A stretch of DNA of 64,000 nt from Thermoplasmata archaeon (GTDB taxonomy: Archaea > Thermoplasmatota > E2 > JACPAO01 > JAHFTW01), in NCBI GenBank assembly GCA_034667725.1, contig JAXDQS010000001.1, positions 288,001 through 352,000 on the forward strand, given 5' to 3'. The notes beneath the pieces are model-generated. The model worked only from the letters and a program-made list of their open reading frames with translations, ran no database searches and had not been told where the DNA came from. Numbering within the stretch: position 1 is the first letter of the stretch; every line of letters starts with the position of its first letter. The translations under genes were made by a program, and so were the position numbers. This document shows positions 1-64,000 of this stretch, in pieces.

Positions 1-699
1 GCGCCCGATACCCTGGGCGGCGGCCGCGACCGCCTTGCTGCGCTGCGACCTCGGGTCCTTGATGAAGTGCGCCTCGTCCACGACGATCGAGCGGAAGCCG
101 CGCGCCCGCACCGCGTCGAGGTGGGCGTGCAGCACCGCGAAGCTCACCACCACGAAGTCGGTGCCCGGCATCGGCGCCGGCCGGACGCCGCGCACCGCCG
201 CGATGGTGGCGGTGCTCTTGCCGGCGACCTCGGCCTCCCACACGCCGACGACGCCGGCCGGGCAGACCACCAAGGTCGGGCCTTCGCCGACGGCCCACGC
301 GATGGCCTGAAGGGTCTTGCCGAGGCCCGGCTCGTCCCCGAGGATGCCGCGCCGGGCACGCTGGAGGAACCGCACCGCCCGCGCCTGGTAAGGATAGAGC
401 GGCACCTTCAGGCCGGGAAACCCGAGCGTGCCGGGGTCTTGGTGCAGGAGGGTGGCGCGCTGCTCCTGCTCCGCCCGGTCGGCGCCGAAGAACACCCGGA
501 AACGCGCGTCCAGATAGGCGTCGTCCTTCTCGATGCCGCCGTAGCCCAAGAGGTCCTCGAAGTCCAGGACCCGGTGCAGCGGCACCTTGCACAAACGCCC
601 CTCGCGGTGGCCGCCCAGCGCGTGCAGCCGGCTGCCCAAGGTCGGCGACGCCGTCGCGTCGAACACCAAGGCGCTGCCGTCGATCCTGGGGCGCAGCAA
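1..699 (-). CDS. SNF2-family (DEAH) helicase/ATPase, N-terminal part, runs off the left edge
   Basis: Not in the ORF track. Manual minus-strand translation gives LYPYQARAVRFL...GILGDEPGLGKTLQAI...TLVVCPA...IVVDEAHFIK (Q motif, motifs I, Ia, II). TTG start at 699 is tentative. Confidence 0.85.
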   Translation of the reverse strand, partial: MLRPRIDGSALVFDATASPTLGSRLHALGGHREGRLCKVPLHRVLDFEDLLGYGGIEKDDAYLDARFRVFFGADRAEQEQRATLLHQDPGTLGFPGLKVPLYPYQARAVRFLQRARRGILGDEPGLGKTLQAIAWAVGEGPTLVVCPAGVVGVWEAEVAGKSTATIAAVRGVRPAPMPGTDFVVVSFAVLHAHLDAVRARGFRSIVVDEAHFIKDPRSQRSKAVAAAAQGIGR

Positions 700-762
700 G
701 CGAGGGGGACTCTGGAGGAGGGATGAAAAAGGTGGGGGAGGGAAGCGAAAGCGGGCCGGGGC

Positions 763-1932
763 TTAGGCCGGGCAGGAGCCGCCGAGCAGGAACGCCGCCG
801 TGACGCCGCACGCCGCCGCCACCGCCGTGGCCCCCGTGGCCACCGCCGCGCCGGCGATGCCCGCCACCTGGCCGCCGTAGGCCGAGGCGTCCGCCACGCG
901 CGCGGCCGCGAACGCCGTCGCGTACGCCGCCTCCGCCTCGACGAGCCCGACGACGGCCGCCGTCGCAGCACCGGCGAACGTCCCCGTCGCCGCCACGGCC
1001 GCGGCCGCGCCCGCCGCCGCGGCGTCGCAGGCGGCACCCGTGTAGTCGAGCGCCGCGCCGACGACGCCGCCAAGGCCGCGCGGGATGGGCGCCGGGCACA
1101 CGCCGGCCGGCGCGCCCTCCGCCACGCTGCCGTTGCAGGTCGGGTCGCCCGTGAGGAAGCTGCACGCCAACGAGGCCTGGCCGCCCGCCTGGGCGACCGC
1201 CGTGGCCTCCACCGCGCTGACGTAGGCGTTGAGCCACGGCACCGTGAAGTGGCAGCCGCGGGTGCAGGGCACCGCGTCCAGGACCGCCTGGGCCTGCGAG
1301 CCGGCGTAGGCTTCGGTCGCCGTCGCCGCGGCGCCCGCGAGGCCGGCCTCCGCGAAGGCGGCCTCGCAGCCAATGGCGGCCACCGACTCGACGAAGCGGA
1401 CCACGTCGCCGATGACGCCGTCCAGGCCGAGGTCGCTGTACTGGCACTCGGAGGGGCAGACCGGCGTTAGGACCGCCTGCTCCGTCCAGAGGTTGATGCA
1501 GGAGGTCTCCGGGTCCACCGACGAGCACAGGCTCCCCGGCGCCAGCACCAACGGATACACGATGGGCGTCACGCAGGCCAAGACGGGCGCCGAGGCGTCC
1601 GCGGGGCCCGGGGTCAGCGTGGCCCGGAAGCCGCCGCCGCAGGTCGCGGCGACCAGCCCCTCGGCGCGCTGGCCGTCGGCCTCGAGCACGAAGGCCGCGC
1701 CCACGACGGGGCAGTTGCAGCCGCACGGGCTCCCGAAGCAGGAGACCGAGGTCGGCTCCGACGTCGGATCAGCCGGGATGTCGAGGTCTTGGCAGACCTG
1801 GATGGGGTCGGGGTCCACGCAGTCCAGGTGGGGACAAGGGGGCTGGATGGCCGCCGCGGCCGGATGGGGCACGATGGCCAGCACGGAGGTCATGGCCAAG
1901 AGGCCGGTCAGAATCAGGGTCTGGGTTCGCAT
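763..1932 (-). CDS. Secreted Cys-rich, Ala-rich hypothetical protein
   Basis: Signal-peptide-like N-terminus MRTQTLILTGLLAMTSVLAIVPHPAAAA; many Cys; high GC3 codon pattern. Confidence 0.65.
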   Translation of the reverse strand: MRTQTLILTGLLAMTSVLAIVPHPAAAAIQPPCPHLDCVDPDPIQVCQDLDIPADPTSEPTSVSCFGSPCGCNCPVVGAAFVLEADGQRAEGLVAATCGGGFRATLTPGPADASAPVLACVTPIVYPLVLAPGSLCSSVDPETSCINLWTEQAVLTPVCPSECQYSDLGLDGVIGDVVRFVESVAAIGCEAAFAEAGLAGAAATATEAYAGSQAQAVLDAVPCTRGCHFTVPWLNAYVSAVEATAVAQAGGQASLACSFLTGDPTCNGSVAEGAPAGVCPAPIPRGLGGVVGAALDYTGAACDAAAAGAAAAVAATGTFAGAATAAVVGLVEAEAAYATAFAAARVADASAYGGQVAGIAGAAVATGATAVAAACGVTAAFLLGGSCPA

Positions 1933-2154
1933 GGAAGCACGCACCGTCCACGAAGGACGGCGGCCGATGCAAGGGGGGTGTTATGACCGTTGCCGCGAAC
2001 CACGCCGGAAAAGCCCGCCATTGCCCCACGGTTCGCAAGGGGAAGCCGCCACTTGGGCCACAACGGTTCAGAAGGGGCCGCCATCCGTCGCGGTCATCCC
2101 GTGGACGCCATGGACGGGCTTATGCCAGGCAAGAGATTGACCGCCGAGGACACC

Positions 2155-3081
2155 ATGGCCGCGACGATCGTCCCCCACCTCTGGTTCGACAAGGAAGCCC
2201 GCGAAGCCGCCGCCTTCTACGCCTCCGTGTTCCCCGACTCCGCCGTTGACCACGTCACCACGCTGCGCAACACTCCCTCCGGCGACTGCGACGTCGTGAG
2301 CTTCCACCTCGCCGGCCAGCCCTTCATGGCCATCAGCGCCGGGCCGCTGTTCAAGTTCAACCCCTCCATCAGCTTCATCCTCAACTTCGACCCGTCCCGC
2401 GACCCCGACGCCCGCAAGCACCTCGACGCCACCTGGAAGAAGCTCGCCGCCGGCGGCACCCCGCTCATGCCGCTCCAAGAATACCCCTTCAGCAAACGGT
2501 ACGGCTGGATCCAGGACCGCTACGGCCTCACCTGGCAGCTCACCCTCACCAACCCCAACGGCGACCCGCGCCCCTTCCTCATGCCCTCCCTCATGTTCAC
2601 CGGCAACAACGCCGGCCGCGCCGACGAGGCCATCGAACACTACCTCCGCGCCTTCCCCGGATCCAAGCGCGGCAACACCACCCGCTACCCCAAAGGCATG
2701 GCGCCCGACAAGGAAGGGACCCTCATGTTCGCCGACTTCACGCTGCAAGGCCAATGGCTCGCCGTCATGGACAGCGCCCACCCGCACGGCTTCACGTTCA
2801 ACGAAGCCGTCTCGCTCCTGGTCAAATGCAAGGACCAGAAAGAGATCGACGCCTTTTGGTCGAAGCTGTCCGCCGTGCCCGAAGCCGAACAATGCGGCTG
2901 GCTCAAGGACAAGTTCGGCGTCGTCTGGCAGATCGCCCCCCAGGAGATGGACGCCATGCTGCAAAACGGCACGCCGGAGCAGGTCGACCGCGTGACCCAG
3001 GCGTTCCTGCCCATGAAGAAATTCGACGTGGAAGCCCTGCGCCGCGCCTACGAAGGCGGGGTTGCGAAGACGGTTCGATGA
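2155..3081 (+). CDS. VOC family protein with two PhnB/3-demethylubiquinone-9 3-methyltransferase-like domains
   Basis: IVPHLWFDKEAREAAAFY, YGWIQDRYGLTWQ, CGWLKDKFGVVWQI, MKKFD motifs; ATG at 2155. Confidence 0.9.
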   Translation: MAATIVPHLWFDKEAREAAAFYASVFPDSAVDHVTTLRNTPSGDCDVVSFHLAGQPFMAISAGPLFKFNPSISFILNFDPSRDPDARKHLDATWKKLAAGGTPLMPLQEYPFSKRYGWIQDRYGLTWQLTLTNPNGDPRPFLMPSLMFTGNNAGRADEAIEHYLRAFPGSKRGNTTRYPKGMAPDKEGTLMFADFTLQGQWLAVMDSAHPHGFTFNEAVSLLVKCKDQKEIDAFWSKLSAVPEAEQCGWLKDKFGVVWQIAPQEMDAMLQNGTPEQVDRVTQAFLPMKKFDVEALRRAYEGGVAKTVR

Positions 3082-3242
3082 GGGCGGCCGCACGTACGCG
3101 CGGCCGGTGGGGGGTGGGCCAGGCCCGAGGCGGTTCCGGCCTCGCGCAGCCAGGCGCGCGCGTTGCGACCGAATTCGAATCGGGCGGGCCGTGCTCGGCG
3201 GCCGCCGCGGCGGCCTCGCCGACGCCCGGCGGACTGCTCAAA

Positions 3243-3262
3243 AAGTGGGCCTGACTGGATTC
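3243..3262 (-). repeat. Partial copy of tRNA-Val 3' end (att-like direct repeat)
   Basis: aagtgggcctgactggattc (3243-3262) vs aagtgggcctgaccagattc (9547-9566): 18/20 identical, first 13 exact. Confidence 0.8.
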
Positions 3263-3539
3263 TATCACGTAGCACCTGAACACTGCGGTTCCCAGGCCAT
3301 GGGTTCTTGTCCCGCCAGGGCTACTTGACCTTGAAGCGGCGGGCACTGTCGAGAGAGCAGGTAGAGAACCGTTCTGATGCCTGACGGAACTGCGTTCGAG
3401 AGCAGCTTATTCGGGAATAGCCACTGGTTTACGACCAACACGATTACAAATCGGCTTCCATTTGGCTGGAGCAAGGCCCCGCTCTGTTTTTCTCCATCGA
3501 TATCTGTGCTATTGGATTGACGTGTCGTCGGACGAGGAT

Positions 3540-6077
3540 TCACCGCTTGCTGGCCACACGCCTATCGGGCACATTTTCAAAAATCATCTGCGCGTCCGTC
3601 GACGTGATTACCGTGTCGTAGAGGCCGATGTCCTCGTCCGCATGCTTGTTGATTCCGGTGTAGCTCAGGCTGGCGTCCTCGTAGCGCTTGAATTTGTACA
3701 CGGCATCATTCATCAGAGCGCTGTTAAAGACCCCAAGGCTGACTAGCAACTCGAAGTCCTTCACAGAGAGGCCGGTAACCTTCTTGAAGAGGCCTGGTTC
3801 GAGTTGCGTGATCACGTCTTTCAGGGATCGCTCTCGGTAGTCGGTCAGGTACATGAAAATCGGGATTCGCGTGGCGAATTTGATGAGCTTCTCCTGAATT
3901 TGACGACGCAGGCTCGTGTATTCCTTTTCCGCATCAGCGAGTTCCTTCTTTTTTGCGATGGGGAGCTCTTGGTCGTTCGCCTCCTTGCGGGCTTTCTTGA
4001 CGGCCCCGGACTTGTTAATGATGGTCTCGATGTCCTGGTTAAGGCTTCGGAAGCCCTCAATGTTCATCAGAGCGGCCATTGCTTTTTGGTCGTCTATCAG
4101 TCGACGCAGCGTGTTATTGTCGACGTTTACAAGCAATGCACTCTCCCAGCGTCGAGCCAGTAGCGTAGCTGTTGTGCCACTCATGGCCATGTCAAGGATG
4201 CCAGCGGCGTCAATCTGCTTCATCGAACTGCCGTCGAACGCAAGGACCGGTAGGAAATTGATGAATTCTTGGACCTTCTTTTCGGGGTTCGTCTCATAGA
4301 TGTTCAATCGGCAGCTGTAGTCCGCGATTTGCCGCAGCGCGCGATCTGGGGCGAAATCGAAGACATAGCACTCTTCCTTGATGACCTGTTCCTGGTTGGG
4401 CGACTCGCCGTCAGGGTTTCGCACCGTCCAAGGCGACTGTACTCTGAAGGCCGCCTGGAAGTACGTCTCCGGACTGGAACAGCTGCGGAGCATGAAAATG
4501 CCTGTCCATGGCTTAACGGTCACCCCAGTGGTAAGTTTTCCGCACGACAAAGTAATCGTTCGCGTCTTTAGGGGGTCGTCCATGGACTCAAGGACGGGGC
4601 CCAAGGCGTCCACCCCAATCCCCGCGGAGTTTCCAGCCGCCACAATGACCTTATAGTAATGGTAAGCTTTGTTCTGCCTCTTGGCCAGAAGGTTACGCAT
4701 TGCGTGGCAGGATGCGACGCTAGGCAGGAACCAAAACGTGTGCGTCAGCACGTTCAACAAACGAGTATCCGAGAATGGCAGCGGGGGCTTCTGTGCTCCA
4801 AGCTTCAGGTCGTCCATGTTGCTTGGGAGAAACGCCCCGCGAATGAGATCGAGCCACTTCTGCACTTCATTCTCGTACTTAAAATGCGCCTGATTTCCGA
4901 TTTTTTCGGCTGAAAAGAAGACGTTCAAGTCGAACTCGTTAAATTCTCCTTGGTGAGCAACTTCGCGAATAGCGTCGGGCAGCTGGTAGGTCAGGAGCAC
5001 CATGCGGGGCAATGAGGTGTACGGGTTGGACGCTTTCTTCCATTCCCTCTTTGCGCGTTGTTCGTCGGAGTAAGTCCAGTTGTAAATCTGTTCCTCGATG
5101 AATTCTCCCGACGCAATCGCTCTGAACGGGGTTCCGGACAGGTACAGGTAGGCACCAGTCGTGATGGGTAGAACTTCTTCGTCGAAGTCACGAATCCCCT
5201 GACCTTCGCCAAAGTCAATTTCTTTCTTGTCTTCTGCGTCAAACAGTTCACGCGCGTTCTCGCGCCATGCCCCGTAATGGTACTCGTCTAGGATGACGCA
5301 ATCCCATTTGGTCTCGTGAACCCACTCGTTCTTTGTCTTGATTCCCCCCGTGCTGGGGTTGCGTCCAAGGTAGTCTTGGAAGGAACCGAAACATACGATA
5401 GGTTTCATCTTGTCTGCTTCTTCGTAGGAGACTCCGCCTGGCGAGATGAACTGCCAGTCCCGGAAATCGACGTGCGACCTCAAATCCTCCTCCCAAGCAG
5501 CCTCCACGGCGGGCTTGAATGTGAGTACAAGGACACGCCGCCAATCCATGCGCTTGGCGAGTTGGTAGGACGCGAATGTCTTGCCGAAGCGCATCTTGGC
5601 ATTCCAGAGGAAGTGCGGTGGCCGGCCTTGTTTTTCTTTGTCTTTCTTCCAACTCGTGAAGTACGCTGCCGTTTTCTGAACAGCTTCCTCCTGTTCGGGG
5701 CGGAGCTTGAAGTCGAGGGAACGATTTTCCTCGTTGAGCCGGCCAGTCCGTAAGGCAATGATTGCGGCTTTGACTTGAACGACCGTGCAATGAAACCATT
5801 CGCCCTTCGGATTCTTGATGCCCTTGATGCGGAGCATCCTGTGAACGTCACGGTCGGTGAATGCGGATCCGTCGTTGCGCATGGCAGACTCTTCGAGCAG
5901 AATCTTGTAGGGAAGTTTCCCTGGCTTCAGGATAGGGTACTGCTGGCCAACCCGCGCTTGCGCGCTTACGGTCGTGTATCCAACCTTCAGGAGGCCAGCA
6001 TACTGAGGATTGGTATCTTCATACGCGTAGATGGTCGGCCTCGAGGCCGGCCGGGGCGGAAAGAAGTCCGCACTCAT
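3540..6077 (-). CDS. Restriction endonuclease subunit: N-terminal GIY-YIG (T5orf172-like) nuclease fused to SF2 DExH helicase
   Basis: TIYAY...LLKVGYT...GEWF nuclease motifs; LWNAKMRFGKT (Walker A), ILDEYHY (motif II), YFQAAFRVQSP (motif VI). Confidence 0.85.
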   Translation of the reverse strand: MSADFFPPRPASRPTIYAYEDTNPQYAGLLKVGYTTVSAQARVGQQYPILKPGKLPYKILLEESAMRNDGSAFTDRDVHRMLRIKGIKNPKGEWFHCTVVQVKAAIIALRTGRLNEENRSLDFKLRPEQEEAVQKTAAYFTSWKKDKEKQGRPPHFLWNAKMRFGKTFASYQLAKRMDWRRVLVLTFKPAVEAAWEEDLRSHVDFRDWQFISPGGVSYEEADKMKPIVCFGSFQDYLGRNPSTGGIKTKNEWVHETKWDCVILDEYHYGAWRENARELFDAEDKKEIDFGEGQGIRDFDEEVLPITTGAYLYLSGTPFRAIASGEFIEEQIYNWTYSDEQRAKREWKKASNPYTSLPRMVLLTYQLPDAIREVAHQGEFNEFDLNVFFSAEKIGNQAHFKYENEVQKWLDLIRGAFLPSNMDDLKLGAQKPPLPFSDTRLLNVLTHTFWFLPSVASCHAMRNLLAKRQNKAYHYYKVIVAAGNSAGIGVDALGPVLESMDDPLKTRTITLSCGKLTTGVTVKPWTGIFMLRSCSSPETYFQAAFRVQSPWTVRNPDGESPNQEQVIKEECYVFDFAPDRALRQIADYSCRLNIYETNPEKKVQEFINFLPVLAFDGSSMKQIDAAGILDMAMSGTTATLLARRWESALLVNVDNNTLRRLIDDQKAMAALMNIEGFRSLNQDIETIINKSGAVKKARKEANDQELPIAKKKELADAEKEYTSLRRQIQEKLIKFATRIPIFMYLTDYRERSLKDVITQLEPGLFKKVTGLSVKDFELLVSLGVFNSALMNDAVYKFKRYEDASLSYTGINKHADEDIGLYDTVITSTDAQMIFENVPDRRVASKR

Positions 6078-7615
6078 TCCTCGCCGCCGGTTGCGTTGTT
6101 TGCATCCATCGGACTGACGACCGATTCAATGAAGGCTGATTCCTCCTTTGTCAGGCCGTAGCGGTGGTAGAGGCCGTCGTCGGTCCATACGCGGTCGAGC
6201 GGAATGTCTGGCACGAAAGCGTAGACGTCCTTGGACGCATGCTGCGCCGCCTTTCGCAAGGAAACCAGGAATCGGACGAACCGCGTCCGCAGGTAGGCGG
6301 CATAGATCTCAGTCTCGCTTTTAGAGCTGAATCGGCCGGCCACGACGTACGTTTCGGTGCACGCTTCGCCTGGGCCGGCGACGATTGGATTGCTAAGGAA
6401 TTTTGTCTCAATCGCAGAACTCGTTCCTTGGACCGCCGTCATGAGTACTTTCCAGGCCAGGACCCATTCTTTGTTTTTCTCGACCTGCGAGTGGTCCACC
6501 CACGAGATGCGCTGCGAACCGTAAAGTTTAACGGGCTCGTCCAACCCCGCCGGGGAGTCTGCCCCGTGGAAGTTCGTCCGGAAGCCAAATGGCTTCTGGC
6601 TTGAGACCCGGCCATCCAGTGTTGGCTCAGGTTTTCCCTGCACGCGGAATGCACGAACCTTGTCAAGAATCGAAACAGCCTCATTTCTGCGAACCAAGAC
6701 ATCGTAGGAGTCCAGGCGGCGCTTCATGGGCGGTCCTAGAGGCTTACCATCCCACATCGTCTGAACGGTGCAAGGGCCCTCGTAATCACGGTCCCAGAAG
6801 AAGTAGGAAACACCTCCGCGAATCTTGACGCCAGGGAAACCGTCGTACAACTTGGGGTAGTCGACAAGATTGCGAAGACGGGATTCCTTCAGCATCCGCT
6901 CGCGGAACTCGTCCAAGCCCTTGCCCCCGGTGAACCAGCGCGAGGGCGTGATCATGACAATGTAGCGGGGGTTCAGGTTGATGGCGCTCTCAACGAATTT
7001 TTGGTAGATCGGTGCAGCGCTTGCACCATGGCCCCCGTCACTGATTTGGTATGGCGGGTTGCCAATCACAACATCGAACTTCATGGGAAAAATGTCCTCC
7101 GGGGCGTCTGTGTGAATGAATTCATAGGCGTAAGTCTCCAACTCAGGCCCACGCGCGAAATCTTCCTTCGTCGCGGGGCAGTAGATGCACGAGCCATCCT
7201 TCCAGGCATGCTCGATGCGTTCGAACCGGATGTTGCCATTTGCATCGGTGAACTGGTCGCAAGCCGAGTACTTTCCGTTGGCGGCCTTCGAGCAGTACAG
7301 GGATCGCCGTGACAGCTGCGCCGTCAGGTCCGTAGTGGCAATGCCAAAAAGCTGCTCCGTGAAGATGTGGTTCAGCCGCTCCTGACGGTTCATGATTTGG
7401 GACTCCAGTCCCTGGTCCAATCGCTTGGCAATTTCGCGGAGGAACACGCCTGACTTGCAGCCTGGGTCAAGGAAAGAGGCCTTCTCGTCGCTCCACAGCT
7501 GCTTCGGCAGCAAGTCGAGCATGTGATTCGCCACGGACGGTGGCGTGAAGACTTCGTCACTGCTCAGATTTGCGAGACAGGTAAGAACATCAGGATTGTA
7601 CTCATCACTTGTCAA
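6074..7615 (-). CDS. Adenine DNA methyltransferase (Eco57I-like) with target recognition domain
   Basis: EVFTP, FLDPGCKSGVF (motif I), FDVVIGNPPY (motif IV), ITPSRW; overlaps both neighbours. Confidence 0.9.
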   Translation of the reverse strand: MTSDEYNPDVLTCLANLSSDEVFTPPSVANHMLDLLPKQLWSDEKASFLDPGCKSGVFLREIAKRLDQGLESQIMNRQERLNHIFTEQLFGIATTDLTAQLSRRSLYCSKAANGKYSACDQFTDANGNIRFERIEHAWKDGSCIYCPATKEDFARGPELETYAYEFIHTDAPEDIFPMKFDVVIGNPPYQISDGGHGASAAPIYQKFVESAINLNPRYIVMITPSRWFTGGKGLDEFRERMLKESRLRNLVDYPKLYDGFPGVKIRGGVSYFFWDRDYEGPCTVQTMWDGKPLGPPMKRRLDSYDVLVRRNEAVSILDKVRAFRVQGKPEPTLDGRVSSQKPFGFRTNFHGADSPAGLDEPVKLYGSQRISWVDHSQVEKNKEWVLAWKVLMTAVQGTSSAIETKFLSNPIVAGPGEACTETYVVAGRFSSKSETEIYAAYLRTRFVRFLVSLRKAAQHASKDVYAFVPDIPLDRVWTDDGLYHRYGLTKEESAFIESVVSPMDANNATGGEE

Positions 7616-8258
7616 GCGTTGCCACCTGCAGGAAGTGCTTCACCGGGAATTCTTTGAGCGGGGTAGGAATGAAAACGCGCTGGCCGAAGTCAGAGAGGAG
7701 GGGCTGTTCCTTCTGTGAGGTGCATGCCAGCAGCCCACCGAACGTATAGTCGCGGCGTTTCAGCATGCTACCATTCACGGGGGACCACTCGGAAAACACA
7801 ATGGGTTTCGGTTGAGGCTCTACCGTCATGAGGGTGAGTGCATCACCTTGGATGATGTTGCTGCTCAGGAGATATCGAACGGTTTCTCGAACAGTGTCCC
7901 GCGCGGCGCGCTGGAACAGCCGCGAGTACTCTCGGTTGAAGGTGTGGAACAACAAGCTCCGGCATTCCAGGACACTGTCTTCCAGGATGTCGATGCCGTA
8001 CATGCTTGATACAGCAAGCACGGCGTATCGTTCGTAGTCAAGTTGGCTGCCGCGGTAGCGGCTTTCGACAATGCGCAGCTTGCGCTCAAGGATTTCAGTA
8101 AGAAAATTTCCGGTACCACACGCCGGTTCGAGGAACCGCGATTCGATTCGCTCGGTTTCTTGAGAGACCAAGTCCAGCATCGCGTGAACCTCACGCTTAC
8201 TGGTAAGGACTTCGCCATGATCCACAACGCGCTGCTTTGATACAATCTGCTTGTCCAT
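7605..8258 (-). CDS. Short N6-MTase-like protein (SAM-binding part only)
   Basis: HGEVLT, FLEPACGTGNF, YGIDI, NIIQGDAL; no NPPY/DPPY. Confidence 0.8.
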   Translation of the reverse strand: MDKQIVSKQRVVDHGEVLTSKREVHAMLDLVSQETERIESRFLEPACGTGNFLTEILERKLRIVESRYRGSQLDYERYAVLAVSSMYGIDILEDSVLECRSLLFHTFNREYSRLFQRAARDTVRETVRYLLSSNIIQGDALTLMTVEPQPKPIVFSEWSPVNGSMLKRRDYTFGGLLACTSQKEQPLLSDFGQRVFIPTPLKEFPVKHFLQVATLDK

Positions 8259-8261
8259 CGG

Positions 8262-9173
8262 CTACTCCGGTGGCGCTAGGAAGTGGACTGGCTTCAAAGG
8301 CATGCGGCGACGAGTTTCGTTATCCAGCTTGGTGTAGTATTCAACCCAAAGAGCGAAGAGGCGCCGCATGTCGATGAGCGTAATCTGGTGCTGCGCCTCC
8401 CGACGGACGAAGTCCTCAGCATCCTTGCTGAAGCCGCCCGTGCAAACGAAGATGCCTACGTCGCGGTCCTTTAGGATTCCGTGGAAGGAGCGGACTTCCG
8501 TGGCACCGACACCGCTTTCCTGTCGCTTGGCCTGCACCTTGATGCGAGGGTCCTTGGTCCCGAGTGGGTCGTTGAAGGCGACGATGTCAGCGCCGCCATC
8601 CTTGCCCGGCGGTGCAATCCATCCAACGAAGTAGCCCATGCCCTCGATGAGGCCGGCCACCATCTTCTGGAAATCGAATGGCGGCATCTTCTCGAGGAAC
8701 GTGGCAACCTCACTCCACGAATCGTCGGACGCCCGTTCGAACGTAACAGTTAAGTTCCGAGAGCTTTGTTCGACCGCTTCTTCGGTCAATTGCGTTTCAG
8801 GGGCAGCGGCGGCTTGCAAGGGTTCCGGCTGGGCGTTGCTCCAAGCTTGGTAAAGCCGTTTGGCTTCCCGGTAGAAGTTGCTGTAATGGGGGAATTGCTT
8901 CAGTGCATCAACACCGGCCGGGGTCACCGACCAAATGCCCTTATCTTTAATCATCCAGCCCGCCTTTGTTGCGTCAACCGTGGCAAAGCGTACAATCTGG
9001 TCGAACCTGCGCGGGCCACTGTCGTAGTTGCCGGCTTCGTATTCGTTAAGTTTGACGGTTTTGGCCAACTCCGAAAGGGCTTGCTTAGCGGGAATTCCCG
9101 TGGGGTGAGACTGCAATATCCCGAACAGCTTTCGCAGGAATTCGCCGGTGCGTTCATTGTTGACGTTCGACAT
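8262..9173 (-). CDS. mrr: Mrr-family type IV restriction endonuclease
   Basis: N-terminal Mrr_N-like region (RFDQIVRFAT...KAGW...GIWSVT) and catalytic GKDGGADIVA...IKVQAKR. Confidence 0.85.
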   Translation of the reverse strand: MSNVNNERTGEFLRKLFGILQSHPTGIPAKQALSELAKTVKLNEYEAGNYDSGPRRFDQIVRFATVDATKAGWMIKDKGIWSVTPAGVDALKQFPHYSNFYREAKRLYQAWSNAQPEPLQAAAAPETQLTEEAVEQSSRNLTVTFERASDDSWSEVATFLEKMPPFDFQKMVAGLIEGMGYFVGWIAPPGKDGGADIVAFNDPLGTKDPRIKVQAKRQESGVGATEVRSFHGILKDRDVGIFVCTGGFSKDAEDFVRREAQHQITLIDMRRLFALWVEYYTKLDNETRRRMPLKPVHFLAPPE

Positions 9174-9549
9174 GATTCAGCCCCCACCCCGGGCACAGAA
9201 TCCTGTAGTCGCAGAACCGGCACCCGAAGTTGTCTGGCGTCTCTGGGGACGCACCCTCGCGGAGGTCTTCAACCGTCCGCCTCAGCCTTTTCTGACGGCC
9301 ACTCCGACCCCCCGTCAGTGAACTGCCCCAAGGGGGGACGCGCAGGATGGTCCCAAGCAGTGCGTCGCACATAACAGTACAAGCTGCCGGCTTTCACCTT
9401 GCGTTCTTGCCCTTCTTTTTAAGGCCAGACGTAAAGAGGGAATCTGGAAGCTGTAAGCCGAGAGCCTTCGCCAAGCTGGGCCACGAAGAACCCTGAACCG
9501 TCAAGGGCCGGCAAACCCGGACGGCGCATTTCCCTCCTGTTGTTGTAAG

Positions 9550-9623
9550 TGGGCCTGACCAGATTCGAACTGGTGATCTCATCCGTGTGAAGGATACGTC
9601 ATAACCGACTAGACCACAGGCCC
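9550..9623 (-). tRNA. tRNA-Val (CAC)
   Basis: Reverse complement GGGCCTGTGGTCTAGTCGGTTATGACGTATCCTTCACACGGATGAGATCACCAGTTCGAATCTGGTCAGGCCCA folds into a cloverleaf; anticodon loop TT-CAC-AC, T-loop TTCGAAT; CCA not encoded. Confidence 0.95.
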
Positions 9624-9704
9624 GGTTGTCGGCGCCCCGGGGGGGCGACGGCGCTGCGACCCTAGGGTCGGTTATGAGGGTTGCTCACCCCTTCACGCCT
9701 CGCG

Positions 9705-10538
9705 CTACCGGCTCTCCCAGGGCAGCCCGCTGGGGGCGTCCAGCAGGACGGTGGGGGTGTCGTCCGATTCGGCTTCCCGCCGGGCTTCGGCCAAGGCGGC
9801 CTCTGCTTCGCGGCGTGCCTCGGGATCAACGCGGGCGCGGCGCAATGCGAGACCGGCCAGTCCGGCCAGCATCAAGGCGAGGCCGACGAGGAAGGCAAGG
9901 AGCAGCAGGCCTTCGCTGAAGCCGCGGAAGGTCTCCGGGTCGGCCAGGCCGAGGAGGGTGGTGAGCACGCCGGCGCCGAGCGGGACGAGGAGGCCGAGGG
10001 CGATGCAGCGGCCGGCCCAGCCTGGGCGGGGCGGCGGGGCTGATGGGCGCGGGGCTTCGGGTTCAAGCGCAGGCTCCGGCGCCACGGCTTCTGCCGGCAG
10101 GAGGGCCGGCCGGTCTTGGAACGAGTGGTAGAGCGCCCAGCCGCCGCCGGCCGCCACCACGGCGACGAGGTAGGCGACCTCGAAGTCCCAGACGATGGCG
10201 CGCGCCGACGACTGGGTCCAGAGCGCGAACAGCAGCAGCGGGACGGCGAGCTGGAACCCGAGCTTGGCCAAGGCGACGCCGTCCTTGCGGCGCCGCTGCT
10301 GCCGGGCCGCGGGCGCTTCGTCTTTGCGGAGCCGCCACAGGGCGTTGGCCCAGACGCTGGCGGCCACGAGGGCGACGGCCAGGGCGATCCAGGGTTCGGG
10401 GCCTTCGGTGAACAGCCAACGGTCGGCGTCCTGCCAGTCGTAGACGTCGGAGCCCTTGGCGCGCGGCGGCCGCAGGTAGGCCACGAAGGCGCCGCCGGCA
10501 AGCAGCGCGGTGAGCCGGGCCGGTTGGCGGGCGTTCAC
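9705..10538 (-). CDS. Multi-pass membrane protein, unknown function
   Basis: 3' part of ORF 9705..11708; GTG start overlaps the mutase stop (TAGTG); several hydrophobic helices. Confidence 0.65.
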   Translation of the reverse strand: MNARQPARLTALLAGGAFVAYLRPPRAKGSDVYDWQDADRWLFTEGPEPWIALAVALVAASVWANALWRLRKDEAPAARQQRRRKDGVALAKLGFQLAVPLLLFALWTQSSARAIVWDFEVAYLVAVVAAGGGWALYHSFQDRPALLPAEAVAPEPALEPEAPRPSAPPPRPGWAGRCIALGLLVPLGAGVLTTLLGLADPETFRGFSEGLLLLAFLVGLALMLAGLAGLALRRARVDPEARREAEAALAEARREAESDDTPTVLLDAPSGLPWESR

Positions 10539-12241
10539 TAGAACACCGCGGGCTCGCGGTACTCGCCATGCACGTCCACCATGGCTTGGCGGATTTCGCC
10601 GAGGGTGCAGTAGGCGCGGCTGGCGTCCAGCAGCAGCGGCATGAAGTTGGGGCGCTCGGGCGTGCCGTCGAGGTCGCAGGCCTCGCGCAGCCGGTCGAGG
10701 GCGGCCTCGACCTTCTTCGGGTCGCGCTTGGCCTTGAGCTCGCGCAGCTCGCGCAGTTGGCGGGCCTCGAGCTCGTCGTCGACCCGCAGGATGTCCTCGT
10801 AGGGCGGCTCCGCGATGCGGTAGTCGTTGACGCCGACGATGACGCGCTCGCCGCGCTCGATGTCGCGCTGCTGCTTGAACGCCGCGTCCGCGATCTCGCG
10901 CTGGAAGAAGCCGTTCTCGATGCCGCGCACGACGCCGCCCATCTTCTCGATGCGGCGGAAGTAGTCGTTGGCCTGCTCCTCCATCTGCGTCGTGAGCGTC
11001 TCCAGGTAGTAGCTGCCGCCGAGCGGGTCGATGGTGTTGACGACGCCGGACTCGTGCGCGATGATCTGCTGGGTGCGCAAGGCGATGCGGACCGCCTTCT
11101 CGGTGGGCAGGGCGAGCGCCTCGTCGAACGAGTTGGTGTGCAGGCTCTGGGTGCCGCCGAGCACGGCTGCGAGGGCTTGCAGGGCGACGCGGACGATGTT
11201 GTTCTCCGGCTGCTCGCGGGTGCACGACACGCCTGCGGTCTGGGTGTGGAACCGCAGGAGCAGGCTGCGCGGGTCCTTGGCGCCTTGGTCGCGCATGAAC
11301 TTGGCCCAGATGCGGCGGGCGGCGCGGTACTTCGCGATCTCCTCGAAGAAGTCGTTGTGCGCGTTGAAGAAGAACGACAGCCGCGGCGAGAACGAGTCGA
11401 TGGGAAGGCCGCGCCCGACGCCGCGCCGGACGTACTCCATCCCGTTGGCGAGCGTGAAGGCCAGCTCCTGGACTGCGGTGCTGCCGGCCTCGCGGATGTG
11501 GTAGCCCGAGATGCTCACCGTGTTGAAGCGCGGCGCGTGCGCGCTGCCCCACTCGAAGGTGTCCAGCACGAGGCCTAGGCTGGGCTCGGGCGGGAAGATG
11601 AACATCTTCTGGGCCTGGTACTCCTTCAGAATGTCGTTCTGGATGGTGCCCGACACCTGGTCGAACGGGACCCCTTGCTGCTGCGCGGCGCCGAGGAAGA
11701 ACGCCCACACGATGGGCGCCGGGCCGTTGATGGTCATCGACACCGACACGTCCTGCAACGGAATCCCCGAGAACAGCGTCTCCATGTCCCGCTGGGTGTC
11801 GATGGCCACGCCGACCTTGCCCACCTCGCCCTGGCTGAACTCATGGTCCGAGTCGAAGCCCTGCAACGTCGGGAAGTCGAACGCCGTCGAGAGGCCCGTC
11901 GTGCCCTGCGCCAAGAGGAACTTGAAGCGCTCGTTGGTCTCGCGCGCCGTCCCGAAGCCCGCGAACTGCCGCATCGTCCACAGCCGCCCACGGTACATCG
12001 TCGGCTGCACGCCGCGCGTGTACGGGAACTCGCCGGGGAAGCCCAGGTCGCGCTCCGCGTCGAACCCCACCCGCTCCAGGTCGTGCCGGTCGTAGAGCCG
12101 CTCCACCTTCTGGTGGCCCAGCGTCGTGAACTCGCGCCGCCGCTCGGGTGCCTTCTCCAGCGCCTTGCGGAGCGTGCCCTGCTCCCAACGGTCGCGGGCA
12201 GTGCCCAGGACCGCCTCCGGCTTGGCGTTCGGCGGCGACAT
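10538..12241 (-). CDS. Acyl-CoA mutase large (substrate-binding) subunit, methylmalonyl-CoA mutase family, isobutyryl-CoA mutase-type signature
   Basis: GEFPYTRG, WTMRQFAGFG, GTIQNDILKE, SISGYHIREAG, QSLHTNSFDEAL; no DXHXXG B12-binding domain. Confidence 0.92.
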   Translation of the reverse strand: MSPPNAKPEAVLGTARDRWEQGTLRKALEKAPERRREFTTLGHQKVERLYDRHDLERVGFDAERDLGFPGEFPYTRGVQPTMYRGRLWTMRQFAGFGTARETNERFKFLLAQGTTGLSTAFDFPTLQGFDSDHEFSQGEVGKVGVAIDTQRDMETLFSGIPLQDVSVSMTINGPAPIVWAFFLGAAQQQGVPFDQVSGTIQNDILKEYQAQKMFIFPPEPSLGLVLDTFEWGSAHAPRFNTVSISGYHIREAGSTAVQELAFTLANGMEYVRRGVGRGLPIDSFSPRLSFFFNAHNDFFEEIAKYRAARRIWAKFMRDQGAKDPRSLLLRFHTQTAGVSCTREQPENNIVRVALQALAAVLGGTQSLHTNSFDEALALPTEKAVRIALRTQQIIAHESGVVNTIDPLGGSYYLETLTTQMEEQANDYFRRIEKMGGVVRGIENGFFQREIADAAFKQQRDIERGERVIVGVNDYRIAEPPYEDILRVDDELEARQLRELRELKAKRDPKKVEAALDRLREACDLDGTPERPNFMPLLLDASRAYCTLGEIRQAMVDVHGEYREPAVF

Positions 12242-12411
12242 GCCTCAAGGCAGGTTGAGCCGGGGCATGAAGGTGACGCCGGCCGCCAGGTTAAAGCCGT
12301 CCCGCGAAAGGCCTGCGGCCGACCCTACATCAACAGCGTGGACGGCCACCCGGCCAGCCGACCAAGCACGCCACGGACCTCAAGGTCGACTTCGTGCCCC
12401 GGGCCTGAGGC

Positions 12412-13254
12412 TCACTGCATCCGCCGCCGCGCCAGCACCGCAGCCACCGCCACGGCCATCCCCGCCATCGGGGCTGGCAGCACGCGCCCGATCTCGTTCT
12501 CCTCGTGGTCGGCCTCCATCAGGTCCTGCCATTGCTCGGGCGCCAACCTGGCTTTCGTGTCCTGCAGCAACCGCACGCTTGCCTCCAAGGCCAAGCGGTG
12601 CGCGGCGTCGTATTTCGTCCCGTTCGCGGAGGGGAGGTCCGACTCTGCGTTTCCGCCCGGCTCGTCCTTGGCGTAGGCGTCGTGCGGGTACGGGTCGCCA
12701 GGCGGCCTCCCCGGCTCGTCGGTGTTCGGGAGGAAGCCCGTCAGCCGCAGCCCGGCCGGCGCCGCCGTCGAGCCGTTACCCAGCAGGGCCTCCAGCAGGG
12801 CGGCCTGGTGCGCTGGCGCCAGGTCGACGGCGTTGGAGTGCGAGACGCAGTCTTGGACGGCGTGCAGGGCGCGGCCGAGCGCCTCGAGCGCGTCGTCGGG
12901 GCTGCCCTCGTACGCTTCGTGCGCCAACCTCGCGCGCTGCTCGCGGACGTAGCGCGCGGCCTCCTCGAACGCGGTGGCGTCGTCGGTGGGCGGCACGCGG
13001 TCGCAGTGGTGGCCTGGCCGGTAGTCGCTGGTGGCGTCCATGCGCCGGATGTGGTCGGCGTGCGGCTCCAGCTCGGAGTCGTCGAGGTCGGGCTCGAACA
13101 CGGCGTCCAGCAGCTCGTCGGGGTCGGTCCAGCCCACCTGTTCGGCGGCGGCGCGGGTGATGATGCCGTGCGGCGAGCCGGCGCCGTCGATGGCCGTGAA
13201 GGCCGCGGCCGCGGGCAGCAGCAACAGCGCGAAGACCGCGGCGATCCGGCCCAT
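12412..13254 (-). CDS. Secreted Zn-dependent phospholipase C/HET-C-like protein with C-terminal membrane anchor
   Basis: Signal peptide; HGIIT, HHCD and LGRALHAVQDCVSHSN motifs; C-terminal PAP-hydrophobic-RRR tail. Confidence 0.6.
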   Translation of the reverse strand: MGRIAAVFALLLLPAAAAFTAIDGAGSPHGIITRAAAEQVGWTDPDELLDAVFEPDLDDSELEPHADHIRRMDATSDYRPGHHCDRVPPTDDATAFEEAARYVREQRARLAHEAYEGSPDDALEALGRALHAVQDCVSHSNAVDLAPAHQAALLEALLGNGSTAAPAGLRLTGFLPNTDEPGRPPGDPYPHDAYAKDEPGGNAESDLPSANGTKYDAAHRLALEASVRLLQDTKARLAPEQWQDLMEADHEENEIGRVLPAPMAGMAVAVAAVLARRRMQ

Positions 13255-13284
13255 GGCGAAAGCTCGGCGGCGAAGGCACATAAG

Positions 13285-13977
13285 CTAGAACGTTGCGGCG
13301 GTGGCCTTGGGCGCCAGGGACTCGTGGACCGCCCGGGTGTCGGTGATGATGCAGTCGACGCCCATGGCGGCAAGCTCGCGGGCGCGGGGCACGTCGTTGA
13401 CCGTCCAGGTGCCCACCTTCAGGCCGGCGGCCCGGAAGCGCGCCATCTCGTCCGGGTCCAGGAAGTCGTGGTCGACGTTGATCCAGGCGCAGCCGGCCTG
13501 CAGGCACGCCTCCAGCTCTTGGTCGTCGACGGGGCCGAACGGGATGAACGCGCGGGCGACGGCGGGGGCGATGCGCTTGGCTTCCTGGAGGACGCGCAGG
13601 TCCATGCTGCTGACCAGGCAGCGCTGGGCGAGCTTCCGCTTCTCCGCCAGCTCCAGCATCGGGCGGGTGGCGGTGGCGGCCTTGACCTCGAGGTTGTAGA
13701 AGCCGTCCCACGCCTTGAGGGTCGTGAACAGGTCGGCGAGGCGGGGCACGTCGCCCACCTGCTGGACCTGCTGCCAAGTGGCGTCGGCAAGCGGGCCTTT
13801 GCCCATGGTCGTGCGGTCGAGGGTGGGGTCGTGCAGGATGACGACCTCGCCGTCCTTGGTGGTCCGCAGGTCCATCTCGACGGCCTGGAACCCGGCGGCC
13901 ACGGCGGCCCCGAAGGCGGCGAGGGTGTTCTCCGGCTTCTCGGCGGATAGACCTCGGTGGGCGCAGGCGAACGTCAT
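13285..13977 (-). CDS. Glycerophosphodiester phosphodiesterase
   Basis: AHRGLSAEKPENTLAAF, EMDLRTTKDGEVVILHD, NLEVK, WTVND, GVDCIITD. Confidence 0.92.
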   Translation of the reverse strand: MTFACAHRGLSAEKPENTLAAFGAAVAAGFQAVEMDLRTTKDGEVVILHDPTLDRTTMGKGPLADATWQQVQQVGDVPRLADLFTTLKAWDGFYNLEVKAATATRPMLELAEKRKLAQRCLVSSMDLRVLQEAKRIAPAVARAFIPFGPVDDQELEACLQAGCAWINVDHDFLDPDEMARFRAAGLKVGTWTVNDVPRARELAAMGVDCIITDTRAVHESLAPKATAATF

Positions 13978-14097
13978 CGGACGGGCAAGGATGGCGGCGA
14001 CTTGGCCCTTCCCTTGTCCCACCAGGAGAAAAGCCGGCCCCGTCCTCAGAAAGAGATTAAGGGCGCCCCATCTACGGCGCCTTAGGCGGTCCAACAG

Positions 14098-15273
14098 ATG
14101 ACGGCGGCTCCCTCCAAGAACGCGGGCAAGGGTCTCGAAGGCATCATCGCGGCGCGGTCGTCGATCTGCTTCATCGACGGCGACAAGGGCATCCTGTCCT
14201 ACCGGGGCTACGACATCAACGAGCTGGCGCCGAACGCGACCTTCGAGGAGACCACGTTCCTGCTGTGGGAGGGCCGCCTGCCCACCAAGCCGCAACTGGA
14301 GGAGTTCAACGCCCGCCTGGTGGCCAACCGCGAGCTGCCGCCGCTTGCGCTCAAGGTCCTCAAGGACGTCGCCAAGGCCATGGGCCCGATGGATGCGCTG
14401 CGCACCGTCGTCTCCGCCCTCGGCGCCGGCCGCAACGACGCCGACAAGTACAGCGTGGACGTGGACCGTCAGAAGGCCATCGAGACCACGGCGCAGCTTG
14501 CGACCATCGTGGCCTACTACCACCGCGTCCGCATGGACAAGGAGCTGGTCCACCCCGACCCGAAGCTCAGCCACGCGGCCAACTTCCTCTACATGCTGAC
14601 GGGCAAGAAGCCCACGCCGGCCGCCGAGCGCGCCTTCGACGTCGCCCTCGTGCTGCACGCCGACCACGACCTCAACGCCAGCACCTTCTCGGCCCGCGTC
14701 ACGGCGGCCACGCTGGCCGACTACCACGGCGCCATCACGTCCGCGGTCGGCACCCTCAAGGGCCCGCTCCACGGCGGCGCCAACATCGAGGTGATGAAGA
14801 TCCTCCTCGAGATCGAGGCGAGCCACGAGGACCCGACGGACTGGGTCGAGCACCAGCTCACCAAGAAGCGCAAGATCCCCGGCTTCGGCCACCGCGTCTA
14901 CAAGACCCTGGACCCGCGCGCCATCCACCTGGCGAAGCTCTCCAAGTCGCTGGGCGAGCAGGCCAAGGAGACCAAGTGGTACGAGATGAGCCTGAAGCTC
15001 CAGAAGGCGATGAAGGAGCAGAAGGGCATCGACGCCAACGTGGACTTCTTCTCGGCCTCCAGCTACTACGTCATGGGCATCCCGCTGGACCTGTACACGC
15101 CCATCTTCGCCATCAGCCGGGTCGCCGGCTGGTCGGCCCACGTGCTGGAGCAGCACGGCGACAACCGCCTCATCCGCCCGCTCTCGGACTACACCGGCGA
15201 GCTCAACAAGAAGTGGGCGCCGGCCGCGAAGCGCTCGGCCAGCGCGGTCGAGGCCAAGGTCAAGACGGCCTAA
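14098..15273 (+). CDS. gltA: Citrate synthase (citrate/2-methylcitrate synthase family)
   Basis: GLEG, LHADHDLNAST, GPLHGGAN, PGFGHRVYK, DPR, NVDFF, SRVAGWSAH. Confidence 0.93.
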   Translation: MTAAPSKNAGKGLEGIIAARSSICFIDGDKGILSYRGYDINELAPNATFEETTFLLWEGRLPTKPQLEEFNARLVANRELPPLALKVLKDVAKAMGPMDALRTVVSALGAGRNDADKYSVDVDRQKAIETTAQLATIVAYYHRVRMDKELVHPDPKLSHAANFLYMLTGKKPTPAAERAFDVALVLHADHDLNASTFSARVTAATLADYHGAITSAVGTLKGPLHGGANIEVMKILLEIEASHEDPTDWVEHQLTKKRKIPGFGHRVYKTLDPRAIHLAKLSKSLGEQAKETKWYEMSLKLQKAMKEQKGIDANVDFFSASSYYVMGIPLDLYTPIFAISRVAGWSAHVLEQHGDNRLIRPLSDYTGELNKKWAPAAKRSASAVEAKVKTA

Positions 15274-15305
15274 GCTTCAAGCGCGCCGGCCGCCCTGCTG
15301 CCCCC

Positions 15306-16715
15306 ATGCGCACTGCCCTGCTGGCGCTGGCCCTCTTGGTCGTGGCCGGTTGCACCGCCCCGGACGCCGACCCGCCCGCCCCGCCCGCCACGGCCGGCCC
15401 CGAGCCGTTCGTGCCGGCGGCGCCGACGTTCGACTTCTCGACCGTCGTGGACCCGGACCACGCAGGCCACACCGTGCCCGACCTGCACACCGCCGGCCAC
15501 GGCCTGGAGCAGGTCGGCCACACGGCCGTGCAGGACCTGCTGCCGCTTGGCGTCAAGGGCAGCATCACGCAGATCGACGTGCAGGGCGACCTGGCGGTCG
15601 TGTCCGGCCTCGACGGCGGCCTCGCGTTCGTGGTCGTCGACCTGTCGGACCTGCACGCCCCGAAGGCGGTGGGCTGGTATCCCTCGACGGCCAACGGCTG
15701 GACCGCGCGCCTCTCGGACGACGGCCAGTACGTGTTCTACGGCTGCCAGACGCTGGGCGAGCTGGGCGACCCCGAGGGCCACGTCCGCGGCACCTGCGAG
15801 GACCCCGACGCGGTCCACCCGCCCGGCAGCGACAACCCCGGCGGCGTGGTGGCCGTGGACATCCGCGACCCCGCCCACCCGACGTTCGTGGACTTCCTGC
15901 CGGTGGCCGGCAGCCACAACCTCCAGTACGCCTCGATCGACGGGGTGGACTACGTCTTCACCGCGAGCGTTGCCATCGTGCGCTTCGACCGCGCGGCCGG
16001 CGTGCTGGAGACGGTGGCCGAGGTCGACGGCGTGCATGACGTCACGGTGGCGCGCCACCCCGTCTCCGGAGCCCCGCTGCTGTTCACGGGCACCGGCGAG
16101 CTCTCGATCCACGACGTCAGCGACCCGACCAACCCCGTGCTGGTGTTCGAGGGCAACGGCACCGAAGGCTGGACCGGCTGGCACGACCAGGCCGTCGTCC
16201 CCGCCCTCGTGGACGGCCGCGCCATCCTGCTGCTGGCCGGCGAGACCGACAGCGACACCGGCGCCCTGGTGGACGGCGAGGGCAGCCAGCTTCCCGACGC
16301 CGTCTACGTCGTGGACATCACCAACGCCTCCACGCCCGTCCTGCTGGGCTCCTGGCAGCCGCCCTACGACCCGCTGCTCCCCTGGGCCGGCTACCAGTAC
16401 AGCGTCCACGAGATGGCCGCCACCTCGACGGGCCAGGTCGCCATCGCCTGGTACCACGCCGGCGCCTGGGTCATCGACGTCTCGACCCTGGTCCGCCAAG
16501 CCCAGCCCGTCACGCTGGCCGCGTTCCAGCCGCACGAGCCGGTCTCGGCGCTGCCGCCCAGCACGTTCCCGCTGGCGCCGGTGCCCTACACGCCGTTCGT
16601 CTGGGGCGTCGCCTGGCACCGCAGCGGCCACCTCGTCGTCCCCGACGCCCACACCGGCCTCTACGTCCTTGCGCCCGAGTGGGGGCTGATCCCGACCCTC
16701 GACGGCGGGCAGTAG
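15306..16715 (+). CDS. LVIVD-repeat beta-propeller lipoprotein
   Basis: Lipobox-like LVVAGC; repeated VVVDLSD/VAVDIRDP/IHDVSDP/VVDITN; AWYHAGAWVIDV. Confidence 0.75.
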   Translation: MRTALLALALLVVAGCTAPDADPPAPPATAGPEPFVPAAPTFDFSTVVDPDHAGHTVPDLHTAGHGLEQVGHTAVQDLLPLGVKGSITQIDVQGDLAVVSGLDGGLAFVVVDLSDLHAPKAVGWYPSTANGWTARLSDDGQYVFYGCQTLGELGDPEGHVRGTCEDPDAVHPPGSDNPGGVVAVDIRDPAHPTFVDFLPVAGSHNLQYASIDGVDYVFTASVAIVRFDRAAGVLETVAEVDGVHDVTVARHPVSGAPLLFTGTGELSIHDVSDPTNPVLVFEGNGTEGWTGWHDQAVVPALVDGRAILLLAGETDSDTGALVDGEGSQLPDAVYVVDITNASTPVLLGSWQPPYDPLLPWAGYQYSVHEMAATSTGQVAIAWYHAGAWVIDVSTLVRQAQPVTLAAFQPHEPVSALPPSTFPLAPVPYTPFVWGVAWHRSGHLVVPDAHTGLYVLAPEWGLIPTLDGGQ

Positions 16716-16717
16716 GG

Positions 16718-17167
16718 TTGCTCCGGCCCGCGACCCTCGCCGACCTGCCGTTGCTGGCCCGCCACCGCCGCGCCATGTGGGAGGCCATGGGCACGCTGGC
16801 CCCTGGCGCGCCCGACGCGAGCGAGGCGAACTATGCCCGCTGGCTGGCCGACGGCATGGCGTCCGGCGCGGTCGTCGGCTGGGTGGCCGAGGGGGACCAA
16901 GGCAGCGGGCTGCTGTGGTTCCAGCCCTGGCACCCGCGGCCCCACATCCCGCAAGGCACCATCCCCTACCTGCTGTCGGTATTCGTGGAGCCCGCCGCCC
17001 GCGGCCAAGGCATCGCCCGCGCCATCGCCGAGGCCGCCATCGCCGCCACGCAGGCCGCTGGGCACCCTCGCCTGGCGCTGCACGCCTCCGAGGCCGGCCG
17101 GCCCGTCTATGCTGCCCTCGGGTTCCGGCCAGGCCGCGAGATGACGCTCGACGTCGCGAAGCCTTGA
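16718..17167 (+). CDS. GNAT family N-acetyltransferase
   Basis: VFVEPAARGQGIA (motif A), LHASEAGRPVYAALGF; start tentative (TTG). Confidence 0.85.
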   Translation: MLRPATLADLPLLARHRRAMWEAMGTLAPGAPDASEANYARWLADGMASGAVVGWVAEGDQGSGLLWFQPWHPRPHIPQGTIPYLLSVFVEPAARGQGIARAIAEAAIAATQAAGHPRLALHASEAGRPVYAALGFRPGREMTLDVAKP

Positions 17168-17205
17168 AGGCCCACGCCCGTGCCGGCATGATGCCCGCGG
17201 AGTCA

Positions 17206-17628
17206 ATGCCCGACCGGATCCAGGCGATGTTCGCCGGCACCCACCCCAGCCCCGCCTACGACCGCCACATGGGCTTCCGCCTCGTGTCCTGGAGCCCCCA
17301 GGGCGCCGTCGTGGAGGCCGAGGCCGGCGGCCACTTCACCAACCCCGCGGGCGTCCTGCACGGCGGAGTGCTCGCCGGCCTCGCTGACTCCGCCATGGGC
17401 CTCACGACGCTCGGGCTCGTGGCCCCGGGCGAGTCCACCACCAACACCGACCTGCACATCCGGTTCCTGCGGCCCACCACGGCCGGCACGCTGCGCGCCA
17501 CGGCGCGGGTGCTGCGGCGCGGCCGCCGCACCATGGCCCTGGAGTGCGACGTGGCCGACGAGCAGGGCCGGCTGGTGGCGCGGGCCAGCAGCAGCTTCCT
17601 GGTCCTGGCCGACGGCGCCGCGCGGTAG
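17206..17628 (+). CDS. PaaI family thioesterase
   Basis: NPAGVLHGGVLAGLADSAMG hot-dog motif; FLRP. Confidence 0.9.
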   Translation: MPDRIQAMFAGTHPSPAYDRHMGFRLVSWSPQGAVVEAEAGGHFTNPAGVLHGGVLAGLADSAMGLTTLGLVAPGESTTNTDLHIRFLRPTTAGTLRATARVLRRGRRTMALECDVADEQGRLVARASSSFLVLADGAAR

Positions 17629-17654
17629 TTGCGGCCCCGGCCCATTTTGGCCAA

Positions 17655-17670
17655 CGAGCTTTAATAAAAG
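17655..17670 (+). promoter_or_regulatory. Putative archaeal TATA box for the eCIS operon
   Basis: TTTAATAAAAG AT-rich island in GC-rich intergenic DNA about 70 bp upstream of the sheath ATG. Confidence 0.5.
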
Positions 17671-17737
17671 ACACGGATGGAACTGTCCCCCCTCCGGGCC
17701 TGACGGCCTGGCGCGCGGGCCCCAGGCAGGCCGACCC

Positions 17738-19951
17738 ATGCCCACCACCCCCAGCTACCCAGGAGTCTACATCGAGGAGGTGCCCAGCGACGTCAAGACC
17801 ATCGTGGGCGTCGCGACCGCCCGCACCGCCTTCGTCGGCCGCGCCCTGCGCGGGCCGCTGGACGAGCCGGTGCGCATCACCAGCTTCGGCGACTTCGAGC
17901 GCCGCTTCGGCGGCCTGTGGCGCGCGAGCACGCTTGGCTACGCCGTCCGGCAGTACTTCCAGAACGGCGGCGGCGACGCGGTCATCGTCCGGGTCTCGAA
18001 TCCCGAACCGCAGAAGGACGCCAACGGCAACGTGCTGGTCGCGGAACACGCCACCGCCACCGCCTCGCTCGGCCAGGCCACCACCGTGCGCTTCGAGGCG
18101 GCCACCGCGGGCGCCGGCGGCAACGGCATCACCGTCGCCATCTCGCGCAGCAGCGTGGCGGGCCAAGCCAACGACCCGGCCCGGTTCGACGCGGCCGTCA
18201 CCGGCACCGACTCAAACGGCCACCCGGACACCCGCCAGTTCGCGGGCCGCACCCTTGCCCAGCTCCAAGGCAACCTGGCCAACGCCCAGTCCTACGTCAC
18301 AATGCCCAGCGCTCCCGCAGGGGTCCTGCTGGAGCGCGCCACCGCCACGCTGGCAGGCGGCGCCGATGCCGTGGCCGCCTGGCAGGAGCTGAAGGCCGGT
18401 GCCAGCCCCGTCGCCATCCTGGAGGCCGTGACGCCCGGCGTGGCCGGCAACACCATCGCCGTCACCGTCGGCACCGCCACCGACGGCACCGGCGCCAAGT
18501 TCAACCTCACCATCTCCCAAGGCGCCACCTCGGTGGAGCTCGAGGACCAGACGGCCGCCACCCTGGGCGCCGCCATCGCGGCCGACGCGACCGCCCAGGG
18601 CCTTGTCCGGCTTGCGACCGATTCTCCGACCAATCCGGTCGGCCGCCCGCCCAACGGCGGCCCGACGCCGCTTGCCGGCGGCGCCGACGCCAAGCCCGCG
18701 GGCGTGGACGCTGTTGGCTACGCCGACCCGCCGGGCGTCATGAAGCTCGAGGCCGCCAACCCCGGCCTCTGGGGCAACAGGCTGACGGCCACGGTGAACC
18801 ACAAGGGCGAGCAGGCCGTCGCCGACGCCAAGAAGTTCAACCTGCTGCTGGAGGAGCGGGACGGCCGCGGCGACGTGGTGGCGCTCGAGGCGCACCTCAA
18901 CGTCTCCGTGGACTCCGGCGACAAGCGGCGCGTCGACCGCGTCCTTGCGACCCAGTCGGCCTTTGCGCGCCTCGTGGACGGATTGCCCGCCGAGCGTCCG
19001 CCGGAGCGCACCCTGCTATGGTTCGCGGGCGGCGCCGACGGCCCCGACATCACGGACGCCCTGCTGCAGGGCAGCCCAGGCACCAAGACCGGCCTGTTCG
19101 CGCTCGAGAAGGAGGACCTGTTCAACATCCTCTGCATCCCGCCGCCCACCCGCGAGGGCGACGTCAAGGAGGCGACCTGGACGGTGGCGATGGGCTACTG
19201 CGAGAAGCGCCGCGCCATGCTGCTGGTGGACCCGCCGCGCGACGTGGAGAGCGTCGATGCGGCTCGCGCGGCCCTCGACTCGGGCCTCTTCAGCAAGCTG
19301 CGCCACCCGAACGTGGTGTTCAACTTCCCGCTGCTGGAGATGCCGGACCCGCTCATGGAGGACCGGCCCGAGAAGTTCGTCCCGAGCGCCGCCGTCGCGG
19401 GCCTCTACGCCCGCACCGACGCCGCCCGCGGCGTCTGGAAGGCCCCCGCCGGCCAGGAAGCCAGCCTGCGCGGCGTCCACAAGCTCGCCGTCAAGCTCAC
19501 CGACCCCGAACACGGCTACCTCAACCCGCTCGGCCTCAACTGCGCCCGCACCTTCCCGGTGACGGGCACGGTGATGTGGGGCGCGCGCACCAGCCGCGGC
19601 GCCGACCAGCTTGCCTCCGAGTGGAAGTACGTCCCCGTGCGCCGCACCGCGCTCTACATCGAGGAGACCCTGTTCCGCGGCACGCAATGGGTCGTGTTCG
19701 AGCCCAACGACGAGGACCTGTGGGCGCAAATCCGCCTCAACGTCGGCGCCTTCATGCACGACCTGTTCCGCAAGGGCGCGTTCCAGGGCGCCAGCGCCAA
19801 GGACGCCTACTTCGTCAAGTGCGACGGCGAGTCCACGCCCCAATCGGACATCGACAAGGGCATCGTCAACATCCTGGTGGGGTTCGCCCCGCTCAAGCCC
19901 GCCGAGTTCGTGTTCGTCAAACTCAGCCAGATGACCAAGCGAGGTGCCTAG
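17738..19951 (+). CDS. Contractile tail sheath protein
   Basis: YPGVYIEE N-terminus; RTDAARGVWKAPAG, WGART, WKYVPVRR, WVVFEPND, GFAPLKPAEFV. Confidence 0.96.
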   Translation: MPTTPSYPGVYIEEVPSDVKTIVGVATARTAFVGRALRGPLDEPVRITSFGDFERRFGGLWRASTLGYAVRQYFQNGGGDAVIVRVSNPEPQKDANGNVLVAEHATATASLGQATTVRFEAATAGAGGNGITVAISRSSVAGQANDPARFDAAVTGTDSNGHPDTRQFAGRTLAQLQGNLANAQSYVTMPSAPAGVLLERATATLAGGADAVAAWQELKAGASPVAILEAVTPGVAGNTIAVTVGTATDGTGAKFNLTISQGATSVELEDQTAATLGAAIAADATAQGLVRLATDSPTNPVGRPPNGGPTPLAGGADAKPAGVDAVGYADPPGVMKLEAANPGLWGNRLTATVNHKGEQAVADAKKFNLLLEERDGRGDVVALEAHLNVSVDSGDKRRVDRVLATQSAFARLVDGLPAERPPERTLLWFAGGADGPDITDALLQGSPGTKTGLFALEKEDLFNILCIPPPTREGDVKEATWTVAMGYCEKRRAMLLVDPPRDVESVDAARAALDSGLFSKLRHPNVVFNFPLLEMPDPLMEDRPEKFVPSAAVAGLYARTDAARGVWKAPAGQEASLRGVHKLAVKLTDPEHGYLNPLGLNCARTFPVTGTVMWGARTSRGADQLASEWKYVPVRRTALYIEETLFRGTQWVVFEPNDEDLWAQIRLNVGAFMHDLFRKGAFQGASAKDAYFVKCDGESTPQSDIDKGIVNILVGFAPLKPAEFVFVKLSQMTKRGA

Positions 19952-19952
19952 A

Positions 19953-20477
19953 ATGGTTCAGTTCAGCGTCAACAGCCACCGGTTCGACCCGTACAAGAAC
20001 TTCAAGTTCAAGGTGAAGTGGGACGGCGAGTACGTCGCCGGCATCAGCAAGGTCAGCGCCCTCAAGCGCACCACCGAGGTCGTCGAGCACCGCGAAGGCG
20101 GCGACCCCTCGAGCGGCCGCAAGAGCCCCGGCCGCACCAAGTTCGAGCCCATCACGCTGGAGCGCGGCGTCACCCACGACAAGGAGTTCGAGCAGTGGGC
20201 CAACAAGGTGTGGAACATCACCGGCGGCACCAGCGCCGAGACCAGCCTCAAGGACTTCCGCAAGGACCTGGTCATCGACGTATTCAACGAGGCCGGCCAG
20301 AAGGTGGTGTCCTACCGCGTCTACCGCGCCTGGGTGTCCGAGTTCCAGGCCCAGGCCGACCTCGACGCCAACGCCAACGCCGTCCTGATCCAGAGCATCA
20401 AGCTGGAGAACGAAGGCTGGCTGCGCGACGACGCCGTGGCCGAGCCCACCGAAGGCAGCTTCGTCCTGCCCGAGTGA
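19953..20477 (+). CDS. Tail tube protein (T4 gp19-like)
   Basis: FDPYKNFKF, HREGGD, KSPGRTKFEPITLERGVT, LDANANAVLIQSIKLENEG; GAGGTG ribosome-binding site upstream. Confidence 0.95.
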   Translation: MVQFSVNSHRFDPYKNFKFKVKWDGEYVAGISKVSALKRTTEVVEHREGGDPSSGRKSPGRTKFEPITLERGVTHDKEFEQWANKVWNITGGTSAETSLKDFRKDLVIDVFNEAGQKVVSYRVYRAWVSEFQAQADLDANANAVLIQSIKLENEGWLRDDAVAEPTEGSFVLPE

Positions 20478-21259
20478 GCCGCGTGGCGGGCGTGACGGTC
20501 CGTGTGCCGCACGGACTCTGGGACGACGGGGCTTGCCACAGGCAGGCCGTGCTGCACCCGCCCGGCTGGGAGGCCGTCGCCGCCTTGGCCGGCGCGGACC
20601 ACCTGCCGGCGGCGGCGTGGACGACCCAGGTCCTGGCCGCCTGCGTCGAGCCGTTGCCGGGCCGCGACGTCCTGGCGACCGCCGCGGCATGGACCCTCGG
20701 CGACCGTGCCGCGCTGCTCCTGGAGGTCCACCGCCTGCTGACGGGCGGCCCGCTCGCCATCGTCGCCGACTGCCCGTCCTGCAAGGCCACCATGGAGGCC
20801 GAGCTCGGCCCCGACGACCTGCGGCCGCCCGAGCGCGCCTCCAGCCCTTGGCACGACACCACCGTCGCAGGCGTCCGGGTGCGGTTCCGCGTCCCGACCG
20901 GCGCCGACCTGGAGGCCGCCGACGGCACGGCGGGCGCGCTGCTGCGGCGCATCGTGCTGGCGCAGGACGGCGACGTGCCGGCGGACCTGCTGGAGGCGCA
21001 CCTGTCCGACCAGGTGGCCGAGCTGGACCCGCAAGCCGAGATCCTGCTCGCGTTGGCGTGCCCCGCGTGCGCCGCCCCCGTGGACGCCCTGCTGGACCCC
21101 GTCGTCCACGTGCGCGCCGACCTCGCCCGCGCCGCCGAGCGCACCGCGCTGGAGGTCCATGGCCTCGCGCGCCACTACGGCTGGAGCGAGCAGGCCATCC
21201 TCGCGCTGCCGGCCGAGCGCCGGGCCCGCTACCTCGCCTTGGTCGGGGAGGCGCCATGA
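20474..21259 (+). CDS. T4 gp26-like baseplate/tail assembly chaperone-like protein
   Basis: Two CxxC motifs (CPSC, CPAC), RFRVPTGAD, EVHGLARHYGWSEQAILALP; GTG start overlaps the tube stop. Confidence 0.75.
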   Translation: MSRVAGVTVRVPHGLWDDGACHRQAVLHPPGWEAVAALAGADHLPAAAWTTQVLAACVEPLPGRDVLATAAAWTLGDRAALLLEVHRLLTGGPLAIVADCPSCKATMEAELGPDDLRPPERASSPWHDTTVAGVRVRFRVPTGADLEAADGTAGALLRRIVLAQDGDVPADLLEAHLSDQVAELDPQAEILLALACPACAAPVDALLDPVVHVRADLARAAERTALEVHGLARHYGWSEQAILALPAERRARYLALVGEAP

Positions 21260-22362
21260 GCCTGCTCGCCCGCCTGGCGGCCCGCGGCGCCACCCCCGTC
21301 CGCGCCCTTGGCCGGGCGGCGCCTGCCGGCGCGCCCTGGGCCGCGGGCGCGGCGGAGGCGCCGGCGGCCGCGCCAGCCCCGGTGTCCACGCCAGCCCCAG
21401 CGCAGGCTGTCGTGCCCCGGACGCCTGTGCCTGAGCCTGCCCCCGTCCCTGGGATGTTGGCCGTCCCGGCGCAGGCAGCGCCGCCGGTGCCGTCGCCGCT
21501 TGCGGCCCCAACGGTCCCAGCGGGGCAAGCGGAGCCGGCGAGCGTGGCGGCCCTGGCCGCGCCGACGCCAACGGCGATGGCCATGCCGGCGCCGGAAATC
21601 GGCGGCGTGGACCCGCCTGCGCCGGCCGCGGTCGCGGCGGCGGCGCCCGCGCCGCGCCGGCAGGCCGGCCCGGCGCCCGCCGTCCAACCGCAACCCGGCC
21701 GGGCGGTCGCCACCGTTGCGGTGCCTGCCATAGCAAGCCGGCCGCAACCTAGCTTCAGGGAGGCGGCTGAGCGGGTAGAACAGTCGGGTCGCGCGGAACG
21801 CGCCGAACCCGCGGAACGCTCCGAGCGTGCCGAGCCTGCCGAGCGCGTCGAACGTGCCGAACGTTCCGAGCGCATCGACCCGCCCGCGCAGGCCCCGACG
21901 CCCGCCGGTCGCGTCGTGGCCAAGCCCACGCCGACGCCAGCGCCGAAGTCACCGCCGATGCCACCGCCGATGCTGGTGCCGACGCGGGCCGCCCCGCCCA
22001 CGCCGTCCGCGCCTGCGCTGCCGGCTCCCGCCAAGCCCACGCCCATGGCCGCGCCGGCCGCGCCTCCCGCACCGCGCCCAGCCGCCGTGGCCGCCCGGCC
22101 CGCCCCGGTCGCTGCTCGGCCGGCGCCGCCGTCCATGCCCGTCGCGCCCTGGGCGGCCGCGGCCGGCCGCGCCGCGGCTGCGCCGCCGGCGGCGGCCGGG
22201 GCGTCGCAGGCCCGGCCGCAAGTCCACGTGCGCATCGGGTCGGTCGAGCTGCGCGCGCCGCCCGCCGCGCCGGCGCCCGCGGCGCCGGCCCGCGCGCCGG
22301 CGGCGGCGCCCGACTTGGGCGGCTACGCGGCGCTGCGCAGCCATGCCTGGGGGGACCCTTGA
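21256..22362 (+). CDS. Pro/Ala-rich low-complexity eCIS protein
   Basis: ATGA overlap with the upstream gene; C-terminal VHVRIGSVELRA motif; internal AERAE/AERSE repeats. Confidence 0.7.
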   Translation: MSLLARLAARGATPVRALGRAAPAGAPWAAGAAEAPAAAPAPVSTPAPAQAVVPRTPVPEPAPVPGMLAVPAQAAPPVPSPLAAPTVPAGQAEPASVAALAAPTPTAMAMPAPEIGGVDPPAPAAVAAAAPAPRRQAGPAPAVQPQPGRAVATVAVPAIASRPQPSFREAAERVEQSGRAERAEPAERSERAEPAERVERAERSERIDPPAQAPTPAGRVVAKPTPTPAPKSPPMPPPMLVPTRAAPPTPSAPALPAPAKPTPMAAPAAPPAPRPAAVAARPAPVAARPAPPSMPVAPWAAAAGRAAAAPPAAAGASQARPQVHVRIGSVELRAPPAAPAPAAPARAPAAAPDLGGYAALRSHAWGDP

Positions 22363-23702
22363 TGCTCCAGCAGCAGCACCAGATGCTGTCGGCGGTGACG
22401 CACACGCTGACGGAGCTGCTGAAGAAGCGCATGGCCAACCCGCCGGGGACCATCCAGAGCCTGCCGCCGGACGTCCAGGTCAAGGACCCGCCGGGGCCGA
22501 AGCGCCTCAACCTGTTCCTCTACCGCGTCGTCGAGAACCCGTTCTTGAAGAACCACGACGCCGGCGCGTCCGCGGGCAGCTTCGGCCGGCCGCCCCTGAG
22601 CCTCGACCTGCACTTCCTCATGACGGCGTACGGCGGCAGCGACGAGGACAGCAAGGGCGCCCAGGAGATCCTCGGCGACGCCATGGCGGTGTTCCACGAC
22701 CACGCCATCGTGCGCGCGTCCGACCCGGCGTACGCCGACGTGCGCGACCCGTTGCTGGACGACGCGTTCGAGCATGTCCGCATCGGCCTGGAGCCCATCA
22801 CGACGGAGGACCTGACGAAGGTGTGGACCTCGCTCACGGTCCCGTACCGCCTGTCGGTCGCCTACGTGGTCACCGTGGCGCAGATCAAGAGCCGCACGCC
22901 CCGCAAGGCCGCGCCGCTGGTGCGCGGCGGCGACCGCGATTCCCGGCCGCTCTCGGGCCACGACGGGACCCCGGCGGCGGAGCTGGCGCGGATGGAGGGC
23001 CGCCGCCTCCAGGTGACGGCGTTCGAGCCGCCGGTGCTGGAGTCGGTGATGGTGCTGCGTCCCGGCGACCTGGACGACGCGCCGCCGCACGTGGCTTACG
23101 CCGCCATCGGCGACCGGCTGGTGCTGCGCGGCCGGAACCTCGGGCGGCCCCAAGCCGAGGGCGGGCAGCCCGCGTTCGTGCAGGTGGGCCCGCTCCGGCT
23201 CGCCGTGCCGCCGGCCACGCACGCGCCCAACCGCATCGTGATGCCGCTGCCCGACGACCCGGCCTTGCAAGCGGGGCCATGCAGCGTCCACGTCGCCGTC
23301 GAGCAGGGCAGCGGTCGCCTCCTGACCACCAACCGCCGGCCGGTGCTCGTCATCCCGTTCGTGGAGTCGGCGTGGAAGACGACGGCGCAGGTGCCCGACG
23401 AGGACAACCCCGCGCCGCCGGGCCAGCCGCAGCCGCAGAAGACCGTCGACGCCGTGGGCGTGCGCGGCACCCGGCTGTTCCGTCCGGGCGTCGAGTGCAG
23501 CACCATCCTGAGCGCCCCCGGCGGCGCGACCATCCAGGTCCCGGGCGAGCGCTACCTCGAGTGGCAGCCCGGCGGCGCCGGCCAGCCGCAGGAGATCCTG
23601 GTCCCGCTGCCGGCCGGCGTCGACGCCGCCGGCATGGGCGTCCGCGTCCTGGTGGACGGCCACGAGAACCTGCCCCGCCCCGGCCTGGAGGTGGCGCCGT
23701 GA
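22362..23702 (+). CDS. DUF4255 / Pvc16(Afp16)-like cap protein with C-terminal Ig-like extension
   Basis: LSAVTHTLTELL, LNLFLYRVVENP, PPLSLDLHFLMTAY, VWTSL...YRLSVAYVVTV. Confidence 0.88.
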   Translation: MLQQQHQMLSAVTHTLTELLKKRMANPPGTIQSLPPDVQVKDPPGPKRLNLFLYRVVENPFLKNHDAGASAGSFGRPPLSLDLHFLMTAYGGSDEDSKGAQEILGDAMAVFHDHAIVRASDPAYADVRDPLLDDAFEHVRIGLEPITTEDLTKVWTSLTVPYRLSVAYVVTVAQIKSRTPRKAAPLVRGGDRDSRPLSGHDGTPAAELARMEGRRLQVTAFEPPVLESVMVLRPGDLDDAPPHVAYAAIGDRLVLRGRNLGRPQAEGGQPAFVQVGPLRLAVPPATHAPNRIVMPLPDDPALQAGPCSVHVAVEQGSGRLLTTNRRPVLVIPFVESAWKTTAQVPDEDNPAPPGQPQPQKTVDAVGVRGTRLFRPGVECSTILSAPGGATIQVPGERYLEWQPGGAGQPQEILVPLPAGVDAAGMGVRVLVDGHENLPRPGLEVAP

Positions 23703-25762
23703 ACGGCGGCAACGACTGGCACGCCCGCAACCTGGCCTATCTCGACCTGCACCTGGCCGGGCTGCGCGCGCGCATCGCCCGCGAGGCCGAGACGATGCGC
23801 ACGGCGTGGCGCGCCGACCCGCTGCACGGCGCCGGCGTCGTCAGCGACGAGGAGGCCGATCACCTGCTCGCCCGGACCCTGACCCCCGCCGACGTGGCCG
23901 CAGCGCCCGAGGTCGCGCAGGCCCGCCGCTGGTTCGACAAGCACGGCGCGCCGCCCGCGCTCGACCGCCTCGGCGCCCGCCTCGGCCTCGACCCGACCGA
24001 CCTGGACGTCGTCGTCCTCTGCCTCGCGCCGCACCTCGACCCCGCGTTCGCGCGGCTCTACGCCTACCTCCAGGACGACGCGCGCAGCACCCGCCCGACT
24101 CCGGACCTGGCGCGTCGGCTGCTCGGCCCGCACGCCAGCCTCGCCCGCTTCCTGCCCGACCGGCCGCTGCGCGCCGGCCTGGTCGTGCGCGTCGACGGCG
24201 AGCCCGAGCCCGCCACCCCGCTTGCCAGCCACGCCCTGGCGCTCGACGAACGCACCGTCGCCTTCCTGGTCGGCGAGCAGGCCGGCGACCCCGCCCTGCG
24301 CGACCTGTTGGAGCCCGTGCCCGACAGCCCGCGCACCGAGGCCCACGCCCAAGTGGCCGCCAACGTGCTGGCCTGGCTGCGCGACGAGGCCGAAGCCCCG
24401 CTCTTGGACCTGCGCGGCCGCCCCGCCAGCGGCCGCCGCGCCGTCGCGCACGCCATCGCCGCAGGGCTCCGCCTGCGGCTGATGCTGCTGCACGCCGACC
24501 GGCTGCCCGCGGCGGGCGCCGAGCGCGACCGCGCGCTGCGGCTGCTGCGGCGCGAGAGCCTGCTCGGCCGGGTGGCCATCCTGGTGGACGCCGGCGACGC
24601 CGGCCCGCCGCTCGACGTGCTGCGCTGCGGCGCGTTCTGCGTCGTCGCGAGCACCACCACTTGGCAGGCGCCGCCCGGCACCGTGCGCGTCGACGTGCCC
24701 GCCCCCGACGCGCCCGCCCAAGTCCGCCTCTGGACGCGCGCCCTCCAGGACGCCGGCGTCGACGTGGACGCCAGCCTCGCCCACGGCCTGCCACAACTGG
24801 TCCAGCAGGTGCAGGCGCCGCCGACCGAACTGGCGGGCCTGGTCGCCGGCGCCCGCCGCGCCGCCCGCCTCCAGGGCCGGGCGCTTGCGGTCGACGACCT
24901 CCGGAAGGCGTGCGCCGACCACGTCGCCGTGTCGCTGGGCGAGGCCGCGCGCCGCATCGAGCCCAGCGCCACCATGGACGACCTCGTGCTGCTGCCCGAC
25001 GCCAAGGCCCAGCTTCGGGAAATCATCGCCCAGGTGCGCGGCCGCACCTTGGTGTACGACGAGTGGGGCTTCGCGCGGCCCGACGCCCGCGGCCGCGGCG
25101 TCACGGTGCTGTTCAGCGGCGCCAGCGGCACGGGCAAGACCATGGCCGCCGAGGTGCTGGCCGCGTCCCTCGGGCTGGAGCTCTACAGCATCGACCTCGC
25201 AAGTGTGGTCAGCAAGTACGTCGGCGAGACCGAGAAGAACCTGCGCCGCGTGTTCGACGCCGCCGACCGCAGCGGCGTGCTGCTGCTGTTCGACGAGGCC
25301 GACGCGCTCTTTGCCAACCGCACCGAGGTGCGCGACAGCCACGACCGCTACGCCAACCTCGAGGTCGACTACCTGCTGCAACGCATGGAGTCCTATCGCG
25401 GCCTCGCCGTGCTCGCCACCAACCGCAAGTCCAGCATCGACGCCGCCTTCCTGCGCCGCATCCGCTTCCAGGTCGAGTTCCCGTTCCCCGACCAGAAGGC
25501 CCGCGCCGTGCTGTGGGCCAAGGTGTTCCCCGCCGCCATCCGCCCCGACCTGGACTGGAACCAGCTGGCGCTGTTGGAGCTCACCGGCGCCGGCATCCGC
25601 AACACCGCCCTCAACGCCGCCTTCCTCGCCGCCGCCCGCACGCCGCCCGCCATCACCCACGACGACGTGCTGCACGCCGCCCGCCGCGAGTTCGCCAAGC
25701 TCGACCGCACCCCCGACCGCGCCGCCTTCGCGCCCGCCGTCGCCGCGAGGACCCGCGCATGA
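23699..25762 (+). CDS. AAA+ ATPase (Afp15/Pvc15-like)
   Basis: LFSGASGTGKTMAAE, VVSKYVGETEKNL, LLFDEADALF, HDRYAN, LATN, AFLRR; N-terminal YAYLQDD motif. Confidence 0.93.
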   Translation: MNGGNDWHARNLAYLDLHLAGLRARIAREAETMRTAWRADPLHGAGVVSDEEADHLLARTLTPADVAAAPEVAQARRWFDKHGAPPALDRLGARLGLDPTDLDVVVLCLAPHLDPAFARLYAYLQDDARSTRPTPDLARRLLGPHASLARFLPDRPLRAGLVVRVDGEPEPATPLASHALALDERTVAFLVGEQAGDPALRDLLEPVPDSPRTEAHAQVAANVLAWLRDEAEAPLLDLRGRPASGRRAVAHAIAAGLRLRLMLLHADRLPAAGAERDRALRLLRRESLLGRVAILVDAGDAGPPLDVLRCGAFCVVASTTTWQAPPGTVRVDVPAPDAPAQVRLWTRALQDAGVDVDASLAHGLPQLVQQVQAPPTELAGLVAGARRAARLQGRALAVDDLRKACADHVAVSLGEAARRIEPSATMDDLVLLPDAKAQLREIIAQVRGRTLVYDEWGFARPDARGRGVTVLFSGASGTGKTMAAEVLAASLGLELYSIDLASVVSKYVGETEKNLRRVFDAADRSGVLLLFDEADALFANRTEVRDSHDRYANLEVDYLLQRMESYRGLAVLATNRKSSIDAAFLRRIRFQVEFPFPDQKARAVLWAKVFPAAIRPDLDWNQLALLELTGAGIRNTALNAAFLAAARTPPAITHDDVLHAARREFAKLDRTPDRAAFAPAVAARTRA

Positions 25763-26019
25763 CGCCGACCGCCGACGAACTGACCGTCGTCGTGGACCGC
25801 ATCGTGCTGGAGGACCCCAACGTCAGCCCCGAGCGCGCCCGCCGCATCCACGACGGCGTCGAGCGCCGCGTCCAGGCCCTCCTGCAAGAACGCGCGTCGC
25901 CGCAGGGCCCCAGCCTCGCGCCGCCGCCCGGCGCGGACGACGAGGAGCTGGTGGACGCCGTCGCGCGCGCCGTCGTGGCCGCCGTCCGCCGGCAAGGAGG
26001 CCCCGATGGCGACGCGTGA
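25759..26019 (+). CDS. Small eCIS-associated hypothetical protein
   Basis: ATGA overlap with the ATPase stop; LTVVVDRIVLE; overlaps the DUF4157 gene start. Confidence 0.7.
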   Translation: MTPTADELTVVVDRIVLEDPNVSPERARRIHDGVERRVQALLQERASPQGPSLAPPPGADDEELVDAVARAVVAAVRRQGGPDGDA

Positions 26020-29000
26020 GGCCCGCCGCCAAGCGGCCCGGCCCGGCAAGCCGGCCGCAGGCCGACGGCGGGCCCCCGAGGCGCCCGCCGCCGGCGGCAA
26101 CCAGGCGCGGCAGCGCGCGCTGCGCGCGCAGGCCAAGCTGGACGTCCGGCCGGCCGGCGACGCCTACGAGCAGGAGGCCGACCGCATCGCCGACGACATC
26201 GTGTCCGCGAAGGAGCCGGGCGCGGACGGGCCGGCGAAGGCCAACGCGCCGGCCACCACGGAGGCGCCGGCGCCGGAGGACGCCGAGCCGGTCCAAGGCA
26301 AGCCGGAGGTGACGCCGGTCCAGGAGGACGACGCCAAGCCGCCCGAGGCCGGCGCCGAGGAGGAGGAGCCCGCCCAGCGCACGGTCGAGGCTGGCGCCGA
26401 GAAGGAAAAGGAGGAACCGGTCCAGAAGAAGACCGAGGCTGGCGCCGAGAAGGACAAGAAGGAGCCCGAGCCCGTCCAGAAGAAAACCGAGGCCGGCGCC
26501 GAGAAGGACAAGGAGGAACCCGTCCAGAAGAAGACGGAAGCCGGCGCGGAGAAGGAGGAGCCGAAGCCGGTCCAGAAGAAGGCCGAGAACGTCCCGCTGG
26601 CCGCCCCGCCCGAGGAGGGCACCAAGCCGGAGCCGCACGCCCACCTCGAGCAGCGGCTCGGCGAGCGCGAGGCCGGCGGCATGCCGCTCGACCCCGCCAC
26701 CCGCGGCTTCTTCGAGCGCTGCCTCGGCCGCGGCCTCGACACCGTCCGCGTCCACACCGACGCCGAGGCCGCCCGCCTCGCCAAGGACATCGGCGCCCAG
26801 GCGTTCACCCGCGGCGCCCACGTCTACTTCGGCTCCGGCCGCTACGACCCCGGCTCCCCCGGCGGGCGCCGGCTGCTCGCCCACGAGCTGGTGCACGTCG
26901 TCCAGCAAGGCGCCGCCGGCACGATGCCGAAGCAGGGCGCCGACGCGGGGCCGGCGACCGCGCGGCCGCCGCCGGTGGCGACGGGGGTCGCGGGCGTCCA
27001 GCGCAAGGCCTCCAACCTGCAGCCGGACCCCGTGCCGGCAGGCACGTTCGACGCCGAGACCGGCGAGCCGACCAAGACCGGCACCCAGTGGACCATCCGG
27101 TTCGCCAAGCTGGAGCTGCCGGACGACAAGTGGGAGCGCCACCAGGCCGTCTATGCCAAGGAGCTGACCCGCGCGCCGGGCGACGTGTCGCGGTCGGGCG
27201 CCCAGCGCGGCATCTGGCTGGAGACCATGAAGGACGAGGCCAAGAAGGGCGCCAGCAAGCTGACCGCCAAGGTGGGCGCGGGAGGCCTCGACAACACGGG
27301 CAAGGGCCTGTTCCGCCTGCCCAAGAGCAAGCCTGAAGGCATCAGCAAGGGCGCCAAGGAGCTGCATGGGGCCAAGGGACCAAAGGAGATCGAGGAGCGG
27401 TTTTTCCACGGCACGCCGGAGGAGGTCGCCGCCGCCAGCATCATCCCGTACTGGGACCGCGGCAAGAGCCCGCGCGCCTTCGACGTGGACCACATCACGG
27501 AGGTCCAGGCCGGCGGCAGCGACACCGACATCAACAACATGGAGCTGCTGGACGCCAGCACCAACAGCTCGCACGGCTCGATCCTGAAGGGCATCATCGA
27601 GGGCAAGCGCGCCGCGTTCGCGAAGAAGGCCCAGCCGCTCGCCAAGGGCAACAAGGCGTTCAAGGAGCTCCAAAGCGCCGACCTGGTGAAGCAGAACGCC
27701 ACGCTGGTGTTCACGACGGGCGCAGGCGGCGGCGGGGGCGCCAAAAGCTCCCCGGACTTGGCCTGGTCGCGCGCCGACATCGCGGGCGGCGCGCACTTGG
27801 AGAGGCTGGAGGCGGTCGACCCGAGCGAGGCCGGCAAGGCGGGCAACTTCACGCTGCTGGCGGGCATGGGCGGGTTCGCGAAGCAGCTCCCCAAGGACAG
27901 CGCGAACAAGGTGGACGCCAAGGCGCTGGAGCCGATCATGAACCCGTACAAGGTCGTCAGCTCCAAGCTGGAGGTCACCGACGCCGACCACCCGGTCCCA
28001 GGCGCCACGCTGGGCTCGGTCAAGACCAGGTTCCAGATGAAAGGGGCCAAGGGCCAGCCCGGCGGCACCCAGGAGGACACCTTCGACATCGTGCGGGTCG
28101 GCAGCGCGGCCTTCGTGGGCTCGATCGACGCCGCGAAGCTCACCGCCAGCCTGCGCCAGCAAATCCGCAGCCCCAAGCTCAGTCCCGTCGAGGTGGACTC
28201 GGCCCAGCTCACGGAGAAGGGTGTGGTGGCGCCGGGCCGCATCAAGCCCAGCCTGTCCAAGTTCCTCAAGGAGCCCATCGAGTTCACGCTCCAGGACGGC
28301 GGCCTGGACTTCGAGCACACCTGGTCGGCCGGCGGCCTCGAGGTCCCCAAGCCGTTCGAGCTGCACGGCGGCTCCGTCACCGTGGGCGGTGGCAGCGACG
28401 GCACGTTCCGCGCCAGCGGCCAGGTGGACTTCGGCATCCAGAAGGTCGGCGACGGCAGCCTCGGCATCGAGGTCGCCACCGGCGACGCGCCCATCTCGGT
28501 CAAGGGCGAGTTCGTCTTCGACCCCTCCCTAGCCGAGAACGCCAAGGTCGAGATCACCTACACCAAGGACGGCGAGGGCGGCAAGTGGGCCGGCAAGGGC
28601 TCGATCGAGCTGGGCAAGCGCAAGGGCATCAAGAAGGGCAGCCTGGAGGTCGAGTTCAAGGAGGGCGTGCTGAAGGCGGAGGGCAGCGCCGAGCTCGACG
28701 TGCCGGGCTTCGAGTCGGGCTCGCTCAAGCTGGAGGTCGGCCCCGACGGCATCCTCATCGGAGGCGGCTTCAAGCTCTCCAAGGACATCAAAGGCCTCAA
28801 GGGCGGCGAGCTCAAGGCCGAACTCAGCAACAAAGGCGGCGACGGCTTCAAGGTCAAGGCGAGCGGCGCGTTCCAGTCCGGCATCCCCGGCTTCGACACG
28901 ACGCTGGAGGCCGACTACGACGACGGCGCCCTGACGATCAAGGGCATCAGCAACTTCAGCAAGGGGATGCTGAGCGGCAAGGTCGAGGCCGGCGTCACCA

Positions 29001-29863
29001 ACTCCAAGGTCGGCGAGGACGGCTTGGCCACGGGCGGCGGCACCGGGTCGCTGCGGCCGTTCGGCGGCGGCGAGGCGACCGTCAAGCTGACCCCCTGGCT
29101 GCAAGGGACCGCGGCCATCCGGCTCAACAAGAAGGGCGAGGTGGAGCTCAAGGGCGAGGTGGCCCTGCCGGCGTCGCTCCAGGTGTTCCCGCGCAAGGAG
29201 CTGGAGAAGGAGCTGCTGTCGGTCGCCATCGACGCGCCCATCGTCGGCGTCGCGGTGGCGGGCCAGCGCGTCGGCATCTTCCTCACCATCGGCGGCGCCC
29301 TCAGCGCCAAGGCCGGCATCGGCCCCGGCACCTTGGAGGACACCAAGATCACGGTCGAGTACACGCCGAGCAACGAGGCCGCGACCCATGTCTCGGGCAG
29401 CGCCAAGCTAGTGGTGCCGGCCGACGCGGGGCTGCGGCTGGCGGTGCACGCGGGCATCGGCGCCGGCATCCCGCTGGTGAGCGCCACCGCCGGCCTGGAG
29501 ATCGGCGGCGAGCTTGGCATCAAGGGCAAGGCGACGGCGGGCGTCAACGTCGACTGGCGCCCCGGCAAAGGCCTCAAGATGCACGCCGAGGCCGACTTCG
29601 AGGCGCAGCCAAGCTTCACCTTCGACGTGAGCGGCTACGCCAAGGTCGAGGCGGGCATCGGGCCGTTCAAGGCGGACCTCTACAGCCAGAAGTGGTCGCT
29701 GGCGTCGTTCCAGTACGGCTCCGGCATGGCCTTCGGCGTCAACTTCCCCGTCGACTACGAGCAGGACAAGGCCTTCGACGTCTCGCTCGACGACGTCCAC
29801 TTCCGCAAGCCGAACATCCAGGTCGGCCCCATGATCAAGAACCTGGTCAAGGAGATCGTATGA
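26006..29863 (+). CDS. DUF4157 (eCIS core domain) cargo protein with HNH-like nuclease motif and long Gly-rich beta-strand C-terminus
   Basis: GMPLDPATRGFFE...VRVHTD...AQAFTRGAHVYFG...LLAHELVHVVQQ (DUF4157); FDVDHITEVQAGG...NMELLDASTNSSHG (HNH-like). Confidence 0.85.
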   Translation: MATREARRQAARPGKPAAGRRRAPEAPAAGGNQARQRALRAQAKLDVRPAGDAYEQEADRIADDIVSAKEPGADGPAKANAPATTEAPAPEDAEPVQGKPEVTPVQEDDAKPPEAGAEEEEPAQRTVEAGAEKEKEEPVQKKTEAGAEKDKKEPEPVQKKTEAGAEKDKEEPVQKKTEAGAEKEEPKPVQKKAENVPLAAPPEEGTKPEPHAHLEQRLGEREAGGMPLDPATRGFFERCLGRGLDTVRVHTDAEAARLAKDIGAQAFTRGAHVYFGSGRYDPGSPGGRRLLAHELVHVVQQGAAGTMPKQGADAGPATARPPPVATGVAGVQRKASNLQPDPVPAGTFDAETGEPTKTGTQWTIRFAKLELPDDKWERHQAVYAKELTRAPGDVSRSGAQRGIWLETMKDEAKKGASKLTAKVGAGGLDNTGKGLFRLPKSKPEGISKGAKELHGAKGPKEIEERFFHGTPEEVAAASIIPYWDRGKSPRAFDVDHITEVQAGGSDTDINNMELLDASTNSSHGSILKGIIEGKRAAFAKKAQPLAKGNKAFKELQSADLVKQNATLVFTTGAGGGGGAKSSPDLAWSRADIAGGAHLERLEAVDPSEAGKAGNFTLLAGMGGFAKQLPKDSANKVDAKALEPIMNPYKVVSSKLEVTDADHPVPGATLGSVKTRFQMKGAKGQPGGTQEDTFDIVRVGSAAFVGSIDAAKLTASLRQQIRSPKLSPVEVDSAQLTEKGVVAPGRIKPSLSKFLKEPIEFTLQDGGLDFEHTWSAGGLEVPKPFELHGGSVTVGGGSDGTFRASGQVDFGIQKVGDGSLGIEVATGDAPISVKGEFVFDPSLAENAKVEITYTKDGEGGKWAGKGSIELGKRKGIKKGSLEVEFKEGVLKAEGSAELDVPGFESGSLKLEVGPDGILIGGGFKLSKDIKGLKGGELKAELSNKGGDGFKVKASGAFQSGIPGFDTTLEADYDDGALTIKGISNFSKGMLSGKVEAGVTNSKVGEDGLATGGGTGSLRPFGGGEATVKLTPWLQGTAAIRLNKKGEVELKGEVALPASLQVFPRKELEKELLSVAIDAPIVGVAVAGQRVGIFLTIGGALSAKAGIGPGTLEDTKITVEYTPSNEAATHVSGSAKLVVPADAGLRLAVHAGIGAGIPLVSATAGLEIGGELGIKGKATAGVNVDWRPGKGLKMHAEADFEAQPSFTFDVSGYAKVEAGIGPFKADLYSQKWSLASFQYGSGMAFGVNFPVDYEQDKAFDVSLDDVHFRKPNIQVGPMIKNLVKEIV
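26345..26581 (+). repeat. Coding tandem repeat (EAGAEK..EPVQKK), four copies plus one degenerate
   Basis: Repeated gaggcYggcgcSgagaagga...ccSgtccagaagaa units in the DUF4157 gene N-terminus. Confidence 0.85.
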
Positions 29864-30816
29864 CGCCCAACCCCGACGCCGCCGCGGACGCCGCCGCCCG
29901 CCTGCACCTGCAAGGCGACCACGCCGCCGCCCGCGCCGCCTACCTCGCGGTGCTGCAGGAGCGGCCGGCGCACGCGACCGTGCTCAACAACCTCGGCTTC
30001 CTCGAGCTGCAGGCCGGCGACCACGCCGCCGCCGCGCAGCGGTTCGAGCAGGCGCTCGCCCACGACCCGGCGCGCGCCATGCCGCACGCCAACCTCGGGC
30101 TGCTGCACGCCCAGCGCGGCGACTGGGACCAGGCCCGCGCCCACCTGGAGCAGGCGCTGGAGCGCGGCCCCGACGACGCCGGCACCTGGAGCAGCCTCGC
30201 CCAGGTCCACGCGGCGCGCGGCGACCCGCGCTCGGCCGCGGCGTGCTGGCGCCAGGCCGCGGCACTCCAGCCGACGCCGCGCCGGCTGGTGCAGCTAGGC
30301 GCCGCGCGCATGGCGCTCGGCGAGCTCGACGCCGCCCTCGCGGCCCTCCACGAGGCGCTGGAGCTCGACCCCGCCGACCCCGACGCGTGGACCCACCTCG
30401 GGGTCGCGCTGCTGGTGCGGCAAGACCTCGGCTCGGCGCTCGACGCCTTGCAGCGCGCCATCGCCATCACGCCGCTCGCGCACGACGCCCGCCACCACTT
30501 GGCGCTGGTGCGGCTGGCCCGGGGCGAGCCGGACGAGGCCCGCGTCGCCTGGACGCGGCTCTTGGAGGCGGTGCCGGAGCACGCCTGCCGGGTGGACCTC
30601 GCGGTGCTGGAGCTCTCCGAGGGCCGGCTGGAGGCCGCACGTGCCCTGTTGGAGCCGGCGCCGCCCGGCGCGCGCCGCGACCACTACCTGGCCGTCGCGC
30701 GCCACCGCCTCGGCGACCCCGCCGGCCTCGCGGAACTCCAGGCCCAGGCGGCGGCCGAGGGCGCCTACGCACGCCAGTCGGGAGCGTACCTCGCTTCGCT
30801 GGAGCGTGCCCCATGA
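29860..30816 (+). CDS. Tetratricopeptide repeat protein
   Basis: VLNNLG, HANLG, AWTHLG and ALELDP TPR units; overlaps both neighbours. Confidence 0.88.
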   Translation: MTPNPDAAADAAARLHLQGDHAAARAAYLAVLQERPAHATVLNNLGFLELQAGDHAAAAQRFEQALAHDPARAMPHANLGLLHAQRGDWDQARAHLEQALERGPDDAGTWSSLAQVHAARGDPRSAAACWRQAAALQPTPRRLVQLGAARMALGELDAALAALHEALELDPADPDAWTHLGVALLVRQDLGSALDALQRAIAITPLAHDARHHLALVRLARGEPDEARVAWTRLLEAVPEHACRVDLAVLELSEGRLEAARALLEPAPPGARRDHYLAVARHRLGDPAGLAELQAQAAAEGAYARQSGAYLASLERAP

Positions 30817-31496
30817 GCAGCGCGTTCCCGGACGCCCCGCAGATCATGAAGGGCGCGCTGGTGGTCTATCCCACGGGCAAGTCGAGCGACAACCCGCGTG
30901 TCGTGACGTTCCAGTACAACCCCGACCAGGTGCGGCGCACCATCGCCGACCGGGCGCCCGCCGGCAAGCAGGGCGACGCGGGCGCCGCCAAGGCCGACGC
31001 CATGCGGGTGACGGGGCCGCCGAAGGAGACGCTGACGTTGACCATCACGCTGGACGCGACCGACCAGCGCGCGGAGCCGGACAAGAACCCGAACGTGGTC
31101 GAGAAGGGCCTGCTGCCGGCGCTATTCCTGCTGGAGACGCTGCTCTACCCGACGCCCGAGTCGGCGCGCGCCAACCAGAAGGCGGCCAAGCAAGGCGAGG
31201 CGCTCAACAAGCCGTTGGAGAAGCCCTCCGTCCTGGCCGTCTGGGGCAAGCACCGCTCCGCGCCCGTCAAGGTCACGAGCTTCAGCATCACGGAGGAGTC
31301 GTTCGACAGCAAGCTGAACCCCGTCCGCGCCAAGATCGAGCTGGCCATGGAGGTCCTGGCCGACGTCGACGTGGACCCGAGCCGCGTCGAGGCCGAGGCC
31401 TACCTCGCCTACCAGAAGCAGAAGCACAACCTCGCGGCCATGCACGAGAACCGCGACGGCGAGGCGCCCGCCGAAGGCCCCAGGCCGGTGCACTGA
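30813..31496 (+). CDS. CIS tube-initiator-like protein (Afp7/Pvc7 N-terminal-like)
   Basis: VTFQYNPDQVRRT, PKETLTLTITLDATD, VWGKHR..PVKVTSFSITEESFDSKLNPVRAKI. Confidence 0.8.
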   Translation: MSSAFPDAPQIMKGALVVYPTGKSSDNPRVVTFQYNPDQVRRTIADRAPAGKQGDAGAAKADAMRVTGPPKETLTLTITLDATDQRAEPDKNPNVVEKGLLPALFLLETLLYPTPESARANQKAAKQGEALNKPLEKPSVLAVWGKHRSAPVKVTSFSITEESFDSKLNPVRAKIELAMEVLADVDVDPSRVEAEAYLAYQKQKHNLAAMHENRDGEAPAEGPRPVH

Positions 31497-31777
31497 TGCC
31501 CGTCTATCCCGGGAGCCGCTACGCCCACGCCGCCCGCCGCCTGCACGACGGCCCCGCCGGCGCGACGCCGTACCTCGACCTGCGCATCATCCGCACGCCG
31601 CCGCCCCGCGACCACCACATCGTCCAGGACGGCGAGCGCACCGACCTCGTGGCCAGCCGCCACTTCGCCGACCCCGAGCGCTACTGGCGCATCTGCGACG
31701 CCCAACTGGTGTTCTGGCCGGAGGACCTCGTGGCCCGACCCGGCCGCGCCATCCGAATCCCAGGACCGGAGGGATGA
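31496..31777 (+). CDS. LysM/tail protein X-like small baseplate protein
   Basis: SRYA; HIVQDGERTDLVASRHFADPERYWRICDA; GRAIRIP. Confidence 0.8.
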   Translation: MPVYPGSRYAHAARRLHDGPAGATPYLDLRIIRTPPPRDHHIVQDGERTDLVASRHFADPERYWRICDAQLVFWPEDLVARPGRAIRIPGPEG

Positions 31778-31780
31778 CCC

Positions 31781-32887
31781 TTGGAGCAGTCCTACCGCCT
31801 CGAGGTCAACGGCCGCCCCGCGCCGCCCGAGCTCTTGGAGGCCGTGCAGCGCCTTGACGTCGAGGACCACACCGAGCTCGCCGGCCTGATGCGGCTGCGC
31901 CTCGGCGTCGCCGTCGGCCCCGGCGGCGACCGCTGGCCGTTCCTGGACGACGGCCTGTTCGCCCGCCTCACCCCGATCCGCCTCCAGGTCCGCCTCGGCA
32001 GCCGGATGGAGACCCTGCTCGACGGCCACGTCGTCGAGACCCATGCCATCCTCGACCCCAAGCCCGACGCCTCCGCGCTCGAGGTGGTCGCGATGGACGC
32101 CACCGCCCTCATGAACCTCGAGGACAAGGTGCGCGCCTGGCCCGACCGCAGCGACGCCGACGTCGCGCGCGAGGTGTTCGAGGAGCATGGGCTTGCCACC
32201 GACGTGGACCCGACCGAGCCGACCCACCAGGAGGCGACGGGCACCCTGATGCAGCGCGGCACCGACATCCGGTTCCTGCGCCGGCTCGCCCAACGCAACG
32301 GCTTCGACTGCTACGTCGAGGCCGACCCCGAGACCGGCAAGCCCACCGGCCACTTCCACCCGCCGCGCCTCGACGGCCCGCCGCAAGGCGTCCTCACCGT
32401 CGGCATGGGCGGCGCCGGCAACGTCGACCAGTTCGCCGTGCGCCACCACATGATGCACGCCGCCCACGCCGCCGCCCACGCCGTCGACGCCGCCACGCTG
32501 GAGGCCCAGAGCGGCACCGCCGAGTCGATGGCCGCCAAGCCGCTCGGCAAGGAGGGCCTGGGCGCCGGCCCGCGGCCGCGCACGGTCCTCGTCGCGGGCG
32601 GCGGCAGCGCGGCCGAGCTCGGCACCATGAGCCAGGCCGTCCGCGACCGCACCGCCTGGGAGGTCGCCGCCGAAGGCCGCCTCAACACGGCCGCCTACGG
32701 CAAGGTGCTGCGCGCCAAGCGCACCGTGCTCGTGCGCGGCGTCGGCCGCACCCTGGCCGGCACCTACCGGGTCGAGCGCGTGCTGCACAGCTTCGGCGCG
32801 GACGGCCACGTCCAGCACTTCACGCTGCGCCGCAACGCCCTCGGCCTCGCCGGCGAGGACTTCAGCGGCGGGGAGGCCCCGCTGTGA
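31781..32887 (+). CDS. Baseplate hub (phage late control D / gp27-like, VgrG N-terminal half)
   Basis: DATALMNLEDK, QRGTDIRFLRRLAQRNGF, YGKVLRA, VRGVG...GTYRVERVLH. Confidence 0.85.
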   Translation: MEQSYRLEVNGRPAPPELLEAVQRLDVEDHTELAGLMRLRLGVAVGPGGDRWPFLDDGLFARLTPIRLQVRLGSRMETLLDGHVVETHAILDPKPDASALEVVAMDATALMNLEDKVRAWPDRSDADVAREVFEEHGLATDVDPTEPTHQEATGTLMQRGTDIRFLRRLAQRNGFDCYVEADPETGKPTGHFHPPRLDGPPQGVLTVGMGGAGNVDQFAVRHHMMHAAHAAAHAVDAATLEAQSGTAESMAAKPLGKEGLGAGPRPRTVLVAGGGSAAELGTMSQAVRDRTAWEVAAEGRLNTAAYGKVLRAKRTVLVRGVGRTLAGTYRVERVLHSFGADGHVQHFTLRRNALGLAGEDFSGGEAPL

Positions 32888-33450
32888 AGGAGACGGTGCG
32901 GGCGCTGAGTGCCGCCGTGGGCCGGCCCGACGACCGCCACCTTGGCAAGTTCCGCGGCCTCGTGACCGACGTGGACGACCCGAACCAGGCCGGCCGGCTG
33001 CGCGCGCTGGTGCCCGAGGTGCTGGCCGACGTGCCGACCGGGTGGGCGCTGCCGTGCGCCCCCTACGCCGGCAAGGCCACCGGGCTGTGGGCCATCCCGC
33101 CCGTGGGCACCGGCGTCTGGATCGAGTTCGAGGCCGGCGACCCCAGCCGGCCCGTCTGGACCGGATGCTGGTGGGGCGACGGCGAGGCCCCCGCCGAGTC
33201 CGTCAAGCAGCTCGTGATCCAGACGCCGGGCGGCCACGTCGTGCGCATCGACGACGACGCCGGCACCGTCGAGATCGGCGAGGCCGGCGGCGGCAAGATC
33301 GCGATGGCAAGCGACAGCATCACCCTGGAGAGCAACGGCGCCAAGGTGGTGCTCGACAGCAAGGGCGTCGAACTGAGCGCCGGCGGCAAGAAAATCCTCG
33401 TCGGCAGCGCCTCGGTCAGCATCAACGACGGCGCCATGGAGGTCACCTGA
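32884..33450 (+). CDS. Spike protein (gp5/gpV OB-fold, VgrG C-terminal half)
   Basis: GKFRGLVTDVDDP...GRLRALVP, WALPC, PPVGTGVWIEFEAGDPSRPVWTG, short beta-helix. Confidence 0.92.
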   Translation: MKETVRALSAAVGRPDDRHLGKFRGLVTDVDDPNQAGRLRALVPEVLADVPTGWALPCAPYAGKATGLWAIPPVGTGVWIEFEAGDPSRPVWTGCWWGDGEAPAESVKQLVIQTPGGHVVRIDDDAGTVEIGEAGGGKIAMASDSITLESNGAKVVLDSKGVELSAGGKKILVGSASVSINDGAMEVT

Positions 33451-33791
33451 TGGCGACCCCGATCCTCCAGGCCGGCGCCACCGTGACCTGCCCGCACGGC
33501 GCCACCGTGTCCATCACGCCCACCAACACCAGCGTCCTCGCCAACGGCGCGCTGCTCCTGGTCTCGGACACGAGCACCGTCGCGGGCTGCCCGTTCCAGA
33601 TCCCCGTCGGCGCCGGCACCAAGCCGTCCCCTTGCGTCACCGTGCAGTGGACCTCGGAGGCGCAGAAGACCAAGGTCAACGGCACCGGCGTCCTCTTGCA
33701 GACCAGCGTCGGCCTGTGCAAGAGCCCCGAGGGCGCCCCGCAAGGCAGCGCCATCATCGCCACCACCCAGATGCGCGCCGGAGGGTCCTGA
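33450..33791 (+). CDS. PAAR-like spike tip protein
   Basis: VTCPHG, VAGCPF, PCVTVQW, GLC motifs; directly after the spike gene. Confidence 0.75.
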   Translation: MATPILQAGATVTCPHGATVSITPTNTSVLANGALLLVSDTSTVAGCPFQIPVGAGTKPSPCVTVQWTSEAQKTKVNGTGVLLQTSVGLCKSPEGAPQGSAIIATTQMRAGGS

Positions 33792-34150
33792 TGCACGTCG
33801 ACCACCCGCTCCGGGTCGACCCTGCCGGCCGCACCGCCCGCACGCCGCTGGCCGACCACGTGCGCGACCTCGTCCACCAGGTGCTGTTCACCAACCCGGG
33901 CGAGCGCGTCAACCGCCCCGACTTCGGCTGCGGCCTGGCCCGCCTGCTGTGGATGCCCAACAGCGACGTGCTCGCGGCGGCCAGCCAGTTCCTAGTCCAC
34001 GGCGCCCTGCAACGCTGGCTCGGCGACCTCCTGGAGGTCCAGGACGTCCGCATCGACAACACCGACAACCGCCTCACCATCGAGGTCAGCTACCTCATCC
34101 TGGAGGAGGCGACCCGCCACCGCGAGCGCTTCGTGCAGGAGGGCCCATGA
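33791..34150 (+). CDS. gp25/GpW baseplate wedge protein
   Basis: VLFTNPGERVNRPDFGCGL. Confidence 0.92.
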   Translation: MHVDHPLRVDPAGRTARTPLADHVRDLVHQVLFTNPGERVNRPDFGCGLARLLWMPNSDVLAAASQFLVHGALQRWLGDLLEVQDVRIDNTDNRLTIEVSYLILEEATRHRERFVQEGP

Positions 34151-36549
34151 ACGCCGGCGCCGCCGTGCTGGGCCTGAGCGGCGGCCTGCGCGACCGCCGC
34201 AAGCTGGTCCTCCAGGCGCCCGGCCTCAACGGCATCGACTACGTCGAGGTCGACGCCACCGACGAGGCCAGCCAGAAGATGGTGCGCGTCCACCTCCTGA
34301 AGCCCGCCGACGCGGCCCTGGTCCCCTGGCTGCTGGCCCACCCCGACGCGTTCCGCCTCGCCACCGCCGGCCGCGACCCGCCGCCCCGCGTCAAGGCCGT
34401 GGCCGCCGCGCCCACCCCCGGCCCGCACCTCGTCCTCCACCTCGACAAGCCCGGCGGCTTCGCGCAGCACACCCTCCACCTCCAGGCCAAGGGCGTCGAC
34501 CCGGCGTTCGCGTCGGTGCGCCTCGACTTCAAGGCCGCCTGCCCCGCCCGCTTCGACTGCGAGGCCGCCCCGCCGCCGCCCGCCCCCGAGACGCCGGCGC
34601 CCCGCATCGACTACGAGACGCGCGACTTCGCCGGCTTCCGCGCCCTCATGCTCGACCGCCTGCGCACCCTCATGCCCGACTGGCAGGGCGGCAGCGAGGC
34701 CGACGTCGCCGTCACCATCGTCGAGCAGCTCGCCTGGGCCGCCGACCGCCTGAGCTACATGCAGGACGTCGTGCACACCGAGTCCTACCTCGACACCTGC
34801 CGCCAGCGCACCTCGCTTGCGCGCCACGTCCGCCTCGTCGACCACCCGCTCGCGGAAGGCACGAGCGCCCAGACCGTGCTCGACCTGCAAGTCCGGGCCG
34901 CGGTCCAGCTGCCCGTCGCCACGCCGGCCTACGCCCGCATCGCGCCCGACCCGACCCGCATCGAGCACGGCGTCGTGGTGCGGGCGCACGAGCGCGACGA
35001 CGCGGCCGCCCGCGCCGGCCTCGTGTACGAGACCCTGCACGCCGCGGACCTGCACCCCGCCTGCAACCTGGTCCGGCTGCACACCTGGGGCCTGGAGCCG
35101 TGCGACCTGCCGGCCGGCGCCACCCAGGCCGACCTGGTGGGCGACCTGACCGGCCTGGTGGGGCCTGGCAAGCTGCTGCTGTTCGAGGAGACCCTCGACC
35201 CCCGCACCGCCGAGCCGGCGGACGCCGACCTGCGCCACCGCTTCCTGGTCCGCGTCACCCAGGCGACCCTGCACACCGACCCGCTGGGCGGCGTCAAGGT
35301 CACGCGCGTCCGCTGGGACCGCGCCGACGCGCTGCCGTGCCGCCTGCCGCTGGCCGGCGCCACCAGCTTCGGCAAGCCCTACCACGACGCGACCGTGGTG
35401 CGCGCCAACCTGGTGCTCGCGGACCACGGCAGGACGGTCGAGGAGAAGCACCTCGTCCCCCCAAGGCCGCCCCATGCCAGCCAGCAGCGCGCCCACCGCC
35501 TCAAGCTCGGCGAGGCGCCGCTCGCCTACCGCCAGCACGTGCGCGCAAACGCGCCCGCCGCAGCGCTCGCGCGCCACGACCCCGCGCTGGTGCGCGCCGA
35601 GGCCGTCGCCCTCCTGGACGACGACGTCTGGGAGCCCGGCGACCTGCTGGCGGTGGACGGCCAAGGCACCGTGGTCGCGGTCGAGCCGGAGGAAGGCGAG
35701 GCGTGGCTGCGGTTCGGCGACGGCCGCCTCGGCCGCGCCCCGCCGGCCGGGAGCAAGCTCACCGTCCGCTACCGCGTCGGCAACGGCCCCGCCGGCCACG
35801 TGGGCCACGACGCCTTGGCCCACGTCGCCGAGCCGTTCCAGGGCGCGCTCTGGGCCGTGGAGCACGTCCGCAACCCGGTCGCCTCCTGGGGTGGCCTGGC
35901 GCCGGAGAGCATGGAGGCCGCGCGCCGCGACGCCACCGAGGCGTTCCGGGTCGAGCCCAAGCGTGCCGTCACCGAGGAGGACTACGGCGCCGTCGCCCGG
36001 CTGCATCCCGAGGTGCAGCAGGCCGTGGCGCGGTTCCGCTGGACCGGCAGCTGGCACACGGTCTTCCTCTACATCGACCCGCTCGGCCGCCCCGACCTGG
36101 ACGCCGCGCTGGCCGCCCGCGTCGAGGCGTGGGTGCATGCCTTCACGCAGACCGGCTACGACCTGGAGGTGCGCGGCCCGCGCCCGGTCCCCATCGAGCT
36201 GGAGATCCAGGCGTGCGCGCGCCGCGACCACCTCGCCCCCGACGTCGAGCAGGCGGTGCGCGCCGCCCTCGGCTCCGGCCTGCTGCCCGACGGCACCCAG
36301 GCGTTCTTCCACCCCGATCGCCACACCTTCGGCCAGCCGCTGCACCTGAGCGCCATCGTCGCCGCCGTCGAGCGGGTCGAGGGCGTCGAGATGGTGCGCG
36401 TGGCCAGCCTGCGCCGCGGCGACGGCGGCCCCGGCCCCAAGGACGGCCGGCTCGACATCGGGCCCCTGGAGGTCGTCCGGCTCGACGCCGACCCCGACCG
36501 CCCCGACAACGGCCAGCTCACCGTCACGGTCGACGGAGGCTCCGCATGA
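34147..36549 (+). CDS. Baseplate J/gp6-like wedge protein 1
   Basis: LNGIDYVEV, IDYETRDFAGFRALML, YMQDVVHTESYL, LRFGDG, YRVGNG, RAVTEEDY, FFHPD. Confidence 0.88.
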   Translation: MNAGAAVLGLSGGLRDRRKLVLQAPGLNGIDYVEVDATDEASQKMVRVHLLKPADAALVPWLLAHPDAFRLATAGRDPPPRVKAVAAAPTPGPHLVLHLDKPGGFAQHTLHLQAKGVDPAFASVRLDFKAACPARFDCEAAPPPPAPETPAPRIDYETRDFAGFRALMLDRLRTLMPDWQGGSEADVAVTIVEQLAWAADRLSYMQDVVHTESYLDTCRQRTSLARHVRLVDHPLAEGTSAQTVLDLQVRAAVQLPVATPAYARIAPDPTRIEHGVVVRAHERDDAAARAGLVYETLHAADLHPACNLVRLHTWGLEPCDLPAGATQADLVGDLTGLVGPGKLLLFEETLDPRTAEPADADLRHRFLVRVTQATLHTDPLGGVKVTRVRWDRADALPCRLPLAGATSFGKPYHDATVVRANLVLADHGRTVEEKHLVPPRPPHASQQRAHRLKLGEAPLAYRQHVRANAPAAALARHDPALVRAEAVALLDDDVWEPGDLLAVDGQGTVVAVEPEEGEAWLRFGDGRLGRAPPAGSKLTVRYRVGNGPAGHVGHDALAHVAEPFQGALWAVEHVRNPVASWGGLAPESMEAARRDATEAFRVEPKRAVTEEDYGAVARLHPEVQQAVARFRWTGSWHTVFLYIDPLGRPDLDAALAARVEAWVHAFTQTGYDLEVRGPRPVPIELEIQACARRDHLAPDVEQAVRAALGSGLLPDGTQAFFHPDRHTFGQPLHLSAIVAAVERVEGVEMVRVASLRRGDGGPGPKDGRLDIGPLEVVRLDADPDRPDNGQLTVTVDGGSA

Positions 36550-39500
36550 GCCACCCGCACGGCCAGGCGACGCCCGCCCCCATCCACAACCGGCCCGGCC
36601 TGCCGCGCCTGCGCTACCGCGTCGGCGACCACGGCCGTTTCCGGCGCGCCATGGTCGAGGCATTGCCGCGCGCGTTCGTGGCCGACCAGGCGCCGCTGCG
36701 GGCGCTCACGGCGCGCGACGACGGCGACCCCGCCATGGCGCTCTTGGACGCCTGGGCGGTCGCGTGCGACGTCCTGACGTTCTACCAGGAGCGCATCGCC
36801 AACGAGGCCTACCTGCGCACCACCGCCCAGCCCGCCCGGGTCGCGGCCGTCGTCGGCCACCGCAGCGCGCCCGGCTGCGCCGCCGCCACGCTGCTGGCGT
36901 TCACCATCGACCACGACCAGCCCGTCGACCTGCCGGCGGGGCTCCAGGTCCAGACCGTGCCCGACCCGGGGCAGAAGCCGGCGCTGTTCGAGACGATGGA
37001 GCCGCTGCGCGCGCACCGCGGCCTCAACCGCGTGGCCGCGCGCGCCACCTGGCCGCAGCCGCCGGCGGGCAAGGCCCGGCAGGCGTGGCTCGTCGGCACC
37101 AAGACCGGGTTGCGCAAGGGCGACACCGTCCTGCTGGTGGCCGGTCCTGGCGCGTGGCACCTGCGCACGCTCACGCAAGTGGACGCGCTGGACGGCCGCA
37201 CCCGCGTGGCTTGGGACGCGGCGTTGCCGGACGGGACGCCGCCGCTCGCGGTCCACGCCGTCGAGCGCGAGGCGCGCGGCTTCGGCCACAACGCGCCGCG
37301 GTGGACCGACCTGCAGCGCCTGTTCGACGCCGCCCAGGCCGTTCCGCCGCCGCCCAAGGGGTACGACGCTTACGTCAAGGCGTGGGGGACCATCCACTTC
37401 TTCGACGCCTCGCCCGCGGACACGAGCCCGACGCCCAAGCGGCCCTTGGACCTGGACTCCCGCTACCCGATCCGTCCCGACAGTTGGGCCATGCTGGTCA
37501 ACGACGATGGCACCAAACGCCAGTTGCTGCGCGTCCAGGCCGTCGCCGAAGTCAGCCGTCAGGACTACCAGGTCGCCGCCACCGTCACCCGCCTCACGAC
37601 CGACCCGCCGTTGCCCGCAACACCCACGGACTTCCCGGTCGCAAGCAGCAAGCTCCTCGCCTTCGGTCCCGCGCTGCCCCAGGCGGAAGGGCCGGCGCCC
37701 ATCCTGCGCGCAGGCGGCGTCGCGCTCGACCTCGACGGCGACCATCCCGCCTTCCACGACGGCCGCCGCCTGGTGCTCGAAGGCCGCCGCGTGCGCGTCC
37801 ACAAGGGCTTCGCCGGCCCGCCCGTCACCTTCCCGGACCCGGTGTTCGCGCCGACCTTGAAGGCCTCCGGCGCCGTCCGCCTCGTGCGCGTCGAGCTTGG
37901 CGGCGCGCCCGTGTTCCTCCTCAAGGCGCCCCAGAACCTGGGCGACAAGGCCGAGCCGTTCGACGTGCTGCTGGCCGGCGCGTGGGCCGGCAAGGCGCCC
38001 GGCTATGCCATCCAGGCCAGCGACGCGACGGTCCACGGCAAGGGCGCCCCGGTCCAAGCCCACGTCCTGTACGTCGACGCCGACAACGACGGCGGCTACG
38101 GCCGCGGCGACGCCGTCTACCTCAGCAGCAGCCCCGCCGGCCTGGTCGCGACCAAGGACGCCGACTTCAGCCTCCGCCTCACCGGCCCGGAGGCCGGCAC
38201 GCTGGTGCTGAAGGACCAGGCCGACCTGGTCGCGTCGGGCCACGCCGCCCGCGCCGGCCTGAGCCCCGACGGCCCGCCGGGCCTCGCGCTGTTCGACGCC
38301 GACGGCGACGGCCTGTTCCACGCCGGCCGCGACCGGCTCTACCTTACGCCCGGCCCCGTCGCGGAAGGCAGCCTGGTGCCGCCCGCGGCGGTGCGCCTGC
38401 ACGGCGGCACGTTCGGCTCGCAGGTCGGCTTCGGCGACCAAGACCATCCCGTGCTGCCGACGGCAGCACTCGCCGGCGGCGCCGCAGGCGAGCGGATCGA
38501 GCCGCTGGACATGGGCACCGAGGCCGTCGAGGTCGCGGCGGTGCGGCGCGGCGACGGCGGCCGGACCCGCCTCGAATTGGCGGCGGGCCTCCTGCACGAC
38601 TACGACCCGGCCACCGTCGTGCTGCACGGCAACGTCGCGCCCGCCACCCACGGCGAGACCCAGAAGCCCGCGGCCCTCGGCAGCGGCGAGGCCACCGCCG
38701 AGCACCAGGCGTTCGCGCTCCCGAAGGCGCCGCTGACCCACGTCGCCGACCCGAAGGGCGAGCACGGCGTCCGCCCCGAGCTCCTGGTGCGCGTCGGCGG
38801 CGTGGCGTGGGACGGCCGGCCCACGCTGCACGGGGCCGCGCCGGACGCCGCCGCCTACGCGGTGCAGCGCACGGCCGACGGCACCTTCGTCCGCTTCGGC
38901 GACGGCGACGCGGGCGCCCGCCTGCCCACCGGCACCCACAACGTCACCGCGCTCTACCGCCAAGGGCTCGGCCGCGCCGGCAACGCGCGCGCCGGCCAGG
39001 TGCGCAACCTCAAGGACAAGCCGAAGGGCCTCAAGGCCGCCGCCAACCCGGTGCCGGCCACCGGCGGCGTCGATCCCGAGTCCACCGACACGACCCGCGC
39101 CGCCGCGCCCGAGAGCGTGCTGGTGCTCGACCGCGTCGTGTCGCTGCGCGACCACGAGGACGCGGCGCGGGCGTACGTCGGCGTCGCGCAGACCCGCGCC
39201 CGCATGGCGTGGCACGGCGGCGAGCGGGTCGTCGAGCTCACCATCGTCGGCGACGACGGCGAGCGGCTGCCCGCCGGCCACCCGCTGCGCGCCAGCCTGA
39301 TGGGCTACCTCGACGCCCGCCGCGACCCGCACCAGGCCGTGCGGCTGCGCGCCCACGAGCCGGTGCCGCTCACCATCGCGGTGCGCATCGACGCCGATCC
39401 CCGCCACGATGCCGAGGTGGTGCGCGCCGCCGCCCGCGCCATCCTGCTGGAGCGGTTCGCCTTCGGCCACGGCGAGCTGGGCGGGCCCGTGCAGGCCAGC

Positions 39501-39671
39501 GACCTGCTGGAGCTGCTGCACCGCGTCCCGGGCCTGGTGGGCGCCCACCTGCTGCGGCTGTCGCGCGGCGCCGCGGCGGACGCGCCCGCCCGCCTGCCGA
39601 TGGCGGCGCACGAGCTGGCGACCCTGGACCCGCGCGACCTGCGCGTCCTGCTGCGGGGGGAGCCGGCATGA
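36546..39671 (+). CDS. Baseplate J/gp6-like wedge protein 2 with internal insertion
   Basis: HNRPGL, ALLDAWA...VLTFYQERIANEAYLRT, GNVAPATHGE, VRFGDG...GARLPTG, RVVSLRD. Confidence 0.88.
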   Translation: MSHPHGQATPAPIHNRPGLPRLRYRVGDHGRFRRAMVEALPRAFVADQAPLRALTARDDGDPAMALLDAWAVACDVLTFYQERIANEAYLRTTAQPARVAAVVGHRSAPGCAAATLLAFTIDHDQPVDLPAGLQVQTVPDPGQKPALFETMEPLRAHRGLNRVAARATWPQPPAGKARQAWLVGTKTGLRKGDTVLLVAGPGAWHLRTLTQVDALDGRTRVAWDAALPDGTPPLAVHAVEREARGFGHNAPRWTDLQRLFDAAQAVPPPPKGYDAYVKAWGTIHFFDASPADTSPTPKRPLDLDSRYPIRPDSWAMLVNDDGTKRQLLRVQAVAEVSRQDYQVAATVTRLTTDPPLPATPTDFPVASSKLLAFGPALPQAEGPAPILRAGGVALDLDGDHPAFHDGRRLVLEGRRVRVHKGFAGPPVTFPDPVFAPTLKASGAVRLVRVELGGAPVFLLKAPQNLGDKAEPFDVLLAGAWAGKAPGYAIQASDATVHGKGAPVQAHVLYVDADNDGGYGRGDAVYLSSSPAGLVATKDADFSLRLTGPEAGTLVLKDQADLVASGHAARAGLSPDGPPGLALFDADGDGLFHAGRDRLYLTPGPVAEGSLVPPAAVRLHGGTFGSQVGFGDQDHPVLPTAALAGGAAGERIEPLDMGTEAVEVAAVRRGDGGRTRLELAAGLLHDYDPATVVLHGNVAPATHGETQKPAALGSGEATAEHQAFALPKAPLTHVADPKGEHGVRPELLVRVGGVAWDGRPTLHGAAPDAAAYAVQRTADGTFVRFGDGDAGARLPTGTHNVTALYRQGLGRAGNARAGQVRNLKDKPKGLKAAANPVPATGGVDPESTDTTRAAAPESVLVLDRVVSLRDHEDAARAYVGVAQTRARMAWHGGERVVELTIVGDDGERLPAGHPLRASLMGYLDARRDPHQAVRLRAHEPVPLTIAVRIDADPRHDAEVVRAAARAILLERFAFGHGELGGPVQASDLLELLHRVPGLVGAHLLRLSRGAAADAPARLPMAAHELATLDPRDLRVLLRGEPA

Positions 39672-41938
39672 CGACGCCCACGCCGCAGCGGCTGGTCCCC
39701 GACCTGCACGCGCTGCTGCCCACGGTCCACAAGCTGGAGGACGCGCGGCTGGGCGGGCCGCTGCAGGCGCTCCTCGACGTGATGTCGGCGCAGGGCGACC
39801 TGGTGCGGCGCGACATCGAGCTGCTGTGGGACAACCTGTTCATCGACACCTGCGCCGACTGGGTCGTGCCTTACATCGGCGACCTGGTGGGCACCCGGCC
39901 GCTGCACGACGTCGACCAGGCGCGCCGCCGCGACGTGGCCCGCACCATCGGCAACCGCCGCCGCAAGGGCGTGCTGCCCATGCTGGAGCAGCTGGCCAAG
40001 GACGTCACCGGCTGGCAGGTGCACGCCGTCGCCGAGTTCGAGCGGCTCGCCTGGACCCAGCACCTGGAGCACGTCCGCAGCCAAGGCCCGCCGCTGCGCT
40101 GGTCGATGCACGACGACCCGACGGCGTCGCTGGTCGCCGCCGCCGAGGTGCGCGATGCCGACCTCATGGACCGCGTCGGCGGCCCGTTCGACCAGACCGC
40201 CCGCACCATCGACGTCCGCCACGCCGTGCATGACCGCGTCCGGCCCCACGTCCGCAACGTCACGTTCCACGCCGAGCCGCACAAGGCCCTGGAGGTCAAG
40301 CGCGTCCTCGTGCATCCCGTCGAGCTGCCGGCCGGCCATCCGCACCACGGCCGCGCCTTCCGCATCGGCCACCTCGGCGCCGACTTCCCGCTGTTCGCGC
40401 AGGCCAACCCGCCCGTGGGGCTGGGCGACCCGGACCCCACGCTGCCGCCCTTCCTGCCGGGCTCGCCGCTCCGTCCGCTCGCGGTCCACATCGACGTCGA
40501 GCAGGCCCGCCGCCGCTTCATGCACAAGGAGGGCGGCGCGTCCCAATACATCGGCCCCGACCGCAGCCTCCAGTTCTGGTTCGGCGCCGCCGCCACCCCC
40601 GCCCACGAAATCCACGTCATGGACCTGTCCGACTGGGGCACGGTGACGCTCCCGGACAACACGCTGGCGTCCCGGGTGCCGACCAAGCTGCGCTACGTCG
40701 ACCGCAACGGCAAGCGCCTGCGCGGCAAGCCCCCCAAGGAAGGCGTGCAGGGCCCGCTGCTGCCCATCCTCCAAGTGGACTTGGCGCTCGACGTCACCAC
40801 CGGCCGCATCATCCAGCGCAGCGGCGCGCGCCGGATGCGCGTCACCTACCAGCGCGGTGTCGCGGCGCCCCTGGGCGGCGGCACCTACCACCGCGACGTG
40901 GCCGAGCCCCGCGGCCTGCCCTGGCAGGTCTCGATCCCGCAGCACTACACCTCCCTTGGCACCGCGCTCAACGCCTGGGAGGCCGCGCGCGACGCCGAAC
41001 TGGCCCAAGGCCGGCACCTCGACGGGCTCATCGAGCTCGACACCAACGGCGTCCGCGACGCCTTCACCAGCATCCAGTTGGCCCCCGGCTGCGAGCTGGT
41101 GCTGCGCGCCGCCGACCTGCGCTGGCCCCACTTCCGCGGCCCCCTTCACATCCATGGCGCGAAGGACGCCAAGCTCACCCTGGATGGCGTCTGCATCCAG
41201 GACCAGTTGCGCATCGACGGCGAGGTCGAGCTCTTGGTGCGCCACAGCGCCCTCGTGCCCGGCCTGCGGCTCCACGGCGACGGCTCGCCCGCCCACCCGC
41301 TGGCGCCAAGCATCGTGCCGGGCCCCAAGCTCGACCTGCGGCTGCGCATCGAGCACAGCGTCGTCGGCCCGCTGCGCCTGCCGCCCGAGGCCGCGACCGT
41401 CGAGGCCAGCGACAGCATCCTGCAGGCCCCCGAGCCGACGCCCGGCGAAGCCGGCGTCGCCTTCGAGGGGCCGCCGCTGCGGCTGGAACGCTGCACCGTC
41501 TTCGGCACGGTCCAGGCGCGCACCCTGCACGCCTCCGAGACCCTGTTCGTGGACCCCGTGGTCGTCGAACGGCGCCAGGAGGAGTGCGTGCGCTTCAGCC
41601 ACGTGCCCGAGGGCAGCCTGACGCCCCGCAGGTTCCGCTGCCAGCCCGACCTTGCCGTCGCGGCGCTCGGGGACGCCGCCACCCCCGCCGACAAGGCCCG
41701 GCTTCGGGCCCGGATCGCGCCCGTCTTCCTGTCCCGCCGGTACGGCCATCCCGACCACGCCCGCCTCCACCCCGAAACGGACCCGGCCGTCCGCGAGGGC
41801 GCCGAGGACGGCGGCGAGATGGGCGCGCACCACCTGCTGCACGACCCGCACCGTGAGCAGAACCTGGACGCCCGCATGGAGGAATACCTCCCCCTGGGGC
41901 GGCGGCACACCCTTGCGACTCCCGAGGCCCGACCATGA
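39668..41938 (+). CDS. Phage tail protein I/gp7-like baseplate protein
   Basis: LWDNLFIDTCADWVVPYIGDLVG, RRRKG...LEQLAKDVTGW, GAEDGGEMGAHH, EYLPLG. Confidence 0.8.
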   Translation: MTTPTPQRLVPDLHALLPTVHKLEDARLGGPLQALLDVMSAQGDLVRRDIELLWDNLFIDTCADWVVPYIGDLVGTRPLHDVDQARRRDVARTIGNRRRKGVLPMLEQLAKDVTGWQVHAVAEFERLAWTQHLEHVRSQGPPLRWSMHDDPTASLVAAAEVRDADLMDRVGGPFDQTARTIDVRHAVHDRVRPHVRNVTFHAEPHKALEVKRVLVHPVELPAGHPHHGRAFRIGHLGADFPLFAQANPPVGLGDPDPTLPPFLPGSPLRPLAVHIDVEQARRRFMHKEGGASQYIGPDRSLQFWFGAAATPAHEIHVMDLSDWGTVTLPDNTLASRVPTKLRYVDRNGKRLRGKPPKEGVQGPLLPILQVDLALDVTTGRIIQRSGARRMRVTYQRGVAAPLGGGTYHRDVAEPRGLPWQVSIPQHYTSLGTALNAWEAARDAELAQGRHLDGLIELDTNGVRDAFTSIQLAPGCELVLRAADLRWPHFRGPLHIHGAKDAKLTLDGVCIQDQLRIDGEVELLVRHSALVPGLRLHGDGSPAHPLAPSIVPGPKLDLRLRIEHSVVGPLRLPPEAATVEASDSILQAPEPTPGEAGVAFEGPPLRLERCTVFGTVQARTLHASETLFVDPVVVERRQEECVRFSHVPEGSLTPRRFRCQPDLAVAALGDAATPADKARLRARIAPVFLSRRYGHPDHARLHPETDPAVREGAEDGGEMGAHHLLHDPHREQNLDARMEEYLPLGRRHTLATPEARP

Positions 41939-44900
41939 GCGACTTCACCCGCATCACCCACGACGCCACCAAGCACTACACCCGCGTCCTCCGGCAGCAA
42001 GGCCGCGTCGACCTCGACGCCGATTGGAACGAGGGCATGGACATCCAGGCCCACGAGCTGCGCACCCGCACCCTCGACGTGGTCGGCGCCGCCGGCGTCC
42101 CCGCCGACGCGCCCGGCTTCGGCGTCACCTACCAGCCCACCGCAGGCGCCCCTGACTTTGCCCTCAGCGCCGGCCGCCTCTACGTCGACGGCATCCTGGC
42201 CACGCTGGAGAAGCCCACCACGTACACCAAGCAGCCCGACCTCCAGCCCGCGCCGCTCTTGGCCCCCGCGGCCAACGCCCGCCACCTGCTCTACGCGCTG
42301 CTGTGGGAGCGCCACGTCACGGCCCACGTCGACGACAAGCTGCGCGAGCCCGCCCTCGACGGCCTCGACACCGCCACCCGCACCCGCACCATGGCGCAAG
42401 TGCGCTGGATGACGGCGCCCGAGCACTGCGCCACCGCCTCCGCCGAATGGGACGCGCTCACCCGCCCCACCGGCATGGGCCTGCACTGCCGCGGCGCGCC
42501 CGCGACCCCGGCCGCGACCCCGTGCGACGTGCAGCCCCGCCGCGGCTACCACGGCGGCGGCAACCGCCTGTACCGCGTCGAGATCCACGACGCCGGCCTG
42601 CCGTACCCGTTCGACCACGCCCAGGTCGAGGCGGTCGTCGCCACCGACGTCGGCGGCAACACCTACCAGATGGCCGACATCGGGCGCCCCTGGCAGCCCG
42701 GCGACGCGCTCGAGCTGTTCCAAAGCAACGGCACCGCCAGCGTCCTCACCGCCGTCCAGGCGGTCAACGGCAACCAGGTCAAGGTCGAGGCCCAGGTCAA
42801 CGTCAGCCTGGACCGCGCCCGCCGGGTCGCGACCTACAAGTGGTCGCGCGACAACGGCTCCGTCGTCCTTGCGGTCACGGGCTTCCCGGACCCGGTCGCC
42901 CTGCCCCGCGCCGTGAGTGTCGCCCGCTTCGGGCGCGACCACGTGCTCGGCCTCCGGCCCGGCGACTGGGTCGAGGTCGTGAGCGACCAGACCGAGACCG
43001 CCCGCGGCCCAGGCACGATGGCGCAGGTCGTCAAGATCCACGAGGGCGACCTCCGCATCGACCTCGACCGCGACGTCGCCCACCACGCCGGCCAGGGCAG
43101 CCTCCGGCTGCGGCGCTGGGACGACGTGCAGGGCCTCCGCCCCGTGCGCGCCGACGCCGACGACACCACCACGACGTTCCTGGAGCTGGAGGACGACGTC
43201 GAAGTGCGCTTCAGGTCCGACGGCCACGCCGTGCGCAGCGGCGACTGGTGGGCGTTCACCGCGCGCCGCTCCGGCGTGGCGGGCGACCCCGGCGACGTGC
43301 AGGACCTCCACGGCGCGCCCCCCGAAGGCCGCGTCCACGTCGCCCGCCTCGCCATCGTCGAGTGGGGCGTGCAGAGCGGCAACGCCTGGACGCCCATCCT
43401 CCACGACTGCCGCCGCCGCTTCCTCCCGCTCACCGAGCTGGACTCGCCGTGCCCGGCCACCAGCGTCGGCGACGGCACCACCAGCATCGGCCGGCACACG
43501 CACAACGCCGACTATCCATACGGCCTCCAGCAGGCCATCGACAGCCTCGACGCCGGCATGATCCACGTCCTGCCCGGCCGCTACGTGCTCCCCGACTCGC
43601 TGCGGCTACACAGCGGCATCACGCTGCAAGGCTGCGGCGACCGCTCCATCCTGGTGGCCCCCGCCGGCAAGCCCGCCGTCCTCGCCGCCAGCGTCGGCGA
43701 ACCCATCACGGAGGTCGCGCTCGAGACCCTGCGCATCGAAGGCGCCGTCCGCTTCGAGCGGGTCGAGAAGGCCCGCGTCCAAGGCTGCACCGTCCTTGGC
43801 GCCGGCGATCCCGCCATCGTCGCGCGCGACGCCCGCTGGCTGCGCGTGCTCGACTGCCGCGTCGACGGCAGCCCCGCCCTCCACTTCCAGGCGGAGGACG
43901 CCACCGTCGCCACCAGCCGCGTGCGCGGCGCCATCCAGGTGAGCCGCGCCAGCAGCCGCGTCGACGTCACGCGCTGCGTGCTCCACCACGCCGACGGCCA
44001 CGCCGTCGAGGTCGGCGGCGCGCCGCCCGCCCCGGGCGCCGGCGCCGTCGCGGTGGCCGACGCGCCCCCCAGCCGCGTCCGCGTCCACGCCAACCTGGTG
44101 CGGCGCGCCGGCAAGTGCGCGGTCTGGGCGGCGGCCGCGGCGGGCGACGGCGCGCACGGCCTCGCCATCGAGGACAACCGCATCCAGCAGTGCTGGGCCG
44201 GCGGCAGCGCGGCGCCCTACCTGTCGGCGGCCGTCCACGTCGAGCACTGGGCCCGCGTCAGCATCCTCGGCAACGAGGTCACGGACAACGCCCGCACGAT
44301 GGCTGGCGACGGCACGCCTGGCGTCCGCCTCGTGGCCTGCGAGGACGTGGACCTCATGGGCAACCACGTCGCCAAGAACGGCGCCATGGGCCACGCCCCC
44401 GCCCTGATGGCCGTCGGCTGCGAACGGCTGCACGCCGCCCACAACCACCTGCACGGCTGGGGCCGCATCGCCAGCAAGCCCGACGGCGCCCCCGCCCGCG
44501 TCGCGGTGGTGCTGCACGGCCGCGCCCTGCGGCTGCACGGCAACCGCGTCCGCGGCGGCGCGGTCCAGGTGCTGGACGGCTCCTCCGGCGTCCACGTCGA
44601 GGCCAACCACGTCGCCGACGGCGACGGGCCCGGCATCCACCTCGGCGGCGGCAAGGCGGCCAAAGGGGACACGAAGACCGTCGGCAAGACTCCCGTGGAA
44701 ATCCCCCAGGTATTCTCATGGCCGACCTTTGGCGGGACGAAGACGAACCCGGCCATCCCCGCGCTCGGCGAGAACGCCAAGAAGGTGCCGGTCCGGAGCA
44801 GGAAAGTGGTGGCGGAGGAAGAACAGACGCCCCCCGCCCCCAGCACGCGGGACGTCGTCGTCCGGCACAACCAGGTCGAGGCGATGCAGGGCAACGGCAT

Positions 44901-52685: not shown

Positions 52686-54275
52686 TCACAACGGGGCAAG
52701 AGGCCCCTTCTCGGCGTAGAGCGACGGCCCGTCCTCCAGGATGGCCACGACGCCTTCGCGGTCGCGCGAGTCCTCGGGCTTGCCGTCGGGCCCGACGCAG
52801 TCGTCGGAGGTGCAGCCGTCGGCGAACGCGACGAAGACGCGGCCGTCCTTGTCGAGCGACAGGTCGTTGAAGTCCAGCAGGTTGCGGTTCGAGCCGCCCA
52901 GGTCGCGGCAGTCGCCAGAGCTGATGCAGATGCTGCCCACCTGGACGGGGTCGTCGGTGACGCGCACGTGGGTCCACGTCGGGTTGGCGGAGAGCGCGTC
53001 CAGGCTGAAGCTGACCCAGAGGTGGTAGCGGGCGGCGGCGGGCGCCGTGTGCGGGTTGCCGTCCCACGGGTCGCCGTCGATGTTGTCGGTGCCCAGCAGG
53101 GCCGCGTCCTCGGAGCCCAGGTACGCCACCGCGATGCGGCCAGGGTCGCCGGCCTGGATGTGCGGGAAGGTGGTGCTCACGACCGAGGGCGCGGACGCCA
53201 CCAGGCTCAGGGCGTCCCACTTGCCGCCGCCGTCGGTGCTGCGCGACAGGTAGGTGCGGGCGTCCTTGCCGACCCAGGTGAAGTAGGCGTTCGACGCGGA
53301 GTCGGTGGCGACCTCCGAGTTCTTGCGCGGGCTCGGGGTGCCCGCGTCCTTGCCAAGCTCGGTGTAGGTCCACGAGAAGCCGTTGTCCTTGCTGACCAGG
53401 ACTCCCGGCGACTCCAGGCGGGGCGGCACGTACACGGTGCCGTCCGGCGCGGTCGTGATGGCGCCGTGCAGGCCGGCGTTCGTCATCGCCACGCCGGTGC
53501 CGCTGGCGCCCGCCTCGAAGGTGGCGCCGCCGTCCAGGCTGGTGTAGCAGGTCACGGTGCCGACCACGACGACGCCGGTGTTGCGGCAGACGTAGACCGC
53601 CTGGTCGTACGCGCCCGCGGCCTTGCCGGCGGCGCCGAAGCCGGCGTCGGTCCAGGGGCCGGTGGCGACCTTCATGTGGTCCACGCTCGGGTTGGGGCCG
53701 CAGTCGAGCGGGTTGCCGAGCCAGGTGGCGCCGTCGTCGTCGGACCAGGAAATCCAGCACGACTGGGTGTTCACCATCTGGACGCTGAAGACCCGGTCGG
53801 TCACGGGGTCCACCCACAGGTAGGGGTCGCTCGTGTCGGTGGCCAGGAAGGGGCTCGTGAGCTGCTCCCACGACTTGCCCTGGTCGCACGACCGCATCAG
53901 GTCCTGCAGCGCCACGAAGAACATGCAGCCCGAGTCGGTGACGCCGATGCTGGGCTCGGGGCCGTCGCGGCCGACGCGCGACAGGCGGAACGAGAGCGCC
54001 GGCGCCGCCTGCAACGGGTCGGTGCCGGCCGTCAGCTCCACGCCGTCGAGCACGCCGTCGCCGTCCGTGTCCGCCCGGGTCGCGTCGGTGCCGGCCGCCA
54101 CCTCGTCGGCGTCCCCCAGCGCGTCGCCGTCGGTGTCGGCCAGCTCCGGGTTGGTGCCAAGCTCCTGCTCGCGGGCGTCCATGAGGCCGTCGCCGTCGCT
54201 GTCGGTGTCTTGGGCGCAGCCCGCCAGAGCCGTGGCAACCATCAGGGCCGCGAGGGCCATCGTCCAGAAGCGCAT
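52686..54275 (-). CDS. BNR/Asp-box beta-propeller lipoprotein with Ca-binding DxDGDG repeats
   Basis: LAGC lipobox; DSDGDG/DTDGD repeats; SxDxGxxW Asp-boxes. Confidence 0.8.
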   Translation of the reverse strand: MRFWTMALAALMVATALAGCAQDTDSDGDGLMDAREQELGTNPELADTDGDALGDADEVAAGTDATRADTDGDGVLDGVELTAGTDPLQAAPALSFRLSRVGRDGPEPSIGVTDSGCMFFVALQDLMRSCDQGKSWEQLTSPFLATDTSDPYLWVDPVTDRVFSVQMVNTQSCWISWSDDDGATWLGNPLDCGPNPSVDHMKVATGPWTDAGFGAAGKAAGAYDQAVYVCRNTGVVVVGTVTCYTSLDGGATFEAGASGTGVAMTNAGLHGAITTAPDGTVYVPPRLESPGVLVSKDNGFSWTYTELGKDAGTPSPRKNSEVATDSASNAYFTWVGKDARTYLSRSTDGGGKWDALSLVASAPSVVSTTFPHIQAGDPGRIAVAYLGSEDAALLGTDNIDGDPWDGNPHTAPAAARYHLWVSFSLDALSANPTWTHVRVTDDPVQVGSICISSGDCRDLGGSNRNLLDFNDLSLDKDGRVFVAFADGCTSDDCVGPDGKPEDSRDREGVVAILEDGPSLYAEKGPLAPL

Positions 54276-54420
54276 GGGGCGGCCAGCCGAGGAGGGCCGC
54301 AAGAACCTATGCCTAGGGCTACAGGACGAAGTCGAGGCCCATGTCAGGCCTTGGCGCCCGCAGGGCGGCAAGGCCGCGACCGGGACGGCCGCTGCTGCTG
54401 AAGCGAGCGAAGCGAGGCTT

Positions 54421-55569
54421 TCAGAGCACGAAGTCTAGTCCCATGTCTTTCTTCTGCCGCGCCTGCTTCTGCGCGGTCGGGCCCAGGATCTGGCGCGACT
54501 TAACGCCCGTGATGACGAGCATGACCCGGATGGTGTGGTCGAGGTTCTCGTCGATGTTGGCGCCCCACAGGATGCGGGCGTCCTTGTTGACGCGGTTGTG
54601 GATCTCCTCGACGACGCGCATCACTTCCTGCATCGTCATGTCGCGGCCGCCCACGACGTTGACCAGGGCGCCGGTGGCGTCCGAGATGTCCACGTCCAGC
54701 AAGGGGGAGTTGAGCGCCTCCAGCACGGCGTTGCGGGCGCGGTCCTCGCCGTCCGCCTCGCCCAGGCCGATCATCGCGACACCGCCGCGCTTCATGATGG
54801 TCTTGAGGTCCGCGAAGTCGCGGTTGACGAGGCCGGGCTTGGTGACGATCTCGGTGATGCCCTTGATGGAGCGCATCAGGATGGAGTCGGCGACCTTGAA
54901 CGCCTCCACCAGCTTGAGGCGGGGCGCCACCTCCAAGAGCTTCTGGTTGGGCACGACGATGACGGTGTCGCACACGTCCCGGAGGCGGGCCAGGCCGGCC
55001 TCCGCGTTCTCCATGCGGACGGCGCCCTCGTAGTCGAAGGGCAGGCTGCACACGGCGATGGTGAGGGCGCCGGCCTCGCGGGCCAGGCGGGCCACGACGG
55101 GGGCGGAGCCGGTGCCGGTGCCGCCGCCGAGGCCGCAGGTGACGAACACGATGTCCGCGCCCGTGACCTGGGAGCGCAGGTCCTGCTCGGTCTCCAGCGC
55201 GGCCTCCTCGCCGATCTGGGGCAGGGCGCCGGCGCCGAGGCCCTTGGTGAGGTGGCGGCCGATGAGGATCTTGTTGGGGCTGCGGGTGACCAGCAGGTGC
55301 TGGGCGTCGGTGTTGAGGGCCACGAGCTCGATGTCGCCCAGGTCCTCCTCGGTGCAGCGCTGGATGGTGTTGCTGCCGGCGCCGCCGCAGCCGAACACCT
55401 TGATCTTGGTGGTGAGGCTCGCGAGGACCTTCTCCAGGTCGTTGTCGCGCGTGTTGTGGATGGTCGTCTCGCGGGCGGCGGCGCGCGGGTCGAAGCGCGG
55501 GCTGGCGGCGCGTTGTTCAAGCTCGGCCCTTGCGACCGCTTCGCGAATGATGTCCTTCATGATGTGCAT
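54421..55569 (-). CDS. ftsZ: Cell division protein FtsZ (archaeal type)
   Basis: [38 protein letters not shown]; acidic-hydrophobic tail GLDFVL. Confidence 0.96.
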
Positions 55570-55616
55570 CCCCAAGGAGCGGCGGAGTGCCGTCGCTCCC
55601 ATCCCGGACTGGAAAC

Positions 55617-56096
55617 TTACCCTTTTGCGGATAAGCGTTGGCTTTCTCTCTGGAGGCCGGCCGGCGCAGGGAACGGCCCTTCGCTTCCGGTGGAGGCGCC
55701 CCATCCGGCCAAGCCCCGCAACTGGGCTAGGTCGAACGGCTGGGCCAGGACGCCCACGCCCTGCGCCTCGGCGCGGCGCCGGGTGGGCGCGTCCAGCCAG
55801 CTCGCCACCAGGCAGCAACGGGCGCCGGGGCAGCGCTCCTGCACGGTCGCAAGGAAGCTCAGGCCGTCGGTGCCCGGCATCCGGCCGGCGGCCAGCACGA
55901 GGCCGGGCGAACCGTGCCGCAAGGCCTCCAGCGCCTGCTGCGGCGTGGCGGCGCACGCGATCTCCTGGCGCGGCAGGTCGACCGCGAACAGGCTCCTGAG
56001 GCTCTCGGCGATGTCGTCCTCGCCGCCTACGATCAGCACGCGCAAGGCAAGGACCCTTACGGCGCGCGGGTCTTCAACCGCCGTCCGCGCAAACAT
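55617..56096 (-). CDS. Degenerate response-regulator receiver (pseudo-receiver) protein
   Basis: [40 protein letters not shown]: CheY-like pattern lacking the conserved Asp and Lys residues. Confidence 0.6.
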
Positions 56097-56107
56097 GTAT
56101 GCTTCGG

Positions 56108-57406
56108 CTACGCGGCCGGCTTGGCCCCGAGCAGCGGCTCCTCGGTCAGGCTGAACGCGTTGCCCAAGGCGCCCGAGCGCAGCACGTTGTAGGTGACGCC
56201 GACGCGGCCGTCGGGCATCCGGACGGCGTCGAAGTAGTCCGCGAACTCGCGGTCGCCGGTGCAGGTGGTGCCCGAGATGCAGATGCCGCCCGTCTTGACC
56301 GGTTCCGAGTTGAGCTGGCCCTGGGAGACGGTGCCGTTGCCGAAGAAGTCGGTCGTCCAGGCGAGGGTGACGTTCCAGTCGCCCTGCACGTTGTCGGGGA
56401 AGGCGTCCTCGCCGGCCTCGTAGAACGCGACCGCGGCGTGCCCGTCGGCGCCCGCCACGGCGATCGGGAACACCTTGCTGCCGGTGGCGTCGTCCATGCG
56501 GCGCGCCTGCCAGGTGGCGCCCTCGTCCTTCGAGCCCGCCAGGAAGATGCTGACCTTGTCGCCGTCCGCCTCGCCCCAGGCCAGGTAGACGTTGCCGGCG
56601 TCGTCGGCGGCGCCCGTGACCAGGCCGAGCCCAAGCTGCTGGCCCGCAAGGTCGCCCGCGAAGCCCAGCGTCCAGGCCTGCCCGCCGTCGGAGGTCATGG
56701 CGTAGGCCGCGTGCGCGCCGCCGCCGGTGGCGACCCCGTCGGCGAAGTTGAAGGTGAACCAGACCGAGTCCTTGGCCTGGTTCCAGAAGCCGCCGCCGCC
56801 CCAGCCCGAGTTGCCGGTGGCGAAGATGACGTTGCCCGCGCCCTCCGGCGGGGCCGTGGGCAGCCAAGTGGCGCCGTAGTCGGTGGTCTTGAGCGCGAGC
56901 TGCTGGAAGCTGGGCAGCTGGTGGCTGTAGAGGTACGCCGTGCCGCCGGTGGTCGGGATGACGTACTGGCGGTCGTGGACGGGGCCCGCGCACACGGCCG
57001 GGTTGTTGGTCCAAGTGGCGCCCGCGTCCTTGCTGACCGAGACCGCGTTGCACACCGCGGCATAGAGGCGCGACTCCCACACGGTGCCGTCCACGTCGAC
57101 GGCGAGGTCCGGGTCGTTGTTCGGGATGCCGGGGTACGGGTCGCCGAGGTTGGTCCAGGTGGCGCCGCTGTCCTTGCTCTGGTAGACGTTGCTGAACAGG
57201 TTGGTGTAGAGCGTCCCGTCGGGCGCGACGCCCAGGCTGGGCTCGGCGCCGGAGTCCCCCTTCGCGACGGGCGCCTCGACCCGCACGAACGGCTTGGCCG
57301 CAGGCGGCGGGGGCGGCGGCAGGACCGGCGGGTCGATGGTGTCGCCGCAGCCGGCCAGGGCGGTGAGGGCCACGAGGGCGGCGGCGAGGAGGGGGAGGGT
57401 GCGCAT
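56108..57406 (-). CDS. BNR/Asp-box (sialidase-like) beta-propeller lipoprotein
   Basis: LAGC lipobox; multiple SKDxGATW Asp-boxes. Confidence 0.8.
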   Translation of the reverse strand: MRTLPLLAAALVALTALAGCGDTIDPPVLPPPPPPAAKPFVRVEAPVAKGDSGAEPSLGVAPDGTLYTNLFSNVYQSKDSGATWTNLGDPYPGIPNNDPDLAVDVDGTVWESRLYAAVCNAVSVSKDAGATWTNNPAVCAGPVHDRQYVIPTTGGTAYLYSHQLPSFQQLALKTTDYGATWLPTAPPEGAGNVIFATGNSGWGGGGFWNQAKDSVWFTFNFADGVATGGGAHAAYAMTSDGGQAWTLGFAGDLAGQQLGLGLVTGAADDAGNVYLAWGEADGDKVSIFLAGSKDEGATWQARRMDDATGSKVFPIAVAGADGHAAVAFYEAGEDAFPDNVQGDWNVTLAWTTDFFGNGTVSQGQLNSEPVKTGGICISGTTCTGDREFADYFDAVRMPDGRVGVTYNVLRSGALGNAFSLTEEPLLGAKPAA

Positions 57407-57452
57407 GGGGCGCGCGACGCCGGGCGCCGGACGTAATGCTTGCGGCGCCTCA

Positions 57453-57518
57453 CGAACCACGGATTGCACGGATCGCACGGACCTTTGGTTCCGTGCAATC
57501 CGTGCAATCCGTGGTTCG
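57453..57518. repeat. Long palindrome with 29-bp arms built of 9-nt CACGGATTG units (REP-like element)
   Basis: cgaaccacggattgcacggatcgcacgga-(8 nt)-tccgtgcaatccgtgcaatccgtggttcg; one mismatch. Confidence 0.9.
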
Positions 57519-57534
57519 GTAGCAGGCGCAGCCG

Positions 57535-58818
<1,284 letters not shown>

Positions 58819-58920
58819 GTCAGGGCGGGGACTGAGGTGCAGGAAAAAGGGTTGGCCTTCAGGATAGAAACAAGTGCATGAAGGGCAAAGTCCTAATAGG
58901 TTCGATAAGTCGGAAACGCC

Positions 58921-60102
58921 GTGGTCTGTCGGTTGCTGTGCGCGGTCGCGCTGGCTGTTCTCTGCTCCATGCCTGCAGCGGAGGCGAGTGTCCGGCCGGG
59001 CAACCGCTTCCCCGTCTCGGCCACCGACTTCTACCTCAGCGGCGACGCCGCGGCCGACGGCCTGCTGTCGCTGGCCCCCGAGGTGCCCGCGACCGCGTCG
59101 CAGCTCACCTTCGTGGCCCCGGGCGTCGACGTCCTCGGCCTGTTGGACTTCCCGAGCACCCAGGCCTGGGTCTCCACCCAGCCGTTCCCCAAGGATCTGG
59201 AGGTCACGGACAAGGTCGAGGCGGTCGTCTACTTCACCGCCAACGCGCAGGCCACCGCCATCTTCACCGTGCGCCTGCTGGACGTCGCCCCCGACGGCCA
59301 CCGCGACGAGCTGGCCCGCGACCAGCAGCAGTTCGTCACCGTCCTGTCCCCAACCCCCGTCACCTTCTACCTCGACGCCCAGGGCGCCGTGCTGCAGCGC
59401 AACCACACGCTCCAGCTCGAGCTGCAGGCCGAGACCGCCACCGCGCTGGTCGTGGCCAACTACGGCGGCGAGACCCCCTCCGGCCTGCTGGCCCTGGAGA
59501 CCCGCTGGCTCGACAGCGACGGCGACGGCATCGCCGACTCCGACGAGCTCGACCGGGGCCTGAACCCGCTCGACCCGGCGGACGCCCACGACCTGTTCAT
59601 CGACAACGACCACGACGGCCTCGACGACGACCTGGAGGCCACCATCGGCACCGACCCCCTCGACCCGGACACCGACGGCGACGGCTTCGGCGACGGCATC
59701 GAGGTCCACGCCGGCAGCGACCCGCTCGACCCCGCCTCCACCCCGGAGGACACCGACGGCGACGGCCTGCCCGACTCCTTCGAGGAAATCCACTTCCACA
59801 ACAGCACCAACGGCGGCTCGACCTCGACCACCATCCAAAACACCCTGCCCGGCGACGACCCGGACCAGGACGGCTGCAGCAACCTGTGCGAGGCACAGCA
59901 CGGCACCGACCCGAACGACCCCGACTCCGACGACGACGGGATCCTGGACGGCGCCGAGGTGGCCGCGGGCACCAACCCCGCGAGCCCCGTCGTCGTCGCG
60001 GGCGCCGGCGGCGTCCGCGGCGTCCCCGAGCCGGTGGCCGCCGCCGCGGCCTTCGGCCTCGGCACCGCCGCCGTCCTGTTCGCGCTCCTCCGGAGGCCCT
60101 AG
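58921..60102 (+). CDS. Secreted protein with thrombospondin type 3-like Ca-binding repeats and C-terminal VPEP-TM-RR anchor
   Basis: Signal peptide; DSDGDG/DTDGDG...GTDP repeats; [27 protein letters not shown]. Confidence 0.8.
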
Positions 60103-60105
60103 ACC

Positions 60106-60795
60106 ATGAACGAACGCACCTACATCGGACTGCTTGCGGCCGGACTCGCCGCCAACTGCCTCTTCCTCGGCCTCGCGCTCTTGGACTTCGCCGCCTGGGG
60201 CTCGGCCAACATGTGGCCGATCTTCGTCGGCTGGGCCTTCCTGGTCGTGCTCTTGGTGGTCCTGGCCATCTCCAACCGCCTGCGCCCCGCCGCCGACCCC
60301 CAGCCGGCCATGCCCGAGCCCAAGAAGGCCGACGAGCCCAAGCCGGCCGCCAAGGTCGTCGTCAAGGACACGCCCTTCCAGTTCAACGGCTTCACCCTGC
60401 ACGCCCGCAAGACCGAGCTCAAGGGCGGCGGCAGCCAGGACATCTACTTCTTCGCCAAGCAGAAGCCCAAGTCCGGCCACCCCGTCCCCAAGCCCACGGG
60501 CTACCACGTCGGCGTCAACGAGCGCACCGGCCTGCCGTTCCTGAAGCGCGGCGCCGGCCAGGACGGCGAGGACCTCACCCCGGACCTGGAGCCCGGCTAC
60601 CGCCCCCAGTGCTCCGCGCTCACCGAGGAGGGCCACCAGTGCCGCAACTCCGCCCGCGAGTCGTCGAAGTACTGCATCAGCCACTTCGGCTACCAGCCCC
60701 CGCTCATCGCCAAGGCGGCCGCCGCCCGCGAGGACACCAAGCCGCGCGTCAAGGGCGCTGCGGACACCAAGCCGTCGGTGCGCAAGGCGGCGTAG
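60106..60795 (+). CDS. Membrane protein with small basic domain and Cys/His finger
   Basis: Two TM helices; TLH...IYFFAK...[10 protein letters not shown]; [11 protein letters not shown]...YCISH. Confidence 0.75.
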
Positions 60796-60858
60796 GCCAC
60801 CAGCAGCCTGCCGCGGCAGCAACCCTCGAATGGCCCGCGTCGCATGGGCCCGGCCGCC

Positions 60859-60957
60859 ATGACCGAGCGCCCCGCCCCGATGGCCCCGCCCCGCAAGCCG
60901 CGCGAGCCGCGCACCGAGTACGACGGCGGCTTCGGCGACGACGACGAAGCCCAGTAG
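60859..60957 (+). CDS. Possible 32-aa small protein
   Basis: [32 protein letters not shown] with host-like codon use; below the ORF-track cutoff. Confidence 0.3.
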
Positions 60958-61033
60958 CCGCTGGTTGCACATTCCCAGAACCGAACGGTTGGTTCTTATC
61001 CAGGGTCCTCTCGCTGCCAAAATTGAGGAGCCC

Positions 61034-61492
61034 ATGTACGCCTGCCCCCACTGCAACGCCATCAACATGTTCATGGCCTACCAGGACGGCAGCCTCATCC
61101 GCGTCCTGGAGGACCATGAAGACACCGAGATGCTCGGCGAAGTCTCCGAGCTGCTGTGCATCGAGTGCAACAACTGGTTCCCCAACCCGCAGCTCGACGC
61201 CCACCAGCGCGTGCTGACCGGCGAGCTCGTCACCATCACCGGCCTCAAGGGCAACGGCACCATCAAGACGGTCGCCACCGGCGTCACCTTCCCGTTCCAC
61301 TACGACACCTACGAGGAGGAGGCCGCCCGCGTGCTGTCCGGCCAGCCCCAGAAGTTCATCCAGGACCTGTTCGAGTTCACGCACCACAGCGACAACACCT
61401 TGGGCCTGCGCGTCAAGGAGCCTGGCAACCCGAACACCTGGGTGTACCGGCTCGACAAGAAGCGCCTCAAGAAGGCGCTGCACCACCGCTAG
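61034..61492 (+). CDS. Zinc-ribbon hypothetical protein
   Basis: CPHC...CIEC; GAGGAG upstream of the ATG; strong GC3. Confidence 0.75.
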
Positions 61493-61510
61493 GCGCCGAC
61501 AGAAACCGGG

Positions 61511-61750
61511 ATGAAGCCGCAGCCGCTGGCCCCGGGCATGGAGACCCAGAACCAGGCCGTCCCTCTGCACCGCGGCAAGTTCACCCGCAGCAAGACGGAC
61601 CGGCGGATCGCCGGCGTGTGCGGCGGCCTTGCGCGCTACTTCGGCATCGACGCCACCTTGGTGCGCGTCCTCGCGGTCCTGAGCATCTTCGCCGGCGGCA
61701 TCGGCCTGCTGGCCTACATCCTGCTCTGGATCTTCACCGACGAGGCATAG
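61511..61750 (+). CDS. PspC domain protein
   Basis: [28 protein letters not shown]...AYILLWI; start may be 61538. Confidence 0.92.
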
Positions 61751-61751
61751 G

Positions 61752-62216
61752 TTGGCCGACGCCCGGCCGCGCTACCACTGGCTGAAGCTCCGGGCCGTGG
61801 CCCACCCCACCGAGGACGTCGCCAAGGTCGAGGCCTCGCTGCGGTTCGTGAGCGGGCTGGACGAGGCGGCGTTCGCGGCGGCCCGCAAGGACACCCCGAT
61901 GGACACCCACCACGGCCTCACGCTGCACGTGCTGGAGGCCACCGTGGAGAAGTCGCGCGCCATCCGCGACGTGCTGGAGCGCGTGTTCGCCCTCCCCGGC
62001 GCCCTCGACCGGCTGCGCGCGACCGCCGATGCCCGCGTCGACGACGACGGCATCCTCTACCTGCGCCTCGACAAGCAGGCCGCCCACGACGGCCGGCTGG
62101 AGCTGCTGGACGGCGAGGACGCGGTGCAGGCCCGGCTCAAGCTGGAGAGCTACCCCGCCACCCGCGCGGCCGCCGTCGCCGCGGTGCAGGCGATGCTCGC
62201 CTCCGGCCGCCCATGA
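61752..62216 (+). CDS. DUF54/UPF0201 archaeal putative RNA-binding protein
   Basis: HPTEDVAKV, LYLRLDKQAA. Confidence 0.85.
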   Translation: MADARPRYHWLKLRAVAHPTEDVAKVEASLRFVSGLDEAAFAAARKDTPMDTHHGLTLHVLEATVEKSRAIRDVLERVFALPGALDRLRATADARVDDDGILYLRLDKQAAHDGRLELLDGEDAVQARLKLESYPATRAAAVAAVQAMLASGRP

Positions 62217-62340
62217 CTTCAGGGTTGGAGCGCCAATCCTTTATCAGCAGGGGTCCCTGCGCGGCTGCCCCTGGGAGAGCGTCCGCCATGGTGACCTGCT
62301 GGAACCCCTGCCTCGCCCTCCTCGCCTTGGAGACCCGTTG

Positions 62341-64000
62341 ATGCCGGACGAACCGGGGTCGGCCCGCGCCCGTTTCCTCCGCTTCCGCAAGCGCACCGCC
62401 GTGCCCTCCAGCCCCATCCCCGTCCTCAACCTCGAAGGCATCGGGCCCGTGTTCGCCAAGAAGCTCGAGAAGGCCGGGGTCGCAGACTCCGAGGCCTTGG
62501 TCGCCGCCGACGCCGACGCCCTCGCCCGCAAGACCAAGATCCCCGCCGCCCAGATCCGCAAGTGGCAGGACATGGCCGAGCTGGTCCGCCTGCAAGGCAT
62601 CGGCCCCCAGTTCGCCGAGGTGCTGGTGCGCTGCGACGTCAACACCATCGCCGAACTGGCCCAGCAGGAGCCCAAGGCGCTGGCCGCCAAGATCACCGCC
62701 TACCTCGGCTCGCTGGAGTCAAGCGTCGTCGGCGCCTCCATCACGCCCAAGGTCGCGGGCAAGTGGGTCGCCGAGGCGCGCAAGGCCGCCCCGCCCCCGC
62801 CCGACGCCGGCGCCGCGGCACTCCAGCAGGTGCAAGGCAAGGCCGAGCCCGCCGACCCCGAGGAGGCGCCCCCCGAGCCCGTGGACGACGCCCAGCTCGC
62901 CGTCGACGCCAAGAAGGAGGCCGAACGCGGCTTCCTCACCCGCTTCAGCCGCCGGGTCGCGACCCCCGCCGAGTCGCCCGTCGCGGCGCCCCGCTTCCGC
63001 TTCGGCCGCCGCGCGCCGCCCGTCCAATGCGCCCAATGCGGCCACACCTTCCCCGTCGCCGCCGACGCCACCGAGGCCGAGTGCCCCCAGTGCCACGCCG
63101 TCCTCGGGCTGACGCCGCTTGCGGACCCGAAGGCGGACGCGAAGGCCGCCAAGGCCGCGAAGGCCGAGGCGAAGGCGGCCGAGCGCGCGGCCAAGGAGGA
63201 GGAACCGGCCAAGACGCCGCGCTTCGGGTTTGGCCGCAAGCCCAAGGAGGGGGAGCCGGTCGCTGCCCCCGAGCCCGAGCCCGTGAAGGGCCGCCGCAAG
63301 GCCGAGCCGGAGCCGGTCGCCGCCGTCGAGGAGCCCGCCAAGAAGCCGCGCTTCGGGTTTGGCCGCAAGCCCAAGGAAGATGCACCCGTCGAGCCGCCCG
63401 CAAAGGGCCTGCGCCTGCCGTTCGCGCGCCGCCCGAAGGAGGAGCCGCCGGCGGAGGTCGTGTTCACCGAGTCGCCGGCGCCGCCGCCCGCGAGGAAGGG
63501 CAAGGCGAAGGCCGAGCCCGCGCCGGCGCCCGAGCCTGCCCCCGAGGAGCCGGCCAAGAAGCCCCGGTTCGGCTTCGGCCGCAAGCCGAAGGAGGAGGTC
63601 GTCTTCACCGAGACCGAGCCCGAGCCGGCCGCCAAGGCGCCGCGCTTCGGCTTCGGCCGCAAGCAGAAGACCGAGGCGCCCGTGGCCGAGGCCGAGGCCG
63701 CCATCGAGGCCGCGCCGAAGAAGCCCCTGTTCCGCTTCGGCCGCAAGGACAAGCCCGAGGAGCCCGCCGCCGACGCCGGCGAGGCGAAGGCCGCGAAGCT
63801 CGCCGCCAAGGAGGAGAAGCGCAAGGCCGCCGAGCAGGCCAAGGCCGACAGGCTGGCCGCCAAGCAGGCCGCGAAGGAGGCAGCCGAGAAGGCGCGCGCC
63901 GACAAGGCGCCCGACGCCAAGGCGCAGGCCCGCGAGGCCAAGCGCCTGGCCGCGCAGGAGGAGCGCCGCCAACGCGAGCTGGAGCGCCGCCGCGCGCATG
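62341..64000 (+). CDS. DUF4332 (HhH) protein with zinc ribbon and FxFG-repeat disordered region, runs off the right edge
   Basis: Not in the ORF track. Manual translation: LEGIGPVFAKKLEKAGV...KWQDMAELVRLQGIGPQFAEVL...IAELAQ; CAQC...CPQC; repeated PRFGFGRK. Confidence 0.8.
   Translation, partial: MPDEPGSARARFLRFRKRTAVPSSPIPVLNLEGIGPVFAKKLEKAGVADSEALVAADADALARKTKIPAAQIRKWQDMAELVRLQGIGPQFAEVLVRCDVNTIAELAQQEPKALAAKITAYLGSLESSVVGASITPKVAGKWVAEARKAAPPPPDAGAAALQQVQGKAEPADPEEAPPEPVDDAQLAVDAKKEAERGFLTRFSRRVATPAESPVAAPRFRFGRRAPPVQCAQCGHTFPVAADATEAECPQCHAVLGLTPLADPKADAKAAKAAKAEAKAAERAAKEEEPAKTPRFGFGRKPKEGEPVAAPEPEPVKGRRKAEPEPVAAVEEPAKKPRFGFGRKPKEDAPVEPPAKGLRLPFARRPKEEPPAEVVFTESPAPPPARKGKAKAEPAPAPEPAPEEPAKKPRFGFGRKPKEEVVFTETEPEPAAKAPRFGFGRKQKTEAPVAEAEAAIEAAPKKPLFRFGRKDKPEEPAADAGEAKAAKLAAKEEKRKAAEQAKADRLAAKQAAKEAAEKARADKAPDAKAQAREAKRLAAQEERRQRELERRRAH

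Follow-up and report, generated by a model that had tools for sequence, protein, structure and literature searches.

Does an archaeal chromosome carry a complete contractile injection system (CIS) of the eCIS type and, if so, where did the machine come from and where would it fire? The question is raised by a run of genes at positions 17738-46968 of a 64-kb stretch of DNA (hereafter the window, i.e., the whole of the sequence analyzed) from an uncultured Thermoplasmata archaeon with a 2.3-Mb genome of roughly 71% GC. A preliminary description had read these genes as a full headless tail accompanied by DUF4255, an AAA+ ATPase and DUF4157, and profile matches at curated thresholds bear this out. 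Taken with FtsZ, the family matches identify a complete headless contractile system of the eCIS/PLTS type, chromosomal and archaeal; as judged from its sequence, the locus is an intact lineage-II CIS with IIa/IIc-type gene content. The kind of system is known, its host group, the Thermoplasmata, being new relative to the catalogues checked.

Parts of a headless contractile system

Owing to the 74% GC of the locus, genes had to be called by codon log-odds, which gave 19 intact co-oriented ORFs on the + strand between 17738 and 46968, covering ~29 kb without stop codons or frameshifts and with Walker A/B and HExxH motifs intact. The genes had been described as co-oriented and joined by overlapping stop and start codons; their common orientation stands, and at 15 of the 18 junctions they overlap or abut (-14 to +3 nt), as expected of translational coupling. 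Families were assigned by Pfam and NCBIfam profile matches at curated cut-offs, which were exceeded by Phage_sheath_1/1C, Phage_T4_gp19, Pvc16_N, WHD+AAA, eCIS_core/DUF4157, TPR, CIS_tube, Phage_GPD, Phage_base_V, GPW_gp25, Baseplate_J/TIGR02243 (twice) and DUF6519+Beta_helix. Two assignments, PAAR-like (DUF4280) and gpI-like (Mu Gp48), score below cut-off and are partly positional; that of the tape-measure is positional.

The operon opens with the sheath (Afp2-4/Cis2, 737 aa; 17738..19951; PF04984 and PF17482 above cut-off), which contains a large N-terminal/middle insertion and finds its best PDB matches in 9EZM (1.3e-70) and 8BKY (1.2e-67), followed by the tube (Afp1/Cis1, 174 aa; 19953..20477; PF06841, E 3.5e-46); solved CIS sheaths and tubes are matched by the two proteins. 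A conserved 236-aa protein (20549..21259) with a CxxC...CxxC motif, a conserved C-terminal helix and no Pfam match above cut-off has same-position homologues (31-40%) in the compared bacterial loci and in G004, and is possibly an assembly factor. The following Ala/Pro-rich protein of 368 aa (21256..22362), whose frame was fixed by GC3 and an ATGA overlap, is by its position a putative tape-measure (Afp14/Cis14-like); its C-terminal motif V.V.IG.VEL is kept in the same-position gene of L001, L002 and G004, and in a looser form in L008, L010 and L020. The Pvc16/Afp16 tail terminator (DUF4255, 447 aa; 22359..23702; PF14065, E 6e-40), present as a single copy in the genome, precedes a Pvc15/Afp15-type AAA+ ATPase (23699..25762; PF22977 and PF00004) with an N-terminal winged-helix domain and with Walker A (GASGTGKT at 474) and Walker B (LLLFDE at 528) both intact. 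By these two markers an eCIS is told apart from a prophage tail or a canonical T6SS (Chen 2019; Geller 2021); a T6SS reading was considered and rejected. An 86-aa gene (25759..26019), coding by its codon score, matches no Pfam or NCBIfam family, and on the P0004 contig a 120-aa gene occupies its position. Downstream of the DUF4157 gene, the product of a TPR gene (318 aa; 29860..30816; TPR families, E 1e-34), joined to both neighbors by ATGA overlaps, is a candidate for a chaperone/adaptor or immunity accessory role.

The baseplate genes follow, beginning with a second tube-fold protein (Afp5/7-like tube initiator, 227 aa; 30813..31496; PF19266 CIS_tube, E 1.5e-7, above cut-off) and a small conserved protein at the position of Afp6 (93 aa; 31496..31777), which matches no Pfam or NCBIfam family and has same-position homologues of 40-43% identity in L008, L010, L012 and G004. 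Afp8 is split into an N-terminal half, the gp27/gpD-like baseplate hub (31781..32887; PF05954, E 3e-8, above cut-off), and a C-terminal half, the gp5/VgrG OB-fold spike (32884..33450; PF04717, E 1.7e-23). The spike tip at the Afp10 position is PAAR-like (113 aa; 33450..33791; DUF4280, E 0.0046, below cut-off), with same-position homologues (44-46%) in L020 and G004, and is succeeded by the gp25-like wedge (Afp9; 33791..34150; PF04965, E 2.8e-15). The two Baseplate-J genes are paralogous (BLASTP 5e-12), one encoding an Afp11/Cis11a-like protein (800 aa; 34147..36549; TIGR02243, E 1.3e-55, above cut-off) and the other an Afp11/Cis11b-like protein (1041 aa; 36546..39671; PF04865 and TIGR02243, E 1e-62) that matches Streptomyces Cis11 (PDB 9GTP) at E 8.6e-8. 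A gpI/Afp12-like peripheral baseplate protein (756 aa; 39668..41938; Mu Gp48, E 0.0049, below cut-off, hence positional) shares 29-50% identity with its same-position homologue in G004, and the operon closes with a 1677-aa tail fibre (41935..46968), in which a DUF6519 (eBAP5) baseplate anchor (PF20129, E 2.3e-40) is joined to a long right-handed beta-helix (PF13229, E 5e-15). DUF6519 is described in PMC12923769 as the domain that anchors eCIS fibres, with beta-helix folds often coming after it.

The features by which eCIS/PLTS are recognized, i.e., sheath and tube, the baseplate and spike components Afp8, Afp9 and Afp11, the Afp16/Afp15 pair and a DUF4157/eCIS_core protein in the operon, are all present. 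Head, packaging and integration genes were not found, as the preliminary description had stated for the integrase: integrase, capsid, terminase and portal families gave no match among the scanned genes of the 64-kb window, in which a few ORFs match no family at all. Two afp11 genes, an afp8 split into gp27 and gp5 ORFs and the presence of afp10 define subtypes IIa/IIc (Chen 2019, PMC6899500), and the two TIGR02243 paralogues, separate PF05954 and PF04717 genes and PAAR-like gene of the locus correspond to this rule, which leaves IIa and IIc unseparated.

The DUF4157/eCIS_core protein (1285 aa; 26006..29863; PF13699, E 3e-28) is encoded mid-operon by a gene that is single-copy in the genome, and is the candidate cargo. 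Lys/Glu repeats are followed by a domain with the HExxH motif (HELVH, residue 293), by a conserved middle domain (about 465-620) bearing the motif DVDH...N...N and by a C-terminal half that is Gly-rich and of beta type, for which all leads of an Atlas feature search stayed below 0.9. Conservation of the middle domain extends over 176 clusters, with its H, N and N unchanged throughout 36 relatives; of six relatives that were scanned, four are eCIS_core proteins of 1177-1322 aa. The HNH profile PF01844 reached it only below threshold (E 0.015; 15.8 bits, cut-off 21.4), with E 0.0064 in one relative. An alignment-based AF2 model had a pLDDT of 83.8 (single-sequence model, 33) and returned no convincing fold match from Foldseek against the PDB (best E 0.55, with weak HNH-enzyme rows) or from a VIA-wide structure search (best Z-score 3.4), and a word-indexed search with the middle domain among proteins of 706-2249 aa recovered the DUF4157 protein itself alone. 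The locus also draws attention to numerous DUF4157 proteins of 1200-1300 aa, a large family sharing a conserved middle domain that has neither an above-cut-off Pfam match nor a structural one.

Assembly and site of firing

Probably a lineage-II CIS was transferred from bacteria and is expressed from an archaeal TATA-type promoter; set against characterized homologues, its parts list suggests that it assembles and injects as follows. The system would have entered an archaeal family horizontally from a clade now present in Thermoleophilia, Burkholderiales, Lysobacterales and Myxococcota, and would be transcribed as a single operon. The baseplate would be built from hub, spike, PAAR tip, gp25, both J-like proteins and the gpI-like one, and on it the tube would polymerize around the Ala/Pro-rich tape-measure-like protein and the sheath around the tube, until Pvc16 caps the assembly. 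The AAA+ ATPase may aid assembly or the loading of cargo, for which the DUF4157 protein is the candidate; the DUF6519 beta-helix fibre would bind a glycan on the surface of the target cell, and contraction of the sheath would drive spike and cargo into it.

Of these steps, the site of firing is the least certain. Released particles, membrane-anchored CIS and cytoplasmic CIS cannot be told apart by their genes. We favor a released, fibre-guided particle, in a nearly even balance of probabilities, because a fibre is present and the operon encodes no membrane protein: a hydropathy scan found no strong transmembrane segment in its 19 proteins, an anchor encoded elsewhere being possible. Anchored systems, too, carry fibre-like Cis13 proteins. 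The same machine might instead be retained, firing from the cytoplasmic membrane as the haloarchaeal 'T6SS' does, or within the cytoplasm as in the stress-induced cell death of Streptomyces CIS-Sc. To such retention point the best solved sheath matches, which are membrane-anchored (9EZM) or cytoplasmic (8BKY/8BL4) and score e-70 to e-65 where the PVC2-3/Afp2-3 sheaths reach just e-44 to e-34, together with the sole solved baseplate-J match, Streptomyces 9GTP, and the window itself, in which no lysis or release genes were recognized. However, both characterized non-extracellular systems need a membrane protein (Hbor_38620 and CisA, respectively), the 1677-aa fibre is of a type catalogued for eCIS target binding (PMC12923769), and the locus lies far from the haloarchaeal clade in the trees, so that retention appears possible yet not likely.

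Chromosomal setting, expression signals and origin

That the host might belong to the Thermoplasmatota had been proposed already, and an FtsZ 78-79% identical to that of Thermoplasmata MAGs supports this placement. The locus lies inside a 367,845-bp contig with host genes on both sides, and the neighbors are those first reported, a 4HBT/PaaI-type thioesterase upstream (17164-17628) and L21e, Rpb4/Rpo4 and DUF655 downstream (47257-48560). Citrate synthase, methylmalonyl-CoA mutase, L21e, Rpo4 and DUF655 are 74-91% identical to their same-genus orthologues. The neighborhood is rearranged: an MCM-GDPD-citrate synthase block stands upstream of the L21e-Rpo4-DUF655 trio, whereas in relatives it stands about 14-29 kb downstream of DUF655, which makes an empty-site comparison uninformative. 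Att-like repeats, direct or inverted, were looked for at the borders, and nothing came up beyond GC-rich chance matches of low identity.

At the 5' end, a TATA-box-like element (TTTAATAAAA; 17660..17669, +) was read 78 nt upstream of the sheath ATG and is a putative archaeal promoter for the operon. The pattern TTTA+W4 is rare, with just 14 occurrences on both strands of the whole 2.3-Mb genome, and other sites precede, at 17-86 nt, thermosome-like, TBP-like and two giant surface-protein genes, as identified by eye from N-terminal sequence. No Shine-Dalgarno precedes the sheath gene, the first of the operon, and GGAGG stands upstream of internal genes; in the bacterial relatives, GGAGG directly precedes the ATG of the first gene. 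The TATA-like box and the missing Shine-Dalgarno before gene 1 suggest archaeal expression signals, and a T5 run (47056..47060, +) 88 nt past the last stop codon is a possible archaeal terminator. The intactness of the genes and these promoter-like signals suggest that the operon may be expressed and functional.

The opposite case, a recently acquired bacterial island that is silent or decaying, intact by chance and unexpressed or unassembled, draws on composition, site and distribution. The preliminary description had noted host-like codon use, which is borne out by synonymous codons (an equal distance from the genome mean is seen in 8.7% of host gene blocks) and by GC3 (0.961 vs. 0.954 in the host), but not by overall composition, as the 29-kb locus is the GC-richest segment of the genome (74.4% vs. 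71.2 +/- 1.4%), and in tetranucleotides it is farther from the mean than 98% of segments and the most atypical one apart from the low-GC islands. The site is rearranged, and the locus is sporadic in its lineage: of 197 genomes of the class, 4 carry PF14065 (Pvc16_N), as do 3 of 401 in a phylum sample, all carriers belonging to one order, and no eCIS occupies the equivalent site in same-genus genomes. Against decay stand 19 ORFs over ~29 kb free of stops and frameshifts with catalytic motifs kept, synonymous codons within the host range, a 5' TATA-like box without Shine-Dalgarno that differs from the bacterial relatives, and a second, diverged and intact-looking locus (30-67% identical), placed elsewhere in the chromosome, in 1 of the 12 other same-genus genomes; we regard a silent island as improbable.

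In the sheath tree, the sheath of the window groups with 7 bacterial rows in a clade of 99/99* support, and the haloarchaea form a separate 100/99* clade; the ATPase tree is concordant, with the window ATPase in the same bacterial cluster at weaker support. Haloarchaeal sheath and ATPase keep to clades of their own (99-100 support), outside which the locus falls, and both window proteins nest among systems of Thermoleophilia, Burkholderiales and Myxococcota. The term domesticated, if it means a long-standing trait of the lineage, is not supported for a locus found so sporadically and nested in a bacterial clade: the locus is not ancestral to the lineage. Bacterial origin by transfer is the most economical reading of these data, with direction and number of transfers unproven; an AU test on the sheath alone did not reject the three Thermoplasmata sheaths as one clade (p 0.104). 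Each archaeal locus has the GC of its own host. The closest metagenome sheath (P0003) is 69% identical and lies on a 10.8-kb, 75% GC JGI contig, whose flanking genes are 35-79% identical to the host genome and 54-56% to relatives (one gene searched).

Nearest relatives that are bacterial and high-GC, and a segment that is a compositional outlier, might also betray an assembly or binning artefact, with a bacterial fragment (e.g., from Thermoleophilia, >70% GC) misjoined into the archaeal contig. This is very improbable: two chimeric joins would be required inside the 368-kb contig, host orthologues flank the locus on both sides, bin contamination is 0.7%, the closest bacterial sheath is just 56% identical, and two or three other, independently assembled MAGs of the same order contain related loci, one of which lies within a 226-kb contig. 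A remnant myovirus-type provirus tail module or an R-type tailocin is scarcely credible, and the prophage reading was rejected, as phages do share sheath, tube and baseplate families, but Pvc16_N, WHD-AAA+ ATPase, eCIS_core/DUF4157, CIS_tube and DUF6519 mark the locus as an eCIS, neither capsid, portal, terminase and integrase nor lysis genes were found in the scanned 64 kb, and the sheath scores e-7 to e-10 with pyocin and T4 vs. e-70 with CIS.

Significance and comparison with known systems

The eCIS concept is unchanged by this locus, whose value lies in taxonomic range and evolution, as it widens the archaeal hosts of CIS from haloarchaea, methanogens and ANME to the Thermoplasmatota. It is a clean case in which a machine of 19 genes and roughly 29 kb appears to have passed from bacteria into the chromosome of an archaeon and to have acquired archaeal signals for its expression. 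A further-reaching version, rather doubtful at present, would have soil or groundwater Thermoplasmata turning a bacterial eCIS, by means of a TATA promoter, into a truly extracellular fibre-guided injector with a DUF4157-linked, nuclease-like payload. If true, this would be the first archaeal CIS to act as a released particle, an archaeal weapon against glycan-coated bacterial or eukaryotic neighbors, and its payload would be a widespread, undescribed nuclease-like domain linked to DUF4157. Since it belongs to a different clade from the haloarchaeal CIS and has a recognizable fibre, the locus is a reasonable candidate for testing archaeal released particles.

The nearest sequences are uncharacterized MAG loci of Thermoleophilaceae (CAVZGG010000025), Betaproteobacteria/Burkholderiales, Lysobacterales and Myxococcales, with sheaths 46-56% identical, most bacterial sheaths being about 510-530 aa and devoid of the long insertion. 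For Thermoleophilaceae and Betaproteobacteria, whose loci were compared one gene at a time, the tube is 74-79% and the ATPase 39-50% identical, and the order sheath, tube, 236-aa protein, low-complexity protein, Pvc16, ATPase and DUF4157 is common to the window and to both; the hosts are bacterial, and a Shine-Dalgarno precedes the first gene where the window has a TATA-like box.

Among archaea, the only experimentally characterized CIS is, to our knowledge, that of Halogeometricum borinquense. This 'archaeal T6SS' of subtype IIa (9EZM, PMC11566945), the best solved sheath match, has in common with the window the lineage-II content Cis1-16, a duplicated Cis11 and a split spike. It is, however, plasmid-borne whereas the window locus is chromosomal, and it needs the conserved membrane anchor Hbor_38620; haloarchaeal sheaths are 37-40% identical to that of the window, and in the haloarchaeal locus L034 the ATPase lies on the opposite strand. 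That archaeal eCIS are mainly known from methanogens and haloarchaea, as first stated, agrees with the part of the eCIStem catalogue available to us, which lists Methanosarcinales and Halobacteria only, and the Thermoplasmat* genomes listed in that part of the supplement are scored eCIS-negative (Geller 2021), in line with the earlier statement that no characterized eCIS was known from the Thermoplasmatota. The catalogued archaeal systems differ from the window in host phylum and, in the parts of dbeCIS and eCIStem available, are chromosomal lineage-II loci of subtypes IIa and IIc, read there as products of horizontal transfer (Chen 2019, PMC6899500; Geller 2021).

The CIS-Sc of Streptomyces coelicolor and S. 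venezuelae (subtype IId; 8BKY, 8BL4, 9GTP), the second-best solved sheath match (about 1e-67) and the only solved one for baseplate-J, comes like the window from high-GC, environmental organisms, but encodes only one Afp11, with Afp8 unsplit, where the window has two Afp11 and a split Afp8, and acts in the cytoplasm with the membrane protein CisA (PMC10066040); the Streptomyces-related Micromonospora sheath forms a long branch outside the window's clade. The lineage Ia systems Afp (Serratia entomophila) and PVC (Photorhabdus) are far more distant (sheath e-44 to e-17, tube about e-5), with three sheath paralogues and two tube genes where the window has one main tube gene and a second tube-fold protein, and with adenovirus-like fibres and 3'-end toxins where it has a mid-operon DUF4157 gene. 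They are proven extracellular fibre-guided toxin injectors, and the window follows the same 16-part logic of sheath, tube, Afp5/7, spike, PAAR, gp25, Afp11, Afp12, fibre, tape measure, ATPase and cap.

Gene content and putative expression signals

The operon is a real, complete and ordinary-looking contractile injection system (CIS). The GC content of the window is about 74%, so that spurious frames make up most of the raw ORF lists, and gene calling relied on codon log-odds modelling together with GC3 frame plots. Exactly 19 ORFs were obtained between 17738 and 46968, all on the same (forward) strand and without internal stops, with 15 of the 18 junctions overlapping or abutting; GGAGG-like Shine-Dalgarno motifs lie upstream of most internal genes, while none precedes the first. 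Profile searches of the products recovered the sheath, a gp19-type tube, a Pvc16_N/DUF4255 cap, a winged-helix and AAA+ ATPase with intact Walker A and Walker B, an eCIS_core/DUF4157 protein (26006-29863) with HELVH, TPR and CIS_tube proteins, a gp27/gpD hub, a gp5/VgrG OB spike, gp25, two TIGR02243/Baseplate_J proteins paralogous to one another and, encoded by the last gene, a DUF6519 and beta-helix protein of 1677 aa; matches to PAAR-like and gpI-like proteins were weak. An Ala/Pro-rich gene at 21.3-22.4 kb encodes 368 aa, whose C-terminal motif V.V.IG.VEL recurs in the same-position gene of bacterial and archaeal relatives, and by position the product is a putative tape-measure equivalent. 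The complete parts list claimed in the preliminary description is borne out by profile matches and intact ORFs. The flanks are also as described there: a gene for a 4HBT/PaaI-type thioesterase to the left of the operon and the L21e-Rpo4-DUF655 trio to its right. Capsid, terminase, portal and integrase families had no match in any window gene scanned, in line with the earlier claim that an integrase is missing, and no repeats were found at the locus borders.

The motif TTTAATAAAA occurs at 17660-17669, 78 nt upstream of the sheath ATG, and a T5 run follows the last operon stop codon, a pattern compatible with a putative archaeal promoter and terminator. Just 14 sites on the two strands of the genome have TTTA with four A/T after it, and other such sites lie 17-86 nt upstream of thermosome-like, TBP-like and two giant surface-protein genes (identified by eye from N-terminal sequence). 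The first ATG of the bacterial relatives is directly preceded by GGAGG. Perfect TTTAWAWA boxes are few in this 71% GC genome (contig C1, 203168 and 208069; contig C10, 42934 and 480741) and lie 17-86 nt ahead of the genes for two giant signal-peptide proteins (~1500-1600 aa), a thermosome-like and a TBP-like gene; they could be used to train promoter models for this lineage.

Host and chromosomal setting

The window (bases 288001-352000) is part of a contig 367,845 bp long, in a bin of 2.32 Mb with 90% completeness and 0.7% contamination. The window-encoded FtsZ shares 78-79% identity with four Thermoplasmata/Thermoplasmatota MAGs and at most 51% with all else retrieved, which supports the host initially guessed. 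Genes with same-genus orthologues lie on both sides of the locus (citrate synthase, 74-91% identity; methylmalonyl-CoA mutase, MCM, 83-84%; L21e, Rpo4 and DUF655, 72-89%), so that a chimera would need two false joins within an archaeal contig. Gene order near the locus is rearranged relative to same-genus genomes: the MCM-GDPD-citrate synthase block (10538-15273) lies upstream of L21e-Rpo4-DUF655 (47257-48560), across the eCIS, whereas in relatives it lies ~14-29 kb downstream of DUF655 (citrate synthase ~17-29 kb downstream in G004-G007, all of the same genus; whole block confirmed in G006 and G007). The eCIS occupies the novel junction.

Other features of the genome deserve mention. A low-GC island at 3265-9623 (54-60% GC vs. 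71-74% around it), adjoining tRNA-Val(CAC) at 9549-9623, codes for a T5orf172/ResIII helicase-like protein, an Mrr restriction endonuclease and an apparently split Eco57I/MmeI-type methyltransferase (ORFs 6074-7615 and 7605-8258). It resembles a restriction/defence island gained by horizontal transfer and is separate from the eCIS. At 48728-49170, the adjacent small genes 48749-49051 and 49106-49726 share at their starts an 84%-identical 62-nt repeat coding for a hydrophobic N-terminal segment; the second is Pro/Ser-rich, and the pair has the appearance of tandem paralogues for membrane or secreted proteins. At 52686-60102, ftsZ and the enolase gene are surrounded by genes for several predicted surface proteins, which feature beta-propellers of the BNR/Sortilin type and bacterial TSP3 (calcium-binding) repeats. 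On contig C3 (234367-235833), the homologue of a DAO/Rieske oxidoreductase has one in-frame TAG in its six-frame match, which could reflect either pseudogenization or an error in sequencing.

Distribution and origin

A search of 197 genomes from the GTDB class found Pvc16_N in only four, namely this one, one of 12 others in the genus, one of the same family and one of the same order, and in 3 of 401 genomes sampled evenly across the phylum. Five same-genus genomes retain the L21e-Rpo4-DUF655 trio with no eCIS beside it, and the same-genus locus, in G004, lies on another contig and encodes proteins just 30-67% identical to those of the window. In G029, a genome of the same order, the CIS belongs to another lineage (G029:C32:19740-25137; loci L164, L184 and L187), whose long-branched sheath groups with haloarchaeal, Chloroflexota and cyanobacterial sheaths outside the window's clade; the order therefore probably took up CIS more than once.

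Among species-representative genomes the closest sheaths were bacterial, with identities of 56% in Thermoleophilaceae, 51-52% in Betaproteobacteria and Burkholderiales and 46% in Lysobacterales, against 37-40% in haloarchaea. In the IQ-TREE sheath tree the clade that includes the window's sheath (99/99*) comprises seven bacterial and three Thermoplasmata rows and is separate from the haloarchaeal clade (100/99*), and the ATPase tree gave the same picture; both trees, proposed as a check in the preliminary description, nest the locus with bacterial systems. Gene order is also common to the locus and its bacterial relatives. Given these nearest sequences, trees, gene order and the sporadic occurrence of Pvc16_N, the CIS is probably of bacterial origin, and transfer from bacteria to this archaeal family would be the most economical reading. 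The sheath tree does not resolve the branching inside this clade; a single group of the three archaeal sheaths was not rejected by the AU test (p 0.104), and acquisition may have been single or multiple. The host-like codon use reported earlier stands for synonymous codons, which fall inside the host range, but no other segment of the genome is as GC-rich as that of the operon, which is also an outlier in tetranucleotide use; the G004 locus matches the lower GC of its own host. These compositional measures do not date the transfer.

Mode of action and relation to known systems

The operon parts imply that the machine would follow the usual CIS assembly and contraction cycle, although its firing site is not deducible from sequence. 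An anchored or cytoplasmic mode is the main rival to a released particle. Among solved sheaths the best match was 9EZM, from the membrane-anchored "archaeal T6SS" of H. borinquense, followed by the cytoplasmic Streptomyces system (8BKY, 8BL4), with PVC and Afp well behind. Both models, however, rely on a membrane protein, while no operon protein contains a strong hydrophobic segment, and the fibre encoded by the closing gene is of the DUF6519 (eBAP5) beta-helix type, which has been catalogued among proteins for target binding by eCIS. These two features favour a released particle, at what we consider roughly even odds.

The DUF4157 protein (1285 aa) is a candidate cargo. Its conserved middle domain (27368-27925, residues ~455-640) defines a large family of 176 clusters at 50% identity; of six relatives scanned, four have eCIS_core, in proteins of 1177-1322 aa. 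The domain has the signature W...DVDH.xE.Q...N.ELLD.S.N.SSGS, and an alignment of 36 relatives shows no variation at W, H, E, N, L, N, G and W, inside a DVDH...N...N pattern. No Pfam model matched it above cut-off, HNH profile matches were sub-threshold, and its AF2 model, although confident (pLDDT 83.8), had no convincing PDB match; nuclease activity is at this stage no more than a lead.

A split afp8 together with two copies of afp11 denotes subtype IIa or IIc under the rule of Chen et al. (2019), and it is from these two subtypes that archaeal loci had been described. In Geller et al. (2021), archaeal loci belong to Methanosarcinales and Halobacteria, and the Thermoplasmat* genomes in the accessible part of its supplement were scored eCIS-negative. 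A full-text search found no literature on eCIS in Thermoplasmatota. Compared with these catalogues, the window locus, a lineage-II CIS, adds a further group of archaea to the hosts.

Follow-up and report, generated by a model that had tools for sequence, protein, structure and literature searches.

A Cgo2-like contractile-injection-system cargo of a Thermoplasmatota archaeon with a predicted HNH-superfamily domain

For very few cargoes of contractile injection systems (CIS) have experiments established both where the cargo sits and how it is loaded. One of these is Cgo2 of Algoriphagus machipongonensis, and its particle, AlgoCIS, is being engineered as a protein-delivery platform. Cgo2 fills the lumen of the AlgoCIS tube and is lost from the tube upon contraction, and the particles also assemble without it (PMC8894135). 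The loading of Cgo2 and of the other cargo, Cgo1, requires the N-terminal domain (bioRxiv 10.64898/2026.05.27.728243) as well as Alg15, and particles lacking Alg15 assemble but remain empty. Both cargoes were expressed in E. coli by Xu et al., who described growth inhibition only for Cgo1, whereas toxicity of both is cited in a later preprint; therefore, the toxicity record of Cgo2 is ambiguous. The two AlgoCIS papers speak neither of a nuclease motif nor of an accompanying TPR protein, and our literature search found no paper in which Cgo2 is credited with an HNH domain.

Tme (BN159_7576) of the Streptomyces davawensis CIS combines an N-terminal DUF4157 with a beta-beta-alpha-metal type nuclease, as does the cargo described here, and its His-dependent toxicity and DNA degradation have been demonstrated (PMC11126660). 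Tme, with its DUF4157 and EndA-like nuclease, thus provides a precedent for a nuclease reading of the cargo (PMC11126660). The two proteins differ in that Tme has ~2250 residues, carries the EndA-like nuclease at its C-terminus, has a tape-measure-like middle with transmembrane helices and lacks a porin-like beta domain; no homology between them was detectable outside DUF4157.

A Cgo2-type cargo gene in an archaeal operon

The window, a stretch of 64,000 nucleotides of Thermoplasmata DNA, contains the following features, with positions counted from its first letter:

23699..25762, + strand: Alg15-like AAA+ ATPase (WHD + AAA; Pfam WHD, AAA)
25759..26019, + strand: small conserved ORF, 86 aa, flanked by the AAA+ and cargo genes (ORF, homology)
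26006..29863, + strand: cargo gene, Cgo2 family, 1285 aa (P0001; ATG at 26006 to TGA at 29863, translation)
26006..26683, + strand: disordered N-terminal region, residues 1-226 (composition)
26684..26914, + strand: DUF4157 / eCIS_core, residues 227-303 (Pfam PF13699)
27068..27925, + strand: central nuclease-like domain, residues 355-640 (AlphaFold2 model)
27479..27643, + strand: predicted beta-beta-alpha-metal core, residues 492-546 (DSSP of the AlphaFold2 model, hhalign)
27926..29860, + strand: amphipathic all-beta meander, porin-like, residues 641-1285 (AlphaFold2 model, structure comparison)
29860..30816, + strand: TPR protein of 318 aa downstream of the cargo (Pfam TPR families)

The cargo ORF has a GC3 of 0.96 and a GGAGG-like site 8 nt upstream of its ATG. 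BLASTP aligned the cargo over its full length with the A. machipongonensis protein P0247 (1228 aa; E 2e-145, 28% identity; cargo residues 42-1284 against P0247 residues 25-1222). P0247 is flanked by genes for a 498-aa DUF4157 protein (Cgo1), CIS_TMP, a TPR protein and an AAA protein, and we identify it as Cgo2 (ALPR1_12690) because the organism, the length of 1228 aa and the neighbors, including the 498-aa Cgo1, agree (PMC8894135). Judged by sequence, the cargo is a full-length orthologue of Algoriphagus Cgo2, and we assign it as a CIS cargo because experiments have demonstrated that Cgo2 fills the lumen of the tube (PMC8894135). The initial annotation had taken the protein for a candidate eCIS toxin; its identity as a CIS cargo stands by the orthology to Cgo2, while the notion of a polymorphic, variable toxin does not, since the architecture is conserved.

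The archaeal origin of the genome, also proposed initially, is borne out by the genes for ribosomal protein L21e, RpoF and DUF655 on the same contig, and by a citrate synthase 88-92% identical to those of Thermoplasmata metagenome-assembled genomes (MAGs). The host is thus a Thermoplasmatota MAG, and the family is rare in this phylum (1 of the 301 genomes sampled). Elsewhere it is widespread: in at least 11 bacterial phyla, its proteins of about 1200 aa are conserved along their whole length, with 87 full-length homologues that span 85-100% of cargo residues 340-1285, and a single peptide pattern yielded 124 tblastn-confirmed matches in species-representative genomes. With a family of this size, an assigned function would annotate many proteins now called "DUF4157 domain-containing".

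The cargo shares with the Cgo2 family a layout of a disordered N-terminal region, DUF4157 and a large ordered C-terminal part. Residues 1-226 are of low complexity (D+E 50, K+R 39, GRAVY -1.33) and include ~4 copies of a 16-aa (48-nt) tandem repeat at nt 26386-26587, together with a conserved motif (residues 42-66, nt 26129-26203) in which E55, E57, A58 and A62 are invariant or almost so in the homologue alignment. By analogy with AlgoCIS, this region is likely the loading sequence. The PF13699 match at nt 26684-26914 is strong (E 3.1e-28; 98.2 bits, cutoff 22), and H293, E294, H297 and Q300 in and next to its HELVH motif (HExxH, residues 293-297) are invariant among the homologues. The repetitive N-terminus and the DUF4157 with HELVH were described correctly at the outset.

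The operon comprises genes for sheath, tube, Pvc16_N, AAA, cargo, TPR and tube initiator proteins, and also hub, spike, baseplate J and fibre genes. The AAA+ gene overlaps the stop of the Pvc16_N gene by GTGA, and its product is 40% identical to that of the AlgoCIS AAA+ gene (E 7e-56); compared with the AlgoCIS protein it has a greater length and carries a winged-helix domain at its N-terminus. By analogy with Alg15, it is the probable loader of the cargo. An AAA homologue lies within the retrieved flank in 60 of 82 related loci, and a TPR homologue directly 3' of the cargo gene in 59 of the 82 and in AlgoCIS. The archaeal TPR gene has ATGA overlaps at both ends, and its product matches that of the AlgoCIS TPR gene with an E of 2e-29. 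The AAA, cargo and TPR order is kept across phyla; by these comparisons, the Alg15-like AAA+ loader, the Cgo2-like cargo and the TPR protein form a fixed module, and as the archaeal copy shows, loader, cargo and TPR protein passed between the domains as a complete set along with the machine.

Cgo2 of AlgoCIS therefore resembles the archaeal cargo both in its domain order, with a disordered N-terminus, DUF4157, a central DH...N...N domain and a beta C-terminal domain, and in its TPR and Alg15-type AAA+ neighbors. The systems differ in gene order, which is AAA, small ORF, cargo and TPR here but Cgo1, Cgo2, TPR and AAA in AlgoCIS. They also differ in that Cgo2 accompanies Cgo1 in a bacterium, whereas the archaeal cargo is the sole DUF4157 protein of its genome, in which a second, Cgo1-like DUF4157 cargo is absent.

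A divergent HNH-like domain at the center

The AlphaFold2 model of the central domain (m967439e8f2ae) has a pLDDT of 89.3 and a pTM of 0.84. In its DSSP assignment, a strand of residues 492-496 (FDVDH) and a strand of residues 512-516 are followed by a helix of residues 517-546 that carries N520, so that the motif segment is predicted to fold as the beta-beta-alpha unit anticipated in the initial annotation. The motif, FDVDH...NSSHG, spans residues 492-524 and occupies exactly the nt 27479-27577 originally given for it. It is nearly invariant in about 80 homologues, more than chance would give: D495, H496, E499, N511, L514, L515 and N520 do not vary in 25 full-length homologues, and among 58 central-domain sequences the H, E, N and N of the motif are invariant and the D nearly so. 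Of 83 related loci, 71 contain the strict pattern DH..E.Q...N..LL...N; most of the exceptions that were inspected show conservative changes, for example LF in place of LL, and a few loci are without the region.

Profile comparison places this motif in the HNH superfamily. With hhalign, the central domain matched a profile built from 17 HNH domains that are positive in Pfam, over 42 columns (Prob 95.4%, P 1.8e-8), whereas reversed and unrelated controls gave 0.1-0.2%. D495, H496, N511 and N520 aligned to the matching HNH columns, those of the general-base His and of the metal and structural ligands. The motif was matched repeatedly across members by models for HNH and GmrSD_C from Pfam and for HNH and endonuclease VII from PHROG, with sub-threshold Pfam HNH matches in 18 of 58 central-domain members and PHROG HNH matches in up to 21 of the 58. 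Structure comparison gave a consistent result. About 13 of the best 50 VIA-align matches were His-Me nucleases, including NucB, Cas8-HNH, Gme HNH, McrA, IscB, EsaD, I-HmuI, ZRANB3, Rhs2-CT, Sda1 and I-PpoI, and 7 of 10 ESM-Atlas structural neighbors among the matches listed were nucleases by name or Pfam, with PT-HINT+HNH toxins among these nucleases.

The domain shares with HNH endonucleases (PF01844; Cas9/IscB HNH, McrA, phage HNH) the beta-beta-alpha core, the Asp-His ending strand 1, the GG loop, the structural Asn and a helix Asn at the metal-ligand position. Unlike these enzymes, it lacks the CxxC zinc-binding pairs: by composition the domain contains no Cys, and hence no classical HNH zinc-finger pairs. 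Its score against PF01844, 13.6 bits with the entire protein and 16 bits with only the domain as query, is below the gathering threshold of 21.4 bits; therefore, we file it as a divergent member of the HNH superfamily outside PF01844. It also differs in that the motif lies within a ~290-residue domain that, among the 8 representatives whose architecture was checked by Pfam, nearly always accompanies DUF4157 (7 of the 8). A search of 1.84 billion proteins with the central domain returned only 172 representatives at E<=1e-3. Taken together, the profile match, the near-invariant motif and the predicted fold support the originally proposed HNH-type domain, with the beta-beta-alpha-metal core and predicted catalytic residues intact, and this HNH-like center gives the widespread family a testable function.

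In the family member P0023, DUF4157 and the beta C-terminal domain are kept (38% identity), but an Endonuclea_NS_2 domain (Pfam, 44 bits against a cutoff of 27) occupies the center instead of the HNH-like domain. The displacement of the HNH-like center by an analogous nuclease argues for a nuclease function. P0023 is the only central-domain swap seen.

A porin-like C-terminal beta domain

The glycine-rich beta region pointed out in the initial annotation is confirmed as ~650 residues (641-1285) with 98 Gly and an all-beta prediction. Its AlphaFold2 model has about 35 strands (pLDDT 80, pTM 0.49), and in the structure search proposed there, run with Foldseek and VIA-align, the matches were almost only transmembrane beta-barrels, plus lipid-binding beta-sheets. 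The long up-and-down antiparallel amphipathic meander resembles the barrels of LptD, VDAC/Tom40, ushers and TonB-dependent receptors, and the amphipathic antiparallel strands also recall the lipid-binding sheets of ApoB100 and lipovitellin. Full-length superposition of the barrels on the domain was poor, with an rmsd of 15-22 A and a TM of about 0.17. The cargo shares no sequence homology with these proteins and has no signal peptide, and its archaeal producer has no outer membrane. The dyad amphipathicity of the strands is 3.13, compared with 1.47+-0.18 for shuffles; this pattern also fits a soluble beta-sandwich. With a mean column identity of 45%, against 18% for the center, the beta domain is the most conserved part of the protein.

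Proposed action and alternatives

We consider it probable, on balance, that the cargo is a Thermoplasmatota Cgo2 orthologue composed of a loading N-terminus, DUF4157, a His-Me finger nuclease-like center and a barrel-like amphipathic beta-meander. The adjacent Alg15-like AAA+ would thread the unfolded cargo into the inner tube and sheath contraction would eject it, both steps having been shown for AlgoCIS. The central domain would then cut nucleic acid in or at the target cell and, more speculatively, the beta domain might associate with or insert into a membrane, aiding passage or damaging the membrane. The translationally coupled TPR protein would be a conserved partner; a role as chaperone or adaptor is more likely for it than one in variable immunity. 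The combination of an HNH-type signature, a porin-like beta domain and a TPR partner yields concrete hypotheses, open to mutational tests wherever a family member is genetically tractable.

The protein might instead be a polymorphic toxin with a variable HNH warhead against competitors, the downstream TPR protein being its cognate immunity protein. DUF4157 marks many eCIS toxins (PMC8213781, PMC11297309), haloarchaeal DUF4157 proteins with downstream protective partners are known (PMC11566945), and the HNH-like domain, the TPR gene coupled via an ATGA overlap and the nuclease exchange in P0023, of a kind seen in polymorphic toxins, would all suit this explanation. We nevertheless regard it as improbable. 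The cargo and its TPR partner are conserved as a whole over at least 11 phyla with no strain-to-strain variation, the nuclease-like domain is central while the C-terminus is the best conserved part, and the original study reports no explicit toxicity of Cgo2. Chaperones and adaptors typically contain TPR repeats, whereas nuclease immunity proteins typically do not. The picture in the initial annotation of a polymorphic toxin whose nuclease merely sits centrally is therefore not supported. A variable C-terminal toxin with a co-varying immunity gene, considered separately, is ruled against by the conserved central domain, C-terminus and TPR gene.

It is also conceivable, but unlikely, that the cargo acts mainly on membranes, with the beta C-terminal domain as a pore, translocon or plug and a non-catalytic HNH-like remnant. 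No part of the protein is longer or better conserved than the C-terminal domain, whose structural neighbors are almost only membrane barrels and lipid-binding sheets and whose strands are strongly amphipathic; the TPR partner, moreover, recalls the chaperones that serve type III secretion translocators. However, without chemistry at the site it would be hard to explain why exactly the catalytic-type D-H, N and N have stayed all but strictly invariant while the sequences diverged very deeply, and a true nuclease family replaces the center in P0023. In such a protein the remnant would serve metal or nucleic-acid binding, or folding. A structural or assembly component of the particle that is not delivered (a lumen filler, or a length or assembly factor) would fit the core-like distribution, the fixed operon position beside the cap and ATPase genes and the sole DUF4157 protein of the genome. 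This role is very improbable, because AlgoCIS particles form without Cgo2, which leaves the tube on contraction (PMC8894135), and because particles without Alg15 assemble but are empty.

An extension of the favored nuclease-cargo reading, doubtful at present, is that the Cgo2 family consists of self-translocating injected nucleases. After unfolded ejection, the ~650-residue porin-like domain would refold into a large beta-barrel or beta-belt and carry or pass the HNH domain and DUF4157 across the target membrane, while the TPR partner would act as a translocator-like chaperone in the producer. If true, this would be a generic membrane-crossing device common to the CIS of at least 11 bacterial phyla and one archaeon.

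The 86-aa ORF between the AAA+ and cargo genes overlaps the stop of the AAA gene by ATGA and the start of the cargo gene by 14 nt, and is 44% identical to its positional counterpart in another locus (L001; E 8e-20).

Gene layout and family membership of the cargo protein

The G+C content of the window is ~74%, and genes were delimited by frame-specific GC3. P0001, the 1285-aa protein under study, begins with a low-complexity region in which Glu, Lys, Pro and Ala are abundant, and its last 645 or so residues are Gly-rich with a predicted all-beta structure. The initial annotation had described a repeat-containing N-terminus, DUF4157 with HELVH, a DH-type motif and a Gly-rich beta region in this order, and each of these parts was recovered at the same position:

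26006-29863, + strand: P0001 gene, GC3 0.96, product of 1285 aa
26386-26587, + strand: about four 16-aa tandem repeats in the N-terminus
residues 227-303, + strand: DUF4157/eCIS_core (Pfam E 3e-28), with HELVH at residues 293-297
27479-27577 (residues 492-524), + strand: FDVDH...N..ELL....N motif in the central domain

An NCBIfam search with the whole of P0001 returned no family. A search with residues 340-1285 retrieved 87 proteins, about 1000-1450 aa long; DUF4157 is present in nearly all of them, and most cover 85-100% of the query. Among the named sources are Cellvibrio, Marinobacterium, Aromatoleum, Methylomonas, Mucilaginibacter, Actinomycetota and Haliangium. A species scan (one genome per species, a single peptide pattern and tblastn confirmation) yielded 124 tblastn-confirmed matches in Pseudomonadota, Desulfobacterota, Bacteroidota, Actinomycetota, Acidobacteriota, Planctomycetota, Gemmatimonadota, Chloroflexota, Bacillota, KSB1 and Dormibacterota. 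Onward search from a Cytophagales member reached a 1228-aa protein of Algoriphagus machipongonensis, which is neighboured by CIS_TMP, a 498-aa DUF4157 protein, a 289-aa TPR protein and a 435-aa AAA protein. Since size, organism and neighbours agree, we identified the 1228-aa protein as Cgo2 (ALPR1_12690), a tube-lumen cargo of the contractile injection system (CIS) AlgoCIS, and the 498-aa protein as Cgo1. P0001 and Cgo2 align end to end, including the motif (E 2e-145, 28% identity). P0001 adds a new archaeal member to the known Cgo2 cargo family, which as a whole shares the central nuclease-like domain, the beta tail and the TPR partner.

Cgo1 and Cgo2 fill the inner-tube lumen of AlgoCIS and are lost on contraction, according to the cryo-ET and mass spectrometry of Xu et al. 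(PMC8894135). Loading requires Alg15, an AAA+ protein, as well as the disordered N-terminal region, while DUF4157 and the C-terminal part are dispensable (bioRxiv 10.64898/2026.05.27.728243). A nuclease motif, a beta-barrel-like domain and the TPR gene go unmentioned in both texts, and just one further CIS paper names Cgo2 in the literature accessible to search. The new content here is the domain-level annotation of the Cgo2 family, which was not found in that literature and is directly testable in AlgoCIS. Within the otherwise disordered loading region of P0001, residues 42-66 (nt 26129-26203) carry a short motif, (Q)AKL.V..P.D..E.EAD..A..V, that is kept from the archaeal protein to Algoriphagus Cgo2; E55 never varies, and E57, A58 and A62 are nearly invariant. 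This motif may be a recognition element for the loader.

Three related proteins (P0108, P0162 and P0218) are about twice the usual length (2362-2639 aa) and contain two copies each of DUF4157 and of the central domain; each therefore resembles two Cgo-type cargo proteins fused in tandem. We also considered the DUF4157 proteins of haloarchaeal T6SS (Hbor_38720 and others on pHBOR03) as family members. When P0001 was compared with 72,556 plasmids by tblastn, no record reached at least 80% query coverage, and this link was rejected because the search gave matches at the DUF4157 level only.

The central domain and the HNH superfamily

Nine residues (P481, W483, D495, H496, E499, N511, L514, L515 and N520) do not vary among 25 full-length sequences, the H, E, N and N are likewise constant across 58 central domains, and the DH...N...N pattern occurs in essentially every related locus that has a central region. 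An AlphaFold2 model of residues 340-640, built from the 58-sequence alignment (pLDDT 89.3, pTM 0.84), has two consecutive strands, 492-496 with FDVDH and 512-516 with MELLD, followed by a long helix (517-546) with N520 near its start, so that residues 492-546 are modelled as a beta-beta-alpha-metal arrangement. For profile comparison, we used a reference built from 17 Pfam-positive HNH domains of other Thermoplasmatota genomes. hhalign aligned the family profile with this reference over 42 columns (Prob 95.4%, P 1.8e-8), pairing D-H with the HNH "DH" and the GG loop with the GG loop, and placing N511 on the structural Asn and N520 on the last ligand position; the controls, a reversed HNH profile and unrelated alignments of the C-terminal domain and the TPR protein, gave 0.1-0.2%.

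The central domain lies below the Pfam HNH threshold, and single sequences gave weak matches on the motif to Pfam HNH (18/58 members) and GmrSD_C (7/58), and to PHROG HNH families (up to 21/58) and endonuclease VII (4/58). A PDB sequence search had no match at E<=10, either with a single central domain or with the 58-sequence profile. In Foldseek, the whole 301-residue model had no PDB match at E<=1e-3, the small His-Me core being swamped. Among the ESM-Atlas structural neighbours listed, 7 of 10 are nucleases by name or Pfam, including PT-HINT+HNH polymorphic toxins and Endonuclea_NS_2, with TM-scores by target up to 0.53-0.60; a language-model atlas search with residues 455-600 scored only 0.75-0.81, which is lead-level, and its named matches include HNH clusters. 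The domain contains no Cys and therefore no zinc-finger pairs. Taken from profile and model, the centre of P0001 is a nuclease-like domain of the HNH superfamily (His-Me finger).

A domain displacement bears on the role of this position. P0023, a metagenomic protein whose DUF4157 and beta C-terminal domain (38% identity, E 9e-146) place it in the family, lacks an HNH-like centre that could be aligned; at the same position, residues 286-387 are Pfam-positive for Endonuclea_NS_2 (44 bits vs a cutoff of 27). That another nuclease from this superfamily takes its place is an argument for nuclease chemistry as the contribution of the central position. A weaker match of the same type was seen in another related protein, P0085.

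The beta C-terminal domain and the predicted function

The AlphaFold2 model of residues 640-1285 (pLDDT 80, pTM 0.49) consists of one beta-hairpin after another without a break, with strands of about 10 residues initially and 20-30 towards the end. The strands have a strong two-residue amphipathic periodicity of 3.13, compared with 1.47+-0.18 in within-strand shuffles, of which 0/500 reach 2.2. From the hairpin series and this periodicity, we describe the domain as a porin-like amphipathic meander. It may close into a barrel, bind lipid or pack as a sandwich, and a membrane role is a hypothesis. Foldseek against viral structures (BFVD) returned nothing meaningful. Hypothetical proteins on three Cereibacter plasmids (CP031753.1, NZ_CP090024.1 and NZ_CP089970.1) match only residues 875-1157 (27.5% identity, E 5e-11); the beta module is therefore also found outside the DUF4157 context.

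The initial annotation had seen in P0001 an archaeal CIS cargo with a hidden HNH-type nuclease. What it described in the sequence is confirmed, and its interpretation is partly supported: the HNH-type fold holds up in the modelled beta-beta-alpha centre and the hhalign match, and the Foldseek search of the centre against the PDB was not significant. The picture of an idiosyncratic toxin has to be given up, as P0001 belongs to a conserved family that shares its centre, beta tail and TPR partner. An injected DNase is the likeliest function and, on the sequence and model evidence, a somewhat favoured prediction. Growth inhibition of E. coli was explicitly reported only for Cgo1 by Xu et al. (PMC8894135), and a later preprint cites both Cgo1 and Cgo2 as toxic.

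The three-gene module, its operon and its distribution

The P0001 gene lies within a + strand CIS operon (about 17.7 kb to 47 kb) that encodes, in its upstream part, a sheath, a gp19-type tube, a Pvc16_N cap, a WHD+AAA ATPase, P0001 and an all-TPR protein, and downstream a CIS_tube initiator, a gpD hub, a gpV spike, baseplate J, a Gp48-like protein and a 1677-aa fibre that contains DUF6519 and a beta-helix. The genes from the cap through the tube initiator are translationally coupled:

23699-23702, + strand: GTGA overlap
25759-25762, + strand: ATGA overlap
25759-26019, + strand: 86-aa ORF between the AAA+ and cargo genes, high GC3, overlapping its neighbours by ATGA upstream and by 14 nt downstream
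26006-26019, + strand: 14-nt overlap of the 86-aa ORF end and the P0001 gene start
29860-30816, + strand: all-TPR gene directly downstream of the cargo gene (in the related locus L083, 13697-14566)
29860-29863 and 30813-30816, + strand: ATGA overlaps at both ends of the TPR gene

No Pfam family matches the 86-aa ORF; its counterpart in L001, the closest related locus, is a 120-aa ORF in the same place with 44% identity (E 8e-20).

When window proteins were compared by tblastn with 82 related loci, the C-terminal domain matched in 82/82 and the central domain in 72/82; an AAA homologue was present in 60/82, and a TPR homologue directly 3' of the cargo in 59/82, usually 0-40 nt past the cargo stop. 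The AAA and TPR proteins also match their AlgoCIS counterparts (E 7e-56 and E 2e-29, respectively). The words TPR and tetratricopeptide are absent from PMC8894135 and bioRxiv 10.64898/2026.05.27.728243; we regard the TPR protein as a candidate chaperone or adaptor for Cgo2-type cargo. Mean column identity within the family is highest in the beta C-terminal domain (45%, vs 18% in the centre). A strain-variable toxin with its immunity gene is at odds with these counts across the 82 loci; on these comparisons, the AAA/cargo/TPR module behaves as a core-like accessory of CIS machines.

The operon is flanked on the same contig by archaeal housekeeping genes, citrate synthase upstream and L21e, Rpb4/RpoF and DUF655 downstream. 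The citrate synthase is 88-92% identical to proteins of Thermoplasmata/Thermoplasmatota MAGs; therefore, the host is an uncultured Thermoplasmatota archaeon, and a haloarchaeal origin of the window was rejected. Its genome (2.3 Mb, 90% complete) encodes no DUF4157 protein besides P0001. Among 301 sampled Thermoplasmatota genomes, including five of the same genus, the C-terminal-domain profile matched that of the host only, so the Cgo2 module is rare in this phylum; a CIS sheath homologue was found in 4/38 genomes of the host's order. G271, a genome of the host's genus, has a sheath homologue (52% identity) and no Cgo2-type match. The closest cargo homologues (53-55% identity) are on metagenomic contigs, with identical synteny in the one examined, and bacterial homologues are about 35-43% identical to P0001 in the C-terminal domain. 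Horizontal transfer probably brought in the module along with the injection machine.

Two further regions of the window stand out. Between a gene of unassigned family (20492-21259) and the Pvc16_N gene, positions 21260-22310 have high GC3 in two + frames, and gene calls there are therefore ambiguous; the syntenic position in L001 holds a 447-aa ORF with no Pfam family, which may be the tape-measure-like gene. Positions 3001-10050 have a G+C content of 54-62%, compared with 70-77% elsewhere, and include a run of minus-strand ORFs (3540-9173); this stretch may be a foreign island.
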